This document shows, piece after piece, positions 1 through 64,000 of a stretch of 64,000 bases of DNA (its first letter is position 1; each line of letters opens with the position of its first letter). The stretch lies in assembly GCF_963921235.1 (NCBI RefSeq), contig NC_086107.1, positions 92,630,001 to 92,694,000 on the forward strand, in the 5' to 3' direction. The DNA is from Mobula hypostoma. Taxonomy: Eukaryota. Under the pieces are notes generated by a model. That model saw only the letters and a list, made by a program, of their open reading frames with translations. It was not told the origin of the DNA and did no database searches. Both the position numbers and the translations under genes were made by a program.

Positions 1-279
1 ATTAAAGGGAGTCTGGCCAGAGATTTCGGAATTATTGATGCCTCCTCCACTGTAAGCAGTGCTCAATGTCTCTGCTCTTTCTCTTCCGAGGGGGTGGAAT
101 AGGAAAAGCAGCAGGGTTTCATACTGCCGTGTCGTTGCCATTGTTCCAGCTTTGACAAGACCATGAGAAGGGCCTGGACTGGCCAGTCCACAGCAACAAC
201 GTTCCCCAGATCTGCAGGATAAAGAGGGGCTGCTCCTGACTCCTCACCCAGCCACCAAACCCTCTCACCAGGAACACCA

Positions 280-930
280 AACCGAGCACGAAATCTGACG
301 GAACGAAGGGTGGATGACTCCCAGCCCAGTCCGCGTCCGGGCTTGGTGGCGGAACATTTTGGGTCTCGTTCACCGGCACGCGGCTTGCCCGAAGTCCCGG
401 AAGAATTATACCAGAATCCAGATCCAACGAGGTGCCTCCTCTCCTAAGTGGAAGATCACGGACTCACTAGCTGAGGATCAAGGGTTGGGATTCACCCAGC
501 AAGGTCCGCCTCTCTCAGTCCAGGCTTTCGGAAGGCCTGACGAGGACAGTCCTCTTGCCCCTTGTTAGAGTTCGGGGTAGCCTCCGAGTTGACTTTTCAC
601 CGGGATTCTAGGCCCAGCTCCCTGCCCTTGCCGCCTGCCCGCCCGCCGCCTGTGTGATGCTGTGCCGAGATGTCGGGCGATGGGGAGGAAGAGCTGTGCC
701 GCAACGCGCTGGCGCTGGTCAATGAACTCTGCTTCAGCATCCGGGGCAATCACAACAATGAGAAGTGCATCGAGTTCTCCTACCTCCTCCGGGACCGGGA
801 CCGCACACGCCACATCGAGACAGGTAATGTCACCCATCGCCTCCCAGTACCCCCCTCCCTGTCACCATCCCCACCCCCACTCCCCCCACCCGGCCTCTCA
901 CCACACGGGACAGAGGCCATTCTGCCCGTT
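280..930. promoter_or_regulatory. CpG-rich, repeat-free region around the SYT3 start codon (5'UTR / CpG-island-like)
   Basis: Visibly higher GC and CpG density than the introns; no TE homology. The TSS cannot be located from sequence. Confidence 0.45.
670..823 (+). CDS. SYT3: Synaptotagmin-3 coding exon 1 (luminal N-terminus with Cys10/Cys21/Cys33)
   Basis: ATG at 670; MSGDGEEELCRNALALVNELC...RHIET resembles the SYT3/ray synaptotagmin-C N-terminus. Donor CAG|GTAATG after 823, phase 1; G + AT of the next exon gives Asp. Confidence 0.95.
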
Positions 931-1089
931 GTGCCTGTGATAGCCCTTGGAAGGCCTGAATGACTGACACCATCCTTTGCTTTATTGTCAGTTTTTTCAG
1001 GGATAGATGGGGGTGGGAGATCGGGTGGTATTTACACATATACAGTACATTGAACTGAAGGGTAGGGCAGGGGTAAGGTGTGTGCAGGG

Positions 1090-1745
1090 GAATCAGGATC
1101 AAAATTAGGTTATTATCACTGACATATGCTGTGACACTTGTGTTTTTTTGTCGCAGCAGTACACTGTTACACTTAAAATGTACTATAAATTACAATAAGA
1201 AATATATATATATAAAATAATCCATATGAAAGATATGTATATGTTTATATCTGTAAAATGTGTGTAGGGTGTATACATATGTATATACTGTGTGTGTATG
1301 TGTATATATAAGTAGTGCAGGCAAAAGGAGATAAAGAAAACTTAGTGAGGTTGTGTTCATGGGTTCATTGTCCAGTCAGGAATCTGATGTCAGAGAGGAT
1401 GAAGCTGTTCCTGGAGTGTTGTGCGTGAGTCTTCAGCCTCCTGTACCTCCGCCCTGAGGGGAGTAATGGGGGGGGGCATGTCCTGGGTGGTGGGTGTCCT
1501 TAATAATGGAAGTGGTCTTCCCGAGGAATCGCCTTTTGAAGGCGTCCTGGATGATGGGGAGGCTGGTGCCCATGATGGAGCTGGCTGAGTTGACAACTCT
1601 CTGCAGCCTTCTCTGATCTTGTGCAGAGGCCACTCCAACGCAGACGGTGATGCAACCACTCAGAATGCTTCCCACAGAACGTCTGTGGAGATTTTCTGGA
1701 GCCTTTGGTGACATAGCAGATCTCCTCAAGCCCATAAGGCTCCTC
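1090..1745 (-). mobile_element. Rex1/Babar-like LINE 3' fragment
   Basis: Decayed ...SILSGCITV...LQRVVNSASSIMGTSLP... (ORF 1433-1777) plus an AT-rich 3'UTR shared with other copies. Confidence 0.75.
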
Positions 1746-1749
1746 AAAG

Positions 1750-2258
1750 TCAGTGGTCCTCTGCGGCTGTACCCCATCCACTTGAAGGTTCAATGTGTCC
1801 TGCATTCAGAGATGCTCTTCTGCCCACCACTGTTGTAATCTGTGGTTATTAGAGTTATTGTCACCTTCTTGTCAGCTTCAACCAGTCTGGCCGTTCTCCT
1901 CTGACCTCTCTCATTATCAAGCCACTTTCGATCAGAAAACTGCCACTCACCGGATCCTTTTATTTTGTTTTTCACACCAGTCACTGTAAACTTCAGAGAC
2001 GATAGTGCCTGAAAATCCCAGGAGATCAGCAGTTTCTGAGTTTCTCAAACCAATCCACCTGGCACCAACAATCAATCTGCGGTCAGTTGCTTAGCTCCCA
2101 TTTCTTCCCCATTCCGATGTTTGGTCTGAACAACAACTGAACCTCTTGACCACGTCCGCATGCTTTTATGCATTGAGTTGCTGCCACGTGATTGGCTGAT
2201 TAGATGTTTGCATTATTGAGCAGGTGTAGAGTGAATGTAATAGAGTGGCTACTGAGTG
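1750..2258 (-). mobile_element. Tc1-like non-autonomous transposon (partial)
   Basis: Encodes ERGQRRTARLVEADKKVTITLITTDYNSG (Tc1 HTH region); right TIR taatagagtggctactgagtg. Confidence 0.8.
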
Positions 2259-2282
2259 TTTAGCCACTGGCCCGAATTGGAT

Positions 2283-2545
2283 GCCACAGTAGCGTAGCGG
2301 TTATTGCGATGGGCCATTCCAGAGTTCGAAGTTCAATTCAGATGTCGTTCTGTAAGGAGTCTGTACATCCTCCCTGTGGAATGCGTGTGTTTTCTCCGGG
2401 TCCTCCCGTTTCCTCCACAGTCTAAAGACGTACCAGACAGGTGAATTGGTCACTGTAAATTGCCCCGTGATTAGGTTGGGGTTAATCGGGTTTGCCGGGG
2501 GTTAAAGGGGCGAAATGGCTCGAAGTGTTTTGCTGGGGCTGGCCA
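2283..2545 (+). mobile_element. tRNA-derived SINE with V-SINE/HE1-like core
   Basis: A/B-box-like head (tagcgtagcgg...gttcaattc) and a ...tttctccggg..ctcc.gtttcctccacagtc.aaagac core. Related copies near 5465-5690(-), 18040-18215(-), 23135-23420(+), 36760-37030(-), 39180-39390(+), 41845-42120(-), 51140-51310(+), 56130-56365(-), 60260-60530(+). Confidence 0.7.
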
Positions 2546-4124
2546 TTGTATGAACGCCCTTTTATGCTGCTGTACCTGGAGTGCCCACAATGGAACTGAC
2601 GGAGCTGACGAGCGTTTCTCTGAACCCTCTGGAGAATGGCAGAGTTAGCGAGGGAAGAGGGGAGGGGAGAAGGAGCAACTGCGGGTGGGGGCGAGGAGGT
2701 GTAGGTCTGAGTGAGGGTGATGCTTGGTGACATAGGGGAGGGCCGAGTGAAGTGGTAAAACTAGTTGGTAACTAATGTTATTATTGCCATTTGTACTGAG
2801 GTACAGGGAAAAACATTTATTGTTGTCATCCATAGACATCATTTCATTAAGTTCAAAGTAAATTTATTATCAAAGTACATATATTGTATGTCAACATATA
2901 TAACTCTTAGATTAATTTTCTTGTGGACATACTCAATAGAATAATAACCATAATATAATCAATGAAAGACCACAGCAACTTGAGTGTTCAACCGGCGTGC
3001 AAAAGACAACAAACTGTGCACATACAAAAAGAAAGAAAGGAAGAAAGAAAGAAATAAGCAATAAACATTAAGAACATGAAATGAAGAGTCCCTGAAAGTG
3101 AGACCAAAGGTTGTGGGAATATTTCAATGATGTGACAAGCGAAGTTATCTCTTTTGGTTCAAGAGCCTGATTGTTGGCGGGTATTATTTGTTCCTGAACC
3201 TGGTGGTGTGAATCCTGAGGCTGATTATGTCAGTACATTGAAAACAATAACAGAATGCAGAGTAGGGTCGCTGAAACAAGCCCTTCGGCCCAACATGGCC
3301 ATGCTGACCACATCATCATCCCTCCCATAACCCTCCAATCCCCTCCATTCCATGAACCTATCCATATACCTCTTAAATGTTGCAATTATACCCACTTCAT
3401 CTGCCTCATTTGGCAGCTCATTCCTGGTACGCACTACCTTCTGTGCAAAGAAGTTACTTCTCAGGTCTCTTTCCAATCAGAGAATCTGACGGGAAGAGTA
3501 GGGTACAGGGAAAACTGTGGAAGAGGGTGCTGAAGCGTGATCTCTCTGTGAGATGGCGCGGGTATGGTGGGTTGAGCAGCTGGGGAAATCTGGACACATC
3601 TTCTACTCCATAGAAGCAAATTGCCCTCTGCCCCGAGGAACCGCTTCTGAAGCAAATGTTAAGGTGCTCCCTTTAGAGGGGAGCACAGGGAACAAAGGCA
3701 GGAGTGGGTCACTTGGGCCATCAACACTCTGCAGATTCTATAAGTCCAGAGCAGTACACACAATACAGAGATTGAGTAACTCGTCCACCTATCACCTCCC
3801 CAGCTTCTGACTTCATTCTCCCTCCCCACCCACCCACTTTCCCTTTCACCGGGTCTCACCTATCACATGCCAGACTGTACACCTTCCCTTCCTTCCACCT
3901 TCTTATTCTGGCTTCTTCCCCCTTCCTTTCCAGTCCTGGTGAAGGTATTCATCCCAGAACGTTCATTGCTTATTGGTCTCTATGGATGCTGCCTGGCCTG
4001 CTGAGTTCCTCAAAGATTTTGTGTGTGTTGCCTTGATCAGGGTCATTGGGTCGACTCTACTTCTCACACGATCCTATTCCTTCTCAGCTTCCTCACCGAA
4101 TCAGTCCTTACTTTAGGTTTGACA

Positions 4125-4675
4125 CACTGCTGTGTTATGTTGAAGTTGTATAAGATGTTGATCAGGCAAAATTTGGAGCATTGTGTGCAGTTCTGGTCAC
4201 CTACCTACAGAAAAAATATCAATAAGATTGAAGTAGCGCAGAGAAAAATTTACGAGGATGTTGCCCAGACTTGAGGACCTAGGTTACAGGGAAAGATTGA
4301 ATGGGTTAGAACTTTATTCCTGGAGCATCGGGGAATGAGGTGAGATTTGACAGAGATATGCGAAATTATGAGGGGTATAGATAGGGTAAACGAAAACATG
4401 CTTTTTCCAGGTTAGGTGAGACTCGAACTAGAGGTCATGAGTTAAGGGTGAAAGGTGAAATGTTTAAGGGAAACGTGAGGGTGACCTTCTTTGCTTGAGA
4501 GTGTGGATCGAGCATGTTTGATTCAACGTTTAAGTGAAATTTGGATAAGTACCTGGATGGGAGGGGTATGGGGGGGCTTATGATCCAGGTGAGGGTCAAT
4601 GGGACTGGATAGAATGAAAGTTTGGTATGGACTAGATGGGCTGAAGGGCTTGCTTCTCTGCTGTATGACTCGACA
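4125..4675 (+). mobile_element. CR1 LINE 3' fragment
   Basis: MLKLYKMLIRQNLEHCVQFWSPTYRK motif and CR1 3'UTR. Confidence 0.85.
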
Positions 4676-6096
4676 ACTTCTCAGTCGCACCCTGGAAGCA
4701 CACATCCGCAGCCTTCAATAGCGCAGAGAACTGCAGAGCTTTCTGCAAACAGGAATTTCCTCCAGCCTCTGTCCAGTGGGCTCCTCCTTACATGCAGAAA
4801 TAAGCCACGACAGAGTTAACCTGGAATTAGGACTGTCCAAGGATGGAGAATTGGTTTCTTCCCACGATGAAAATCAGTCAAACTTTTATAACAATCTGCT
4901 GGCTTAATGACTGCCATTTTTCTTTCCAAATCCAATTCTCTTTAATTGATTGAATTAAAATTCCCCCGGAGGACTCAATCTCATTGTTCTCGATTCAGGT
5001 CTCTGAATTACTGGTACTGTTAGAAATCAACTATGTTTTGACATCCTCCCCCCAGCCAGGGACAAGAGAGGAACAACGGTTGGACATTGGGGGAGATGAA
5101 CTTTTTTCCACTTTAAAATCATAGGACGCAGAACACAGAACACAGACACACAACAGTACAACACAGGACCAGGCCCTTCAACGCAGGATGTCTATACTGA
5201 ACATATGCTGAATTATTCTCATCCCTTCTGCCCAGACATGATTCATATCTCTCCAGTTCCCATATATTCATGTGTCTGTCTAACAGTATCTTGAACAGCT
5301 CTATTGTATCTGCCCCCACCACCACCCCCTGATCGTGCCCTGATCCAGGAACCCACCACTCTCAGTGTAAGTAAAAACTTGCCCTGCACATCTCCTTTGA
5401 AGTTACCCCCTTTCACCTTAAATAAAGTTTAAGATTAAAACGTACTGTGAAATATTTGATAGCATCAAATCAAATCAGTGAGGATTGTGCTGGGCAGCCT
5501 GCAAGTTTGGCTAGTCTTAAGGCGCCAACATAACATGCCCACCAGTCACTAACCCTAACCATACATTTTTGGACTGTGGGTGGAAACCAGAGCATCTGGA
5601 GGAAATCCACATGGTCATAGGGAAGATGAACAAACTCCTTAAAGACAGTGGCGGGAATTGAACCCTGATCGCTGGCCACCGCACCACCCTCATGACGTCT
5701 CTACCTTGGGGTAAAGGATTCAGGCTGCCTACTCTATCTTCCTCTCTCTCATAATTCTGTTAACATTTTTTGTTAGAAAATTTTTTGTTTTCTCCAGAGA
5801 AAACAACCCATTTTTTGTCCACCCTCTCATTGTCGATCATAGCCTCTAAACCAGGCAGCACCCTGCTGAACCTCTTCTGCACTATCTCCAACCCATCAAT
5901 GTCCTTCGACCAGAACTGCATGCAATAACGTCATGAGATCCTTTACTTCACCCTGAGAGGGCAGCGGACCCCTTGGCTTATTGTACCTTCAACACCCTCA
6001 ATACCACTTCAGTTCATTAGTTCTCTGCAGTGGGTCCACATTGCAGGCAGGAGGGGAGAGCATCCCCAATAAGTTGAGGTATCCAACGCACAGATA

Positions 6097-7310
6097 TAAC
6101 CACATAACAATTACAGCACGGAAACAGGCCATCTCGGCCCTTCTAGTCCGTGCCGAACTCTTACCCTATCCTAGTCCCACCAACCTGAACTCAGCCCATA
6201 ACCCTCCAATCCTTTCCTGTCCATATATCTATCCAATTTAACTTTAAACGCCAACATAGAACCTGCCTCAACCACTTCTGCTGGAAGCTCGTTCCACACA
6301 GCTACCACTCTCTGAGTAAAGAAGCCCCCCTCATGTTACCCCTAAACTTCTGTCCTCTAACACGCAACCCATGTCCTCTTGTTTGAATCTTCCCCACTCT
6401 CAATGGAAAAAGTCTAACCACGTCAACTCTATCAATCCCCCTCATAATCTTAAACACCTCTATCAAGTCCCCACTCAACCATCTACACTCCAAAGAATAA
6501 AGACCTAACTTGTTCAACCTTTCTCTGTAACTTAGGAGAAGAAACCCGGGCAACATTTTAGTAAACCTCCTCTGTACTCTCTCAATTTTATTGACATCTT
6601 TCCTATAATTCGGTGACCAGAACTGTACACAATACTCCAGATTTGGCCTTACCAATGCCTTATACAAATTCAACATTACATCCCAACTCCTATACTCAAT
6701 GCTCTGATTAATAAAGTCAAGCAAACCAAAAGCTTTCTTCACCACCCTATCCACATGAGATTCCATCTTCAGGGAACTATGCACCATTATTCCTAGATCC
6801 CTCCGTTCTAGAGCATTCTTTAATGCCCTACCATTTACCATGTATGTCCTATTTTGATTAGTTCTACCAAAATGTAGCACCTCACATTTTTCTGCATTAA
6901 ACTCCGTCTGCCATCTTTCAGCCCACTCTTCTAACTGTCCTAAATCTCTCTGCAAGTTTTGAAAACCTACCTCATCATCCACGACACCAACTATCTTAGT
7001 ATCATCTGCATACTTACTAATCCAATTTACCACCCCATCATCCAGATCATTAATATATATTACAAACAACATTGGACCCAATACAGATCCCTGAGGCACA
7101 CCGCTACACACCGTCCTCCAATCTGACACACGGTTATCGACCACTACTCTCTGGCGTCTCCCATCTAGCCACTGCTGAATGCATTTAACTACTTCCATAT
7201 TAATGCCTAACGATTGAACCTTCCTAACTAACCTTCCATGTGGAACCTTGTCAAAGGCCTTACTGAAGTCCATATAAACAATATCCACCGTTTTACCCTC
7301 GTCAACTTTC
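6097..7310 (-). mobile_element. CR1 LINE, young, 5'-truncated (RT C-terminal half + 3'UTR)
   Basis: ORF 6302-7288 with [25 protein letters not shown] and LEYCVQFWSP; frameshift near the C-terminus. Confidence 0.95.
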
Positions 7311-7359
7311 TTAAGAAAGTTGAGATACCTGTATAAAATGTGCTAAAACTTTAATGACA

Positions 7360-7600
7360 CCCAGAACAACATACATAAAATGCTGGAGGAACTCAGTAGG
7401 CCAGGCAACATCTATGGAGAGGAATAAACAGTCATTGTTTTGGGCCGAAACCCTTCATTTGTCCCGATGAAGAGTCTTGGCCCGAAACGTCAACTGTTTA
7501 TTCCTCTCCATAGATGTTTCCTGACCTGCTGAGTTCCTCCAGCAGTTTTTGTGTGTGTTGCTCCGGATTTCCAGCATCTGCAGAATCTCTTGTGTTTATG
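7360..7600. mobile_element. PLE-terminus fold-back unit centred on hammerhead motifs
   Basis: Inverted arms at about 7378-7458 and 7467-7547; flanking repeat aatgaca at 7353-7359 and 7601-7607. Confidence 0.8.
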
Positions 7601-9534
7601 AATGACATGCAAGTGTGTCTCAGCTGGAGAAGATCAGAGGAGGTTCTAGACCAGTAATTTATTGATACTGGGATCATTTATTACTGTCATATGTACCAGG
7701 ATACAATGAAAAACTTGTCTTGCATTCTGTTCATGCAGATCAAATCATTACACAATGCATCGAGACAGAACAAGGTAAAACAGTAACAGAATGCAGAATA
7801 ATGTGCCCACAGAGAGAGTGCAGTGCAGGTAAACAATGAAGTGCACGATCATAACGAGGTAGATTGAAAGGTGCATTATTATACTAGGGACTCAACTACC
7901 ATTGTTCTGAACCTATATTACAGAAAATAATAAGGACCCAGAATGGTGGATTTTATACAGGATACATTCAGAAAGTAGTTGATTTATCAGAAAAGGGAGA
8001 TGGTGATGTTACATTTTCCATCTTATTGTACGAAAGCTCCATTCTGGAGTCTGATAACAATAGGTTTAATGTATGAGGAGCATTTGATGACTCTGAGCCC
8101 ATACTTGCTGGGGTCGATGGGGGGGAGGGGGTCCTCATTGAAACCCGTTGAATACTAAAGCCTAGATAGAGTAGGTGCAGAGAGATGGTTTCCTAAAGTG
8201 GGACGAGAGGATCTCGGAATACAAGGACATCCTCTAGAAGAGAGATGAGGGGAAATTTCTTTAGCCAGAGAATGAAGAATCTGTGGAATTCCTTGCCTCA
8301 AATGGCTGTGGAGGCCAAGTCATTGGGTATATTTAAAGCAGAGGTTGATAGGTTCTTGATTAGTAAGGGTAATGAAGGTTATGGGGAGAGGGCAGGAGAT
8401 TGGGAACGGATAATAAATCAGCCATGATGCGATGTCAGAACAAACTCGATGGACTAAATGGCCTAATTCTACTCTATGTCTTTTGGTCTTATGGAATAGA
8501 AGCCATCCTGTCAAACTGAAGGATTGTAGGTTGAGTGTCTTTCAGCCTTCCTCTGGCTCCCATTGTTTCCTCAGTTCCACAACCACCCCTTCCCCCTGAG
8601 ATTTGTAAAAGAAAATCTGTGGTATGGCAGGACTGGGATTTCCAATAAATGTGCGGAGGTTTCCTGTACATAGAAGTCCTATTCATGGACCTGCCTAGGA
8701 GATTGGGAAACTCTGAAGGGGTCATTGGTCAGCAGGACTATAGTGGGATGAAGTCTTGTTTCTGTATTATAGGACTCTGAAGGCAAGCGCAGCTGATGAA
8801 AGCTTCCTTGTATGCTCAATGATTGGCTTACAAGATTCTTGCAGCGGCTGCTTGGAGGGCGGGATGGTTCAGCTTGTTCATGGATTCAACAGGCATCAAT
8901 GAGGGTTCTGAAGAAACTGAGGGATGGAAGAAGCTTAGTGAGACTGACCAAGGACATCCTCTCAAGCCTAGCCCCTAAATGCTTCTGCAGTCTGGTCCAT
9001 CCATGAAATTTAGTTAATTGCTAATTGAGAAAGGCATGGTTGTTGCAATTTTCTAATCCAGGGCCAGTCTTTGAGTAGGTTCAAAGCCCTGAGATTGATA
9101 GCTTACTTTGTTCCCTGAGGGACAAGGACAAACCAATTACAAAGAAAGCGGAAAAATATGTCCTCTTTATCACTAAGATACCCAACACCACCTTGTCTTA
9201 TAGATCATGAATGAATTCAGTGATGAGTTTGAACAATTGGAAACAGAGGGAGAATGAGACTCAATGGACTCAAACCCGGCCCAATTCTGCTGCTCATTTT
9301 AAAAATATGGCTTCATAATCTTGAATGAAACTTTCGCATTCATTAAGCACAGCCTCCACACATCCAACCTTAAATACTGGTGAGCATGGGCCAATCAACG
9401 ACGGAGGGCTAACCCAGAGATCCCCAAGGACTATGGGCAACATCATAACTAGGTCATTTGCTCGCGGTGTTGATCTGTGAAACTTCCTACTAAATGGCTT
9501 TTACATGTTCTGCTCTCTGGTCTCTAGTAAAAGC

Positions 9535-9870
9535 ACCAGAGATACTGCAGATGCTGGAAATCCAGAGCAACACACACAAAATACAGGAGGAGCTCAGCAG
9601 GACAGGCACCATCTATGGAGGAGAATGAACAGTCGAGGTTTCAGGCTGACACCCTCCATCAGGACTAGAAAGGTAGGGGGGTAGAGGCCAGAATAAGATC
9701 ATCTGCCAGCTTATATTCTTTCCTATCGCTCCCCCCCCATCTTCTTATTCTGGCTGCTGCCTCTGTCCATTCTAGTAGAGTTGCAGCCCAGAACGTCGAC
9801 TGCAAATTCTTCTCCATAGATGCTACCTGAACTGCTGAGTTCCTCCAGCATTTTGAATGTATTGCCAAGA
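9535..9870. mobile_element. PLE-terminus inverted pair
   Basis: Minus-strand terminus (about 9535-9698) followed by a plus-strand terminus (about 9700-9868), both with decayed hammerheads. Confidence 0.75.
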
Positions 9871-11249
9871 TTTATTGGCACTCATATATGTCATGAGAAT
9901 TGTTGTTTTGTAGTAGCGGTACAGCGCAAGACATAAAATTTAACATAAATTACAAATTTTACTAAGTAGAGTAAAGGATGGATGATGAGGCAGCATTCAC
10001 AGATTCACAGGCCCTTCAAACATCTGATGGCGGAGAGGAAGAAGCTGTTTTTGAAATGTTGTGTGAGTCTTCAGGCTCCTGAACCTCCTCCCTGATGGAA
10101 TGGACTTCATGAAGTAGAGCCGTGCAGAGATACAGCGCAGAAGCAGGCCCTTCAGCCCATTGAGTCCATACTGGCCCTCAACCATTGACTTACATTGCTC
10201 TTATCCTGACTCATTTTATTCTCCTCACACTCTCGTTATGACTCTGGGCCTGGACTTGCTGGAGTTTAGAAGTGGGGGGGGCAACTTATTGATACCTAGC
10301 AAATATTGAAAGGTCTAGATAGACTGGATGTGGAGAGGAGGTTTCCTGTAGTGGGGGAGCCTAGGAACAGACAGCACAGCCTCAGAATAGAAGTATGTCC
10401 CTTTAGAACAGGGATGAGCAGGAATTTCTTTAGCCTGGTGCTGCTGAATCTGTGGAATTCATTGCCACAGATAGCTGTGGAAGCCAAGTCACTGGGTATA
10501 TGTAGCGTGGAGGTTGATAGTCAGGACATTAAAGGTTATGGGGAGAAGGCAGGAAAATGGATCTGACAGGGAAAATAATCAACCATGATCAAATGGTGGA
10601 GCAGATATGATGGGCCGAATTCTGTTTCTACGTTTTAAGGTGCAGTGGTCTAACTCTCCACAACTTCTGCCATTCACTCACATGCTGGGGGCAAAGTACA
10701 GCAGATATTTAACCCACCAACCTGCACGTCTTTGGGTGTGGGACTTCCCAGCGGGAAGCCCAAACATTCACAGGTCATTGGGCAAACTTGACGTAAATGG
10801 CACCAGAGGTTGGATTTCTGGTGTTGAAAGGCGGGCTATGCCCCTGTGAAATCCCCCATAAGCAGGATAGTATGCCCCCCCCCACACACAGAGGTGACCT
10901 TTCACACCAAGGTAGAGATCCCACTATACCTAGCCCCATCAAAGCTGGCCTTGTCCCCATTGCTAAAATGACAGACCACCGATCGGCATCACAGCGGGAG
11001 AGTGACGTGCCAACACATTATGATTCTACTAGGAAGCCGGGGTTAAAATTGGGCCCATATTTGCAATGTTGATCCGAGGGATGTTGGTGCTAAAATGTCT
11101 CACTTTACATAACACCAGGAACTTCGCCGTCTGTGAGCCACCTGTTCTTTTTACAGATCTGTATCACAGATGCCGCCCTTGACACAAGTCGACTTTTTAT
11201 GACTGAGTTTCAAAAGTCTTCCAAGGGGGTGTTCTCCATTTGAAGCTCC

Positions 11250-12354
11250 ATTTAGCAGTACAAGCATGTAGCTTCCTGAAATTGGCGTCACGGGTAGGTA
11301 AAGTGGTAAAGGAGGCGTTTGGCACCTTGGCCTTCATTAGTCAGGGCACCGAGTGTAGGAGTTGGGACGTTATGCTGCAGTGAGACAAGATGTTAGTGTG
11401 GCTGCACCTGGTGTGTCATGTACAGTTTTGGTAACCTCGTTACAGGAACAGCGTCATTAAGCTGGAAAGGGTGCAGAGAAGGTTTACGCAAATGTCATCA
11501 GCGCTCAAGGGAACAGACTTCATTCCTTTGAGCAACACACACAAGTCACTGGAGGAACTGGGCAGGTCAGGCAGACTCGATGGAAACGAGTGGACAGTAG
11601 GCGTCTCAGGCCGAGACCCTTTGTCAGGACTGGAAAGGAAGGGGAAAGACGCCAGAATAAAAGGGTGGGAGGAGGGGAAGGAGGTTAGCTAGAAGGTGAA
11701 AGGTGAAGCCAGGTGGGAGGGAAGGGTTAAAGGCTGGAGAGGCAGGAATCTGATAGGAGATGAAAGCCGACCATTGGAGAAAGGGAGGAAGGAGGGGTAC
11801 CAGGGGGAGATAAGAGGCCAGAGTGGGGAATAGAAGAGGGGAGGGGGAGGGATTTTTTTTTATCGGAAGGATAATCAATATTCATGACATCAGGTTGGAG
11901 GCTACCCTGGCAGAATATAAGGTGTTGCTCCTCCACCCTGAAGGTGTCCTCCTTGTGGCATAACAGGAGGCCGTGCACGCCTTAGGAGCATGAGGCATGA
12001 TCTTAAAGAGGTGCCTAAAATCACGAGGGGAATAGATAGGGTGCCCTCAGGGAAAGGGATTCAGAAACAAACAGGCATAGATTCAAGGTGAGAGGGGAAT
12101 GATTTAACGGAGAGCTGGCGGTATATTCTTCATACCAAGGGTGATGGGGTACATGGAACAAGCTGCCAGAAGAAGTGGTTCCGAATTGGGATCAGAACCA
12201 GGTTTATTCTCACCAGCATGTGTCGTGAAATTTGTTAACTTGGCAGCAGCAGTACAATGCAATACGTGATAATATAGAAAAAAATAAGTAAATCAATTAC
12301 AGAGAGTATATATATGCATATTAAACAGTTCGATTAAAAATGCTGCAAAACGGA

Positions 12355-12400
<46 letters not shown>

Positions 12401-13280
12401 TGAGGTAGTGTTCATGGATCCAATGTCCATTTAGGAATCGGATGGCAGAGGGGAAGAAGCTGTTCCTGAATCACTGAGTGTGTGCCTTCAGGCTTCTGTA
12501 CCTCCTTCCTGATGGTAACAATGAGAAGAGGCCATGTCTGAGGCATTGCTCCTTGAAGATGCCTTGGATACTGCAAAGGCTGGTACCCAAGATGGAGCTG
12601 ACTAATTTTACAACTTTCTGCAGTTTCTTTTGATCCTGTGCAGTAGCCCCCGAACCCCATACCAGACAGATGCAGCCTGTCAGAATGCTCTCCACAGTAC
12701 ATCTATAGAAGTTTTTGAGTGTTTTAGGTGACAAACCAAATTTCTTCAAACTCCTAATGAAGCATAGCCACTGTCTTGCCTTCTTTATAGCCGTGTCAAT
12801 ATATTGGGACCAGGTTAGATCGTCAGAGATCTTGACACCCAGGAACTTGAAATTGCTCACTCTCTCCACTTCTGATCCCTCTATGAGGATTGGTTTGTGT
12901 TCCTTTGTCTTACCCTTCCTGAAGTCCACAATCAACTCTTTCATCTTACTGACGTTGAGTGCAAGGTTATTGCTGTGACACTGCTCAACTAGCTGGTATA
13001 TCTCACTCCTGTACGTCCTCTCATCTCCACCTGAGGTTCTGCCAACAATGGTTGAATCATCAGCAAGTTTATAGTGGTATTTGAGCTATACCTAGTCACG
13101 CATTTGGGGGTACCGAGAGAGTAGCGCGGTGGCTGAGGCTGGTACAATAACATTTAAAGGGCACTCTTACACATTCATGAATAGGAAATGTTGAGAGTCA
13201 AATGCATTAAAATACCAACTGAAAGGAGTATTTTGTCGACATGGACCTATTGGGCCCAAGGGCTTGTTCCATGTTGTCTA
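11250..13280 (+). mobile_element. Old CR1 split by a PLE fragment (11530-11980, -) and a Rex1/Babar-like LINE (12185-13125, -)
   Basis: CR1 segments 11250-11510, 11980-12180 and 13128-13280 are collinear; the inserts encode EEQHLIFCQGSLQPD and KELIVDFRK...NFYRCTVESILTGCI. Confidence 0.8.
12361..12397. repeat. (AT)n microsatellite
   Basis: About 18 perfect AT units in a LINE 3'UTR. Confidence 0.95.
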
Positions 13281-14215
13281 ACTCTCTGACTTTGAGTCCT
13301 CAGATTCAGATTCATTTTCAGCTTTATTTATCACATGTACATTGAAACATACAGCGAAATGTGTCATTTGCATTAACAACCAACACACACAAAGGTGTGC
13401 TGGGGTCAGCCTGTAAGTGTCACCAAGCAGTCCAGCGTCAACATAGCACGTCCACAATGTTTGCCAGAACAACACAGAACACAACAGCAACAAAACAACA
13501 GCGAAACAAGCCCCTTTCCTCCCTCCCACTAACTCACGCACCTAGTCCTCTAACGTCAGGATAAGCCCTCTTCTAAGACCAGACAAGTCGTCTTCTTCAG
13601 CATCCAACCTCCAGTTTACTCATGGATTCACAGATACTGAGTCTTGAATTCCCTAGTGGACTCACAGAGATTTGCAGAAATGGGGCTACGGCCATCGGGT
13701 TCAAGTTCCAGTCTTCCAATAGACAACTTGGCTTTGATTTGAACCTCTGATTGACCTTTGGTATTTGAATCGGATCTCTAATCAAGCCAGTCCTCTGATC
13801 AACGATGATGCTTCGATCATCGGTATTAAGCTAGGGCTCGCCGAAGATGTCAAATGAGGGCCCTGGATGAAGGCCCCAAACTCCAGGCCTCAAATGAAGG
13901 ACATACCGACTGTGGAACCCCAAACATCCTTGCCGACATCTGACCGTGCCCTTGCAGCTGGTCTTTAAAAGTGGAGCAGAGTTAGACTCAGGATACGGCC
14001 TGTCCCCCAATTCCCCCAAATCCCTGTCCCTAAATCCTATCATGACCCCAACTCTCTTCTCTGTGCTCGGAACCATCCTACAAGTCATGGTTGTGATAGC
14101 TCCTCTGCCAAACTTTCTTTTTCTCTGGACCACAAAGTTCTGTCTCTGCCTAGAGGTGGAGCTCAGTTGTCAATAGAAGGGACAGGAAGCTATCATTCCC
14201 TACCTCCATAATGTA

Positions 14216-14753
14216 CACTTAGTGGTCACTGTATTAGGTACAGGAGTGGAATCCGGTGCGGACTTCTGCTCCTGTAGGCTATCCATTTCAAGGTTCAACA
14301 CATTGTGCTTTCAGAAATGTTTTTCTGCTTACCGCTGTGGTAACAAATGGTTATTTGAGTTACTGTCACCTTCCTGTCAGCTTGAACCAGTCTGGCCATC
14401 CCCCTCTGACCTCTCTCATTAACGAGAATTTTTTGCCTGCAGAACTGCCACTCACTGAATTTTTTTTTTGTTTTTTGCACCTTTCTCTAAACTCTAGAGA
14501 CTGTTGTGCATGAAAATCTCAGGAGATCAGCAGCTTCTGAGATAATCAAACCAGCCCATCTGACACCAACAATCATTCCACGGTCAAAGTCACTTAGATC
14601 ACATTTCTTCCCCATTCTGATATTTAGTCTGAACAACAGCTGAACCTCTTGACCATGTCTGCATGCTTTTATGCATTACGTTGCAGCCGCATGACTTGGT
14701 GATTAGATATTTGCATCAATGAGCAGGCGTACCTAAAAAGTGACCACTGAGTG
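14216..14753 (-). mobile_element. Tc1-like internally deleted transposon with both TIRs
   Basis: TA + cacttagtggtcactgtattaggtac ... gtacctaaaaagtgaccactgagtg; ORF 14295-14480 is a transposase N-terminal remnant. Confidence 0.88.
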
Positions 14754-15309
14754 TGGATTAGCCTGTGAATTACACAAGTTTGGCAGTGTTTGGGCGAAGA
14801 TATTTTAAAATTCAGTCCATAAATGTCTGCTTTGTTTTCTGTAAAAGACCAGCCTGATGTAGACGTCTGAAATTTTCCTGAGGCAAGCGAAACTTGCCTC
14901 AGCTAAAAATCATTTAACTAATGGTGTATGTTATTAGGTTTTCCAGAAAAATAAACATGTTGCAAGGTGTAGGACTTGTAGACCCAACAGGCTGTTCCTT
15001 TGGTAGATCTCGAAGACCTTCATGTGGATAGAATTCAGACTGAGAGGTGAACAATAACCTCTGATTGTCCATTGCACAAGGGAGATCAGTAGTTCTACAG
15101 ATACTGCTGTGGTGACGCCGTACCTGTGTGCAGTTTTGGCCGCCTTATTTAAGGAGAGGCATGCTTGCTTTGCAGCTAGTTCAGAGGAGTTCAGGGGCGG
15201 CCCTACAAGGAAAGTTAGTACTTGTATTCAATGGCATTTAGAAGAATGTGGGGTAATCTTATTGAGCCATAATATACTCTTGAGGGATTGTGACTATAGA
15301 TCCTAACAT

Positions 15310-16050
15310 AATGGTGAAACTTGAAGGTAGAATGCAGGGTTAATAGCAGAGGTGTAGAGGAACAGAGTGATCTTGGTGTACATATCCAGAGATCCCTCAA
15401 AGTTGCCCGACAGGTTGTTAGGGTGCTTAAGAAGGTGTATAGTATGTTGGTCTTCATTAGTCATGGGATTGAGTTCAAGAGCCGCGAGATAACCCTGCAG
15501 CTCTATAAAACTTTGGTCAGACCACAATTTGTTCAGTTCTGGTCACCTCATTATACTGTAGGAAGGATGTGGAAGCTTTAGAGAGGGTGCAGAGGAGATT
15601 TACCGGGATGCCCCTTGCATGTCTTATGTCTTATTGCAAGCTAGGGTGTTTCTCGTTGGAGCAAGGGAGATTGCGAGGTGACTTGACAGAGGTGTACAAA
15701 ATTATAAGAGGCATTGATCCAGTGGACAGCTGGAGACTTTTTTTTTCCATGGCAGAAATGACTACTGCAAAGAGCCGTAATTTTAAGGTGATTGGAGGAG
15801 AGTGTAGGGAAGATGTCAGAAGTAGGTTTTTTAACACAAAAAGTGGTGGGTGTGTGGAACAAGCTCCCACGGGAGGCGGTAAAGGCAAATATATTAGGGA
15901 TACTTATGAGTGTCTCAGGTAGGCACATAGATGATAGAAAATGGAGGGCTATGTGGGAAGTAAGGGCTAGATTGAATGTGGATGAGGCTAAAAGATAGCA
16001 GAACATTGTGGTGTGATAGGCCTGTACAGTGTTGTACTGTTCTATGTTCT
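15310..16050 (+). mobile_element. CR1 LINE 3' fragment
   Basis: DLGVHIQRSLKV...LYKTLVRPQ...ALERVQRRFT; ttctatg tail. Confidence 0.85.
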
Positions 16051-16179
16051 ATAAAGATAAGGCTTAGCTTTATTTGTCAGATGTTGATCGAAACATACAG
16101 TGAAATCTGTCAAAACATCAATGACCAACACCACAGGATGTGCTGGGGGCAGAATTAGGCCATTTGGCCCATCGAGTCA

Positions 16180-17850
16180 ATGAACTCATGTCCTCATACT
16201 TTAATTCTACACTATCCCTCTTGGTTCAGTCCCTTCCCACCTACATCTGTGATACATCTCGAGCTCTCGATCTCTTACCTACCTTTCAATTCCCTGGTCC
16301 TGACCGCCTCGTTTTCACCATGGATGTCCAGTCCTTATGAACTTCTACCCCCACAAAATGGCCTTAAATCTCTCTGCTTCTTTCTCAATAAAAGAACCAA
16401 CCAGTTCCCATCCACCACAACCCTCGTTCGTCTAGCAGGACTAGTCCACACCCTCATCAGTATTTCATTCGACTCCTCTCACTTTATCCAGACTCAAGGT
16501 GTAGCCTTGGGCACCGGTGTGGGCCCCAGCTGTGCCTGCCTCTCCACTTGCTACGTGGAACACTCCGCGTTCCAAGCCTTCCATGCTAATGCTCCCCAGC
16601 TCTTCCTTCGCTACATCAGACACCCATGTTCATCAACTTTGCCCCTAACTTCCACCCTGCCCTTAAATTCACTTGGTCCATTTCTGACACCTCCCTTCAT
16701 TTTTCAATCTCTCCGTCTCCATCTCTGGAGACCAACCGTTGGCCAACACCTTTTATAAACTTACTGATTTCCACAGTTCTCTTGACTCTACTCCTTTCCA
16801 CCCTGTCTCCCGTGAAAGTTCTAGTCCCTTTTCTCAGCTCATTTGTCTATTCACTTCAGTTCCCAGCATGTGGCTTTCCTTTCCAGGACACAAGAGATGT
16901 CCTCCTTCTTTAACGAATGGGGTTCCCTTTTCTCCACCATTGACGCTGCCCTCGCCCGGATCTCCTCCATTTCCTGAAAATCCATGCTCATCCCATCTTC
17001 TCACTGCCTTAACAGAGATAGAGTTCCTCTTGTCTTAACTGCCACTCCTTGAGTCTCCACATCCAATATGCCATTCTCCACAACTTCCGCCACCTCCAGA
17101 GGGATCCCACCACCAAACACCTTTTCCTCACCCCCACCCCCCCCCATCTCTGCTTTCCACAGGGCTTGCTCCCTCTGTGATTCCCTCATCCATTTGTCCC
17201 TCCCAACTAACCTTCCTGGCGAGACTTATCCCTGCAAGTGGCCAAAGTGCCCATTCACCTCCATTCAGGGCCCCAAACAGTCCTTCCAGGTGAGGCAACA
17301 CTTCACCTGCGAATCTACTGGGGCCGTCTATTGTGTCCGGTGCTCCCAATGCAGCCTCCTCTACACCGGTGAGGCCTGTCGTAAGTTGGGAGACTGCTTC
17401 TTTGAGCACTTCTGCTCCATCCACCATAAACAGATCTTCCCAGTGGCCAAATATTTTAATTCCAATTCCCATTCCCGTTTTGGCATATCAGTCCATGGCC
17501 TGCTCTTGTGCCTCCCTCAGGATGGAGGAGAAACAGCATATATTTTGTCAGGATAGCCTCCATCCTGATGGCATGAATATCGATTTCTCCTTTAACCTCT
17601 CCTTCTTCCATTCCTTTTGTGGTCCACTCTCCTCTCCAGCCTCTTACCCTTCCTACCCATCAAGCTTCACCTATCACCTTCTCGCTATCCTCCTTCACCT
17701 GTCCCCACCCCCATTTTTTTATTCTGGCATCTTCCCACTTTGCTTCCAGTCCTAAAGATGAGTATCGGCCCAAAACGTCGACTGTTTATTCTTTTCCATA
17801 GATGCTGCCTGACTTGCTGAGTTCCTCCAGCATTTTGTGTGTGTTGCTGT
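16180..17850 (+). mobile_element. Penelope-like retroelement, longest copy (decayed RT + GIY-YIG + 3' terminal repeat)
   Basis: FTMDVQSL, QTQGVALGT.GPS, FLRYI (RT); VYCVRCSQCSLLYTGE (GIY-YIG); pyrimidine-rich 3'UTR with a decayed hammerhead at about 17746-17785. Confidence 0.88.
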
Positions 17851-18398
17851 TATTTTCATCCACCATTTGTTTGTCCCCGATCACTACCTCTCCAGTGTCA
17901 TTTTCCAGTGGTCCGTTATCCATTCCCGCTCCTCTTTCACTCTTTGTACAGTATTTCTAAAAAACTTCTGTGGAAATGTGCAGCGTGTGTACCATATTGC
18001 GGGAGCATCAGTGCCTCTGTTGGCCATGTTTCTGGTAAAAACGTAGTCTGCCCACAACTTGTTGACCCCAACCCATTCGTCTTTGGAATATGGGAGGGAT
18101 GCGGAGAAACTGGAGGAAACTGACATGGTCACCTGGAGAACATGCAGCCTCCTTACAGACAGCAGTGGGAATCGAACTCTTTCTGCTCATGCTGTAAAGT
18201 GTCATGCTACAGCTGCCCCGGGCTTGAACCTGGATCTCCAGGAGGATGTGTGCTCCAAGCCCCGCACCGTGCTCTGTGCGTGCAATTCAGCTCTGAGCTC
18301 CATCTGTCCGATTGCGCACATACCTCTCCGCGAGTCTCCACCACCGCCTCTGTCATCCTCACACTTCTATGCTAATGCACTCAACTGTGTGCACGTGT

Positions 18399-18432
<34 letters not shown>
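18399..18432. repeat. (CA)n microsatellite
   Basis: About 16 CA units directly abutting a CR1 5' truncation. Confidence 0.95.
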
Positions 18433-18434
<2 letters not shown>

Positions 18435-18873
18435 GTTGAAAGATTGGAGCGACTGGGCTTGTATACACTGGAATTTAGAAGGATGAGAGGGGATCTGATT
18501 GAAACATATAAGATTATTAAGGGATTGGACACGCTAGAGGCAGGAAACATGTTCCCGATGTTGGGGGAGTCCAGAACCAGAGGCCACAATTTGAGAATAA
18601 GGGGTAGGCCATTTAGAACGGAGTTGAGGAAAAACTTTTTCACCCAGAGAGTTGTGGACCTGTGGAATGCTCTGCCTCAGAAGGCAGTGGAGGCCAATTC
18701 TCTGGATGCTTTCAGGAAAGAGTTAGATAGAGCTCTTAATGATAGCAGAGTCAAGGGATATGGGGAGAAGGCAGGAACGGGGTACTGATTGTGGATGATC
18801 AGCCATGATTACAGTGAATGGCGGTGCTGGCTCGAAGGGCCGAATGGCCTACTCCTGCACCTATTATCTATTG
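18433..18873 (+). mobile_element. CR1 LINE 3' end, young
   Basis: Open frame ERLERLGLYTLEFRRMRGDLIETYKIIKG...NFFTQRVVDLWNALP to the native stop; complete 3'UTR. Confidence 0.92.
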
Positions 18874-19769
18874 TCACATGCACAATATACAGTCCATCCT
18901 ACCTTATTACAGTCAGACTCTCCAGCGTTCACTGTCACGCAACATTCATAGAACATAGAACATTACAGCACAATACAGTCCCCTCAGCCCATGATATTGT
19001 ACCGCCATTATAACCTACTCTAAGATCAATCAATTCCTTCCCTCCTACGTAACCTCCATTTCTCTATCATCCGCGTGCCTATCTAAGAGTCACTTAACGC
19101 CCCTAAAGTATCTGCCTCCACCATCGCCCCTGGCAGGGTGTTCCACGCACCCACCACTCTCCGAGCAAAGTAATCTGTCTCTGACATCCACCCCCCATAC
19201 CTTCCTCCGTCCATTGTAAAGTTATGCACTTTTGTATGAGCTGTTACTGCCCTGGGAAATTCTCTGACTGCCCACTTGATCTATGCCTCTTGGCGTTTTG
19301 TACTCTTCTGTCAAATCGTGTGTGAAAGCAGCTGAGTGCGTGGCTGGGAAGCTCGGCGAGATCCTGAGCGGTAAAGATGCAGAGGAGCCAATGGCTCTGT
19401 CTCCACTGTAAGTCATCAGTGATTCAACGCAGGGTGTAAACAGGCAATGTCTGCAGAGTGCACCCTCGGTGTAATTACAGCGCCAGACAGCTTCCCCTCA
19501 ATGGGAGCTGTTTAACATGCAGGCTGATGTGCACAGATATAGTGGCAGTCTGCCACCACTCGATGCGGAGCTGGCTGCAGAGCTAGACCCAGGATAAGGT
19601 CTCTCACAGCTTCGCAGATGCCTCACCTCAAATCAACAGCCCTCACCTACGATTCCCCTCACCCGTTCTTCTCTTTGCCACATCAAACACTCGTCTGGAA
19701 ACTCATAAACGCAAGAGATTTTGCAGATGCTGGAAATCCAGAGCAACACAGACACACAATGCTGGAGGA

Positions 19770-20539
19770 CACTTCAGGGCCCCAGACAGTCCTTCCAGGT
19801 GAGGTGACACTTCACCTGTGAGTCGGCTGGGGTGATATACTGCGTCCGGTGCTCCCGATGTGGCCTTCTATATATTGGCGAGACCCGACGCAGACTGGGA
19901 GACCGCTTTGCTGAACACCTATGCTCTGTCCGCCAGAGAAAGCAGGATCTCCCAGTGGCCACACATTTTAATTCCACATCCCATTCCCATTCTGACATGT
20001 CTATCCACGGCCTCCTCTACTGTAAAGATGAAGCCACACTCAGGTTGGAGGAACAACACCTTATATTCTGTCTGGGTAGCCTCCAACCTGACATTGACTT
20101 CTCTAACTTCCGCCAATGCCCTACCTCCCCCTCGTACTCCATCCGTTATTTATTTTTATACACACATTCTTTCTCTCACTCTCCTGTTTCTCCCTCTGTC
20201 CCTCTGACTATACCCCTTGCCCATCCTCTGGGTCCCCCCCTTGTCTTTCTTCCCGGACCTCCTGTCCCATGATCCTCTCATATCCCCTTTGCCAATCACC
20301 TGTCCAGCTCTCGGCTCCATCCCTCCCCCTCCTGTCTTCTCCTATCATTTTGGATCTCCCCCTCCCCCTCCCACTTTCAAATCTCTTACTAACTCTTCCT
20401 TCAGTTAGTCCTGACGAAGGGTCTCGGCCTGAAACATCGACTGTACCTCTTCCTAGAGATGCTGCCTGACCTGCTGCGTTCACCAGCAACTTTGATGTGT
20501 GTTGCTTGAATTTCCAGCATCTGCAGAATTCCTGTTGTG
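19770..20539 (+). mobile_element. Penelope-like element 3' part (GIY-YIG + terminal repeat), young, with TSD
   Basis: IYCVRCSRCGLLYIGETRRRLGDRFAEH...EEQHLIFCLGSLQP; tgctggagga duplicated at 19760-19769 and 20540-20549. Confidence 0.92.
20406..20443 (+). ncRNA. Hammerhead motif in a young PLE copy; core intact, stem III G>A
   Basis: tagtc-CTGACGA-agggtctcggcct-GAAAC-ATC-gactg; the differences from consensus are CpG-type transitions. Confidence 0.7.
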
Positions 20540-21259
20540 TGCTGGAGGAACTCAGCAGGTCAGGCAGTGTCTATGGAGGGGAATAAACAGTCGATGTTTC
20601 AGGCCCGAAATGTAGACTGTCACAAGGCTCGTCTTCATGAGCGTTAACGTTTATAATGGAATGTCAGTGCTTACAGGCAGATCCAAGATGTTAGTCAAAA
20701 CCTTCAAACGGACCACAGCTGTAGGTCATCTGGATGTCCGCACATAGGAGGTCCCAGTTTGGTGAGTCCGGGGCCAAGGTCTGGAGGTCAGAGGCACAGA
20801 AGGTGGCCCATCCTGGGGTTGGAGTCCCAGGTCAGCAGGTCCAGAGGTCCAGAGGTGTCCCAACGTGGTGCAGGAGTGTGAGTAGGACGGGGTTTGTCTT
20901 GCTGTTGTTGCATTTGTCTTGTATGTTGGCTGTGTGTTGTCGACACGTGTTAGTCATTGACACAAACAACGGATTTCACTGTGTGTTTCAATGCACATGT
21001 GATAAATAAATCTAATCTGGAATCTTGAACCTTGCTGTGGGATCGCAGACATGCCAATACCTACAGGAAGTCCCAGGTGATTGCCTGGAGTGGATCAATA
21101 TTTAGCAGAGTGATATTAAGTCAGTATTCATAGAAGTAACTTGGAAACACAAGGGATTCTGCAGATACTGGAAATCTCTTCATCATCCATATAGCTTTTG
21201 TTCATGGCATTAAACAGTGTCTTTCAGGAGGAAAACTCAGTAATGAACATTTTTGTGCG

Positions 21260-22640
21260 GACCATAAGACAGAGGAACAGAATTAGGCCACTCGGCCCTA
21301 TTGAATCTGCTCCACCATTCAACCCTAGCTAATTTTTTCACCCACCCCCCATTCTCCCCATAACCTTCAACCCTTTTACCAGTCAAGAACTTACCCACCT
21401 CTGCCTTAAATATTCACCTGGCTAAAGAAATTCCTCCTTATCTCAGTTCTTAAAGGAGTTTCCTATATTCTGAGGCTGTGCCCTTGAATACCGGAATCTT
21501 CTACTGTTGGAATCATCTTCTCCACATCCACTCAATGCTGGCCTTTCAGTATCTTGTAGGTTTCAATGATGTCCTCCCCATCCGCATCTTTCTAAACTCC
21601 ACTGAGTACAGGATGACAGCCATCAAACCCTCCTCATATGTCAAGCCTTTCACTCGCGGAATTATTCCTGTGAACCTCTCCTGGACCTTTTCCAGGGCCA
21701 GCACATCAGTATTGTCCCTCGGAGGTCAGTGCTGGGCCCATTCGTGTCTTTCATCTATATCAACAATTTGGATAAGAATGTACAGGAGCTGTTAGTAAGC
21801 TTGAAGATGAGACTGGATGGTATAGTTTGTATGGTGGATAATGAAGAAGATGATCATTATACGCTATTCCAGCTATATGTTGAGTATAAAATTTGTGAGG
21901 TCATGATAGGCCCTTCCAGAGCACCTTAAATATTTCACCTTTCACCTAAAACCTGTGACATCCGGTTCAGCTCTCTCCTGGCCTCAGTGGAGAAGCCTGC
22001 TTGTATTCACTGCATTTTCACAATTTTATTAAATCTCCTCTCATTCTCCTATGCTCCAGGGAATGCAGCCCTAACCTGTTCAACCTTTCCCTATAACTCA
22101 GGTCCTCAAGTCGTGCAATGTCCTTGTAAGTTTTCTCTGCGCTCTTTCGACCTTATTGATATCTTTCTTCAGTGAGCAGCTCTGCACACAATAATCCCGG
22201 TTCACCCTGATCTTCTTCCTCGTCTCAGTGGCCTGCGCCTAGACCATGCTTCTCCATACCTCTCCCATCCATGCTCCTATCCAAACTTCGCTTAAACATT
22301 GGAACCGAACCAGCACCCACCACTTCCCCTGACAGCTCACACCATCCTTCGAGTGAAGAAGATCCCCCTCAGATTTCCCCTTAAATATTTCACCTTTCAT
22401 CCTTAACCTCTGATCTCTTGTTCTAATCTCACCCAACCTAAGGGGAAAGAGCCTGCCTGCGTTGACCCTACCTCCATCCCTTATTATTTTCGATATCTCT
22501 ATCAAATCGCTCCTCGTTCTCCTATGCTCCAGTGAATGATGTTCTAACCTATTCAATACCTTCCCTATAACTCACATCCTCAAGACCCGGCAACATCCTT
22601 TCAATTTTCTCTGTGCTCTATCAAGCTTATTGATACGATA
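21260..22640 (-). mobile_element. Cluster of decayed CR1 fragments
   Basis: For example ORF 22239-22556 (RLFPLRLGEIRTR); several 3' ends, mostly minus strand. Confidence 0.7.
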
Positions 22641-25600
22641 GAATGCTTGAAAGTCACTATGCTTAAACATGTATGAATGAATTGTTGGGGAATTATAGAG
22701 GGGGTTGGCGGACAATTTGATACCAGGCTCTTTCCTTTATTGTGCATTAAATAAATCCCTCCATGGTACTTCCTCCTCACTCAACCATAAAACACCCAGA
22801 CGTTAGGGATGTGATGGTGCTGGAGGAAAAGCACAGGAGATCCACCCAGATGTTGTCTGGAACTTGGCGTTCCAGTGACGAGGAGAGACTGGACATTAGA
22901 AGTCAGTGGAGGGAACCTGATGGAGGTGTGAGAATTACCAAGATCATGGATAGGAAGATAGGTGGAAAATTTCCCCTATTACAATATCTAAGACTAGAAG
23001 GTCTTAGTTAAGGTCAAAGTAAGAGGTTTTGGAGGGGACCTGAGGAAGAGGATTTCCACCCACAATGTGTATGGAATCTCCCACACGCTCCCTGAGAGGG
23101 TGGAGGAGCTGGAGGCATGTCAGAAGTATCTCGATGAGCTCCGAGATCACTAAGGTATAGAAGGCAACTGATGAAGTGCTGGTGAATGTGGACCAACACA
23201 GTCGCATAACGGTTAGTGTAGCGCTTTACTGCACCAGTGATCGGAAGGTCAGGGTTCAATTCCCTCCACTGTCTGGAAGAAGTTTGTATGCCCTCCCCAC
23301 TACTGCCCCGGTTTCCTCCCACGTTCCAAAGATGCACGGTTAGGTTTAGTAAGTTGCGGGCGTGCGATGTTGGCGCGGGAAGCGTGGCAACACTTGCAGG
23401 CTGCCCCAGCACACCTTCGGGCTGTGCTTCTGGCTGCCTCCCCCTTCCTTTCCAGTCCTGATGAAGCACCTCAGCCTGAAATATTGGCTCTTCTTGAGTT
23501 CCACCAGCATTTTGCGCGTGTTATTCTGGATTTCCAGTGAAGAAAAAGAATTTCTGGATGTATATTGTATATAGTTCTATGACATTAAATGTACCTATTG
23601 AAACCCATTGATCTACAGAATCTCTTGTGTTCAGGCCGTGTTGGTCATTGATGCAAATGACACATTTCACAGTATGCTTCGATGTACATGTGACAAATAA
23701 AGCCAATCTTTAAACCTTATCTTCAGTACATTGCGGTCAACTTCATGGTGTGCTGAGAGAACGCATTCATCAAATGTCAAATAGAGACTTCATTCTGAGG
23801 TAAAAGAGAATTATTGGCATGCTGGCATTACTGTTTACAATCCTAGCAGGTCAGTGGGACTAGGCAGGAAAACAGGGCAGCACAGATTAGATGGGCTGAA
23901 GGACCTGTTTCCCTTCTCTCTGACTCAGTTACAGAGCTGGAGCAGGTTGTGGATTTGAAAGTTTTGAGAAATCTTGCAGCTCAGCCAGGCTGGAGGCCGT
24001 TTATCGTCACTGCATGTAGGCCCTTGATAAATGGGAGCTGGTGCAAGCTGTAGTCCGGGCAGCGGAGTTATGGATTGGATCGTTAACTGCGGGGATAGAT
24101 GTCCGCCCAGCCAGTGCACGGACATTGCTCAGCCTTGAACTAATGAGTGGATGAGGGCCTCAACAGCAGCTGAGCTGGACCAGAGAAGGTTCCGGACGAG
24201 AAAGTGGGCCGTGTTGATACCTGTGGAGATCTGACCAGAAGACTCAATGTGGAAGAACACAGAACAAGTTACAGAGTTGCTGTGACACAAACCTCAGTGC
24301 CAGTGCAAAGAAATTCAGGATTCAAGATCCAGTGTTCAAGTCTATTTGAGACACACAGTGAAATGTGCCATTGCGTTAACAAACAACACGCAACTGAGGA
24401 GGGGCAGGTGGCAGTCCGCAAACGTCCCCACACATACTGGCTCCTTGATAGCGTGGCCACAATGCTCGGCAAAACGAAGCAGAACACAACAAGCACCAAA
24501 GCAACAACAGCAAAACAGGCTCAACCTCCCCCCACCCCCCCCCCCAGCCACATCCACGGTTCTTTAACCTCAAACAAGCCGCCTTCTTCGACATCCAGCC
24601 TCCAGTGGGCTCGGGCTCAGATTCCGGCCTGCAAACACCGAGCTTCAACTTCCACCGCTGACTCGCAGAGATTCGCAGACTCAGCTTGGGCCAAAGGGAC
24701 TCGACTTCAGAACTTCTGAATCGACTCTCAGGCTTCAATCCTCATCATCGATCACCACACTCCAGACTCACCAATGACGGGACCCCGAACACTAGGGGTC
24801 GAACTCTGGTCGCACTGATTCGCGAACCCAGGGGCTCATTGAAACTTGTTCCTTCTGCCTGCACTGAACTCTGACTCTGGAACCCGCCAACAACTCAGTG
24901 ACCTGCGTGGGGGGCTGGGGGTCCACATCTACTTTCTGCCATCCTGACATCCAGCCGTGGATGCCCCACGTCTGCCTCACTGGCCTTTGAAAACAAAGGC
25001 CTCGACTTTGGCCTAACCTCTAATTCCCCCACATCATTGTCTCTAAACTCCAACCCTCACATCTGCTCTAAAGGAACGTCCTTCTGCTCTGAGGCTGTGT
25101 TCTCGGGATCCTGGACCCTTCCACTATTGGAGGCTTCCTCTCCATGTCCACTCTATCCAGGCCTTTCAATGTTTGACAGCGTTCAATGAGATTCCCCGCC
25201 CCCCGGTTTCTTCTAAACTCCAGTGAGTGCAGGCCCAGAGCCATCAAACACTCCTCAGATATTAAAACTTTGATTCCTGGAACTATTCCTCTCTAGGCCC
25301 TCTGCTAAATGCTATGACATTGGCTGAGAATTTTGGAAGCAGAGGTTTGCCGTTGTTCTGCATTTAATTCGAGCTACTGTTGAGCTGACTGACTGTCTTG
25401 GTAATATTTTTTATTTGTTTGAAATTCAATGAATTATCTAGCAGCCAAACCACTGAAAGGAATAAACTAGTGTCTTAATTACTGTATTTGACTTTATTAC
25501 ACAGCCTAAAAATCTTGGGCAAATTATTTGCGTGTTTATAAGTAATTTACTGTGGAACATATCTGTTGTCACTGCCTGGAATGAAGGCTTTCCTACTGCC

Positions 25601-25844
25601 TGTGATATTTTACATCATTGTGGCTGTGTCAGAGAACCAACGCGATAAAAATGCACAGGCTTCCTCAAGGGATAGACAGGGTGTCGTCGTGAATAGTAAG
25701 TTACTAAAGTACTTTGCTTGATGAAGTATTTACAGAGAAGCTCGAAAGATGAGAGAATGCCCAGAGTCTGGGAGACCGTCCAAAGGAGATTAATTATAAA
25801 TGGTGCTATGGATATTGGTTATGTGGGAAGACTAGTGATGTGGA

Positions 25845-26200
25845 TTAGTGTGCGCAAAATGCTGGAGAACTCAGCAGGTCAGCATTATCTACAGAAGGGA
25901 ACAAACAGTCAATGTTTCAGGCCGAGACCCTTCATTGGGACTGGAAAGGAAGGGGGAAAAGCCGGAATAAGAAGGTTGGGTTGGTGGGGGGGAGGCCAGG
26001 AGCACAAGCTGGCAGGTGATGGGTGAGGGGGAAGGTGGGTGGGTGGGGGAGAGGGAATTTATAGTAAGTAACAGAAGGTGTACTGACACACTCAGCAGGT
26101 CAGGCAGCATCTGTGGAGGGGAATAAACAGTCGACGTTTCGAGCCGAAGCCCTTCTTCAGGACTCAGGTCTTGTTTCAGCATCTGCAGAATCTCACTCGT
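25845..26200 (-). mobile_element. Non-coding PLE unit: two tandem termini + inverted tip, 12-bp TSD
   Basis: tagtgatgtgga at 25833-25844 and 26201-26212; hammerheads at 25906-25943 (dead) and 26129-26164 (intact). Confidence 0.88.
26129..26164 (-). ncRNA. Minimal type-I hammerhead ribozyme motif with intact core, in a PLE terminal repeat
   Basis: Minus strand reads agtc-CTGAAGA-a-gggc-ttcg-gctc-GAAAC-GTC-gact: stem I agtc/gact, CUGANGA and GAAA cores, stem II with cUUCGg loop, palindromic ACGU stem III, GUC cleavage triplet. Confidence 0.85.
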
Positions 26201-26619
26201 TAGTGATGTGGAATGCTCTCATTAGATTTGAGAAGCTGAGGGCAAAGCCCGGAAGCAAAATACTGGAAATATGAAATTTCAGATAAGCAGCAAATACTGG
26301 AAATGCGCAGCAGGCCAGGCAGAGAGAGAAATACAACGCAGAACATAGCACATAGAACGGGGACAGTTCCAGCACAGGGACAGACCCTTCCACCGTTGGC
26401 AACTGTGCCAAACAATGATGCAGTATGAAATAAACACCCTCAGCCTGTACGTGATACTTATTCCTTCAATCCCTGAACGTTCATGTGCCTGTCTAAAAGC
26501 CTCTTCAGTGCCTCTATTGCACTGGTACCACCGGCACTTCTGGCAGCCCGTTCCACGCGCCTACCACTCCACGTAAAAAGATATCGCCCCCACACGTCTC
26601 CTTTACGATTCTCCTCTCC

Positions 26620-27295
26620 ACCCGCCAAAGCGGAACTTCCTGGTGGCCAAACATTTTAATTCCCATTCCCACTCCCGTTCTGACATGTCTTGTGCCACGA
26701 TGAGGCCACCCTCAGAGTGGAAGAGCAACAACTTAAATTCCGTCTGGGTAGCCCCTGACCGGAGGGCTTGAATATAGGTTTTAAAAAATTCCTCCCCCCC
26801 CCCTTCCTTCTGTTCCCTACTCTGGCCTCTTACCTCTATTCACCTGCCTATCACCTCCCTTGGGTCCCTTCCTCCTATGATCCACTCCCTTCTCCTATCC
26901 AATTCCTTCCTCCCGAGCCCTTTATCTTTCCAACCCATCTGGCAGGTACAGGGTTCTGAGCTGGATAATCAGCCATGATCATACTGAATGGCGGTGCAGG
27001 CTCAAAGGGCCGAATGGCCTACTCCTGCACCTATTTTCTATGTTTCTATCTGCTTTCACCTATCGCTTTCACCTATCACTTTCCAGCTATCCTTCTTCCC
27101 CTCCCTTTACCATTTCATTCTGTCGCCTCCCCCCCGCCACCTTCCTTTCCAGTCCTGAAAAAGGGTATCAGCCCAAAACGTTTACTGTTTATTCACTTCC
27201 ACAGATGCTGCCTGACCTGCTGAGTTCCTCCAGCAATTTGTGTGCGTTGCTTTGGATTTCCAGCCTCTGCAGATTTTCTTGTGTTTATGTTATTC
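26620..27295 (+). mobile_element. PLE 3' fragment interrupted by a CR1 3' tip (about 26940-27050)
   Basis: Matches the GIY-YIG tail and terminal repeat of the other copies. Confidence 0.75.
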
Positions 27296-27937
27296 TTTAA
27301 CAATTTTCCACTCTCATTTTACATTACATTTCTGTCCCGGGAAATGATTCTGCGTATTCTATTTATGCTTCTCATAAAGTCATAGAACACTACAGCTCAG
27401 AAACTGGCCCTTCAGCCCATCTAGTCCATGCTGAGACGTTATTCTGCCTACTCCCAACGACCTGCACCTGGACCACAGCCTCCATACCCCTATCATCCAT
27501 GTACCTTAAATCATGAAATCGAACCTGCATCCCCACTTCCCCTGGCAGCTCGTTCCACTTTCTCACTACCCTCTGAGTGAAGAAGATGCCTATCAAGTTC
27601 CTCTTAAACATTTCACCTGAATTCAATACTCTACAACTGTGGCCGGACCAGTCTTATATAGTTGCAACATGACTTCCTGACTTGCACTTAGTGATCCAGC
27701 CGATGAAGGCAAGCATAGAGCGCACCTTCTTTACCATCCTAACCCCTTGTGTTACCACTTTCAATGAGGCATAGACATGACTCCAGGATCTCCCTGTACA
27801 TCAGTGCTGTCAAGGGTCCTGCCATAGGGATATGGATCATCTGCAGGCAAAAGAGAATTAGTTCAACTAGTAGAATTACTTGTGACCCGAAGGGTCTGAT
27901 CCTGTGCTGTACTGTCCAATGTTCTGTGCATTAACAT

Positions 27938-28378
27938 TGTTCTATAGTCTATGCTCTAGGCTCTGTGGTCTATGATCTATGCTCTAGGATCCATGTTCTA
28001 TGTTCTATGGTCTATGGTCTCTGCTCTATAGTCTATATACTCTATGCTCCATGCTCTGTGCTCATGCTCTAAGGTCTATGGTCTATGCTCTAAAGTCTTT
28101 GGTCTACAGTCTAAGCTATATGGTCTATGCTCTAAGCTCTCTGCTCTATTGTCTGTGCTCCATGGTCTATGCTCCATGCTCTATGCTCTAAGGTCTATGG
28201 TCTATGGTCTATGCTCTCTGCTCTATGGTCTGTGCTCCATGGTCTATGCTCTATGCTCTAAGGTCTAAGGTCTATGGTCTATGCTCTCTGCTCTATGCTC
28301 TAAGGTCTAAGGTCTATGGTCTATGCTCTCTGCTCTATGCTCTAAGGTCTATGGTCTATGGTCTACGCTCCATGCTCT
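27938..28378. repeat. 7-bp minisatellite (tctatgg/tctatgc/tctaagg)n
   Basis: About 60 degenerate heptamers with 42-bp higher-order repeats near 28270-28353. Confidence 0.92.
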
Positions 28379-28439
28379 TTCTCCTTACATTTGACCTCGC
28401 AAAGTGCAGCATTTCACATCTGCCCAGATTAAACTGCTT

Positions 28440-29075
28440 GAGCACAACAGATTCTGCAGATGCTGATAACCTTGAGCACTAGATGCCACAAAATGCAGCA
28501 GGTCAGGCATATCTGTGGAGCAGAATTAACTGTCGACATTTCAGGCCAAAGTCACTTCATCAGGGCTGGTAGGGCAGAGGGCAGAAGCCAGGATAGGAAG
28601 GTGGGGGGAAGGGAAAGGCTTACAAGACGGCAGGCGATATGTGAGACCAGGTGAGGGGGAGAGTGGGTCGGTGAGGGAGGGGAGATGAGGTAAGAAGCTG
28701 GGAGGTGATAGGTGGAAAAGGCTGGAGAAGGAGGAATCTGATAGGAGAGGAGAATGGACCATGGGAGAAAGGGAAGGAAGAGGGGCAGCTGAGGGAGATG
28801 ATGGGCAGATGAGGGGAAGAGAAGGGGTATGAGGGGAGTCAGATGGGGAATTGAAAAAGAAGGAAGGGGAGGGGGGAGATATTACTAGAAGTTCGAGAAA
28901 TTGACGTTAATGCCGTCAGGTTGGAGGTTACCCAGAAGCAATCTGAAGTGCTGCTCCTGCAACTTGAAGCGCCCTTATTGTGGCAGTAGAAGAGCCCTTG
29001 AGTGACATGTCAGTATAATTAATATGGGTGGCCATCCTAAAATCTTGCCTATTGTGGTGGACAGAGAGAACATGC
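28440..29075 (-). mobile_element. PLE 3' fragment ending about 100 bp upstream of exon 2
   Basis: Terminal repeat, hammerhead motif at 28531-28569, purine-rich antisense UTR, GIY-YIG tail. Confidence 0.8.
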
Positions 29076-29140
29076 TTTAATTGGAAACCAAGTGTACTAT
29101 ATCCAAGTGTGATCTAATTTGTAGTTCCACAATATTTTAT

Positions 29141-29147
29141 TACTAAC
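29141..29147 (+). promoter_or_regulatory. Perfect TACTAAC branch point for the 28.4-kb intron 1
   Basis: tactaac lies about 28 nt upstream of exon 2, followed by a pyrimidine tract with no intervening AG. Confidence 0.8.
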
Positions 29148-29174
29148 CTATGTGTTTTCCACCCCTTGTCTCAG

Positions 29175-29562
29175 ATATCTCGGTCAGCCTGCTCTCCGTG
29201 ATTGTCACCTTCTGCGGCATTGTGCTCCTCGGGGTCTCTCTCTTTGTCTCCTGGAAACTGTGCTGGATCCCATGGCGGGACAGAGGCCTGAACCCCCAGC
29301 GCCAGAACTCTCACCACCATCCCCACCACCACCTCCATCACCACCACTCACATTTCACTGACCTCGCTGTCGAGAGGGTCGACGGTGGGTCTGAGATGCC
29401 CGAGAGGTCCTACCTCGACCTGGAGTCCTACCCGGAGTCCGGTATTAAGCTGAGCCAGACCTCTCCTGATATCCCGGTGGACACCAACTCAGGGAGTAAG
29501 GAGAACAGCATCCCGAATGCACACTCCCAGCAGCAAGTCTCTGCGCCTCCTCCAGCAACAAG
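29175..29562 (+). CDS. SYT3: Synaptotagmin-3 coding exon 2 (transmembrane helix, His-rich spacer)
   Basis: Acceptor ccccttgtctcag|AT; DISVSLLSVIVTFCGIVLLGVSLFVSWKLCW is the SYT3 TM signature; donor AAG|GTGGGG, phase 2. Confidence 0.96.
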
Positions 29563-30039
29563 GTGGGGAGCTTCGGTCAAATGGACGTTGGAGTTGGTTC
29601 TTGGGTGGGAGGGGGGTAGAAAATGTGAATTTTAGACCGAAAGACTTAGGAGCAGAGATAAGACTTTGGCATGGCTGATTTATTTCCCTCTCAACCCCAT
29701 TCTCCTTCTTTTTCCCCATAACCTTTGATGCTCTTACTAATCAGAAGCTATCAATCGCCTCTTCATTGACTTGGCCTCCATAACTGTCTGTGGCAATGAA
29801 TTCCACAGATTCACCACCCTCTGCCAAAAGAAATTCCTCCTCATCTCTCTCCTAAAGGGCACCCTTCTCTTCTGGGACAGAGCTCTCTGGTCCTAGAGTC
29901 TCCCACTAAAGGCGTTATATATAGTTTTTGGACGATGGTGGTGGGGAGAGCAGACTTGCGGCATGGCCAACTTGACCCACTCTAGCGTTTGTACTCCCTA
30001 TGAACCATGACTATCCTTCTCATAGCAACATTATAAAGA

Positions 30040-30830
30040 TCCAGATTCAAATTCAGATTTATTTACATTCAGTAAAATGCAGCATTTATGTTAACAGCCA
30101 ACACGCCAATGAGCCAAAAAAGACAAACTGCGCAAATACAAAACGACCAAATAAATAATACTGGGAACACGAGTTGTAGAGTCCTTGAAAATGAGTCCGT
30201 AGACTGTGGACTTGGTTCAGAGTTGTGGTGAGTGAAGTTATCCACACTGGTTCGGGAGCCTGATGTGTAGTAAATGCTGCTGAACCTGGTGGTGTGGGAC
30301 CTGAGGCTCCTGTACCTCTTTTCCAATGGCAGCAGTGAGAAGAGACCAAGGCCTGAATGGTGGGGGTCCTCGATGATGGACGCTGCTTTCTTGTGGCAGT
30401 GCACCTTGTAGATGTTCTCAGTGGTGAGGAGGGCTTTTCCTGTGATAGAATGGGCTGTGGCCAGCACCTTCTGTAGGCTTTTCTGTTTCTGATACAACCA
30501 GTCAGGATATTCTCCACCGTACATCAATAAAAGTTTGTTAAAGTTTTAAATAATATAGTGAAGCTTTGCAAACTTCTAAGGAAGTATAGTCACTGTCATG
30601 CCTTCTTTATGTTGGTACCTACGTGCTGGTCCCAGAACAGATCCTCTAATATGGTAATGCTAAGGAACTTATAGTTACTCGCCCTCTTCCTCCTTGGATC
30701 CCCTCATGAGGACTGGCTTATGAACCTTTGGCTTCTGCCTCCTGTAGTCAATAATCAGCTCTTTGGTCTTGCTGACTTTGTGTGAGAGGTTGTTGTTGTG
30801 GCTCCACTCAGCTTTAATTTCCCTCCTGTA
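30040..30830 (-). mobile_element. Rex1/Babar-like LINE fragment reaching the exon 3 acceptor
   Basis: ENILTGCI, KKAASIIEDPHH, RYRSLRSHTTRF; aligns with the 12185-13125 copy up to ctcctgta (30830). Confidence 0.85.
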
Positions 30831-30840
30831 TCCCTTGCAG

Positions 30841-31390
30841 ATTTAACTCGCTCCCGAGACCAATCCCACAGCAGTTAAGCAGCCCAGATTGTGCGACTCA
30901 AGCTGATGAGAAGGTGGAGCAAGTAACCAGCATTGGGCAGATCAAGCCTGAATTGTACAAACAGCGGTCGATCGACGCGGAGGCGAAAAAACACCAGAAG
31001 GGCAATTGTGGCCGGATCAACTTCCTGCTGCGCTACACCTACGCGAGCGAGCAGCTGATCGTTAAGATCCTGAAGGCCCTTGACCTCCCCGCCAAAGACG
31101 CCAACGGATTCTCCGACCCCTACGTGAAGATCTACCTGTTGCCTGACCGCAAGAAGAAGTTCCAGACCAAGGTCCATCGCAAGACCCTCAACCCAATCTT
31201 CAACGAGACCTTTCACTTCAACGTGTCCTTCAACGAGCTCCAGAATCGCAAGCTGCACTTTAGCATCTATGACTTTGACCGCTTCTCCCGGCATGACCTC
31301 ATTGGGCAGGTGGTGCTGGACAACCTCCTGGAGTTCTCGGACCTCTCTGAGGGCACGACCATGTGGCGAGACATCCTGGAAGGCACCTCG
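30841..31390 (+). CDS. SYT3: Synaptotagmin-3 coding exon 3 (spacer + C2A domain)
   Basis: Acceptor tcccttgcag|A; (R)[14 protein letters not shown]...[37 protein letters not shown]...[13 protein letters not shown]...ILEGTS; donor TCG|GTGAGT, phase 0. Confidence 0.97.
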
Positions 31391-31570
31391 GTGAGTTGTA
31401 TTGGGGTATTGAGGGGTGGGGGGAGGTTTATTTGGCCTTGTGGGCACATCATAGAGTGATGGAGTCACACAGCACTGAAACAGGCCCTACAGCTCTTCTG
31501 GTCCATGCTGACCAAGATTCCTGTCTAAGTCAGTCCCATTTGCCAGCATTCGGTCCATATCCCTCTAAAC

Positions 31571-31651
31571 CAGGGGTTTCTGACCTTTTTTTATGCCATG
31601 GACCAATATCATTAACCGGGAAGTCTGTGAACCCCAAGTTGGGAACCCCGG
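31571..31651. mobile_element. hAT (Charlie-like) MITE, 81 bp, inside a CR1 3' end
   Basis: TIRs caggggtttc / gaaccccgg; 8-bp TSD ctctaaac (31563-31570) / ctcgaaac (31652-31659). Related fragment at about 44031-44076. Confidence 0.85.
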
Positions 31652-32444
31652 CTCGAAACCTTTCCTTTCCATGTACGTGTCCAAGTGGTCTTAAATATTG
31701 TTGATGGATTTGCTTCAACCACTTTGTCTGGCACCTCATTCTATGTACACACCACCTTTGCATGAAAAATTTACCCCATGGTTTCCTATTACCTCTCTCC
31801 TCTCACCTTAAACCTGTGCCCTCAAACCCTTCCTCTTTTGACTTTAAATGGTGGCTGGCAGTCCAACTTAAAGGTGGGTTATTGGCACCAACTGGACTGG
31901 AGTGTGGTATAGAGAACTGGGGGGAAAAACCTTTACTACTTCTCTTTTCAAATGAAAGATAAATTATCCCAGAAAGCCCAATAGATTGTAAGTAATGAAA
32001 GACAATACTGTGAATTAAATTAAAGCCACTCCCGTAACTTAACAGTTTTTAAATGAAAACCATCATTGGGTTTTGTCAACCCCAAAATATTGTAGTGAAG
32101 ACTGCAGTTGATTTCTTTTCATCTTATATGCTTCACACTGTAATAATATATGTTCAGCTGTTTCAAAATGATGACAAAATCTACACAACCCAGAGTGAAG
32201 TTTTCCAACAAGATGTAAGGAATTATTAAGCATAGTATGCCCAAGTCTAAGTCATTTCAAAATAAATCTTCCCCTTCTTGCTTTAACCCCTTCTCCCATA
32301 AACCCATCAGTTTTATGTATTCTGTAAAGGTTTCACCCCTTATACCCATTATTCTACAAGTCATGCTATAATTCCCCACCCAATTCATAACCCTACCCAT
32401 CAAATTCTTGATTTCCCCAAACCAAGGAAAAAAGACTTGAGTAC

Positions 32445-32640
32445 CTTCACCTGATCTATGAGACACCTGCATTGATTGGACAGGAAACTGGTGCTCACTA
32501 CCGCTGATGAAACACAAGTGTTGATTGGACAGGAAATCAGCACTCCCTATCACTGATGAAACACAAGTGTTGATTGGACAGGAACCTTGGGATCAATATT
32601 ACTGATGAGAAAACAGTGTTGATTGGGCAGGACCAGCTTC
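32445..32640. repeat. 49-bp period tandem array, 4 units
   Basis: ttgattgg(a/g)cagga starts at 32472, 32521, 32570 and 32619. Confidence 0.9.
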
Positions 32641-33130
32641 TCATGAACATTCAATTGACTACCCATCAATAGGGCAGAACCTGGTTCTTGTTAACGTTGG
32701 CTGAACTCTCAAAGTAAGTGGTCAGAACCTAGCCTAATTAGCATTGAAATTGGCATTTACTAGCATTTAGTAAAATGCACTTGGACTATTGTGAACAGTT
32801 TTGGGCCCCTTATCCAAGAAAGGATTTACTGGTATTGGAGAGGGTCCAGAGGAGGTTTATGAGAATGACCCTGGGAATGAAGGGGTTAACATATGAGATT
32901 CAAGGTTGTTTAATGTACCCAAGTGTAACGGAGAACACAATAATTATTACTCTGGATCCAAGGTAGCACTAAACAGCATAATAAAATACAGACGACAATA
33001 AAACAAAACATAAGCGCAATAAAATATAAATACATAAAGTAGCTCATTTACATAGTTTGATTGTACGTACATAAAGTGACATGAGACACAAGAGTGTCTG
33101 TATCATTTCCTATCAGAGTCACCTTATGTA

Positions 33131-33543
33131 CATTACTGCGCAAAAGTCTTAGGCATATGTAAAAAAAAATCAGTAATGCAAAGATGCTTTCAATATAGTG
33201 AAACGTTTCTAAATATCAAAAATTTACTACAAAGAGCAGTAAACAATAAAAAAAACTAAATCAGATCGATATTTGGTGTGACTACCCTTTGGCTTTCAAA
33301 CTGCATGAATTCTGTTAGGTAAATTTTTGTGCAGTTTTATAAGAAAATCGACTGGTAGGTTGTTCCAAGCATCTTGGAGAGGTTTCACAGTTCTTCTGCA
33401 GACTTTGGCTGTCTTGCTCCCTTCTGTCTGTCCAGGTAATGGTCAGGCAGCCTCAGTGATGTTGAGATCAGGGCTCTATGGAGGCCATACCATCTGAAAC
33501 CTCATAAAAAATCAAGGGTGCCTAAGACTTTTGCATAGTACTG
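33131..33543. mobile_element. Tc1/mariner non-autonomous element
   Basis: TA TSDs; TIRs cattactgcgcaaaagtcttaggca / tgcctaagacttttgcatagtactg. Confidence 0.9.
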
Positions 33544-34538
33544 TACATAAAGTGACTGACAGGAAATGATAAAGTAGTGGTGGTGGGGGAGTGTGGTGTT
33601 TTGGTGGGTGATCAGATTTCCTGCTTGGGGAAAGTGACTGGTTTTGAGTCTGGTGCTCCTGGCATGGATGCTATGTTGCCTCCTCCCTGATGGGAGTGGG
33701 ACAAATAGCCTATGAGCAGGGTGGGTGGGATCCTTTACGGTATTGCTGGACTTTTAATGGCACCTTTCTGTATATGTCCTTGATGTTGGTGATGCATTGG
33801 GCTGTGGTGGTTGCCTGTTGTAGAGCCTTCCTAATCGGATGTTCTGTACTGTGCATCTGTAGAAGGTCATGAGTATTGATGTCTCTCAGTACTCATAATG
33901 TGAGTATTGAGGATCATTTGATGGCTCCGGGCTTGTACTCACTGGAATGTATAAGAATGAGGTGGGATCTCATTGAAATCCATTGAATATTGTAAAGACT
34001 GAGTTGAGTGGACTTGAAGAGGATGTTTCCTGTCGTGGTGGAGTCTAGGGCCAGAGAGCACAGCCTTGGAGTAGAAGGCTATCCCTTTAGAACAGAGATG
34101 AGGAGGAATTTCTTTAACCAGAGGCCGGTGAATCTGTGGAATTCATTGCCTCAGTCGGCTGTGAAGGCTTAATCATTGGATATATTTAAAGCAGAGGTTG
34201 ATAGATTGTTGATTAGTAAAGGCATCAAAGGATATGGGTTAGGAATGGGGTTAGGAATGAGAGGCAATATAAGTTAACTATGACAAAATGGCAGAGCAGA
34301 TTTGATAGGCCAAGTGGTCTAATTCTGCTCCCATGTCTTGTGCTCTCATTGTCTGAATACCCATATTGTTCAGGCAGAGCCCAGAATTTAGTAGTGGAGA
34401 CACAAGATACTGCAGATACAGCTGTCCATTTCCCTCCATAGTTTCTGCCTGAGCCAGTGAGTTTCACCAGCAGCTCATTTGTTTCCGCTCCATAACTCTC
34501 TCGTATTGATCGGGTGGGCCTGGTCTTCATCAGCATTA

Positions 34539-35040
34539 GATTCAAGAGGCAGTGTAGATGCTGGAAATCTAGAGCAATACGCACAATTTCTGGACCCATG
34601 TCACCCCAACCGCAATCTATTCCAGCTGCTACCTTCCGGGAAATGGTACCGCAGCATAAAAGCCAGGACCAACAGGCCTGAGACAGCTTCTTCCACCAGG
34701 CCATCACACTGATGAACTCACGCTGATCTGAGTGTATTTCTATGTTACATTGACTGTTCTATTTATTATAAATTATTATAAATTGCTATGATTGCACATT
34801 GCACATTTAGACGGAGACGTAACGTAAAGATTTTTACTCCTCATGTATGTGAAGGATGTAAGAAATAAAGTCAATTCAATTCAACTCAGCGGGTTAGACA
34901 GCATCTATGGATGGGAATAAGCAGTCAATGTGTTGGGCCGCATCCTGATGAAGGGTCCCAGCTGAAATGTCGACTTTTTAATTCCTATCCCTCGATGCTG
35001 CCTGACCTGCTGAGCTCTTCCGGCACATTCTGTGTATTAA
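34539..35040. mobile_element. PLE fold-back unit with 13-bp TSD, itself interrupted by a Rex1/Babar-like 3' end (about 34593-34882, +)
   Basis: ttcatcagcatta at 34526-34538 and 35041-35053; inversion at about 34940, just 5' of CTGATGA (34945-34951). Confidence 0.88.
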
Positions 35041-35394
35041 TTCATCAGCATTAATTAGGTGTAAACTTTGAGTAACTGTTAGCATTGATCGAGCAACACT
35101 GGCGTCTCCCTGGCATTGATTGAGTGGGACCTGGAACGAGGTAAATGTTGATTGGGTGTTAGTGTTGATGGAGCAGGGGCAGATCCTTGTTAGTGTAAAT
35201 TAGGTGCTAATATTATTAAGTTGTACCTGGTGTACCACACTGAAATAGCATAATATTGTAATGCCATTAGATACAGGAGCAGAATCAGGCCATTCTGCCC
35301 ATCGAGTCTGCTCCGCCATTTAATCATGCTAAGTTTTCATCCCTCTCAACCCCATTCTCCTGCATTCTCCCCTTAACCATTGACACCCTTACTT

Positions 35395-36010
35395 ACAAAA
35401 TACCGGATGAACTCAGCAGGTCAGGCAGCATCTAGAGAGACAAAGAAACAGTTGATGTTTTGGGACGAACCCTTCAGCTGGACTGGAAAGACAGGGGACA
35501 GAAGCAGAATAAGAAGGTGGTGGAAAGGAGAGGTGAAAGCTGGCAAGTGATAGGTGAAACCAGGTGAGGGGGAAGGTGGTTGAGTGGTGAAACCAGGTGA
35601 GGGGGAAGGTGGGTGCGTGGGGGTAAAGAGGAATAAATGAGAACCTGGGAGGTGATTGGTGGAAGAGGTAAAGGGCTGAAGAGGGAGGATTCTAACAGGG
35701 GAGGAGGGTGGACCATGGGGGAAAGGGAAGGAGGGAGGGACACCAGAGTGAGATGACGGGCAGATGAGGCAAAGAGAAGGGGAATGAGGATAACCAGAAT
35801 GGGAAAGAAAAAAGAGCAAAGGGAACGGGGGTGGGGGGGGGAAGAAATAAACGTGTTGGAGAAATCGATGTTCATACCATCAGTTTGGAGGCCACCCATA
35901 CGGAATATGAGGTGTTGCTCCCCGAAGATGCTGCCAGACCTGCTGAGTTCCTCCAGCATTTTGTGTGTGTTTCTCTGAATTTCCAGCATCTGCAGACTCT
36001 CTTGTGGTTA
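35395..36010 (-). mobile_element. PLE 3' fragment with inverted terminal repeat (about 35927-36005, +)
   Basis: EQHLIFRMGGLQTDGMNIDFS on the minus strand, with PLE termini at both ends in opposite orientation. Confidence 0.82.
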
Positions 36011-37879
36011 TAGGGTGTACCTGGTCATTGCAAGCACTGACAGAGAGGAAGGAAAGGAAGAGGAGAAAGAGGAAAGGAAGGAGTGCTAGTCAGTAACTGA
36101 TTCCCTCTGTCACACAATGCCTACCAGTCCCAATAAAGCAGGTCTTTAATCTCGCATGACAAGATGGCTCTCCTGACACCACTCTGCTTAATACATCCAG
36201 CAGCGGTCAGGTTACGAAGATTGTTTGCCTTTTCAATTCACTGTGACTCCTGCTTAGCCTCGAATGCGTAGGCAGACAGAGGAAGAGTCCTCTGAGCCAC
36301 TTTAGAGAGCATCAAATCTAAACTGCTGTCAGCAAACAGTGTGTATCCCTGGGCACACACTGCCTGCCCTGTAGTTTTCCGTCCAATCTTTCAGCTGCGT
36401 TGGGAACAGCTTGAGCTGAGAATGTGACTCGCTTCATCACCATCTGTTTTGCTGAAGGGGGTCGTAATTATAGCATCAGAATGAGGCCATTCAGCCCACA
36501 CTGCCTGAACTAGCTCTTAGGAGGCACTGAACAATTTTTTTTGTCACTGCTCCTTCCCTTTGCCTTATTTGGATGGATGTTTCCCAGTCAAGTATTTGTC
36601 CAACCCCAATCTAAAGATGAAAGGTGGGCTCTATTTGTCACTTGTACATCGAGACATGTGGTGAAGTGTGTTGCTCGCAGTATTCCTTGATAGTTGTTAG
36701 GGTCCAACCATTCACCAAGACTAGACTAGTGTTATTTGTCACAGGGATGTCAAGATGTCGAAACATACAGTGAAATGACCAATACAGTCCGAGGATATGC
36801 TTGGGGCAGCCCGCAAGTGTCACCATACATCACCACCAACATAGCATACCCACAACTTACTAATCCTGACCCATGTCTCTTTCTGGAGGTATGTGGAGAA
36901 CTCGGAGGAAACTCATGCAATCGTGGCAATAATGTACAAACTCCTTACAGAAATCAGTGGGAATTGAACTCTGACCTTCTGATCGAAGGGGCGATAACGT
37001 GTAGCAATGACCCCTACGCCACCCCGCCACCTATACATATTGACCTTTGAACTTGCTGGCACAGGCACATTCTGGACCATGTTGAGCTGCCTCAGAAATT
37101 GGGGATGACCTTCTTCCACTCTGGATTTGTGTGTTCCAAATCTCAGCTGGGGTTATTGTATGACCCACAGACTCGTCCACACGGATGGGGCAGACAGAGG
37201 TCGCAGGCAGGGGTGTTTTAGAGATGGCTTACCTCTTCTCCTACTTGCTCAGGGTCACCGTGTGATCTCGGCAAGTAGCCTCAAGGTTCCCAACACCATC
37301 CTGAACGCTCCTCCACTTGGAGTGGTCATGCACTAGTGGTTCCCAGGAGATAGTGTGGAGATTGTCTTTCTTCCAGACTTCCTTGAGAATAATGAAATAG
37401 GAACAGGATAAGCCATTTGGTCCTGCAATCCTGTCTTACCACAATCTACACTGGATTCACCTCCCTTTTTGTGTCTGTCCGCCATCGATCTTTCAGATAT
37501 CGATCTGCTCCACCTTAAATTTATCCATGTTAAATTATTAAGGGTATAGGTAAGGTAAATGAAAGCAGGATTTTCCAACTGAGGTTGGGTGAGACTAGAA
37601 CCATAGGTCAAAGGTTAAGTGTGAAAGTTGAAATATATAAGGGGAATCTGACGGGAAACCTCTGCACTGACAGAGTAGTGAGAGTGTGGACCAAGCTTCC
37701 AGTGGAAGTGGGGAATGTGGGCTGGTTTGCAACACTTAAGAAAAGCTTGGATAAGTAGATGGAGGGGAGGGGTATGGAGGGCTGAGATCCAGATGTGGGT
37801 CAACTGGACTAGGCAGAATAACAGTTCAGCATGGACTAGATGGGCCGAAGGGTCTGTTTCTGTGCTGCAATGTTCTATG

Positions 37880-38259
37880 TTGGGTGGTGGGGTGGAGATA
37901 CGTCTCTACCAAAGGAGGCATAAGGTGCTTCCTCCCTCCACTAGCCTGCAGGTTGCCCTTGGGCAAGGTGTAGCACCTGCTTCATCCCCCGATCAGGGTC
38001 ATGTGAAGCCATGTGAGCAGATGGTGGATGGTCGAATGAACAGCCAGTGCATATCACAATTACTGGTTATGCGAACACTGACACCAGGTAGACAACCTCT
38101 GAAGAGTATTGACAATAGCTGGGGGCGAGGGGGTCACCTATCTTGTAAAGACACTGCCCAGAAGAAGGCAATGGCAAATCATTTCTCTAGGGAAATTTGC
38201 CAAGAAGAATCATGGCCATGGAAAAACCATGATTGCCTATGTCACACGAAGCGAACAAG
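37880..38259 (+). mobile_element. Short RTE-related non-autonomous retroposon inserted in a CR1 tail
   Basis: TSD tgttctatg (37871-37879) / tgttccatg (38260-38268); gaagaaggcaatggcaaa resembles the RTE/Bov-A motif. Confidence 0.6.
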
Positions 38260-40354
38260 TGTTCCATGACTATCACTCTACATTATGATCAGATTTCCTT
38301 TTGGATGGAAAATTCCAAAAATTCACCAGTCTCTAAAAGAAGGGATTTTCAAACTATCTCCTTTTGTTCATGTTTCTCTAGTGAAAATATCTCAACATCT
38401 GAAAATCCCCTCAATCTTCTAAACACTGAGAAATACAGCCCCAAACTTCCTCTTCTTCAGCATACCCTCAAATGTTTGCCTTTGTAACGCCTGCAACCAT
38501 TTCCCCCAGCAGAACTCAGCACAAAGCATCCCTGAGAAAACTATACAAACATTCCACTTTCCATTTTACAGCTACGTTTCAAAGTCAAGTTTCTTGTCAT
38601 AGACGCAAGTCCATATTTGACTAGGTGCAATGAAAAACTTACTTGCAGCAGCCTCACAGGGAAAGTGCAACAGATAAGGAGCATTCACACAAAAAGCATA
38701 AACTAAACACAGTTTTTACATTTTTAGAACAAAAATGTCCATTTTGGTGCAAACAGATCATAGTTTTCATCAGGTTGCTATACAGAGAAATGAGTTGTGT
38801 TACTCAGGTTGGTTCAGGAACTGAAGAGTTAAAGGGAAGTAGCTGTTCTTGAATCTAGTGTTGTGGGTCTTCAGGCTCTGCACCTCCTTCCCGACGGGAG
38901 CTGCAAATGGAGGATTTTCCCGGGGTCAATCTCCCAATAACTGAAAGTCAGAAATGACTCTGTAATAGTTTACTGATCGACGGATCTAGCAAATGCCCCT
39001 CACCTCCTCAGTGGATCTCCCCTGCCGTCTCCTCAAAATTCCTGGGCACCGCTCGACTAATAAGAGGAGTTTTGCACGGTGCCTTTCTCACCCAGAGGAT
39101 GTCGAGTTGCTGGAATACACCGTTCGAAGCAGTAATTTAAAAAAGTGTGTAGACAGGCCTTTGAATCTCCCAGGCTTGGCTGGCAGAGTAGCATTATGTT
39201 GAGCATAACACTATTAGAGTTCCAGTGACATGGGTTCAATTCTGCCATTGTCTGAAAGGAGTTCCATCTTGACTGCAGGAGTTTCCTCCAGGTGCTCCAA
39301 TTTCCTCCCACATTCTAGCGACATACAGGTTAGTAGGTTAATTGGTCACATGGGTGTAATTGGGCAGCGTGGGCTCATTGGGCCTATATATCTAAATCTC
39401 TTAATGGGCCAAGAGCTGGGAAATAGAACTAATGCCAATGGGCGTCCATGAGTGAGCACGCATCTGATGGGCTGAATGGCCTGCTTCCGTGCTGTGTTGC
39501 TTGATGACTATAGCCTCTACCAGTTAACATTTCCAGTGACAAAAATACTGTGCTAACCTGAGGGTCCAGACGAGGTTTACAAAAATGATCTCAGGAATAA
39601 AATGGTTAACGTACGCAGAGGCCTGTACTCACTGGAGTTTAGAAGAATGAGGTGAGATCTCTTGAGACCCATCGAATGTTAAAAGGAGCATGAGAAATTC
39701 TGCAGGTACTGGAAATCCAAAGCAACACACACAAAATGCTGGAGGAAATTGGCAGGTCAGGCAGCATCTATGGAGATGAATAAACAGTCGACTGGAAAGG
39801 CCATATTGAAGTGAGTGGATAGAGTAGACATGGAGAGGATATTTCCAGTAGAGGGAGAGTCTAGGACCAAAGGGCACAGTTTCAGAGTAGAAGAATGTCA
39901 CATTAGGACAGAGATGAAGAGGAATTTCTTTTAGCCAAAGGGTGGTGATCTATGGAATTCATTACCACAGATGGCTGTGGAAGCCAAGTCATTGGGTATA
40001 TCTAAAGTAGAAGTTGGTAGGTTCTTGATTAATTAGGATGTCAAAGGTTACAGGGAGAAGGCAGGAGAATGGGGTTGAGAGAGATAATAAATCAGCCACG
40101 ATGGAGTGGTGGAGCAGACTTAATGGGCCAAATGGGATATCCTTATATTCTGAGGCTGTGTCCTCTGGTCCTAGACTCTCCCACTGTTGGAAACATCATC
40201 TACATGTCCACTCTATACAGGCCTTTTAGATAGAAAGCGAAGTGCAAGGTCCACGATGAGACTGTCTGGCAGACCCAAAGTTTATATTTGTGGTGTAAAA
40301 GACCCATGATCCCATGATCTCTGTTACCAATACAAAAATTGACTAAGACTTTCT

Positions 40355-40990
40355 GATTCCTCTCCTCCTTCCCTTTCTTCCATGGTTCATTTTCCTCTCC
40401 TATCAGATTCCTCCTTCTTCAGTCTTTTATCTTTTCCTCCTATCACCTCCCAGCTTCCCACTTCATCCTCCCCCACCCACTCACTTTCCCCATCGTCTGG
40501 TCTCACCTATCCCCTGCCAGCTTGTACTCCTTCCCCTCCTGCCACCTTCTTATTCCGGCTTCTTTCCGTTTCCTTCTCAATCCTGATGAAGGGTCTAGGC
40601 CTGAAATGTTGACCATTTATTCCTCTTACCACTTCTCTTCTCCTCACCTGCCCATCACTTCCCTCTAGAGCTCCTCCTCCTTCCCTTTCTCCCATGGTGC
40701 CCTCTCCTCTCCTATCGGATTCCTTCTTCTTCAGCCTTTTCCACCTATCACCTCCCAGCTTCTTACTTCATCTGCCCTTCCCCCTCACCTGGTCTCACCT
40801 ATCACCTACCACCTTGTACTCCTTCTCATCTCTCACCTTCATATTCTGGTTCCCCCCCTTCTGTCCAATCCTGATGAAGGGTCTCAGCTCAAATCATCAA
40901 TTATGTATTGTCCTCCATCGATGACGCCTGACCGCATGAGATCCTCCAGGATTTTGCGTGTGTTCCCGCTGCAGAATCAATTTTGTTTAA
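40355..40990 (+). mobile_element. Tandem pair of PLE 3' terminal repeats
   Basis: Two direct copies, each with CTGATGA-agggtct (40583 and 40871). Confidence 0.82.
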
Positions 40991-41209
40991 CATCCACCCT
41001 ATTAAGTCCTGTACAAGTTCTTTAAGTTTCAGTCAGATCACTTCTAATTCTTCTGATCTCCAGGAACTGCAGGTCCATTCTACCCAGACCCTCCTGGTGG
41101 TAAGCCCAGCACCAGGAACCAGGCAGGTGGACTGCGCTCTCTCTGTGGCCACTATATGATTCTTGCTATAAAAACAGACTCTCAGTTAATGTCTACAAAG
41201 CGAAAGAGC

Positions 41210-42255
41210 TGTTTATTGACTGCAGGAGAAGGAACTTTGAGGTCCATGAGCTTGTCCTCATGAGGAGATTGGAGGTGGAAAGGGTTAGTAACTTTAAGTC
41301 CGTTGACATTACCATTTCAGAGAGTCTGTCCTGGGTCTAGCACACAACTGCCATCACAAAGAAGGAAAGATAATGCCTCTACTTTCATAGAAGTTTGCGC
41401 TGATTTGGCATGTCATCTAAAGCTTTGACAAACTTCTATAGCTACACAGTGGAGCGTATCCTGACTGGTTGCATCATGGCCTGGTATGGAACCACCAATG
41501 GCCAGAGCAGAAAATGGACTGGTCACAGCCCAGTCCACAGGCAAATCCCTCCCCACCATTGAACATCTTTACAAGAAGCATTGCCACAAGAAGGCAGCAT
41601 CCATCATCTGCGCCCCGGCCGCCCATCCAAGCCATGCCATCTCCTCACTGCTTGCGTCAGACCAACAGGAGGTACAGGAGCCTTAGGTTCCAGAACAGTT
41701 ATCCTTCTTCAACCATCAGGCTGCTGAACCATCGTAGATAATTCCACTGAATTAACTCATTTTAAAGGACTCCACCATAGTAGTATTTATTTACTTTTTA
41801 TTATTTGCATGTTTTGTCTTCTTTTGCACACTGGTTTATTGAGATACAGCGCGGAATAGGCTCTGCTTGTCCTTCGAACTGCGCTGGTCAGCAACTCCCA
41901 CTTGAACCCTAGCCTGATCCCAGGACAGCTTACAATGACCAACTAACCTTCCAAGCGATATGTCTTTGGACTGTGTGAGAAATCCGGAGTGCCTGGAAGA
42001 AATCCACAGGGAGAATGGGAAAAATGTACAAATTCCTTACCGGTAGCAGCAGGAATTGAACCTGGGTCACTGGCACGGTAAAGGGCTATGCTAACCATTC
42101 CACTACCATGCCGCCCCATCTGTGTTCATGTATAGTTTGTAAATTAATTTCTATTTCTATAGTTTTCTGTAAATCCCTGCAAGAAAATTAGTCTCAAGGT
42201 AGTATATGGTGACATATGCGTATTTTGATAATAAATTTACTTTGAACTTTCAACT
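41210..42255 (+). mobile_element. Rex1/Babar-like LINE 3' part with a nested SINE (41845-42120)
   Basis: GKSLPTIEHLYKKHCHKKAASII; tail aataaatttactttgaacttt. Confidence 0.8.
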
Positions 42256-42334
42256 TCAGATAAGGGGATTATAGGTGAGGAAGCACATTCAGTGTTTGGC
42301 TGCAAAGGTTTAAGGAGCTGACTTATTATCACTT

Positions 42335-42900
42335 TTGGATGTTATGTTGAGTTTGTGTAAGACATTGGTGAGGCCTAATTTGGTATATTGTGTCCAGTTT
42401 TGGTCACCTACCCATAGGAAAGATGTCAATAAGATTGAAAGAGTGCAGAGAAAATTTACAAAGATCTTGCTGGGACATGAGGACCTGAGTTATAGGGAAT
42501 GGTTGAATAGGTTCGGACTTTATTTCCTCGAGCGTAGGAGAATGAGAGGAGATTTGATAGATGTATGCAAGGTTATGAGGGCTGTAGATAGGGTAAGTGC
42601 AAGCAGGCTTTTTCCACTGAGGTTGGGTGAGACCAGAACTAGAGGTCATGGGTTAAGGGTGAAAAGTGGAAACCGAACGCTGAAGGGGAACCCGAGGGGG
42701 AACTTCTTCACTCAGAGGGTGATGAGATTGTCCAGCAAGCTACTAGAGGAACTGGATAGGTACATATAGATGGGAAGGGTGTGGAGGGCTAAGGTCCAGG
42801 TGCAGATCACTGGGACTAGGTGGATTAATACTTTGCGTGGACTAGGTGGCTCAAAGGGCCTGTTTCAGTGCTATATGACTCTATGAGTCTGTGGCTCTAT
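42335..42900 (+). mobile_element. CR1 LINE 3' fragment
   Basis: ORF 42335-42769: LVRPNLVYCVQFWSP...RRRMRGDLI. Confidence 0.88.
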
Positions 42901-43719
42901 CTGTCAAGCCTGCTGCCTCTACCAGCTCTCCTCCACTCCAGCTGCCATCACCACTTGCAATTATAAGACCATAAGACCATAAGACAAAGGAGCAGAAGTT
43001 GGCCATTCGGCCCATCGAGTCTGATCCACCATTTTATCATGAGCTGATCCATTCTCCCATTTAGTCCCACTCCCCTGCCTTCTCACCATAACCCTTGATG
43101 CCCTGGCTACTCAGATACCTATCAATCTCTGCCTTAAATACACCCAATGACTTGGCCTCCACTGCCGCCCGTGGCAACAAATTCCACAGATTCACCACCC
43201 TCTGGCTAAAAACCCTGCTCATACCCCTGCTTCATTATTCTCACCGTCCCTTCCTCCCCAAGGGCACAGAAGGTTCCCTTTCACCAGCAGTTCAAGAAGG
43301 CTGTGTTGGATTCTGATACTTTAGCGATCCAAAGTTTCCAAGAAGTCAAGAATGAAGCATAAAATTTGTTGCTTACGGTCGTTTTATTAAATGTTACAAG
43401 ATCCGTGAATGCTTGCATGAAAATGAACCTCAGGGCAGTATCTGGTGATATAATCATTCTTTGATAATAAATTTACTTTGAACTTTGAACTTTGAAGAGC
43501 AAAGAAGAAGTGCCCAGAGAAACAAAGATAAGAAAACAGACTAAAAAGTAGTCGTCGTCTTTTCATACCAGACAAAAGATGACAGAAATTCCTTTGATAA
43601 CAGTTAACCAATAAAATAGCTGATTCAAGTGATACGACCCTGAAACCAAGACGTTTCTAGAAAAATACAGAGGAAACTGCACCGTAATTACTGGAAAATT
43701 CGCTGAACAATTATACTCA

Positions 43720-44935
43720 CACTCAGTGGCCACTTTATTAGATACTTCCTGTGCCTAATATAGCCAGTGAATGTTTGTTCATGGTCTTCTACTCCTGTAG
43801 CCCATCCACTTCAAGGTTTGACGTGTTGTGCATTCAGGAATACTCTTCTGCACACCACTGTTGTAACGTGTGGTTATTTGAGTTACTGTCACCTTCTTGT
43901 CAGCTTGAACCAATGTGGCCATTCTCCTCTGCCCTCTCTCATTAACAAGAAGTTTTCACCCACACACAGATCTGCTGCTCACTGGATTTTTTTTTTGTTG
44001 TTTTTTCACCATTCTCTGTAAACTCTAGAGTAGGGTTCCCAACCGACTCCTTGTATTGGTCCACGGCATGAAAAAAGAGACTTCTGTTTTGTTTTGCTCA
44101 AGAGACTTCTGTGTGTGAAAATCCCAGGAGATCAGCAATTTCTGAGATATTCAAATCACCCCATCTGGCACCAACAATTATTCCACGGTCAAAGTCACTT
44201 AGATCATACTTCTATAGGTTTGAGGTTGGGAGGCTAAACTGCTTTAAGTTCCTCGCCATCCACATCACCAAAGACCTCGCGTGGTCTGTACATACCGGCA
44301 GTGTGGTGAAAAAGGCACAGGGGCACAACTGAGAGCATCCTGACTGGCTGCATCACTGCCTGGTATGGAAACTGTACCTCCCTTAATTGCAGGATTCTGC
44401 AGAGAATGGTGCGGACAGCCCAGCGCATCTGTCGTTGTGAACTTCCCATGATTCCGGAGGTTTACAAAGACAGGTATGTAAAAAGGGCCCAAAGGATCAC
44501 TGGGGACCCAAGTCACCCCAACCACAAACTGTTCCAGCTGCTCCCATCCGGGAAACGGTACCACACCATAAAAGCCAGGACCAACAGGCTCTGGGACAGC
44601 TTCTTCCACCAGGCCATCAGACTGATTAACTCACGCTGATTTGAGTGTATTTCTATGTTACATTGACTGTTCTATTTATTATAAATTATTATAAATTACT
44701 ATGATTTAGACGGAGATGTAACTTAAAGATTTTTACTCCTGTAAGAAATAAAGTCAATTCAATTCAGTTCAATTCAATTCTACCCTATTCTGATATTTGG
44801 TCTGAACAACAACTGAACCTCTTGACCATGTCTGCATGCTTTTATGCATTAAGTTGCTGCTACATGATTGGCTGATTAGATAGATGCATTAATGAGCAAG
44901 TGTACAGGTGTACCTAATAAAGTGGCCACTGAGAG
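43720..44935 (-). mobile_element. Tc1-like element with both TIRs, carrying a nested LINE and a hAT fragment
   Basis: TIRs cactcagtggccactttattag / ctaataaagtggccactgagag; same body as 14216-14753. Confidence 0.9.
44215..44780 (+). mobile_element. Young Rex1/Babar-like LINE 3' end with (AATTC)n tail
   Basis: VRTAQRICRCELP...DPSHPNHKLFQLLPSGKRY; ttcta at both junctions (44210-44214, 44778-44782); near-identical to 34593-34882. Confidence 0.88.
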
Positions 44936-47715
44936 TGGAAACATGGAAGCAAGCATGGGAATGTTAATACACAAGAAAAATAACATTTCTACAGCTCACC
45001 CCCACCTTCGCGAGGGCAATTGTGTTTGAGCTGTAGCCAGTGCCAGCGGCGTTCCAAGAACAGGATTCCAACGGGAATATTGCAGCCTTGTATTTTCGCC
45101 AAGATTATCAGACCCTGCGTCATTTAGGTACCCGTCCATTAACGTGTGGCGAAATTTGTATGAGTCGAGGAGGCAGTGTGTAAGTGATTACTTTGGCAGG
45201 AAACGCTGCTGAACACTGCTGCACTTCATTTGTAGTGTAGACCCCTGGGCAGATGCTCCAGCCTGCGCTCTCTCTGAAGCCATTAGATAATAGAGTTCAT
45301 CCATCACGTCCCCATTTAAAGGAAGGATTAATTATGTTGAAAGCTAATTGAAATGCCTCTGCATGGTCAATCTCAATGATAAAAGACAGAGACACAATGT
45401 CTAAGCTGAAAGAAGGGCCTAGAACAGGAATCAATGCACAGTGACATGAATATTTCAGAGATAATTGTCCTGTTGGATTATTGAACTCACTGTACAGTGG
45501 AAGCTTACAGTATAGAATTGACTCTGTCGCTGCTGTGGCGCTCTGAGTGGTTAGAACATGGCAGAGAGAGCATTTGTGGTATCTCTCTAGTGCTTGAGGT
45601 GTCATAGTCATGGAGTACCACAGTACAGAAACAGGCCTTTCTGTCCATCTATTCCATGCTGAACTACTACTCTGTCTAGCCCCATTGACCTGCACCTGGA
45701 CCGTAGCTCTCCATACTCCTCCCGTCCATGTATCTATCCACCCTTCTTTTAGCTGTTGTATTCAGAACCACATCCACCTCTTCCATTGGCAGCTTGTCCC
45801 ACACTCACACCAACCTCTGTTTGAAAAAGTTCCCCCTCAGGTTCCCTTTAAATATTTCACCTTTCACCCTAAACCTATGACCTCTAATTCCAGCCTCACA
45901 CAAACTCAATGGAAAAAGCCTGCTTGCATTTACCCGATGTGTTGTATATCACTCTTAAACTACCCTCAATTGCCTCCACTCCAGGGAATGAAGTCCGAAC
46001 CTATACGGTACAATCTTGCCCTATAACTCAGCTTCTTAAATCCCAGCAACATCCTTCTGTCTGCAGTGGGTGGTCCATCACTTGGGAGTGAACGGGAGGG
46101 TGGGGGTGGGGATGGGGGGGTCACAGCCAACAGTAGTGCAGTCTCGCAAGACCCTCCAAATCCACAAATCCACTGCCAGGATGAGGATAATGGATCAGGT
46201 CTCAGATCCAGTGTCATTTTTTTAATATACAGTATTTTGATTTTTGCATGTTTTCTTAATCTATTCAATATATGTAACTGATTACTTGTTTATTGATTAT
46301 TATTATTTTTTATTTTATTTATTTTGTCTGTGCTATATTATGTATTGAACTGCTGCTGCTAAGTTAACAAATTTCACATCAGATGTCTGATTCTGATTCT
46401 GACCCAAGTTCGATACCAATCTCTGTGCATGTATGTGCAATTTGCATAACCAGACTTTCCTGAGGCAGCGGGAAGTATAGACAGACGACAAGATGATGAC
46501 AATGATCATAATGAGGTAGATTGTGCGGTCATGAGTCCCTCTTATTGTATCAGGGATGGGAGCTACCTTTGAGCCTGGTGGAATGTGCCTTCAAACTTGT
46601 ACCTTTCTTGGTTTTTTTGTGCACAGGGAGAGGGATACGGGGGTCAATGTGCCTATTCCGTTTAGTTCACTTTTTTTGGTCTGGGAGGAGGGATTTGGCA
46701 GTTGATGTGCCTATTCCATTTTGTTAAGTTTTTTTGTGCAGAGAAGGGGACTTGGGGCTTGTTGATCATGCTTCCTGTTTTTTTTCTTGGTTTCATGGCT
46801 ACCCAGAGATGAAGAATTTCAGAGTAGTATATTTGAACCTTTGGTGCCCTTACCAGTCAAGAACCTATCAGCCTCTGCTTTAAATATACGCAGTGACTTG
46901 GCCTCCACAGCTGTCTGTGGATATAAATTTTGTGGATTCACCACCCTCTGGTTAAAGAAATTCCTCCACATCTCTGTTCTAAAGGGACGTCCTTCTATTC
47001 TGTTGTGTCCTCTGGTCCGAGACTCCTGCACCTTCTTGGCAGATCTCATGTTGGCAACATCTCTGTGTTCAAGGCCTACTTTTTAAAGAAAGTCTTGAAA
47101 TCATGAATTAGCATTTATATTGTGCCTTCTCCTGGAGCCTTTTGCAGCCAATAATGTATAATCTGGGCACAGCAAACAGCAAGCCCGACTCCTAGTCACT
47201 GAAAACACCCAGCATTTCCTTCCCACCGCAACGCTTTCCCTAAACAGCGTGAGAAAAAGGGATCCTGGTCCATTCCCTCATTCTCCACAGTGCTTTCTGC
47301 TAGGCTGATGTCCCTAGTTATGGTCTCCTGTCAGAGAGAACAGAGAAAGTGTAACGGCCCTTCCCCTTCAGCCAACAATCTTGATCTGAGCCATAACCCT
47401 CAGATCTGTTGTCCGAACTCTTGATCCCACTATCGATGTCTTTGTGGTCTTGATCAACATACTCACAAATTGCTGGAGAAACTCAGCTGATCAGTTATCT
47501 ACGGAGGATAATGAGAAGATTAATGCAAATTATTGCCTACCTGCACTGCACTTTGTCTATAACTGTAACACTCTATTCTGCATTCTGTTATTGTTTTCCC
47601 TTGTACTAGCTCAATGGGCACCTGAAATGAAATGATCTGTAAGGACGGCAGGCATAGTAGAGTTTTCCAGTGTAAACACAAGAGATTCTACAGATGATGG
47701 AAAATCTGGAGCATC

Positions 47716-47782
47716 ATACACACAAACACACACAAACATACACGTATACACGCACACCATACATACACATATACACACATAA

Positions 47783-47827
<45 letters not shown>

Positions 47828-47863
47828 CACACATACACACACACACACACACACACATATATA

Positions 47864-47915
<52 letters not shown>

Positions 47916-47956
47916 CACACATAAACACATACACACACAAATAAACAGATATATAT
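47716..47956. repeat. Compound (CA)n/(TA)n microsatellite, left half
   Basis: About 240 bp of CA/TA; continues at 49407-49530. Confidence 0.95.
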
Positions 47957-49405
47957 AGAACATAGAACATAGAATAGTACAGCACAGTACAGGCCCTTCA
48001 GCCCACAATGTTATGCCGACCCTCAAACCCTGCCTCCCATATAACCCCCCCACCTTAATCTCCTCCATATACCTGCCTAGTTGTCTCTTAAATTTCACTC
48101 ATGTATCTGCCTCCACCACTGACCCAGGCAGTGTATTCCACACACCAACCACTCTCTGAGTAAAAACCTTCCTTTAATATCCCCCTTGAACTTCCCACCC
48201 CTTACCTTAAAGCCATGTCCCCTTGTATTGGGCAGTGGTGCCCTGGGGAAGAGGCGCTGGCTGTCCACTCTATCTATTCCTCTTATTATCTTATATACTT
48301 CTATCATGTCTCCTCTCATCCTCCTTCTCTCCAAAGAGTAAAGTCCTAGCTCCCTTAATCTCTGATCATAATCCATACTCTCTAAACCAGGCAGCATCCT
48401 GGTAAATCTCCTCTGTACCCTTTCCAATGCTTCCACATCCTTCCTATAGTGAGGCGACCAGAACTGGACACAGTACTCAAGTGTGGCCTAACCAGAGTTT
48501 TACAGAGCTGCATCATTACCTCGTGACTCTTAAACTCTATCCCTCAACTTATGAAAGCTAATACCCCATAAGCTTTCTTAACTACCCTATCTACCTGTGA
48601 GGCAACTTTCAGAAATCTTTGGACATATACCCCCAGATCCTTCTGCTCCTCCATACCACCAAGTATCCTGCCATTTACTTTGTACTCTGCCTTGGAGTTT
48701 GTCCTTCCAAAGTGTACCACCTCACACTTCCATGGGTTGAACTCCATCTGCCACTTCTCAGCACACTTCTGCAACCTATCAATGTCTCTCTGCAATCTTT
48801 GACAATCCTCTACACTATCTACAACACCACCAACCTTTGTGTTGTCTGCAAACTTGCCAACCTACCCTTCTACCCCCACATCCAGGTTGTTAATAAAAAT
48901 CACGAAAAGTAGAGGTCCCAGAACCGATCCTTGTGGGACACCACTAGTCACAATCCTCCAATCCAAATGTACTCCCTCCACCATGACTCTCTGCCTTCCG
49001 CAGGCAAACCAATTCTGAATCCACCTGGCCAAACTTCCCTGGATCCCATGCCTTCTGACTTTCTGAATAAGCCTACCATGTGGAACCTTGTCAAATGCCT
49101 TACTAAGATCCATATAGATCACATCCACTGCACTACCCTCATCTATATGCCTGGTCACCTCCTCAAAGAACTCTATCAGGCTTGTTCGACATGATCTGCC
49201 CTTCACAAAGCCATGCTGACTGTCTCTGATCAGACCGTGATTCTCTAAATGCCCATAGATCCTATCTCTAAGAATCTTTTCCAACAACTTTCCCTCCACA
49301 GACGTAAGGCTTACTGGTCTATAATTACCTGGACTATCCCTACTACCTCTTTTGAACAAGGGGACAACAATAGCCTCCCTCCAATCCTCTGATATCATTC
49401 CCATA
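47955..49405 (-). mobile_element. CR1 LINE, young, 5'-truncated
   Basis: [48 protein letters not shown]; (catagaa)n tail at 47955-47974. Confidence 0.95.
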
Positions 49406-49406
49406 G

Positions 49407-49431
49407 ACAACACACACATATATACACATAA

Positions 49432-49463
<32 letters not shown>

Positions 49464-49530
49464 ACATAAACACATACGCATACATATACACACATAAACA
49501 CAAACACACACTTACACATATGAACACATA
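49407..49530. repeat. Compound (CA)n/(TA)n microsatellite, right half
   Basis: Same composition as 47716-47956. Confidence 0.92.
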
Positions 49531-50095
49531 ATATGTTGGAGGTACTCAACAGGTCAGGCAGCATCTATGGAAGTGAATAATCAGTTGACATTTCAGGTCG
49601 AGATCCTTCTTCGTCAGAACTGGAAAGGAAGGCAGAAGATGCCAGAATAAAAAAGTGGGGGGAGAAGGAGGACTAGCTAGAAAGTGATTGGTGAAGCCAG
49701 GTGGGTGAGAAACGCAAAAGGCTGGAGAGGAGAGTGGACCATGGGGGAAAGGGAAGAAGAGGGGCAGCAGGGGGAGGTGATAGGCAGGTGAGGAGAAGAG
49801 GTAAGATGTCAGTGGCAAAAGAGGAGGCCATGGACTGACATGTTGGGACGGGAACGGGGATGGGAATTAAAATGGATGGCCACCGGGAAATTCCACTTTG
49901 AGCAGATGGAGTGGAGGTGCTCGACAAAGTGGTCCTCCAATTTACGTTGGGTCCCACCAATGTAGAGGAGGCTGCATTGGGAGCATTGGATACAATAGAT
50001 CACCCCGACAGATTCACAGATGAAGTGTTGCCCAGCCGGGAGGGACTGCTTGGGGCCCGGAATGGAGGTGAAGGAGGAACTGAATGGACAGGTGT
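49525..50095 (-). mobile_element. PLE 3' fragment; its tip is displaced to 47673-47725
   Basis: IYCIQCSQCSLLYIGGTQRKLEDHFVEH; the terminal repeat is split at its internal acacac run. Confidence 0.85.
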
Positions 50096-51334
50096 AACAT
50101 ATCTGTCACGTCCACTATACCCTGGTATGTGTAACAACAATAAACCTGCCTACCATCTTATTTTAAGTATTGGCAGGATCGGAGTTGTGATTCCTAATCC
50201 TTAATTGGACTATTGTGTTCTGTTCTGATCACCTCATTATAGGGAGGATGTGGACACATTAGAGAAGGTGTTGAGGAGATCTGCCAGCATGTTGCCCGGA
50301 TTAGAGAGCATGTTTTATGAGGATAGGTTAAGCGAGCTAGGGTTTTTCTCTTTGGAACGAAGGATGAGAGGCGATTTGATAGAGGTGCACTGGATGACGA
50401 GAGGCACAGAGTGGACAGCCAGAGACTTTTTCCCAGGGCAGAAATGGTTAATAGAAGGGACATAATTTTGAGGTGATTGGTGGAAATGATAGGGGGATGA
50501 CAGAGGAAGGCTTTATGATTTGCTGTAGAATGTAGGCATTGGCGGTGAACCAGTCTGTATATGCCCACCCCGGCTGTCGTTGCCAACTTGGTAATGAGCC
50601 ATTTCTCTGACCTGCCGCAATTACACTGAACAGAGACGATTGTTAGTACCACCCCTATGAAGTTACATTGCCATTGCTCCTGCCTATCCATTCTGATCCC
50701 TTAACTAAACCTGAAAACTCTAACTGGATTTGGGAGACTATGGATACATTTGACCTTAGAGCATTCTCTTATATTCGAATCATAAGACCACAAGACATAC
50801 GAGCAGAATTAGTCCATTCAGCCCATTGAGTCTGCAACCCCATTCTCGTGTCTTCTCCCCATAACCTTTGACACTTTACAGTCTCCACTTTAAATATACC
50901 TAATGACTTGGCCTTCGCAGCCATCTGTGGCAATGAATTCCACAGATTCAGCATCCTCTGGTTAAATTCCACATCATCTCTGTTTTAAAGGGTTGTCCTT
51001 GTATTCTGAGGCTGGGCCCTATGGTCCTAGGCTCTCCCTCTAAAGGAAAGATCATCCCAGGTTCTTCATCAGCTTTGGGCAAGGCCAATGGTTGTGAAGA
51101 GTGAAGTACAGACACACAATTTTCTCTCTGCTTCTGACTCACCATACCAGAGATCCGGGTTCTATCCTGACCTCAGGGGCTGCACATTCTCCCTGTAACC
51201 TCGTGGGTTTTCCCCAGGTGCTCTGGTTTCCTCCCACATTCCGAAGCTGTGCAGAGTCAGCAGTTTAGTTGGCCTCTGTGAGTTGCCCATGATGTGTGGG
51301 TGAGGGGTGTAATCTGTGGTTAAAAATTAAAAGT

Positions 51335-51593
51335 CTGTCACGAGCCTTGTGGCCCATCAGGCTGGTGCTTATGCCAGTTTCTGTGGCGTGAAGCGACTGA
51401 GAGTACGAGACTCCTCCCCGGACAGGATGCCAGTCTATCTCTAAGTTAACCCCCAGCACTTTGCTAGTACCCATTGTCAGCTGGAGCATTGTGTGGTTAA
51501 GTGCCTTGCTCAAGGACACACACGCTGCCCCGGCCAAGGCTCAAACCCATGACCTTCAGATTGCTGGTCCAATGCCCTAACCGTTTGGCCATG
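51335..51593 (-). mobile_element. tRNA-headed SINE (tgtgtccttgagcaaggcacttaac core), body type A
   Basis: A/B-box head tggccaaacggttagg...gggtttgagcc on the minus strand. Confidence 0.7.
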
Positions 51594-51984
51594 TGGAGGG
51601 GGGAGTGAATTGATGGGGGTGTGGGGAGCAGAGAAACTGTGATTAATGTACGATTGGTGTAAGTGGGCAGTATGGATTCTGAGGGCGGAAGGGCCAGATT
51701 CTGTGCAGTATCTCCCTTCAATTCTCTGTGCAAGGGGCTGGTCTTTCGGAGTAGCTGCTTGCAGAGAAGAGAACCACAAGGCAGAGGCAAGAGAAGGCAA
51801 AGTGGTGCAGCACATGCCACGACCTCACCACTCCAGGGACACAGGTTTATAGAACATAGATCACTACAGTGCAGGCCCTTCTGCCCACAATACTTTTGCT
51901 GACCTTTTAATCTACTCCAAGATCAATCTAACCCTTCCCTCCAACATACTGTAGCCTCCCGTTTTTCTATCATCCATGTGACTA

Positions 51985-52299
51985 ACTTATATATGGGCTT
52001 CCGTGAATCTCATGAGACCATGGATTTGCGTCTTGGAAAGTTTCCAGGGCGCAGGCCTGGGCAGGGTTGTATGGAAGACCAGCAGTTGCCCATGCTGCAA
52101 GTCTCCCCTCTCCACGCCACTGATGTTGTCCAAGGGAAGGGTATTAGGACCCATACAGCTTAGCACCAATGTCGTCACAGAAGCAATGTGTGGTTAAGTG
52201 CCTTGCTCAAGGACACACACGTTGCCTCAGCCAAGGCTCGAACTAGCGACCTTCAGATCACTGGACGAACGCCTTAACCACCTGGCCACGTGCCAACAC
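51985..52299 (-). mobile_element. tRNA-headed SINE, same head/core, body type B, nested in a CR1 3' end
   Basis: Head tggccaggtggttaagg...agttcgagcc; TSD tgtgacta (51977-51984) / tgtgccta (52300-52307). Confidence 0.75.
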
Positions 52300-53559
52300 T
52301 GTGCCTATCTAAGAGTCTGTTAAATGTTCCTAATATATCTGTGTCTACCACCACCCCTGGCAGGGTATTCCATGTGCTCACCAACCTGTGTAAAAGAAAT
52401 ACGTTCAATCCTAACCTCGGGCATGGAGTTTGCACGTTCTCCCAGTCACCATGTGAATTTCCTTTGGATGCTCTGGTTTCCTGCCACATCCCAGAACTTT
52501 TGCATACTGTTAGGTTCATTGTCTTTAGTGTGTTCGTGGCAGGTAGAATGTGGGGAATTCTATTATGCATTGGGTTGGGTTAAAATCAGTTCTGTTTTCC
52601 TGGTTTTAAGTATAAATGTTTAGAGTGACTATATTCTGAGAGCACATTTGTCTAAATGGGTTTGTCTATCTACTTTCTAAGTTAACACTGGCAGAACAGA
52701 TATTGATTCACAAAATAAAAAATATTAAAATAAATAAATCAATCAATAGGTTTCAATAGGTACATTTAATATCAGAGAAATGTAGACAATATACATCCTG
52801 AAATTCTTTTTCTTCACAAACATCCATGAAAACAGGGGAGTGCCCCAAACAATGAATGACAGTTAAATGTTAGAATCCCAAACTCCCCCTCCCACGCACA
52901 AGTAGCAGCAGGGCAATGACCCCCTCTCCCCCCACCAGCACTCAGGCATGCAACAAAGCATCGATAAAGACACAGACTTGCAGTACCCCAAAGACTACTC
53001 GTTCACCCGGTATTAGACACACAACAGGCTCTCCCTCTCCTTAATAAGAGAAAACGAGGTGTCCCCATTTCACAGCGAGAGGAGAGACATAACAAACAAC
53101 TCATTGATTTATGTTCGAAGTCTGTTGCATCTCTTAAGTTTGAAGAGAATATGGATTGAACAACATGGCTTTTGTCTAGGATTCATGTAAATGTGTGCTG
53201 ATGCTTGTCCTTTGTCAAGAGAGATGTGCTTCTGTGCAGTGTGACTCTGTGAGTCTCACAGAGCAATTCACCATCCCGTTCTCCCTCAGTACCCCTCATT
53301 CTCCCTCATATACCCCTCGATTCCCTCAGTGCCCCTCATTTTCCCTCATATGCCCCTCAACTCCTTTAGGTTCATCTACTACCTACACTAAAGAATGATT
53401 ATCCTACTAGAACATCCTTGGGATGTAAAGCGGCCATTCTTCCTTTGAACCTTGTGGCCAAAATGTTACGTAGGTGCAGACAAAAATGACAACGGAGTAG
53501 TATGATTGAACGTTTTTACTGAGCTGTCTTAGTAATGGAACACAATGCACAGCTTACAG

Positions 53560-54670
53560 AACATCTGTCCTGGGACCAGCTCATAACTGCCATCACAAAG
53601 GCAGCACAACAGTGTTCGTAGAAGTTTGCGCAGATTAGGCATGTCACTAAAAACTTTGACAAACTTCTATAGACGCGCAGTGCAGAGTATCCTGACTGCT
53701 TGCATCATAGCCTGGGATGGAAGCACCGATGCCCAGGAATCGAAAAGCCTACAGTAAATGGTAGATGAAGCCCTGTCCATCACAGGCAACGCCCTCCCCA
53801 TCAGTGAGTACATTTACATCGAGTGCTACCACAAGAAAGCAGCATCCATTGTCCAGGACCCTGATCATCCAGTCTATGCTCTCTTCTTGCTACTACCAGA
53901 ATCGAAATCCTTTATTATCGCCAAGTCTGTGGACACATACAGGGAATTCGATGTCGGTTTCCCTGAGCTCTCGCTGTACAGAATCAAAAAGCAAACAAAA
54001 CAATAGCGCAAATAATCGTGAACTATATACAATGAGGTATACCTGTGTATGTACAGGTGGACTTGGTTTATAATAGACTAAAATTCAAGTTTTCATAAGA
54101 CTGATGGCATTCAGAAAGAAACTGTTCTTGTACCTATTTGTCCTGGCATACAGTGATCTAAAGCACCTCCCAGAAGGAAGGAGTAGGAACAGGTGATGTC
54201 CAGGGTGTGATGGGTCTACAATGATGCTGCTTGCTCATATAAGTCCTGGATCGAGGGCAGCTTCACACCAATAATCCTCTCCGCAGCCCTGACGGTTCTT
54301 TGGAGTCTATTCTTGTCTTGTTTGGTAGCTGATCCAAACCAGACAGTGATGGACACCATTGGACAGGAGGTGCAGAAGGCACCATAGGTCTTACACCACC
54401 AGGTTCAGAAGCAGTTATTACTCTATAACCACCAGTCTCCTGAACCGACACAGATAATCTCATTCACCACAAAGCCGAACTGATCCTATGACATACTTCC
54501 AAAGACTCTGCAACTTACGTTCTCAGTGTTCTTTTTTATTTGCACAAATTATCTCCTTTTGCACATTAATTGTTTGTCAGTTTGTGCTTATGTATAGTTT
54601 TTCATAAATTCTGTTGTATTCACTTTCCTGTAAATGCCTACAAGAAACAAATTTTATTTTGACTTTGACT
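53560..54670 (+). mobile_element. Rex1/Babar-like LINE 3' part, split by an antisense relative (about 53900-54365)
   Basis: KKAASIVQDPDHP; resumes at caggaggtgcagaagg; tail ends ttttgactttgact next to exon 4. Confidence 0.78.
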
Positions 54671-54673
54671 AAC
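54666..54673 (+). promoter_or_regulatory. Probable branch point (TGACTAAC) for the 23.3-kb intron 3
   Basis: Near-consensus motif with the branch A about 25 nt upstream of exon 4. Confidence 0.7.
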
Positions 54674-54696
54674 CAAGGGCAATCCTCTTCCTTCAG

Positions 54697-54817
54697 GAGA
54701 AGGCCGACCTAGGTGAGATCAACTTCTCTCTGTGCTACCTGCCAACAGCCGGGCGACTCACCATCACCATCATCAAAGCCACCAACCTCAAGGCAATGGA
54801 TTTAACCGGATTTTCAG
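54697..54817 (+). CDS. SYT3: Synaptotagmin-3 coding exon 4 (start of C2B); absent from the ORF track
   Basis: Acceptor cctcttccttcag|GAG; hand translation [40 protein letters not shown]; donor CAG|GTAGTT; 121 nt, phase 1. Confidence 0.95.
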
Positions 54818-55009
54818 GTAGTTTCACCAGATAAGCTTACCTGCTCTCCTTTCAGCCGAGGCAGTTACACACTCTGACCCCACTTCGGTTCACTCACACT
54901 GCTCCATCCCACCCCCACACAATAATAGAGCGCTGATGTAATCTATCACACGCCTGTCTCCACGTGAAGGAGGGAGGTGGGAGAAGCCCGACTATAGCCT
55001 TGTCTTCCT

Positions 55010-55580
55010 CCACGACGAGGCCACTCTCAGGTTGAAGGAACAACACCTCGTATTCCATCTGGGTAGCCTCCAACCTGACTGCGTGAACATTGATTTCTCT
55101 AACTTCCAGTAATATCTCCCCCATCCCACCTCCATCTCTCTTTTTCCATTCTCCATTCTGGTTACCCTCTCACCCCTTCTCCTCTCCTCCCCTGCCCATC
55201 ACCACCCCTCCTCCTTCACTAACTCCCATAGTTTACTGTCCTCTCCTATTAGATTCCTTCTTCAGCCCTTGACCTCTTCCACCTATCACCTCCCAGCTTC
55301 TGACTTCCCACCCACCTTTACCCTTCTATCCCTCAGCTTCTGACTTCCCACCCACTTTTACCCTTCTACCCCTCAGCTTCTGACTTCCCACCCACACACC
55401 TTACCCCTCACCAGGTCTCACCTGCCAGCCTGTACCCCTTCCTCTCCCCTCCCCCACCTTCTTACTTTGGATTGTTCCCTCTTCCTTTCCACTCCTGACG
55501 AAGGGTTTTGGCCCAAAGCATCAGTCCTCCACAGATGCTTCCTGGTCTGCTGAGTTCCTCCAGCAATTTTCATGTGCTGC
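55010..55580 (+). mobile_element. PLE 3' fragment filling most of intron 4, with an internal 40-bp x3 duplication (about 55294-55413)
   Basis: GIY-YIG tail, cagcttctgacttcccacccac at 55294/55334/55374, decayed hammerhead at 55495. Confidence 0.82.
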
Positions 55581-55771
55581 TTGGGGCGATAACTCCTGGC
55601 TGGTTTCTGTGTACTGCTTCTCCCTGCGTAGGGTGCCGAGGCCAATTACAGCAGGGGTCGGTGGGGGTGGGACTGGTCTCTGCGAATATTGGGGTGAGTG
55701 AATCAATGGGCTCAAGGCTTTGGCGTACCTCAGCCCGAGAGATGTCCCAGCAGCCTGCTCTCCTCCTGCAG

Positions 55772-55943
55772 ATCCCTACGTGAAAGCCTCGCTGATATGC
55801 GAAGGGAGGCGGCTGAAGAAGCGGAAGACATCGATAAAGAAGAACACGCTGAACCCGGTGTACAATGAGGCGCTGGTCTTCGACATTCCCAATGAGAACA
55901 TGGATCATGTCAACGTGATCATCGCCGTCATGGACTATGATTG
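55772..55943 (+). CDS. SYT3: Synaptotagmin-3 coding exon 5 (C2B polybasic region); gene continues beyond the window
   Basis: Acceptor ctctcctcctgcag|AT; (D)[56 protein letters not shown](C); donor TG|GTGAGA; 172 nt, phase 2. The expected next exon (IGHNEVIG...) was not seen before 64000. Confidence 0.95.
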
Positions 55944-57679
55944 GTGAGAACCCCACTGGGCAAGCGATTCCAGTTTGTTATCTCCTGTGGTGTCTGAGAT
56001 AAGATTGACTCTTAAAGTCCATGTGTGCATAGGGTTAATAGCGTGTGTACGTGTGTGACGTACATCTGTGCGTGTTTGGCAAACATATGTGTAAAAATTA
56101 GCTTTAGTTGTCAGGGATGTCAAAACATATAGTGAAATGCGTCGCTTAAATCATTGTTTGTCACATGCTTGCGAGCGTTGTCATGCTTCCAGTGCCAACA
56201 TAGCGTGCCCACAAGTCACTAACCCTAATTCGTACATTTTTTTTGGAGTGTGGGAGGAAACTGGAGCACGTTCACATGGAGAACGTACAAACAGCGGCCA
56301 GAATTGAACCCCCGATCACTGACATTGCAGTAGTATTACCCTGACCATTATGCTATGTGCCGCCTGTAGATGTAGGAGTGTTTCTGTGCAATTGGTAGTA
56401 CATCCGTGTGTGGATATGTTTGTGACAGCGTGTGTCCCACACATACTAACTCTTCCCCCCCCCCCCCAGGCACAGTCCTGCGCACGCTGACTCTCCCTCA
56501 ATTCTCATTCGAGAGGCGACAGGTCTAAAGGCGCGACACTGCCAGTAGAATCCAGAGTTTAGTGCGCAAGCCTCTGTCAGCGAGATCAAAGCCTCGACCT
56601 TCTGGCTTAGATATGAACACGCAGTGCGCTAAGAGGCCTGTGGTCGAATGAGTTCCTCCCCATCCAGAATGTGTGGCGCCACCTACAGGCTGCCACCAGC
56701 ACATTCTTGGGTCCGTTGGTTCTTAACGCAAACGATGCATTTCACTGTATGTTTCGATGTACTTGTGATAAGTAAATTAGTCTGAATATGAATCCTCATT
56801 TTCATCAGCTGCTCCGAGTTAAAATTCGGCCTCAGTTTGAGGAGACAATGTCCTATCTGAACACTGTGTAACTGGCTACAATGGGCCATTTGATCTAGTC
56901 TCTGGGAACATGGGTGTTGCAATGTAATCAGGTGAATATGTGAGAAAGGGTGGTCAGCAAACCCAGTCAGTCTGATCTGCACACTTCCATATTAACCCTT
57001 CCCTTCCCAGAGCCACACTGATCGGTCGTTTCATCACCTACCTACCATCCAGCGCAGTCTGTACTCTCAATGGCCAGGTCAGTGGGGAGAGGCCATTTAC
57101 CCCCTTTCAGAGCCATGCTACCCCTCTATGAGGCAGATTTTAATGTTATCAACTGCAGCTCTTATAGGGAGCAAGACCGATGCCTGGATAAGTAGTGATG
57201 GTGAGTGTAGGGATTTGACTGAACTTTTTCTCATAACGTATAGCGGGTCAACAATGATTTATTGAAGGTGGTGGAGATTCTGCAGTTGCTGGAAATCTTG
57301 AGCAACACAGACAGAATACTGAAGGAACACAGTAGGTCAAGCAGCATATATGGAAGGGAGTGAACAGTCAATGTTTGAGGTCCAGTCCCTTCAGCAAGCG
57401 TGGGAAGAGATGAATAGATCAGGAGAAGAAAGATCCTTTTTGATAAAAACCGGACATCCCAATGAAGTTTTATATGATATGTTCAAGTTCACTGTCATTC
57501 AACTGTATAGATAAACGAAACGATGTTCCTGTGGGACCAAGGTGCAAAACACAGTATGTATATCGCATACAGTACATAAAATAATTTTAGCACAATAATA
57601 TTAAGAAATAATAAAGTAAGTGTTTTGCAGATGTACAAGTTGACATGAAGTGCATATATGACATATTGTTAAATAGAAG

Positions 57680-58820
57680 GTTCAAAGTTCAAAAGTTCAA
57701 GGTGAAATTTATTATCAGAGTACATACACATCACCACATACAACCCTGACACTCTTTTACTGCAGACATGCTCAGTAAATCCATAGGATAGTAACTGTAA
57801 ACAGGATCAATGAAAGAGCAAGAGCTTAGAATACAACAAACTGTGCAAATGCAAATATAAATAAATAGCAATAAATAACGAGAGCATGAAATAACAAGAT
57901 AAAGAGCCCTTAAAGTGAGATCATTGGTTGAGAGGGTATCTCAGTAGTTATCCTCTTTTGTTCAAGAACCTGATGGTTGAGGGATAGTAACTGTTCCTGA
58001 ACCTGATGGTGCCGGTCCTGAGGCTCTTGTACCTGCTACCTGATGGCAGCAGTTAGAAAAGAGCATAGCCTGGGTAGTGAGGATCTCTGATGATGGATGC
58101 TGCTTTCCTATGGCAACATTTCATGTAGATATGCTGAATAGTTGGGAGGGCTTTTACCAAGATAGACAGGGCCGAATCCACTATCTTTTGTAGGATTTTC
58201 CACTCGAAGGCATTGGTGTTTCCAAACCAGGTTGTAATGCAACCAGTCAAGACACTTTCCACTACATACATATAGAAGTTTATCAAGGTTTTCGCTGACA
58301 TGCCGAATCTCCTCAGAGTCCTAAGTCAGTCGAGGCACAGTTGTGCTTTCTTTGCAATTACATTTTTATGATGGGCCCAGGACATGTCCTCTGAGATAGT
58401 GACACCCAGGAATTTAAAGTTGCCAACCCTCTTCACCTCTGATCCTGCGATATATTATTGTACAACAACATAATGCTACCGGCACTGTCGTTCTGTGTGT
58501 AGTGTGTTCTGGGTAGTAGCACGGTGCTCAGAAATTTCAGCCAGAAGGGAGAAGCTGTTACCCAGTCTGGCAATCCTTGTTCTTATACTACGCTGCCTTC
58601 TTCCTGACGGTAGCAGGTCAAAGAGATTAAGGGACGGGTGGGAGGGGTATCTCACAATGCTGAGGAATCTGCGAATCCAGTGCTTTGGTGTATATCTTGA
58701 TGGTGGGAGTTGGGGGGGATAGAGAGAGACCCCAGAGATTCTCTCAGCACTCCTGACAATCCATTGCGGCGTCTTGCAGTCAGATGCCTTGAAACTCCAA
58801 TACCTAATGTTGGTCAGCAC
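57680..58820 (-). mobile_element. Rex1/Babar-like LINE fragments
   Basis: KTLINFYMYVVESVLTGCITTWFG; LFDLLPSGRR. Confidence 0.8.
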
Positions 58821-59144
58821 ACACTCAGTGGTTCTCTGGTAGAACGTGATTACAATGGGGACTGCGAGTTGCCAATATAGGGACTTGGGGAATTGCTAAC
58901 ATAGTTGCCACTTTACACATAGCAGAATTCCACTGGAAGCAAAGATAAAGTAATTCCTTTTCTATTGACATTGATTGAAGACTTACTGTTGCCTGTGATT
59001 CTTTGAAGTAGTAACATTGAATTTCACCTACGATTGGAGGCAGTGACAATGAGATTTGCCCGTGCAGAGGCTCTCTTGATACCTCGCCAGTAAGTCAGAT
59101 TGGATTCTATCCTTAAGTCACAACTTCCCAGCTTAAAACAAGAT

Positions 59145-59612
59145 GCATTGGAGAGGGTCCGGGGAAGGTTCATGAGGATGATCCTTGGAATGAAAGGGTT
59201 AGGAGCATTTGATGGCTCTGGGCCTGTACTCACTAGAGTTTAGAAGAATGAGGGGGAATCTCATAGAAACCTATCAAATATTGAAAGGCCGAGGCAAAGT
59301 GGACATGAAGAGGATATTTTCTACAGTGGGAGTGTCCAGAAGCAGAGGGCTCAACTTTGGAATATTGCATCCCATTAGAACAGAAATGGAGAGGAATTTC
59401 TTTAGCCAGAGGGTGATGAATCTGTGGAATTCATTGCCACAGAAAGCTAAGGAGGTGAAGTCATTGGATATACTTGAAGGTTGATAGCTTCTTGATCAGT
59501 AAGGCCATTGAAGGTTATGGGGAGAAGGCAGGACAGGGATAAAAATCAGCCATGATGGAATGGCGGAGCGCACTTGATGGGCCAGATGACCTAATTTTGC
59601 TCCCACATCTTA
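59145..59612 (+). mobile_element. CR1 LINE 3' fragment
   Basis: LGLYSLEFRRMRGNLIETYQILKG. Confidence 0.85.
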
Positions 59613-60533
59613 CATTCTAAGATCAGTAAACAGCGTCATAGCGTACAGCTCTTTAGTGAAAGGGGGAGTATGTCAGGCAGCATGCGCTCAGACCCATGGC
59701 TGTGCAGTGGAAGCTCCGTGTGCGGAGCTCAAAGTTCAAAGTAAATTTATTACCAAAGTACATAGATTCATATTATTGCAGATGTTCACTGAAATACAAT
59801 AGAACCAATGAAAAACTACACACAAAGAGAGACTGACAAACAACCGATGTGCAAAAGAAGGCAAACTGTGTTAATACAAATAAAAATAAACAAATAATAC
59901 TAGGAACATCCATTGTTTGCTCCTTGAAAGTGCTGTGCATAAATCCAGGGCAAAGGTCAGGGACCACACGATGTTCTGGTCCTTTCACAGACTTTAAAAG
60001 CAACTCCAATTCAATGTGAGGTTGGAGATAATAAAAAGAGAGAGATCTGTAGGCTCTACTTTGTATTTTCTGCAGTGTCTCCTTTCTAATCCCGGCCACC
60101 AGTTACAGGTAGCTTTTCGCCTTTTGTGAGGTTGCTATCTTTGGGCTGTGTGCTCCATTTATTATTGGTATGTAGCCATTAGCTGGAACTGTCTGGTCTA
60201 CACATAATTACAGAATTCTTAGTGTAAAGTAAGATCTCCTTGCAATATCATTGTGTGTGGTTGGCACAACAGTGCAGTAGCTTTACATTCGAGGTTCAAT
60301 TCTTGCGGCTGTCTGTGAGGACTTTGTACGTTCTCCCAGCGACCGTGTGGGTTTCCTTCAGGTACTCCAGTTTCCTCCCACAGTCCAAAGGTGCTCAGGA
60401 TGGGGTTCATGAGTTGGGGACATGTTATGTTGTTGCTGGAAGTGTGGCGATACTTGTGGGCTGCCTTCACCCCATCCTCGGACTGTGTAGGCTGTTGATG
60501 TAATTTTCTCTTTTTATTGTATGCTTTGATGTG

Positions 60534-61053
60534 CAGTACTAGACGCATATATATAGAGCTGGGGGGCCTAAGACTTTTGCACAGTACTGTATTTGGCGAT
60601 GTGGAGCAGAGAGCAAGTTTGTAAATCTGGCAGGAGCAAAGGGCGCTGGGAATGGTGAGGGTGGAGTGACACGGGAAGCAGCGTGGGACAGGTGGCAGCG
60701 AATGAGTGCCAGGGACAGGGGGCGGTGTGGATGTAGACACACCCAGCACTGAAACACCAGGCAAGGTTATTTGGTTCGAAACAATTGGTTGATTGATCAT
60801 TACAGAATGTCTCTCTGGTGCTTCCCGCTCCCTCCCCTCTCCCTTCCACTTTTCCCAACCGTGGCTCCCCTCTCTCAGTCCACAATAGAGACCCGTATCA
60901 GAAACAGGTTTATCATCACTTGCATATGTTATTAAATTTGCTTTCTTATGTCAGTAGTACAGTACGATACATAAAATTACTACAGCACTGTACAAAAGTC
61001 TAAGTACCCTAGCTTTATACAGTATCTGTGCCTCAGAGTTTTGCTCAGTTCTG
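60534..61053. mobile_element. Two inverted mini-MITEs (60534-60589, 60983-61053) flanking about 390 bp; candidate composite transposon
   Basis: TIRs are of the cagtactgtgcaaaagtcttagg family seen at 33131-33543; the host SINE tail is split at gatgt|tacatgtgac. Confidence 0.65.
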
Positions 61054-62619
61054 TACATGTGACAAACATAGCTAATCTTAAAACCAGAAGATCATAAGAT
61101 ATAGGAGCAGTATAAGGCTATTCAGCCCAACTAGTTTGTTCTGCTATTCCATCATGGCTGATTTATTGTCCCTTTCAACCCCCATTTTACTGTCTTCTCC
61201 CCATAATTTTTGACACCCTGACTCAAGAACCTATTAAAACTCAACTTTACATATATCAAATGACTTGGCCTCCACACCCATGAATTCCACAGACCCACCA
61301 TCCTCTGGCCAAAGAAATTGCTCCCCATTTCTGTTCAAGATGGCATCCATCTTTTCTGAGTCTGTGCCCTTCGGTCCTAGACTCTTGCACTATTGGAAAC
61401 ATCCTCTCCACGTCCACTTATCTTAAATCCAAGATCGGAAGATTTTTGATGGGTCAAAGATACGTGCTTTGACCTGGGGGGATCGAGGGATTTAGATCAC
61501 AACTCATTCAGAATTGTGATAGATTATTTGAACAGCCTCTAGAAGCTGAATGAAGCTCCTCCGGCCCCACTAAAATGCAAATCGTAAAGAGCATCAGCAG
61601 TGATTGAAGAGTTAATTCAAGTGATTAGTTAAACAGCTCAGCGCGTAAACTCTGCTTCTCATGACAATGGTAGAGGGGGTGAGTTTCAATCAGCCAAGGT
61701 TTGATTTCTTTTAAATGTTAAGCATTTTAATCATTATAGTGGTGGCAGTCTGTCAGTGGGAGTTCCTTGGCTCTCTGTCAAGAAGCGCGAGTTACTCACA
61801 GAAACAGAAGAATACTATCTCTCAGCTTCTCGAGGGCGTACGCACCACTCGGCATCCAGAACCCAAGGTTCTTCCAAAAAATTCTTGGATTGAGATTAGT
61901 TCGGTGTGTGGTGGGTGGTCGGAGGAGTTCACTTCTCAATAGTCTCCGCAGAAATGTTTTTACATAATGGTTTCTCAGTAACAACCCCCTCCATCCCTGG
62001 GCTGGCTTCCTCAACGAACAGCACTAGGCAAAGCAGATGATTCTGTCACGCATCACATTAGTGTTTATGGGAGTCTGCTGTGGGATATATTGGCAACCAC
62101 ATCTCCTGCAGTTCAAAAGTGGCCGTGTTTCTAAATGCATCCCACTGTGAATATTTTACCAGAATTAGTTCCAGGCTGGTTACACATTCTTCCTCCTCTG
62201 CAGCATGAGCTGAGGATGGTTCAGAATTTAAGGCACATTAGATGGGAGGTTACAGCTGAGAGGCCTGGGTTAAAATCCAGTCCTGGCCCATGTGGTGGAC
62301 AATCTGTCTTGATTGTTGTTGCTGTGTTCAAACTGGCTTTTGATTAGGCAGAAATATTTTTAACAAAATATAAATTACCTGGGGAATTGTCAGGCTTAGT
62401 GGCTTATCATATTTATGTTTCCTGCAGCTACAGGTTCCATATATCATATGTTCCTACAAAGTAGAAGTCCATTTGGTCCATCCATTCTATGCTGGCTCAC
62501 AGAGCAATCCCATTTTACCACTGGGTTTCCTTTGAAACAGATACAATTGTGCTGTTTAAGAGGCTGGTAGATTGAGACATGAATATGCATGGAATGTAGA
62601 TCTTGTACAAGCAGAAGCT

Positions 62620-63700
62620 TGGCATTTATATTAATGATTTGGATGATAATGTGGTTAACTGGATCAGCAAATTTGAGGATGACACTAAGATTGGGGGTGT
62701 AGTAGACAACGAGGCTATCAAAGCTTGCAGAGAGATCTGGACCAGCTGGAAAAATGGGCTGAGAAATGGCAGATGGGATTTAATGCAGATAAGTGTGAAG
62801 TGTTGTATTTTGGATGCACAAGCCAGGGTAAGATTTACACAGTGAACGGCAGGGCACTAAGGATTACGGTAGAACAACAGGATCTGGGAATACAGATCCA
62901 TAATTCCTTCAAAGTGGCATCACAGGTAGTTAGGGTCGTAAGGAGAGCTTTTGGCACATTGGCACATTATCTACAGGAAAGATATCAACGAGATTGAAGG
63001 AGTACATAGAAAATTTACAAAGACATTGCTGGAACTTGAGGACCTGAGTTACAGGGAAAGGTTCAAAAGGTTAGGACATTATACTTCATACTTTATTGTG
63101 GCCAAACAATTGATACTAGAACGTACAATCATCATAGCGATATTTGATTCTGTGCTTCCCGCTCCCTGGATTTCAAATCGATAGTAAATATTAAAAATTT
63201 AAATTATAAATCATAAATAGAAAATAGAAAAATGGAAAGTAAGGTAGTGCAAAAAAACTGAGAGGCAGGTCCGGATATTTGAAGGGTACAGCCCAGATCC
63301 GGGTCAGGATCCGTTCAGCAGTTTTATCACAGCATTCCCTGGAGTTTAGGAGAATGAGGGGATTTGATAGAGCTATACAAAATTATGAGGGGTATAGATA
63401 GGATAAATACAATCAAGCTTTTTCCACGGAGGTTCGAGAGTCTAGAACTAGAGGTCATGGGTGTAATGTTTAAGGGTTACCAGAGGAGGAACTTCACCCA
63501 CAGGTTGGTGAGGGTGTGGAACAAGTGGCAGAGGATGGTTTGATTGCAGCATTTAAGAGCAGTTTGGATAAGCACATGGACGGTGAGGAGAGCTATCATC
63601 CAAGTGTAGATCAATGGGATGAGGCAGAGAATCAGATTGGCACGGACTAGATGGGCCAAAGGGCCTACTTCAGTACTGTAGGGCTGTATGGCTCTAGAAC
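62620..63700 (+). mobile_element. CR1 LINE fragment with a nested antisense LINE 3' end (about 63080-63332)
   Basis: IYINDLDD..ISKFEDDTKIGG, QRDLDQLEKWAEKWQMGFN. Confidence 0.85.
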
Positions 63701-64000
63701 TCGAAGTGAGTTAGTTTAATTCGGTGTAGACATCATGGGCCTGTCTCGAGCTGATCTGTTCCACTTCCAACAATCCATGTTCTGTCCTCCTCATATTCCC
63801 ATTGACTCTCTCCAGATTCTGCTTCTCACCTACCCACCTGAGGAAATTTGCAGTCGACAATTTCCCTTTCCAAGCCAATATCTTTGGGATGTGGGAGGGG
63901 TTCAGAGGCCTTGGAGGGAAACTCACATACTCAGCTATAAACTCCAGACAGACAGCACCAGCAGGTCTCTTTGTGTTGTAAGGTAGTGTCCGTACAGACC

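Follow-up and report, generated by a model that had tools for sequence, protein, structure and literature searches.

The hammerhead motifs scattered through the 64-kb window, the whole stretch of Mobula hypostoma DNA analysed here, belong to one repeat, and this repeat is the 3' end of one Penelope-like element (PLE) family. Most probably, the window sites are the 3' ends of copies of this family that lack their 5' parts and are for the most part ancient, and the solo copies in the window are inert. Inspection of the window showed that 21 of the 21 sites listed in the initial annotation are recognisable copies of the same repeat, which confirms that the repeated motif is real.

The carrier element

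Two full PLE copies (L055 and L056) have 520-bp direct terminal repeats that flank a 1,043-codon RT/GIY-YIG frame. The motif is present in both terminal repeats of each (reverse-complement coordinates 3001 and 6515 in L055, 2971 and 6483 in L056), with the intact motifs spaced 3,514 bp and 3,512 bp apart, respectively. It lies ~300 nt past the stop codon and again ~60 nt ahead of the ATG. The PLE unit is 3.5 kb long and consists of the 1,043-codon frame, a 3' UTR of ~300 nt, the 38-nt hammerhead and a tail of ~100 nt that overlaps the ATG of the next unit. Adjacent units of L055 form a tandem of ~1.9 units, with 99.7% identity across 3,132 bp; together with the complete frames, this hints at recent activity.

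The two 1,043-aa frames contain RVT_1 at aa 534-696 (E 6e-5 and 2e-5; 23-25 bits) and GIY-YIG at aa 946-1020 (E 1e-3 and 2e-3; 19-20 bits), both under the Pfam cut-offs. A related family with a 529-aa frame has GIY-YIG above the cut-off (29.7 bits) and RVT_1 just under it (28.7 bits, cut-off 29.6). The Atlas clusters nearest to the 1,043-aa frame carry RVT_1, GIY-YIG and HTH_animal (score 0.98), and comparison of the frame with solved structures gave no match. Judged from its sequence, the element appears to be a genuine PLE: RT is followed by GIY-YIG in a single ORF, and there are pseudo-LTRs, 5' truncation and inverted copies.

The initial annotation had named Penelope-like termini as carriers of the motif, and the two full copies bear this out, as do the same-strand GIY-YIG coding remnants found just upstream of 9 of 20 window tails. 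Conversely, 8 of 20 GIY-YIG loci have a tail within 1.5 kb, and at L002 the PLE C-terminal coding region stops ~330 nt ahead of the motif. The 5' ends of the copies are variable, and a count by eye in the first 100 genomic matches gave 14 close pairs, 10 of them head-to-head with the minus-strand copy first. The family resembles the Anolis Poseidon element PAc as described in PMC11167929, a vertebrate PLE with RT and GIY-YIG and a hammerhead in the pseudo-LTR adjoining the ORF start, the genomic copies of which also finish at a defined tail downstream of the hammerhead. In that account, the PAc ORF starts inside the motif, which is cut 26 bp after the ATG, whereas here the ATG is located 61 nt after the predicted cut.

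Motif anatomy and genome-wide abundance

In the motif, helix I is open and 5 bp long and is followed by CUGA(U/C)GA and a single bulged A; helix II has 4 bp and a CUCG loop, and after it come GAAA and, in the place of helix III, ACGU with no loop 3. This is the minimal type-I anatomy that had been proposed. The extra A between A9 and 10.1 is found in nearly all copies. No invariant core residue is changed in the young variants that are most abundant, the commonest of which has G10.1-U11.1, or A-U in another register, as opposed to the G10.1-C11.1 of PMC4209133. Of the 54 distinct rows of alignment A1, 24 have G-C and 25 have G-U at pair 18/31. ACGU follows straight after GAAA in the consensus and in all intact-core matches, and this palindrome (15.1-16.1) is able to pair between copies.

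PLE minimal hammerheads have been known since 2014 and the kind is not new. They were described in the pseudo-LTRs of Cercyon (Schistosoma) and of Xena, Poseidon and Neptune (fishes), with G10.1-C11.1, a palindromic 15.2-16.2, a helix I of 4-5 bp and motif pairs on opposite strands (Cervera and De la Pena 2014, PMC4209133). As far as that account goes, the Mobula hypostoma family agrees with these metazoan motifs in being type I, in its 4-5-bp helix I, palindromic 15.2-16.2 and lack of helix III, in its location in both terminal repeats, in its mostly solo truncated copies and in close pairs on opposite strands; it differs in a helix II of 4 bp, compared with 7-8 bp in Schistosoma. In core boxes, extra nucleotide, palindrome and placement in both pseudo-LTRs the motif qualifies as a PLE minimal hammerhead.

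Our results add a cartilaginous-fish genome with a very high number of such motifs. Intact-core copies number 100,750 genome-wide, compared with 103 for the reversed control. Compared with the 4,000 copies of the coelacanth and the 9,000 of Xenopus that PMC4209133 called remarkable, this is ~10 times as many, with descriptors that differ between the studies; no cartilaginous fish is named in the examined text of that paper. Exact matches to the 28-nt consensus core number 1,635 in the 3.48-Gb genome (804 forward, 831 reverse; reversed control 0 and 0), so that the consensus holds at this level. The 38-mer of the initial annotation was an inference, and the window contains no copy within 3 mismatches of it. 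The annotation had also extrapolated a ribozyme load of roughly one per 3 kb. The repeat itself is similarly dense elsewhere, as the iterated profile gave 23 matches in a random genome sample of 100 kb and 26 in the window; intact-core motifs, in contrast, occur at roughly one per 35 kb. Because of the 23 matches per 100 kb, decayed relics should number several hundred thousand to about a million genome-wide.

Rfam hammerhead models (type I, II, III, HH9, HH10) matched nothing in the window, whether at gathering level or with E<=10 as the limit, nor at E<=10 in L055 despite its two intact motifs; this is as expected, since these models depend on helix III. Rfam models and ORF-based annotation are both blind to PLE hammerhead tails.

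Folding and the role of cleavage

Cleavage is predicted after GUC. Since two pairs without a loop cannot close within one molecule, the active fold would need two copies, with ACGU paired with ACGU in a domain-swapped dimer that is probably aided by the PLE protein. A similar situation is described in PMC6765202 and PMC4209133 for newt satellite 2 and avocado sunblotch viroid, in which helix III is too short alone and activity is expected only as pairs; both papers cite Forster et al. 1988 for these dimeric 'double hammerheads'. In those motifs, helix III is 1-2 bp long and capped by a small loop, and loops 1 and 2 make tertiary contacts, whereas the PLE motif has no loop 3 and an open helix I. 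By nearest-neighbour energy, a hammerhead-like dimer reaches -12.9 or -17.9 kcal/mol versus -31.7 kcal/mol for an extended duplex. A nested domain-swapped dimer can be written but is not the predicted minimum, and the monomer is predicted to prefer a rod in which GA(C/U)G pairs with CGUC.

Covariation in stems I and II, the absence of which the initial annotation had set beforehand as a refuting condition, was not found. The alignment held 60 of the 62 copies found, and none of five measures on helices I and II went beyond 500 shuffles (184, 74, 400, 51 and 357 shuffles reached the observed values). Subfamilies A, B and C have identical stems except for C-G versus U-G. The test is low in power, because the copies are of one closely related lineage and most are decaying neutrally; with this limit, the family departs from the published PLE motifs, for which compensatory changes in helices I and II are a criterion. 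Variants of ACGU that preserve the palindrome did not form a subfamily, AGCU having 135 matches (control 24) and AUAU 2,707 heterogeneous copies (control 66).

In tandem PLE copies, the shared end forms the 520-bp pseudo-LTR and so places a hammerhead ~60 nt upstream of the ORF. If cleavage occurs, it might trim the 5' leader or resolve multimeric transcripts of tandem elements; it does not seem to be a step of insertion. All 20 hammerhead-bearing window copies extend through the predicted cut site and young copies stop ~100 nt beyond it. Every copy runs past this site, and cleavage is therefore probably not needed for insertion. The Anolis PLE hammerhead is described as protein-dependent and dispensable for insertion in vitro (Frangieh 2024, PMC11167929). 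A subfamily with an A6-to-C core numbers 2,276 copies that are intact in all other respects (control 5) and makes up 5 of 38 copies in an unbiased sample, and its motifs follow PLE coding remnants at L018 and L045. In classical mutagenesis, A6C abolishes hammerhead activity.

The spread of the A6C subfamily and the copying of every insertion through the uncut site could imply that the ribozyme is not needed for amplification, and both bear on the open question of the role of the motif. It is possible, if less likely than not, that the motif is kept chiefly as a folded platform that binds or positions the RT/nuclease near the start of reverse transcription, with its chemistry vestigial or incidental, or that it acts only on the upstream copy. 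The conservation between subfamilies of the whole 100-nt tail, beyond the core, fits this explanation, and so do the predicted rod or duplex ground state, the dispensable Anolis hammerhead and the low in-vitro activity reported in PMC4209133. On the other hand, the young, commonest variants with their invariant residues and the large number of intact cores argue against it, as do two points of PMC4209133: PLEs in distant phyla possess this core, and those of fungi have hammerheads with good cleavage as monomers. The inactivity of A6C, moreover, is presumed from classical mutagenesis. If the platform explanation is true, the ~100,000 intact and the decayed copies in dated subfamilies would constitute a natural mutagenesis set for the role of the PLE hammerhead.

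Copies in the window

A search profile built from 8 genomic copies of the repeat matched all 21 listed sites; its window matches numbered 22 at E<=1e-5 and rose to 24 and 30 with cut-offs of E<=1e-3 and E<1, respectively. The iterated profile found 20 of its 26 matches with a hammerhead part, 11 on the plus and 9 on the minus strand. The count of about 20 minimal hammerheads in the initial annotation does not stand in that form: of the 20 window copies, 6 retain both core boxes (1 of 18 in the random sample) and 1 is fully intact (1 of 18). Nearly all window copies are mutated relics, and many changes in the decayed ones are CG to TG or CA.

Several copies retain coding remnants. On the plus strand, an older 5'-truncated copy at 16182-17848 has RT/GIY-YIG remnants (aa 545-1040) at 16182-17590 and a decayed hammerhead tail at 17748-17844. 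A young 5'-truncated copy at 19754-20538, with 92.7% identity to the full unit, has a GIY-YIG remnant at 19808-20269 (Pfam E 3.4e-5) and a hammerhead at 20407-20444 with both boxes kept and ACAU, not ACGU; it ends ~100 nt past the predicted cut site, and its part at 20390-20538 forms a hairpin with an inverted partial tail at 20540-20606 (minus), the one listed site without the CUGANGA half. Further 5'-truncated plus-strand copies are located at 26628-27252 (aa 983-1037 at 26628-26776; decayed tail at 27151-27247) and 54993-55583 (aa 1005-1043 at 54993-55109; tail at 55493-55576, GAAA lost). Those on the minus strand lie at 11531-11999 (aa 997-1039 of the 1,043-aa frame at 11871-11999; decayed hammerhead tail at 11534-11631), 28483-29077 (aa 974-1042 at 28888-29077; tail at 28484-28567, boxes kept, AUGU), 35394-35920 (aa 1020-1041 at 35855-35920; tail at 35394-35484 with a GCUGA, A6C-type core) and 49525-50099 (aa 915-1010 at 49815-50099; decayed tail at 49525-49612).

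The remaining sites are PLE 3' tails. Plus-strand tails occur at 3932-4028 (decayed, both boxes lost), 7461-7558 (CUGA box mutated, GAAA and ACGUC kept; head-to-head with a decayed minus-strand tail at 7369-7458), 9775-9860 (decayed), 23454-23521 (boxes kept, AUAU for ACGU, helix II broken), 34943-35035 (boxes kept, AUGU; head-to-head with a partial minus-strand copy at 34883-34945), 40580-40626 (shortened by the next copy; boxes kept, AUGU) and 40868-40963 (GAAA box lost). On the minus strand they occur at 9570-9666 (decayed: A9 to G, ACCU), 25856-25942 (decayed, CUGA box lost) and 57305-57398 (decayed, GCUGA, A6C-type core). The sole fully intact motif of the window, CUGAAGA with GAAACGUC, is at 26081-26164 on the minus strand; its helix II has one-sided changes that preserve all 4 pairs.

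No recognisable upstream coding remnant was found for 11 of the 20 copies. The short copies could therefore be suspected of being a non-autonomous element in their own right, either a SINE or a non-LTR retrozyme of the animal type, with only the hammerhead tail in common with PLEs. Cervera and De la Pena reportedly described animal retrozymes in 2020 as tandem units of 170-400 nt. A preprint gives units of 51-972 nt and derives animal retrozymes from PLE pseudo-LTRs, with one chondrichthyan included (Li et al. 2026, 10.64898/2026.07.22.740005). Retrozymes have type-I hammerheads akin to those of PLE pseudo-LTRs. In contrast to such tandem arrays of short units, no head-to-tail arrays of short hammerhead units were found in the 64-kb window. 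Its two close same-strand pairs share only 75-96 nt around the motif and are overlapping truncated copies rather than tandem units, and start points vary continuously, as 5' truncation predicts. A tRNA-like head did not come to notice in any copy. A separate element therefore seems improbable, and we retain truncated PLE copies as the explanation.

The window also contains, as context, an open frame at 30818-31456 (plus) with a complete C2 domain (PF00168, E 2e-31), the best solved relative of which is synaptotagmin-3 (3hn8/1dqv, E ~5e-84; 1e-61 for synaptotagmin-1), in agreement with the earlier assignment of the host gene to SYT3. Eleven copies lie on the gene strand, and active ribozymes cutting the SYT3-like pre-mRNA are nevertheless very unlikely: 0 of these 11 is fully intact, the best (20407) has a broken palindrome in ACAU, the single intact copy lies antisense to it, and a lone minimal motif is unable to fold by itself. 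For annotation, the window motifs should be treated as the tails of dead retrotransposons in presumed introns and not as functional host-gene ribozymes.

A descriptor search, as the initial annotation had proposed, separated clearly from its control in the genome only: in the window, CTGANGA-N(8-20)-GAAAC matched 2 times versus 0.55 expected, with >=2 in 11 of 100 shuffles, and the bare pattern is therefore within chance there, while homology of the whole ~100-nt repeat is beyond it. That the hammerhead match is itself a chance resemblance within the repeat has next to no probability in view of the genome count against its reversed control, the presence of all accessory features published in PMC4209133 and the location of the motif in PLE terminal repeats.

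Hammerhead repeats in the window and in the genome

The sites that the initial annotation had listed in the window carry one repeat at 21 of 21 positions. The printed sequences show it at every site in the approximate form ..ttcctttCCAGTC CTGATGA A GGGTCTCGGCCC GAAAC GTC GACTG tttattcctctccatagatgctgcctg.., and a profile of eight genomic copies matches all 21. The window matches of this profile number 22 with E<=1e-5 as the limit, 24 with E<=1e-3 and 30 with E<1; iterated twice it gives 26, of which 20 contain the hammerhead part. The minus-strand copy at 20540-20606 is without the CUGANGA half. No window copy matches the proposed consensus at <=3 mismatches. The bare core pattern CTGANGA-N(8-20)-GAAAC occurs in only two window copies (20411 plus and 26136 minus); since 0.55 are expected and 11 of 100 shuffles reach two, it is by itself not above chance there. 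Genome-wide, the consensus, which had been put forward as an inference, proved right, as exact copies of its 28-nt core number 804 + 831 in the 3.48-Gb assembly and those of the reversed control 0 + 0. A pattern covering the core only, with helix I outside it (CTGANGA-N13-GAAACGTH), has 50,186 + 50,564 matches, whereas its reversed control has 57 + 46. Position 7 is C and position 11.1 is U in the commonest variant.

Within the window, the CUGANGA box is retained in 8/20 copies, GAAA in 10/20 and both in 6/20. The boxes, ACGUC and both helices are kept in 1/20, the minus-strand copy at 26081-26164. CG has turned into TG or CA at many of the altered sites, so that ACGUCG, for instance, now reads AUGUUG or ACAUCA. 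Ten 10-kb regions drawn with a seeded random generator (100 kb in total) contained 23 matches in seven regions; the hammerhead part was present in 18, one of which was fully intact. The repeat density of the window is therefore typical, and a rough extrapolation puts the relics in the whole genome at several hundred thousand to about a million.

The first 100 genomic core matches include 14 pairs of neighbours no more than 1.5 kb apart, of which 10 are head to head (minus-then-plus, counted by eye). Head-to-head pairs in the window are 7458/7461, 9666/9775 and 34945/34943. Opposite-strand motif pairs are likewise described in the 2014 paper on these ribozymes (Cervera and De la Pena, PMC4209133). 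Long hairpins arise where truncated tails are paired in inverted orientation, at 20390-20606, 7369-7558, 9570-9860 and 34883-35035; the pair at 20424-20608 is tail to tail and the other three are head to head. The hairpin at 20424-20608 also has a weak match to the transposon-derived miRNA model MIR820 (33 bits, E 0.11). The close same-strand pairs 25906/26129 and 40578/40866 consist of overlapping truncated copies rather than retrozyme-like tandem units.

The Penelope-like carrier element

Genomic copies of the repeat all end alike at the 3' side, whereas their 5' starts vary. A genome search with GIY-YIG gave 39 matches, and a tail was found within 1.5 kb in 8 of the 20 loci fetched. In locus L002, a Penelope-like element (PLE) C-terminal coding region stops ~330 nt upstream of the motif, and the PLE family first met there is the true carrier. 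A protein search with the frame of locus L039 as query, in which 150 candidates were scored, found complete open frames of 1,043 codons without stops at two places, L055 (G000:C2:157227501-157235500) and L056 (G000:C12:171222001-171230000). Their layout is textbook Penelope-like. In reverse-complement coordinates, L056 has direct repeats at 2581-3100 and 6094-6612 that are 96% identical, with the frame (3056-6184) between them and intact motifs at 2971 and 6483. L055 has motifs at 3001 and 6515, and its frame runs from an ATG at 3089, 61 nt past the predicted cut site, to a stop at 6214. The two frames are identical at 986 of 1043 residues. Pfam places RVT_1 (aa 534-696) and GIY-YIG (aa 946-1020) in them, each under its cut-off, and the nearest Atlas clusters carry RVT_1, GIY-YIG and HTH_animal at score 0.98; a comparison of the frame with solved structures gave no match. 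Adjacent units of L055 have a period of 3,516 bp and are 99.7% identical over 3,132 bp. Together with the stop-free frames, these near-identical tandem units hint that the family has been active recently, or still is, in this genome.

The same coding region is found in the window. With the 1,043-aa frame as query, nine window tails are preceded 300-400 nt upstream, on the same strand, by coding remnants; these include tails ending near 11531, 17848 (a long copy, 16182-17848), 20538, 27252, 28483, 35394, 49525 and 55583, and at 19808-20269 GIY-YIG was also found by Pfam. The position of the motifs in the terminal repeats of L055 and L056 and the remnants upstream of the nine tails bear out the claim that Penelope-like termini carry them.

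A second PLE family (c12-type; L034, L041 and L043) was rejected as carrier, as the tails found there are separate, 5'-truncated insertions of the L002/L055 type that sit between c12-type copies and telomeric repeats. In the c12-type element, RVT_1 and GIY-YIG lie in a frame of 529 aa, and the 3' UTR is ~1.4 kb long. It forms arrays at or near contig ends, with degenerate (CCCTAA)n between copies, namely L043+L044 (G000:C12:199011001-199023498, contig end), L041 (C130), and L029 and L032 (C18). Many of the 39 genomic GIY-YIG matches lie <1 Mb from the start of contig coordinates. The telomere-associated PLEs described so far are not known to have a nuclease (Gladyshev and Arkhipova 2007, as cited in PMC6155905). 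A nuclease-bearing subtelomeric PLE may therefore merit separate study.

Predicted folding and role of the motif

Helix I is formed by CAGUC with GACUG (UAGUC in a young subfamily). It is followed by the first part of the core, C3-U4-G5-A6-(U/C)7-G8-A9 with one extra A after it, and by helix II, in which GGGU pairs with GCC(C/U) under a CUCG loop. The second part of the core, G12-A13-A14, leads into a loopless A15.1-C15.2-G16.2-U16.1 and then C17, where cleavage is predicted. PMC4209133 argues that PLE minimal hammerheads are real from a nucleotide between 9 and 10.1, G10.1-C11.1, a palindrome at 15.2-16.2, a 4-5-bp helix I, presence in both terminal repeats and opposite-strand motif pairs 100-700 bp apart. 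The accessory features listed there are all present in our motif. Rfam hammerhead models at E<=10 had no match in the window, nor in L055 despite its two intact motifs.

PLE hammerhead dimers are the subject of a paper by Lunse, Weinberg and Breaker, as cited in PMC6765202. For two molecules of our motif, a nested and domain-swapped double hammerhead is feasible on paper at -12.9 or -17.9 kcal/mol; the predicted minimum is an extended duplex of -31.7 kcal/mol, and the monomer is predicted to prefer a rod held by pairing of GA(C/U)G to CGUC. This comparison is not decisive, since nearest-neighbour energies ignore the tertiary structure of the core.

The initial annotation had looked to covariation in stems I and II. 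We aligned 60 of 62 copies from the window and all loci; the other two have large deletions. Aligned helix cells pair in 83.9%, against 16-43% with partners slid, and no covariation beyond shuffles was seen, five measures being reached by 184, 74, 400, 51 and 357 of 500 shuffles; this test is weak in both directions because all copies belong to a single lineage and neutral decay affects most of them. Stems of the subfamilies are identical except at two pairs, the outermost of helix I (C-G or U-G) and 10.1/11.1 (G-C or G-U). Alternative palindromes in place of ACGU form no subfamily genome-wide (AGCU has 135 matches, control 24); AUAU occurs in 2,707 heterogeneous copies (control 66). The genome thus displays conservation of the motif and no covariation.

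Minimal hammerheads in PLEs are a kind already published (PMC4209133; the review PMC6765202, with Lunse et al. as cited there). A literature search for hammerhead ribozymes in cartilaginous fishes gave no report among the papers listed, 'shark' being found only for the hammerhead's shape, and the two searchable supplement files of PMC4209133 name no cartilaginous fish. A 2026 preprint on retrozymes (10.64898/2026.07.22.740005) includes one chondrichthyan. What is notable here is the copy number, the apparently intact full-length copies and a subfamily with an altered core.

This A6C subfamily has a CUGCUGA core (A6 to C) and its own diagnostic flanks, CTCCAGTC ... GACTGTACTCT. It makes up 5/38 copies in an unbiased sample, has 2,276 otherwise intact copies genome-wide (control 5), and its motif lies downstream of PLE coding remnants in loci L018 and L045. 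A6 is an invariant residue of the hammerhead core, and its change to C would, going by classical mutagenesis, abolish activity. Furthermore, every inserted copy reads straight through the predicted cut site and continues for ~100 nt, so that the reverse-transcribed template was uncut at its 3' hammerhead. Lastly, adjacent tandem units are 99.7% identical versus 96% between loci, which fits insertion of more than one unit at once. As read from the copies themselves, uncut templates, the A6C subfamily and tandem-unit identity constrain the mechanism. The findings on an Anolis PLE (Frangieh et al. 2024, PMC11167929) agree with these constraints: its hammerhead requires the element's protein for cleavage and is dispensable for insertion in vitro, no RNA-seq ends were seen at the cut site, and reverse transcription begins internally at the 'tail'.

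A mainly structural role of the motif is a serious, though less likely, alternative. The best reading is a genuine PLE minimal hammerhead for which cleavage is predicted. The element turned up in 23 sequencing runs, all of them Logan contigs whose RNA origin is only a guess, and four of these runs yielded no molecule ends. Cleavage, if any, would occur in a protein-assisted dimer of the two terminal-repeat copies in a tandem transcript, and the predicted cut would either trim the leader ~60 nt upstream of the ATG or resolve multimers.

Host gene and other window features

The host gene is on the plus strand, and a complete C2 domain in one open frame is encoded at 30818-31456 (plus). The closest solved structure to this domain is synaptotagmin-3 (E about 5e-84; synaptotagmin-1, E 1e-61), and the gene name SYT3 given earlier is thereby supported at the level of a SYT3-like subfamily. 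The sole intact motif (26081-26164, minus) is consequently antisense to this gene. Every one of the 11 plus-strand copies has some defect; the best preserved, at 20407, reads ACAU.

The window also contains other retroelement remnants at 6305-7342, 48865-49545 and 12474-13085 (all minus), a set with two RVT_1 matches (E 2.8e-22 and 3.2e-26) and one ALKBH8_N-like stretch (E 2.5e-6). A tblastn comparison with the full PLE frame gave no match to them at E<=1e-3, and they are therefore probably LINEs. A minisatellite at 27941-28378 consists of ~61 copies of the 7-nt unit TCTATGC, also readable as a 42-nt period, and extended (AC)n tracts occupy 47718-47939 and 49410-49511.

Follow-up and report, generated by a model that had tools for sequence, protein, structure and literature searches.

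The question raised by this locus is whether a complete hammerhead motif, lying in an intron of a neuronal gene of a ray, is a ribozyme that the host has kept or a leftover of a repeat. We answer it by following the motif from its letters to its family, its element, its folding and its gene context. The window referred to throughout is the whole stretch of DNA that was analysed, 64,000 nucleotides long.

The motif and its statistical support

Read from the window sequence, the minus strand from 26164 to 26129 is AGUC-CUGAAGA-A-GGGC-UUCG-GCUC-GAAAC-GUC-GACU, exactly the letters that an earlier note on this DNA had given for a hammerhead. The parts are as follows.

26129..26164, minus strand: complete minimal type-I hammerhead motif (min-HHR), from the letters and a descriptor match unique in the window
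26164-26161, minus strand: helix I, 5' strand (2.4-2.1)
26160-26154, minus strand: C3-A9 box (CUGAAGA)
26153, minus strand: single unpaired A between A9 and G10.1
26152-26149 with 26144-26141, minus strand: helix II, 4 bp (G-C, G-U, G-C, C-G)
26148-26145, minus strand: helix II loop, UUCG
26140-26138, minus strand: G12, A13 and A14
26137-26134, minus strand: A15.1, C15.2, G16.2 and U16.1 (palindromic ACGU, replacing helix III, loopless)
26133, minus strand: C17
26132-26129, minus strand: helix I, 3' strand

Helix I (AGUC/GACU) comprises 4 bp and is open-ended, as in type I, the next position being G opposite G. The G10.1-C11.1 pair is present (G 26152 with C 26141), and all 11 scored core bases are kept. 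A min-HHR descriptor demanding a 4-bp helix I, CUGANGA, a bulge of 0-1, a helix II of at least 4 bp, GAAA, paired 15.2/16.2, U and H matched exactly once on the two strands of the window, at 26129..26164 with a bulge of 1, and it gave no match across 200 dinucleotide-preserving shuffles. As judged by these core bases and this match, the proposal of a complete hammerhead core of the dimer-requiring type is borne out. The loose core pattern CTGANGA N6-30 GAAAC occurred at chance level (2 matches, 1.23 expected; at least 2 in 34 of 100 shuffles). The Rfam hammerhead families (types I, II and III, HH9 and HH10) gave no match in the window at gathering score, and at E<=10 the 501 bases of 25900-26400 gave two matches, neither to a hammerhead family. 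A motif lacking helix III is expected to be missed in this way, and we read the result as a limit of the models rather than as counter-evidence. With C17 at 26133, the cut is predicted from the letters to fall between 26133 and 26132 on the minus strand, in agreement with the earlier assignment. The count of three retained CpGs has to be corrected to four (TTCG, CTCG, ACG and TCG).

Abundance of the family in the genome

The intact 28-nt core pattern, CTGANGAAGGGYYTCGGCYYGAAACGTC, had 57,849 exact matches in the 3.48-Gb assembly (28,861 forward and 28,988 reverse), and the reversed control of the same pattern had none genome-wide. The commonest form of the motif in the genome is CTGACGAAGGGTCTCGGCCTGAAACGTC. 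For a block of 20 nt next to the motif on its downstream side there were 156,383 genome matches, and for the intact core joined to the downstream letters of the 26164 copy itself (GACTGTT), which define its subfamily, there were 320. The description of the site as the one fully intact hammerhead consequently holds within the window, with its single descriptor match, and fails genome-wide, as the 57,849 exact core-pattern matches show; the genome holds tens of thousands of copies better than 26129..26164. Head-to-head inverted pairs are also very common genome-wide, for example at G000:C1:109236 (minus strand) and 109307 (plus strand).

The element that carries the motif

Eight 3-kb loci round intact motifs were examined, and in three of them (L002, L007 and L008) the motif lay 297 nt past the stop codon of an ORF. 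This ORF ends in ..GMNIDFSNFR and holds a GIY..YIG..R..EH stretch, which Pfam scored as GIY-YIG with E 6.1e-4 and 20.5 bits, below the cut-off of 22.6. A genome search with a 267-aa piece of the ORF returned 213,638 first-look candidates; the 144 that were scored were all 88-100% identical, with open frames up to 1043 aa.

The fullest layout was seen at L021 (G000:C12:171222400-171228900), where an open frame of 1043 aa lies between two identical motifs of one strand, with 3512 nt from the first to the second. The upstream motif ends about 60 nt before the frame and the downstream one lies about 300 nt after its stop. The upstream repeat begins inside the sequence of the ORF's 3' end, and the arrangement is therefore a partial tandem. 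Both domains of the 1043-aa frame scored below their Pfam cut-offs: RVT_1 at residues 534-696 (E 2.1e-5, 24.8 bits against 29.6) and GIY-YIG at residues 946-1022 (E 0.0024, 18.6 bits against 22.6). Of 8,000 scored, 460 homologues reached E<=1e-5; those with names are uncharacterised proteins from a shark, two molluscs and a sea urchin. The homologues carry precomputed PF00078, PF28514 and PF26215, and some also PF01541.

Penelope-like elements (PLEs) are described in PMC8557442, as far as its accessible text goes, as combining a reverse transcriptase (RT) with a C-terminal GIY-YIG domain, and as showing 5' truncation, partial tandems and adjacent inverted truncated copies. The same insertion signature was found here: 5' truncation, the partial tandem of L021, and adjacent inverted truncated copies, with inverted head-to-head pairs in L001, L003/L004 and L006 and also in the window (7443/7469). 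The longer window copies have an upstream part that can be aligned to the 3' UTR of the element with the ORF, and their truncation points vary. From its sequence, then, the repeat is assigned to the 3' pseudo-LTR region of a Penelope-like retrotransposon, a label that rests on domain order, the precomputed domains of the homologues and the layout, the domain scores of L021 itself being sub-cut-off.

L010 was considered as the source of an upstream RT for the L008 copy and was rejected: besides an inverted piece it holds an RT of LINE type that is unrelated, and neither of its two frames had a Pfam match. The element family looks young and very large, as judged by the copy counts, the many copies at 88-100% protein identity and the open frames of up to 1043 aa.

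The 75-nt fragment and the other copies in the window

Comparison of the window with itself placed the motif in a short fragment with the following surroundings.

26090..26164, minus strand: 75-nt fragment of the 3' region of a Penelope-like element, carrying the motif (blastn against the window and alignments)
26173..26194, plus strand: short inverted piece whose letters match those at the 3' end of the element itself, ..TTTC(C)AGCATCTGCAGAATCTC (comparison with aligned 3' ends)
25855..26058, minus strand: longer neighbouring copy of the same element (blastn and alignment)
20407..20442, plus strand (the sense strand of SYT3): second-best window copy (core 11/11, helices I and II 4/4)
19808..20269, plus strand: open frame encoding a GIY-YIG endonuclease domain; it is the 3' end of the ORF of a Penelope-like element (Pfam PF01541)

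Within the window, blastn homology to all other copies begins exactly at AGTC (26164) and ends at ..CTGCTGAG (26090). By these alignment limits the fragment is truncated at both ends, with the motif at its extreme 5' edge. The inverted piece at 26173..26194 abuts the 5' truncation point of the fragment, head-to-head; an inverted 5'-truncated copy or a short 'tail' beside an insertion is given as a hallmark of Penelope-like elements in the accessible text of PMC8557442.

Eighteen repeat copies in the window could be aligned. All 11 scored core bases are kept in six of them, and only 26129..26164 keeps the core together with every pair, which bears out the view that it is the best-preserved copy of the window. 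The 14-nt helix II word, with at most 3 mismatches, had 20 matches in the window against 3.83 expected. The hammerhead of the longer neighbouring copy (25942-25907) is decayed, with CCAAUGA for CUGAUGA and GAAACAUU for GAAACGUC; its core stands at 9 of 11 and 15.2-16.2 is unpaired. It starts 222 nt past the 26164 motif, downstream on the same strand. In the copy at 20407..20442, GAAACAUC leaves only C15.2 and A16.2 unpaired, and directly upstream lies the frame at 19808..20269, whose PF01541 match (E 3.4e-5, 24.5 bits) passes the cut-off of 22.6. Being in the sense orientation within the SYT3 intron, the 20407-20442 copy is part of the pre-mRNA.

Other arrangements were also seen in the window. 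Two copies lie head-to-head at 7391-7548, with hammerheads at 7443-7456 (minus strand) and 7469-7482 (plus strand). Two same-strand hammerhead copies, 40588-40623 and 40876-40911 (plus strand), are 288 nt apart, and 16 nt past the cut site of the 40588 unit the sequence jumps back to the region normally upstream of the hammerhead. By its sequence, this junction would be of the kind expected of a retrozyme-like or circle-derived tandem, unlike the usual 3' end. A separate repeat, found at 5166-5179 (minus strand), 26377-26390 (minus strand) and 27889-27902 (plus strand) with the word GAAGGG(T/C)CTG..CC TGTGCTGTACTGT, mimics part of helix II without a hammerhead core. A third tandem unit at about 26305-26390, suggested by the repeat search, was rejected, as its 'GAAGGGTCTGTCCC..' word belongs to this separate repeat, which is also present at 5166 and 27889.

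Comparison with known hammerheads

The closest published relative is the min-HHR, a hammerhead without helix III or loop 3 that PLEs carry in each of their two flanking repeats (Cervera and de la Pena 2014, PMC4209133). According to the accessible text of that article, helix I of the min-HHR has 4-5 bp, the G10.1-C11.1 pair is conserved, 15.2-16.2 is palindromic, a single nucleotide stays unpaired between A9 and G10.1, and the base at the cleavage site is other than G. It also describes thousands of dispersed single min-HHRs, interpreted as truncated PLEs, and opposite-strand pairs 100-700 bp apart, and reports no cleavage for the monomer and weak cleavage for dimers and trimers. A review (PMC6765202) concurs on the min-HHR, as far as its accessible part goes, and credits dimer cleavage to Lunse, Weinberg and Breaker, RNA Biol 2017.

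Every listed sequence feature is found in the 26129..26164 motif, which shares with the published PLE motif the type-I layout, CUGANGA, GAAA, the ACGU palindrome, the unpaired base, the G10.1-C11.1 pair and a 4-bp helix I. At the level of the family, the shared traits are the presence of the motif on both sides of an RT and GIY-YIG ORF, the many truncated single copies and the opposite-strand pairs. The pseudo-LTR location holds for the family (L021), while this copy retains just the 75-nt homologous fragment. Two differences are evident from the same portion of PMC4209133: helix II has 4 bp in the ray motif compared to 7-8 bp in Schistosoma and 6 bp in Drosophila virilis, and the 57,849 ray matches, all of one sequence type, are well above the roughly 4,000 min-HHRs of coelacanth and 9,000 of Xenopus. 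Among the literature matches listed, none dealt with hammerheads of PLEs in rays. The accessible text of PMC4209133 names no cartilaginous fishes, which may figure in its supplements.

Three further systems are instructive. The Poseidon element of Anolis carolinensis (PAc) resembles the ray family in that its hammerhead, located in a PLE pseudo-LTR, has stems I and II alone (Mob DNA 2024, PMC11167929). According to the accessible text of that article, the PAc hammerhead required addition of the element's protein for cutting, mutation of the core left insertion in vitro unimpaired, and no RNA-seq reads ended at the cut site. In PAc the ORF starts inside the hammerhead, whereas the upstream copy of L021 stops short of its frame. 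The double hammerheads of newt satellite 2 and avocado sunblotch viroid (Forster et al. 1988, accessible part) are like the ray motif in that helix III is too weak for the monomer and two units pair. Those RNAs have a helix III of 1-2 bp with a small loop and occur as regular tandem or rolling-circle multimers; the ray motif, by contrast, has no loop 3, and this copy has no intact partner nearby. Finally, a 2026 preprint (10.64898/2026.07.22.740005) states in its accessible portion that vertebrate non-LTR retrozymes derive from PLE pseudo-LTRs (pLTRs), and that they were found in the single Chondrichthyes genome sampled, with a mean consensus of 363 bp. The ray site has in common with them that it is a short hammerhead-bearing repeat related to PLE pLTRs, but the retrozymes form regular tandem arrays whereas the ray site is a single truncated fragment beside one unequal copy.

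The stem II variant and its predicted folding

The exact stem II of the motif (GGGCTTCGGCTC within an intact core) was matched once in 3.48 Gb, by the window copy itself. The variant is thus private, a finding that the earlier note had itself named as speaking against its reading. Relative to the family form GGGU-CUCG-GCC(C/U) there are three differences (GGGU>GGGC, loop CUCG>UUCG and GCCC>GCUC); all three are one-sided transitions and none is compensatory. Two of the three complete or lengthen a rival hairpin, AGUCCU/AGGGCU.

The hammerhead fold was calculated at -7.5 kcal/mol in 26129..26164 compared to -6.0 kcal/mol in a copy of the commonest form, and within that fold helix II gains slightly in stability from its C(UUCG)G loop. 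However, the predicted minimum free energy of the 36-mer (-11.3 kcal/mol) belongs to another fold, and its pair probabilities for helices I and II were 0.00 against 0.65-0.95 in the commonest-form copy. The rival hairpin is accordingly predicted to displace the hammerhead fold in 26129..26164. It should be underlined that thermodynamic folding ignores tertiary contacts and proteins. In 121-nt contexts, hammerhead pairing fell to about 0 for both the window copy and the commonest form, so that folding is a weak guide which cannot separate active from inactive copies. Two copies can be paired as a double hammerhead in a valid nested structure, for which -13.9 kcal/mol was calculated; the predicted dimer optimum is -27.5 kcal/mol. 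Taken together, the idea that stem II represents meaningful structure-preserving variation did not hold up: the changes are private, one-sided transitions and the rival hairpin is favoured.

A separate observation concerns the commonest family form (including L021 4607-4660, minus strand), in which N7 is C. Here G5-A6-C7-G8 can pair with C15.2-G16.2-U16.1-C17 (GACG/CGUC), and the predicted optimum of the monomer is a closed, presumably inactive fold that retains helices I and II. Such a fold might serve as an 'off' state of the monomer.

Gene context and presence in a second sample

The gene surrounding the motif was mapped by tblastn with P0121, a 537-aa protein named synaptotagmin-C of Mobula birostris, which gave the following matches.

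670..822, plus strand: synaptotagmin-C/SYT3 coding exon, residues 1-51, upstream intron boundary (98% identity)
29171..29572, plus strand: synaptotagmin-C/SYT3 coding exon, residues 51-184, downstream intron boundary (97% identity)
30839-31390, plus strand: SYT3 exon, residues 181-364 (100% identity; C2 domain, E 2e-31)
54697-54831 and 55768-55941, plus strand: further synaptotagmin-C matches

The best solved-structure match of the exon at 30839-31390 was Synaptotagmin-3. The motif at 26129..26164 lies within a 28-kb intron of SYT3, on the strand opposite to the gene, and its placement antisense to SYT3 was correctly called, as the plus-strand exons 670-822 and 29171-29572 flank the minus-strand motif. 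Owing to this orientation, the SYT3 pre-mRNA bears the complement of the motif and not the ribozyme.

Logan contigs of the runs X8, X1, X2 and X4 covered repeat parts only, save for two X8 contigs on unique flanks; contig depth on the repeat parts derives from other copies, and the contigs carry no strand, ends or level. One X8 contig, which spans 26135-26671 and so joins unique flank to motif, differs at 29 letters and has 1 gap. This contig indicates that the locus exists in that sample, and the insertion may be common to another individual or a close relative.

Other retroelement remains are present in the same intron region, on the minus strand at 6305-7342, 48865-49545 and 12474-13085. 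Two of these frames gave strong RVT_1 matches (E 2.8e-22 and 3.2e-26), probably of LINE type, and one gave an ALKBH8_N-like match (E 2.5e-6).

Weighing the explanations

Resemblance by chance, with no hammerhead at all, would fit the silence of the Rfam hammerhead models at gathering score and at E<=10 as well as the chance-level count of the loose core pattern. It does not fit the absence of the full descriptor from all 200 shuffles, the 57,849 genome copies of the 28-nt motif, its recurrence to either side of an RT-endonuclease ORF, or the presence of every published min-HHR feature; the genome copy number, the flanking motifs of L021 and the shuffle test rule it out, with next to no probability left to it. 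A real hammerhead could have come from a short non-autonomous derivative of a PLE pseudo-LTR (a 'non-LTR retrozyme' or SINE-like element) spreading as tandem units, perhaps via circular RNA excised by the hammerheads. The short-spaced same-strand pairs (26164/25942 and 40588/40876), the backward jump of the 40588 unit 16 nt past its cut site and the reported retrozymes from PLE pLTRs in a chondrichthyan genome (10.64898/2026.07.22.740005, accessible portion) would all agree with this. We nevertheless consider it unlikely: the alignment of the longer copies to the 3' UTR and their varied truncation points fit 5'-truncated autonomous copies, outside the 75 nt the 26164 and 25942 units do not truly repeat one another, and no long regular array was seen. 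Such a derivative would still belong to the same class. The 75-nt fragment itself, of the 'GACTGTTTATTC' subfamily, is too short to be assigned to an autonomous or a non-autonomous source.

A further reading is that the host has taken the motif over: an antisense transcript from the SYT3 intron would contain it as a functional ribozyme, and selection would preserve stem II with its UUCG cap. The motif is the only complete one among the 18 window copies, its four CpGs are kept, its hammerhead fold is scored slightly more stable than that of the commonest form, and the X8 contig suggests that the locus occurs in a second sample. Against these points stand a private variant consisting only of one-sided transitions from the family form, changes that favour the rival hairpin, a min-HHR that cannot act alone beside a neighbour whose core is dead, and an orientation antisense to the only gene seen. 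Moreover, the whole 75-nt fragment is little diverged, and an intact core is therefore expected even without selection. A take-over by the host is thus extremely improbable. It is likewise very doubtful that 26129..26164 or 20407-20442 is transcribed in the SYT3 locus and cut in trans by pairing with RNAs of the tens of thousands of intact family members, assisted by the protein of the element, whose frames are still open in some copies; if this were so, intronic relic hammerheads would let a retroelement nick host or antisense transcripts of a neuronal gene.

The explanation that we favour with considerable confidence is that the site is a relic, namely a doubly truncated 75-nt fragment of a PLE 3' pseudo-LTR which lies antisense in the SYT3 intron and bears a min-HHR. 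In whole elements the motif stands on both sides of the RT-endonuclease ORF, and two copies would pair through the palindrome ACGU, since the motif has no helix III of its own. Helix I would then form between 2.x of one copy and 1.x of the other, and the resulting double hammerhead would cut after C17; that the family motif cleaves, and in this manner, is taken by analogy from published work on other PLEs. The 26129..26164 copy itself probably does nothing, given that no ORF or promoter of its own was seen, that its sole same-strand neighbour is broken in the core and that it is oriented against the host gene. Its intact core needs no selection, as the fragment differs from its subfamily at few sites and a third of the window copies (6 of 18) keep the core. 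With a private variant and a hammerhead fold that is not favoured in the predictions, this copy bears no sign of selection. The site is ordinary, a neutral relic of a class of ribozymes known from print since 2014, and as one more decayed copy of that class it matters very little on its own. The ray genome is of modest wider use in that it holds an unusually large and uniform set of min-HHRs together with element copies that have open RT-endonuclease frames of 1043 aa. The cutting of PLE hammerheads in vivo is still unsettled in print, as judged by the accessible parts of PMC8557442, PMC6765202 and PMC11167929, and a genome of this kind would be suited to a search for RNA ends at the predicted cut.

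What the first reader, a model, noticed from the sequence alone, without database searches (positions are those of the whole stretch)
34526..35053. Non-coding fold-back unit hinged on the ribozyme, inserted with a perfect 13-bp TSD
Removing the nested LINE (about 34593-34882) leaves about 210 bp: an antisense PLE terminus running into the hammerhead, then flipping at about 34940 to a sense hammerhead + terminus. It is bounded by ttcatcagcatta on both sides, so the hairpin arrived as one insertion with no coding sequence. With 7360-7600 and 25845-26200, this suggests either a non-autonomous, retrozyme-like palindromic mobile RNA or a recurrent PLE integration step that switches strand at the ribozyme.
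Basis: partly seen in the sequence, partly recalled or inferred. Interest (0 to 1): 0.7.

Follow-up and report, generated by a model that had tools for sequence, protein, structure and literature searches.

The report
Truncated fold-back Penelope-like element copy
This is a 212-bp, non-coding, hairpin-shaped remnant of a Penelope-like jumping gene that arrived in one insertion event and was later split by a LINE fragment; it is the usual dead-end by-product of how these elements integrate, not a new kind of mobile RNA.

Summary
A perfect 13-bp direct repeat (34526-34538 / 35041-35053) brackets two inverted copies of a Penelope-like element (PLE) 3' terminus. A younger 5'-truncated LINE 3' end (34593-34882) splits the left arm. 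The strand flips at 34940-34944, at the 5' edge of a minimal hammerhead motif that Rfam does not detect.

I compared it with 25 other head-to-head pairs in the same genome. One arm usually starts at a fixed point, the 5' edge of ribozyme helix I, where many solo short copies also start. The partner arm's inner end varies over about 90 nt. Fold-backs occur in several subfamilies. Young ones have near-identical arms and their own 9-15-bp target duplications. 22 of 26 carry the known 30-40-bp PLE 'tail' on exactly one arm.

So these are recurrent, single-event products of PLE integration, probably from priming on both target strands followed by a template switch. They are not one replicating palindromic or retrozyme-like family. 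The published PLE literature already describes inverted 5'-truncated copies and one-sided tails, and this scan reached the same verdict in another genome. It is ordinary, apart from a modest quantitative point about the fixed 5' end and the one-tail rule.

The parts
34526..34538 (.). Left copy of the 13-bp target-site duplication TTCATCAGCATTA
   Evidence: Exact direct repeat, family D4. It abuts the outer end of the tailed arm.
34539..34592 (-). Distal part of the inverted (antisense) PLE arm, including the roughly 35-nt 'tail' (profile about 193-250)
   Evidence: nhmmer hit 34593..34544 on the minus strand, profile 193-246. 37 of 47 columns match the family majority.
34593..34882 (+). Nested, younger 5'-truncated LINE 3' end with a (CAATT)n-like tail
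   Evidence: Second copy in the window at 44505-44765. 39 other genomic copies at 92-94% identity. Other copies extend upstream by variable lengths.
34883..34940 (-). Proximal part of the inverted arm. It ends inside the antisense of hammerhead helix II (profile about 132-136). Bases 34941-34942 cannot be assigned.
   Evidence: nhmmer hit 34943..34883 on the minus strand, profile 132-190. Read directly.
34943..35040 (+). Sense PLE arm without a tail (profile about 119-216). It starts 2 nt before CUGAUGA.
   Evidence: nhmmer hit 34942..35041 on the plus strand, profile 118-216.
34945..34974 (+). Decayed minimal hammerhead core: CTGATGA at 34945-34951, degraded helix II, GAAA at 34964-34967, GTC^GAC at 34969-34974. 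Only 2 nt of the helix I 5' strand remain.
   Evidence: Read. No Rfam match. Motif compared with PMC4209133.
35041..35053 (.). Right copy of the 13-bp target-site duplication

Best explanation
The unit is one old insertion made by a Penelope-like element's own integration machinery from a short template RNA. It is a dead-on-arrival by-product, not a mobile element in its own right.

Shown:
- Both arms are the last 100-135 nt of a PLE insertion unit.
- Each arm ends outward at one of the family's two 3' termini, one with and one without the roughly 35-nt tail.
- The whole unit sits in one 13-bp target duplication.
- The two arms are equally diverged.
- A LINE fragment landed in the left arm later.
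- Across the genome such head-to-head pairs arise repeatedly and independently.

Inferred:
- The template is a short RNA whose 5' end lies at the 5' edge of hammerhead helix I. This may be a transcription start, because the sequence there is initiator-like (my own reading of the sequence, not a tool result). Reverse transcription starts inside that RNA at either of two sites about 35 nt apart.
- Both strands of the staggered target cut prime a cDNA. One cDNA reaches the RNA's 5' end, which gives the fixed junction side. The other is still incomplete, which gives the variable side, often stalled in GC-rich helix II.
- A template jump or end-joining links the two cDNAs head to head.

The ribozyme marks where the RNA starts and where reverse transcriptase pauses. 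Nothing suggests that its cleavage makes the junction.
For: Single event:
- The exact 13-bp TSD abuts both outer ends.
- Whole-unit exact TSDs of 9-15 nt flank 7 of 25 other head-to-head pairs, against 1 of 50 controls reaching 9 nt.
- The two arms are 80% and 81% identical to the family majority over the same columns.

Orientation bias:
- 26 head-to-head pairs against 1 tail-to-tail pair within +/-60 bp.
- The ratio is 19 to 1 after dropping the 7 pairs that were fetched by a fold-back query.

Recurrent, not inherited:
- At least one arm starts at profile 99-123 in 21 of 26 pairs. By eye the true start is 117-121, because local alignments overrun the hinge.
- In those 21 pairs the partner arm starts at <=124 in 10, at 128-136 in 5 and at 148-193 in 6.
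- The five junctions most like the window's differ from each other by 1-6 nt.
- Fold-backs occur in at least three subfamilies.
- Arms within a locus are more alike than arms from different loci in 17 of 21 testable pairs. Examples are L021 98%, L025 93% and L005 90%.

Fixed 5' end:
- In an unselected 264 kb (20 random 10-kb pieces plus the window), 20 of 68 arm hits start at profile 101-126, against 1 of 68 at 61-100.
- Solo short copies with unique flanks start there too.
- In L015:6096 a 14-nt TSD places the start at the A of AGYC|CUGA.

Two 3' termini:
- 22 of 68 hits end at 209-228 and 28 of 68 at 246-251.
- Exactly one arm carries the tail in 22 of 26 pairs. About half would be expected if the arms were independent. 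My binomial estimate is P about 3e-4.

Literature read:
- PMC8557442 (passages): an inverted 5'-truncated copy adjacent to the 5' end, and a 30-40-bp tail often at one end only, are typical of PLEs.
- PMC11167929 (main text): an anole PLE protein cleaves and extends both target strands. It starts reverse transcription at two internal sites whose spacing equals the tail. It does not need ribozyme cleavage.
Against: - No RNA data. The fixed 5' end is inferred from DNA copies only. The public runs found were contigs that cannot show RNA ends.
- For the window's own unit, the arms are no more alike than random arm pairs: 73% against a mean of 72%. Its single-event origin therefore rests on the TSD and on the equal divergence of the arms.
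- The arm that carries the tail does not track the arm that is complete. By my tally, about 7 pairs go one way and 8 the other. So a simple model of two enzymes on one RNA is not supported, and the reason for the one-tail rule is unexplained.
- None of 131 arms continues into a shared downstream sequence. I therefore never saw the junction between the arm and the element's 5' region that the anole model predicts in full-length copies.
- Three pairs with 20-39-bp gaps between the arms (window 9533-9874, L006:844-1070, L007:266-777) may be independent neighbours.
- The sample is small: 26 pairs, of which 7 were selected by similarity to the query.
Confidence: 0.75

Rival explanations
1. A self-propagating, non-autonomous palindromic element, retrozyme-like or SINE-like. 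A hairpin RNA carrying the ribozyme is transcribed and copied again and again, so all fold-backs descend from a master palindrome.
For: - The whole 158-bp hinge region matches about 37 other loci end to end at 75-81% identity, out of 2398 first-look candidates of which 40 were scored.
- L003, L004 and L008 have near-identical, near-symmetric junctions.
- Animal retrozymes are reported to derive from PLE pLTRs (bioRxiv 10.64898/2026.07.22.740005; abstract and Results read).
Against: - The junction position on the partner arm ranges over about 90 nt, and even the closest cases differ by 1-6 nt.
- Fold-backs occur in several subfamilies with matching arms. No arm-specific differences were shared between copies beyond CpG decay (by eye).
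- Unit ends are the PLE 3' termini, not the ribozyme cleavage site. Only 3 of 68 hits start at profile 146-152.
- There are no tandem arrays of the unit. Only 5 same-strand neighbour pairs were seen.
- In the anole PLE the template needs sequence beyond the reverse-transcription start site (PMC11167929). Inserted copies lack that sequence.
Confidence: 0.08
2. The element and the single event are the same, but the fold-back forms by snap-back. One cDNA reaches the RNA's 5' end, folds on itself and copies itself. No second priming event is needed.
For: - Some junctions look exactly like self-priming with 2-nt pairing, for example CAGGACT|GATGAAGG in L064. L051 has a 13-nt inverted stub.
- Near-symmetric hinges occur in L004, L026 and window 7361-7597.
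Against: - A self-copy cannot be longer than its template. Yet in the window unit, L002, L006, L007 and L027 the incomplete arm carries the tail while the complete arm lacks it.
- Snap-back predicts equal outer ends, but 22 of 26 pairs have one tail only.
- It does not by itself join the second target end.
Confidence: 0.12
3. Two independent PLE insertions that happen to lie head to head, or a DNA transposon (MITE) with terminal inverted repeats.
For: - The family is very dense, with about 30 fragments in this 64-kb window, so chance neighbours do occur.
- Three pairs with 20-39-bp gaps and unlike arms may be such neighbours.
Against: - One 13-bp TSD spans the whole unit, with none around either arm alone.
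- There is no spacing between the arms, and the arms are equally diverged.
- The head-to-head to tail-to-tail ratio is 19 to 1 in the unselected data.
- The arms are a retroelement terminus found downstream of a GIY-YIG ORF.
- TSD length varies from 8 to 15 nt, which is unlike a DNA transposon family.
Confidence: 0.03

Closest known systems
Canonical endonuclease-positive Penelope-like element insertion units: pLTR, adjacent inverted 5'-truncated copy and 30-40-bp tail (Craig et al. 2021, PMC8557442, which cites Evgen'ev & Arkhipova 2005 and Arkhipova 2006)
   Same: - An inverted 5'-truncated copy abuts the 5' end of a sense copy.
- The tail is on one end only.
- The hammerhead lies in the terminal repeat.
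- A GIY-YIG ORF lies upstream in longer copies.
- The insertions are complex tandem or inverted structures.
- The target is a microsatellite or minisatellite.
   Different: - Both copies here are cut down to the last 100-135 nt, so no ORF and no pLTR pair is left.
- The sense copy's 5' end is not random. It sits at the ribozyme's 5' edge in about a third of all copies.
Poseidon element PAc of the green anole, reconstituted in vitro (Frangieh et al. 2024, PMC11167929)
   Same: - There are two 3' termini about 35 nt apart, matching its two internal reverse-transcription start sites and the tail.
- The ribozyme lies about 100 nt upstream of those sites.
- Ribozyme-cut ends are rarely used.
- Both target strands can be extended, which would give head-to-head products.
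   Different: - In PAc the ORF starts at ribozyme stem II. Here the arm has no open frame running on (read).
- No biochemical data exist for this family.
- The paper does not report head-to-head products.
L1 twin priming (5'-inverted L1 insertions). Mechanism recalled from Ostertag & Kazazian 2001, not read here. The abstract listing of PMC2837659 was seen.
   Same: A single TSD-flanked event gives an inverted 5' part joined to a sense 3' part. It is explained by priming from both target strands and joining of two cDNAs.
   Different: - In L1 the inverted part comes from further upstream in the RNA, and only one end is a 3' end.
- Here both outer ends are element 3' ends, and both arms copy the same terminal stretch.
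Animal non-LTR retrozymes (Li, Clavereau & Pollet, bioRxiv 10.64898/2026.07.22.740005). Cervera & de la Pena 2020 is recalled, not read.
   Same: Short, non-coding sequences that carry a hammerhead and derive from PLE terminal regions.
   Different: - Retrozymes are direct tandem repeats whose units are bounded by ribozyme cleavage sites and which are thought to circularise.
- This unit is an inverted pair bounded by reverse-transcription start sites, and it is dispersed as single units.

Membership tests
Penelope-like element (EN+), truncated insertion unit | The family encodes a reverse transcriptase followed by a C-terminal GIY-YIG endonuclease | tested here: inconclusive
   The GIY-YIG part is met. 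Window 19808-20272 hits PF01541 at E 3.4e-5, 24.5 bits, against a cut-off of 22.6.

The RT part is seen only weakly. Related protein P0006 is 68% identical over 97% of the 95-aa endonuclease query and has RVT_1 at E 8.8e-5, below the cut-off. It gave no Pfam GIY-YIG hit itself.

The decayed frames at window 16125-17038 gave no Pfam hit.
Penelope-like element (EN+), truncated insertion unit | Hammerhead ribozyme motif in the terminal repeat | tested here: inconclusive
   The motif fits the published minimal PLE hammerhead descriptor by eye. Rfam covariance models do not detect it, even in an intact copy. No cleavage assay was possible.
Penelope-like element (EN+), truncated insertion unit | An optional 30-40-bp tail, giving two classes of 3' end, usually at one end of the unit | tested here: met
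   3' ends are bimodal: 22 of 68 hits at profile 209-228 and 28 of 68 at 246-251. The tail is on exactly one arm in 22 of 26 pairs, including the window unit.
Penelope-like element (EN+), truncated insertion unit | An inverted 5'-truncated copy adjacent to the 5' end, inside one target duplication | tested here: met
   Window unit. Other loci: whole-unit TSDs of 9-15 nt in 7 of 25 pairs.
Non-LTR retrozyme | Direct tandem repeats of the hammerhead-bearing unit | tested here: not met
   The two copies are inverted, not direct. Only 5 same-strand neighbour pairs were seen in all the data.
Non-LTR retrozyme | Unit boundaries at the ribozyme self-cleavage site; circular RNA | tested here: not met
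   Boundaries lie at profile 117-121 and at 215/250, not at the GUC^ site at 148|149. Only 3 of 68 hits start at 146-152. Circular RNA could not be tested.
MITE / DNA transposon with terminal inverted repeats | Fixed TSD length, termini unrelated to retroelements, transposase-bearing relatives | tested here: not met
   TSDs range from 8 to 15 nt. The arms equal a PLE 3' terminus.
L1-type twin-priming product | The inverted segment derives from RNA upstream of the sense segment; only one outer end is a 3' end | tested here: not met
   Both arms cover the same profile stretch, and both outer ends are 3' termini.

The most novel reading that the evidence does not exclude
The head-to-head pairs may be the genomic footprint of an obligatorily two-ended integration reaction by a dimeric PLE enzyme.

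In this reading each target strand primes on a dedicated short RNA that begins exactly at the ribozyme's 5' edge. The two primings use the two different start sites, which gives one tail per unit (22 of 26 pairs). The junction forms by a jump from the RNA's 5' end onto the opposite cDNA, with helix II of the ribozyme acting as a pause site.

If this is right, these abundant 'junk' units would be a natural readout of PLE integration steps that have not been seen in vitro. They would also explain the long-unexplained inverted repeats and one-sided tails of PLEs.
Probability: 0.3. Interest if true: 0.55.

Novelty: new member of a known kind. Interest (0 to 1): 0.25.

Why it matters
As an object it is ordinary: a decayed, truncated PLE insertion of a published type.

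Its modest value is as data on an integration mechanism that is still poorly understood. Three regularities could be measured genome-wide and tested in vitro:
- a fixed 5' end at the ribozyme's edge;
- a variable partner end that clusters in helix II;
- an almost obligatory single tail.

It also warns annotators that such units can be mistaken for MITEs, SINEs or retrozymes.

Tried and rejected
- **Rfam:** no hammerhead at gathering score in the whole window, at E<=10 in 34400-35200, or at E<=10 in the intact copy at 20380-20480. I therefore relied on the published minimal-motif description.
- **RNA evidence:** no RNA holder was listed. The four runs laid were contigs, which cannot show RNA starts or ends. 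They gave only DNA-level hints: depth rises 3- to 5-fold from the bin containing 20407, and loose ends occur at 20409-20411 and at 20504-6, 20527, 20533 and 20538-40.
- **Empty site in related rays:** not testable.
- **A larger random sample:** I used short stretches instead.
- **Reverse transcriptase in the window's decayed frames (16125-17038):** no Pfam hit.
- **Continuation of the arm into a shared 5' region or ORF:** none among 131 arms.
- **Link between which arm is complete and which carries the tail:** none (about 7 against 8; my tally).
- **Arm-to-arm similarity as proof of a common origin for the window's own unit:** uninformative (73% against a mean of 72%).
- **Splice-acceptor origin of the fixed end:** a pyrimidine tract plus CAG lies just upstream. 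I rejected this because a TSD abuts the start directly in L015:6096, which leaves no room for an upstream exon.
- **Covariation test of the ribozyme helices:** considered and not run, because the copies are neutrally decaying.
- **Literature on a mechanism for PLE fold-backs:** searches found nothing beyond the papers cited.

Full report
**What is there**

Reading 34300-35300 and the repeat finder confirm an exact 13-bp direct repeat, TTCATCAGCATTA, at 34526-34538 and 35041-35053. Three pieces lie between the two copies:
- 34539-34592, antisense to an abundant repeat;
- 34593-34882, an unrelated insert;
- 34883-35040, whose first 58 nt continue the antisense copy and whose last 98 nt are the same repeat in sense.

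Without the insert the unit is 212 bp. The strand changes at 34940-34944. The sequence there reads ...GGGCCG/CA/TC-CTGATGA..., so the sense arm starts 2 nt before a CUGAUGA box.

**The arms are a PLE terminus**

Other copies in the window that carry the CUGAUGA...GAAAC core continue upstream through a roughly 300-bp C-rich stretch into an ORF. That ORF (19808-20272) hits Pfam GIY-YIG above the curated cut-off (E 3.4e-5).

A search for longer relatives found predicted proteins of rays. One of them, P0006, is 68% identical over 97% of the endonuclease query and has a weak RVT_1 stretch (E 8.8e-5, below cut-off). It gave no Pfam GIY-YIG hit itself. The window's own upstream frames are too decayed for Pfam.

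A GIY-YIG ORF, a terminal hammerhead-like motif and the features described below add up to a Penelope-like element (PLE).

**The ribozyme**

Rfam reports no hammerhead in the window, in the finding, or in an intact copy.

In intact copies the motif has these parts:
- a 5-bp helix I, CAGUC/GACUG;
- CUGAUGA, followed by one extra A;
- a GC-rich helix II;
- GAAAC, followed directly by GUC.

[quoted passage not shown] That also explains the Rfam miss.

In the window's unit the motif is decayed. Helix II is broken, and only 2 nt of the helix I 5' strand remain because the inverted arm replaces the rest.

**The nested insert**

The insert has a second copy at 44505-44765. It matches 39 other genomic places at 92-94% identity (4203 first-look candidates, 40 scored). 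Six fetched copies share its 3' end, which has a (CAATT)n-like tail, and extend 45 to more than 400 bp further upstream.

It is much younger than the PLE arms, which are about 80% identical to their family majority.

**Is the fold-back one family or a recurring event?**

The 158-bp hinge region matches about 37 other loci end to end. On its face that suggests a family. I tested this in three steps.

1. I built a 253-position profile of an intact PLE 3' region. In it the C of CUGAUGA is position 121 and the cleavage site is 148|149.
2. I scanned the window, eight loci and 20 random 10-kb pieces.
3. I scanned 39 short stretches around the best hits of a single-arm query.

**Finding 1: two classes of 3' end.** In the unselected 264 kb, 22 of 68 hits end at 209-228 and 28 of 68 at 246-251. 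These are the tail-less and tailed ends known for PLEs.

**Finding 2: 5' ends pile up at the ribozyme's edge.** 20 of 68 hits start at 101-126, against 1 of 68 at 61-100 and 3 of 68 at the cleavage site (146-152). Many of these are solo short copies with unique flanks. In L015:6096 a 14-nt TSD puts the start at the A of AGYC|CUGA.

**Finding 3: strong orientation bias.** Of adjacent opposite-strand pairs, 26 are head to head and 1 is tail to tail. The ratio is 19 to 1 without the 7 pairs that were fetched by a fold-back query.

**Finding 4: one side fixed, the other variable.** In 21 of 26 pairs one arm starts at the helix I edge. The partner arm starts at <=124 in 10 of those pairs, at 128-136 in 5 and at 148-193 in 6. 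The five junctions most like the window's fall at about 132, 133, 135, 138 and 138, so they are similar but not identical.

Four pairs have sense copies that begin far from the ribozyme: L025, L037, window 9533-9874 and L007:266-777. So the inverted partner is not tied to the ribozyme.

**Finding 5: arms within a locus match each other.** They are more alike than arms from different loci in 17 of 21 testable pairs. L021 reaches 98%. Fold-backs occur in at least three subfamilies.

**Finding 6: whole-unit TSDs.** Exact TSDs of 9-15 nt flank 7 of 25 pairs, against 1 of 50 controls.

**Finding 7: fold-backs are common among short copies.** Among the 39 arms found with a single-arm query:
- 22 continue upstream;
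- 7 are solo short copies;
- 10 have an inverted segment at their 5' end.

Together these results show repeated, independent, single-event formation. They do not fit descent from a palindromic master.

**The window's own unit**

Its arms are old, at 80% and 81% identity to the family majority over the same columns. They are no more alike than random arm pairs. The evidence that it is one event is the perfect TSD that abuts both outer ends, the absence of spacing between the arms, and their equal divergence.

Its left arm carries the tail and stops inside helix II. Its right arm lacks the tail and reaches the helix I edge.

**Mechanism (inferred)**

The literature describes the inverted 5'-truncated copy and the one-sided 30-40-bp tail as typical and unexplained PLE features (PMC8557442).

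For an anole PLE, the purified protein behaves as follows (PMC11167929):
- It cleaves and extends both target strands.
- It starts reverse transcription at two internal RNA sites whose spacing equals the tail.
- It needs RNA beyond those sites.
- It does not need ribozyme cleavage.

The simplest account of my data is that both target strands prime on a short RNA that begins at the helix I edge. One cDNA runs to that end, the other is incomplete, and a template jump or end-joining links them.

Pure snap-back of one cDNA is disfavoured for two reasons. In five units, including the window's, the incomplete arm has the tail that the complete arm lacks. And 22 of 26 pairs have exactly one tail, against about half expected if the arms were independent.

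Which arm is complete does not predict which arm has the tail (about 7 against 8). The one-tail rule therefore remains unexplained.

Because inserted copies end at the start sites, they should lack the downstream RNA needed to be copied again, if this family behaves like the anole element. That would make them dead on arrival.

**What remains open**

- There is no RNA evidence. Searches yielded contigs only.
- None of 131 arms continued into a shared 5' region.
- The sample is small.
- No empty site in a relative could be sought.

**Comparison and verdict**

The unit is a minimal member of the known class of complex PLE insertions. It works like a two-ended variant of twin priming, but it is not the L1 type, because both outer ends are 3' ends. 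It is not a retrozyme: it is not tandem and its boundaries are not at the cleavage site. It is not a MITE.

Interest is low. The only point of some value is the set of quantitative regularities that could guide work on PLE integration.

Noticed in passing
window 25845-26190 (minus strand): Complex PLE insertion inside an 11-bp direct repeat, CCACATCACTA. It consists of a 19-nt inverted tail fragment, a short sense unit starting at the helix I edge, and then a second, 5'-truncated sense unit.
   Followed up: partly
window 20541-20620: An inverted arm (profile about 197 to 138) follows directly after the tail of a long sense copy. A 16-nt sense piece follows that. The hinge lies inside helix II, and the outer end is not at a normal 3' terminus.
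   Followed up: no
window 7361-7597: A second fold-back of the same kind. It has a near-symmetric hinge, a tail on the right arm only, and a 7-9-nt flanking repeat (T[T/G]AATGACA).
   Followed up: yes
window 34480-35200 (flanks of the unit): The insertion target looks like a roughly 30-bp minisatellite (units such as GCATTGATCGAG..., family D1). This is in line with the reported PLE bias for simple repeats.
   Followed up: no
window 20291-20541 and loci L002, L021, L024-L027: A young PLE subfamily with near-identical copies. Contigs from public runs of four coded organisms match it at 90% or more, with loose ends at 20409-20411 and at four 3' positions. There may be more than two 3' termini.
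   Followed up: partly
window 34308-34338 and 35269-35299: A 31-nt inverted pair (74% complementary) that belongs to a different repeat family. It flanks the whole region at a distance of 930 nt (I1).
   Followed up: no
loci L002, L006, L007, L058 and window 34930-34940: The inner ends of incomplete arms cluster at profile 132-139, inside the GC-rich helix II of the ribozyme. This may be a reverse-transcriptase pause site.
   Followed up: partly
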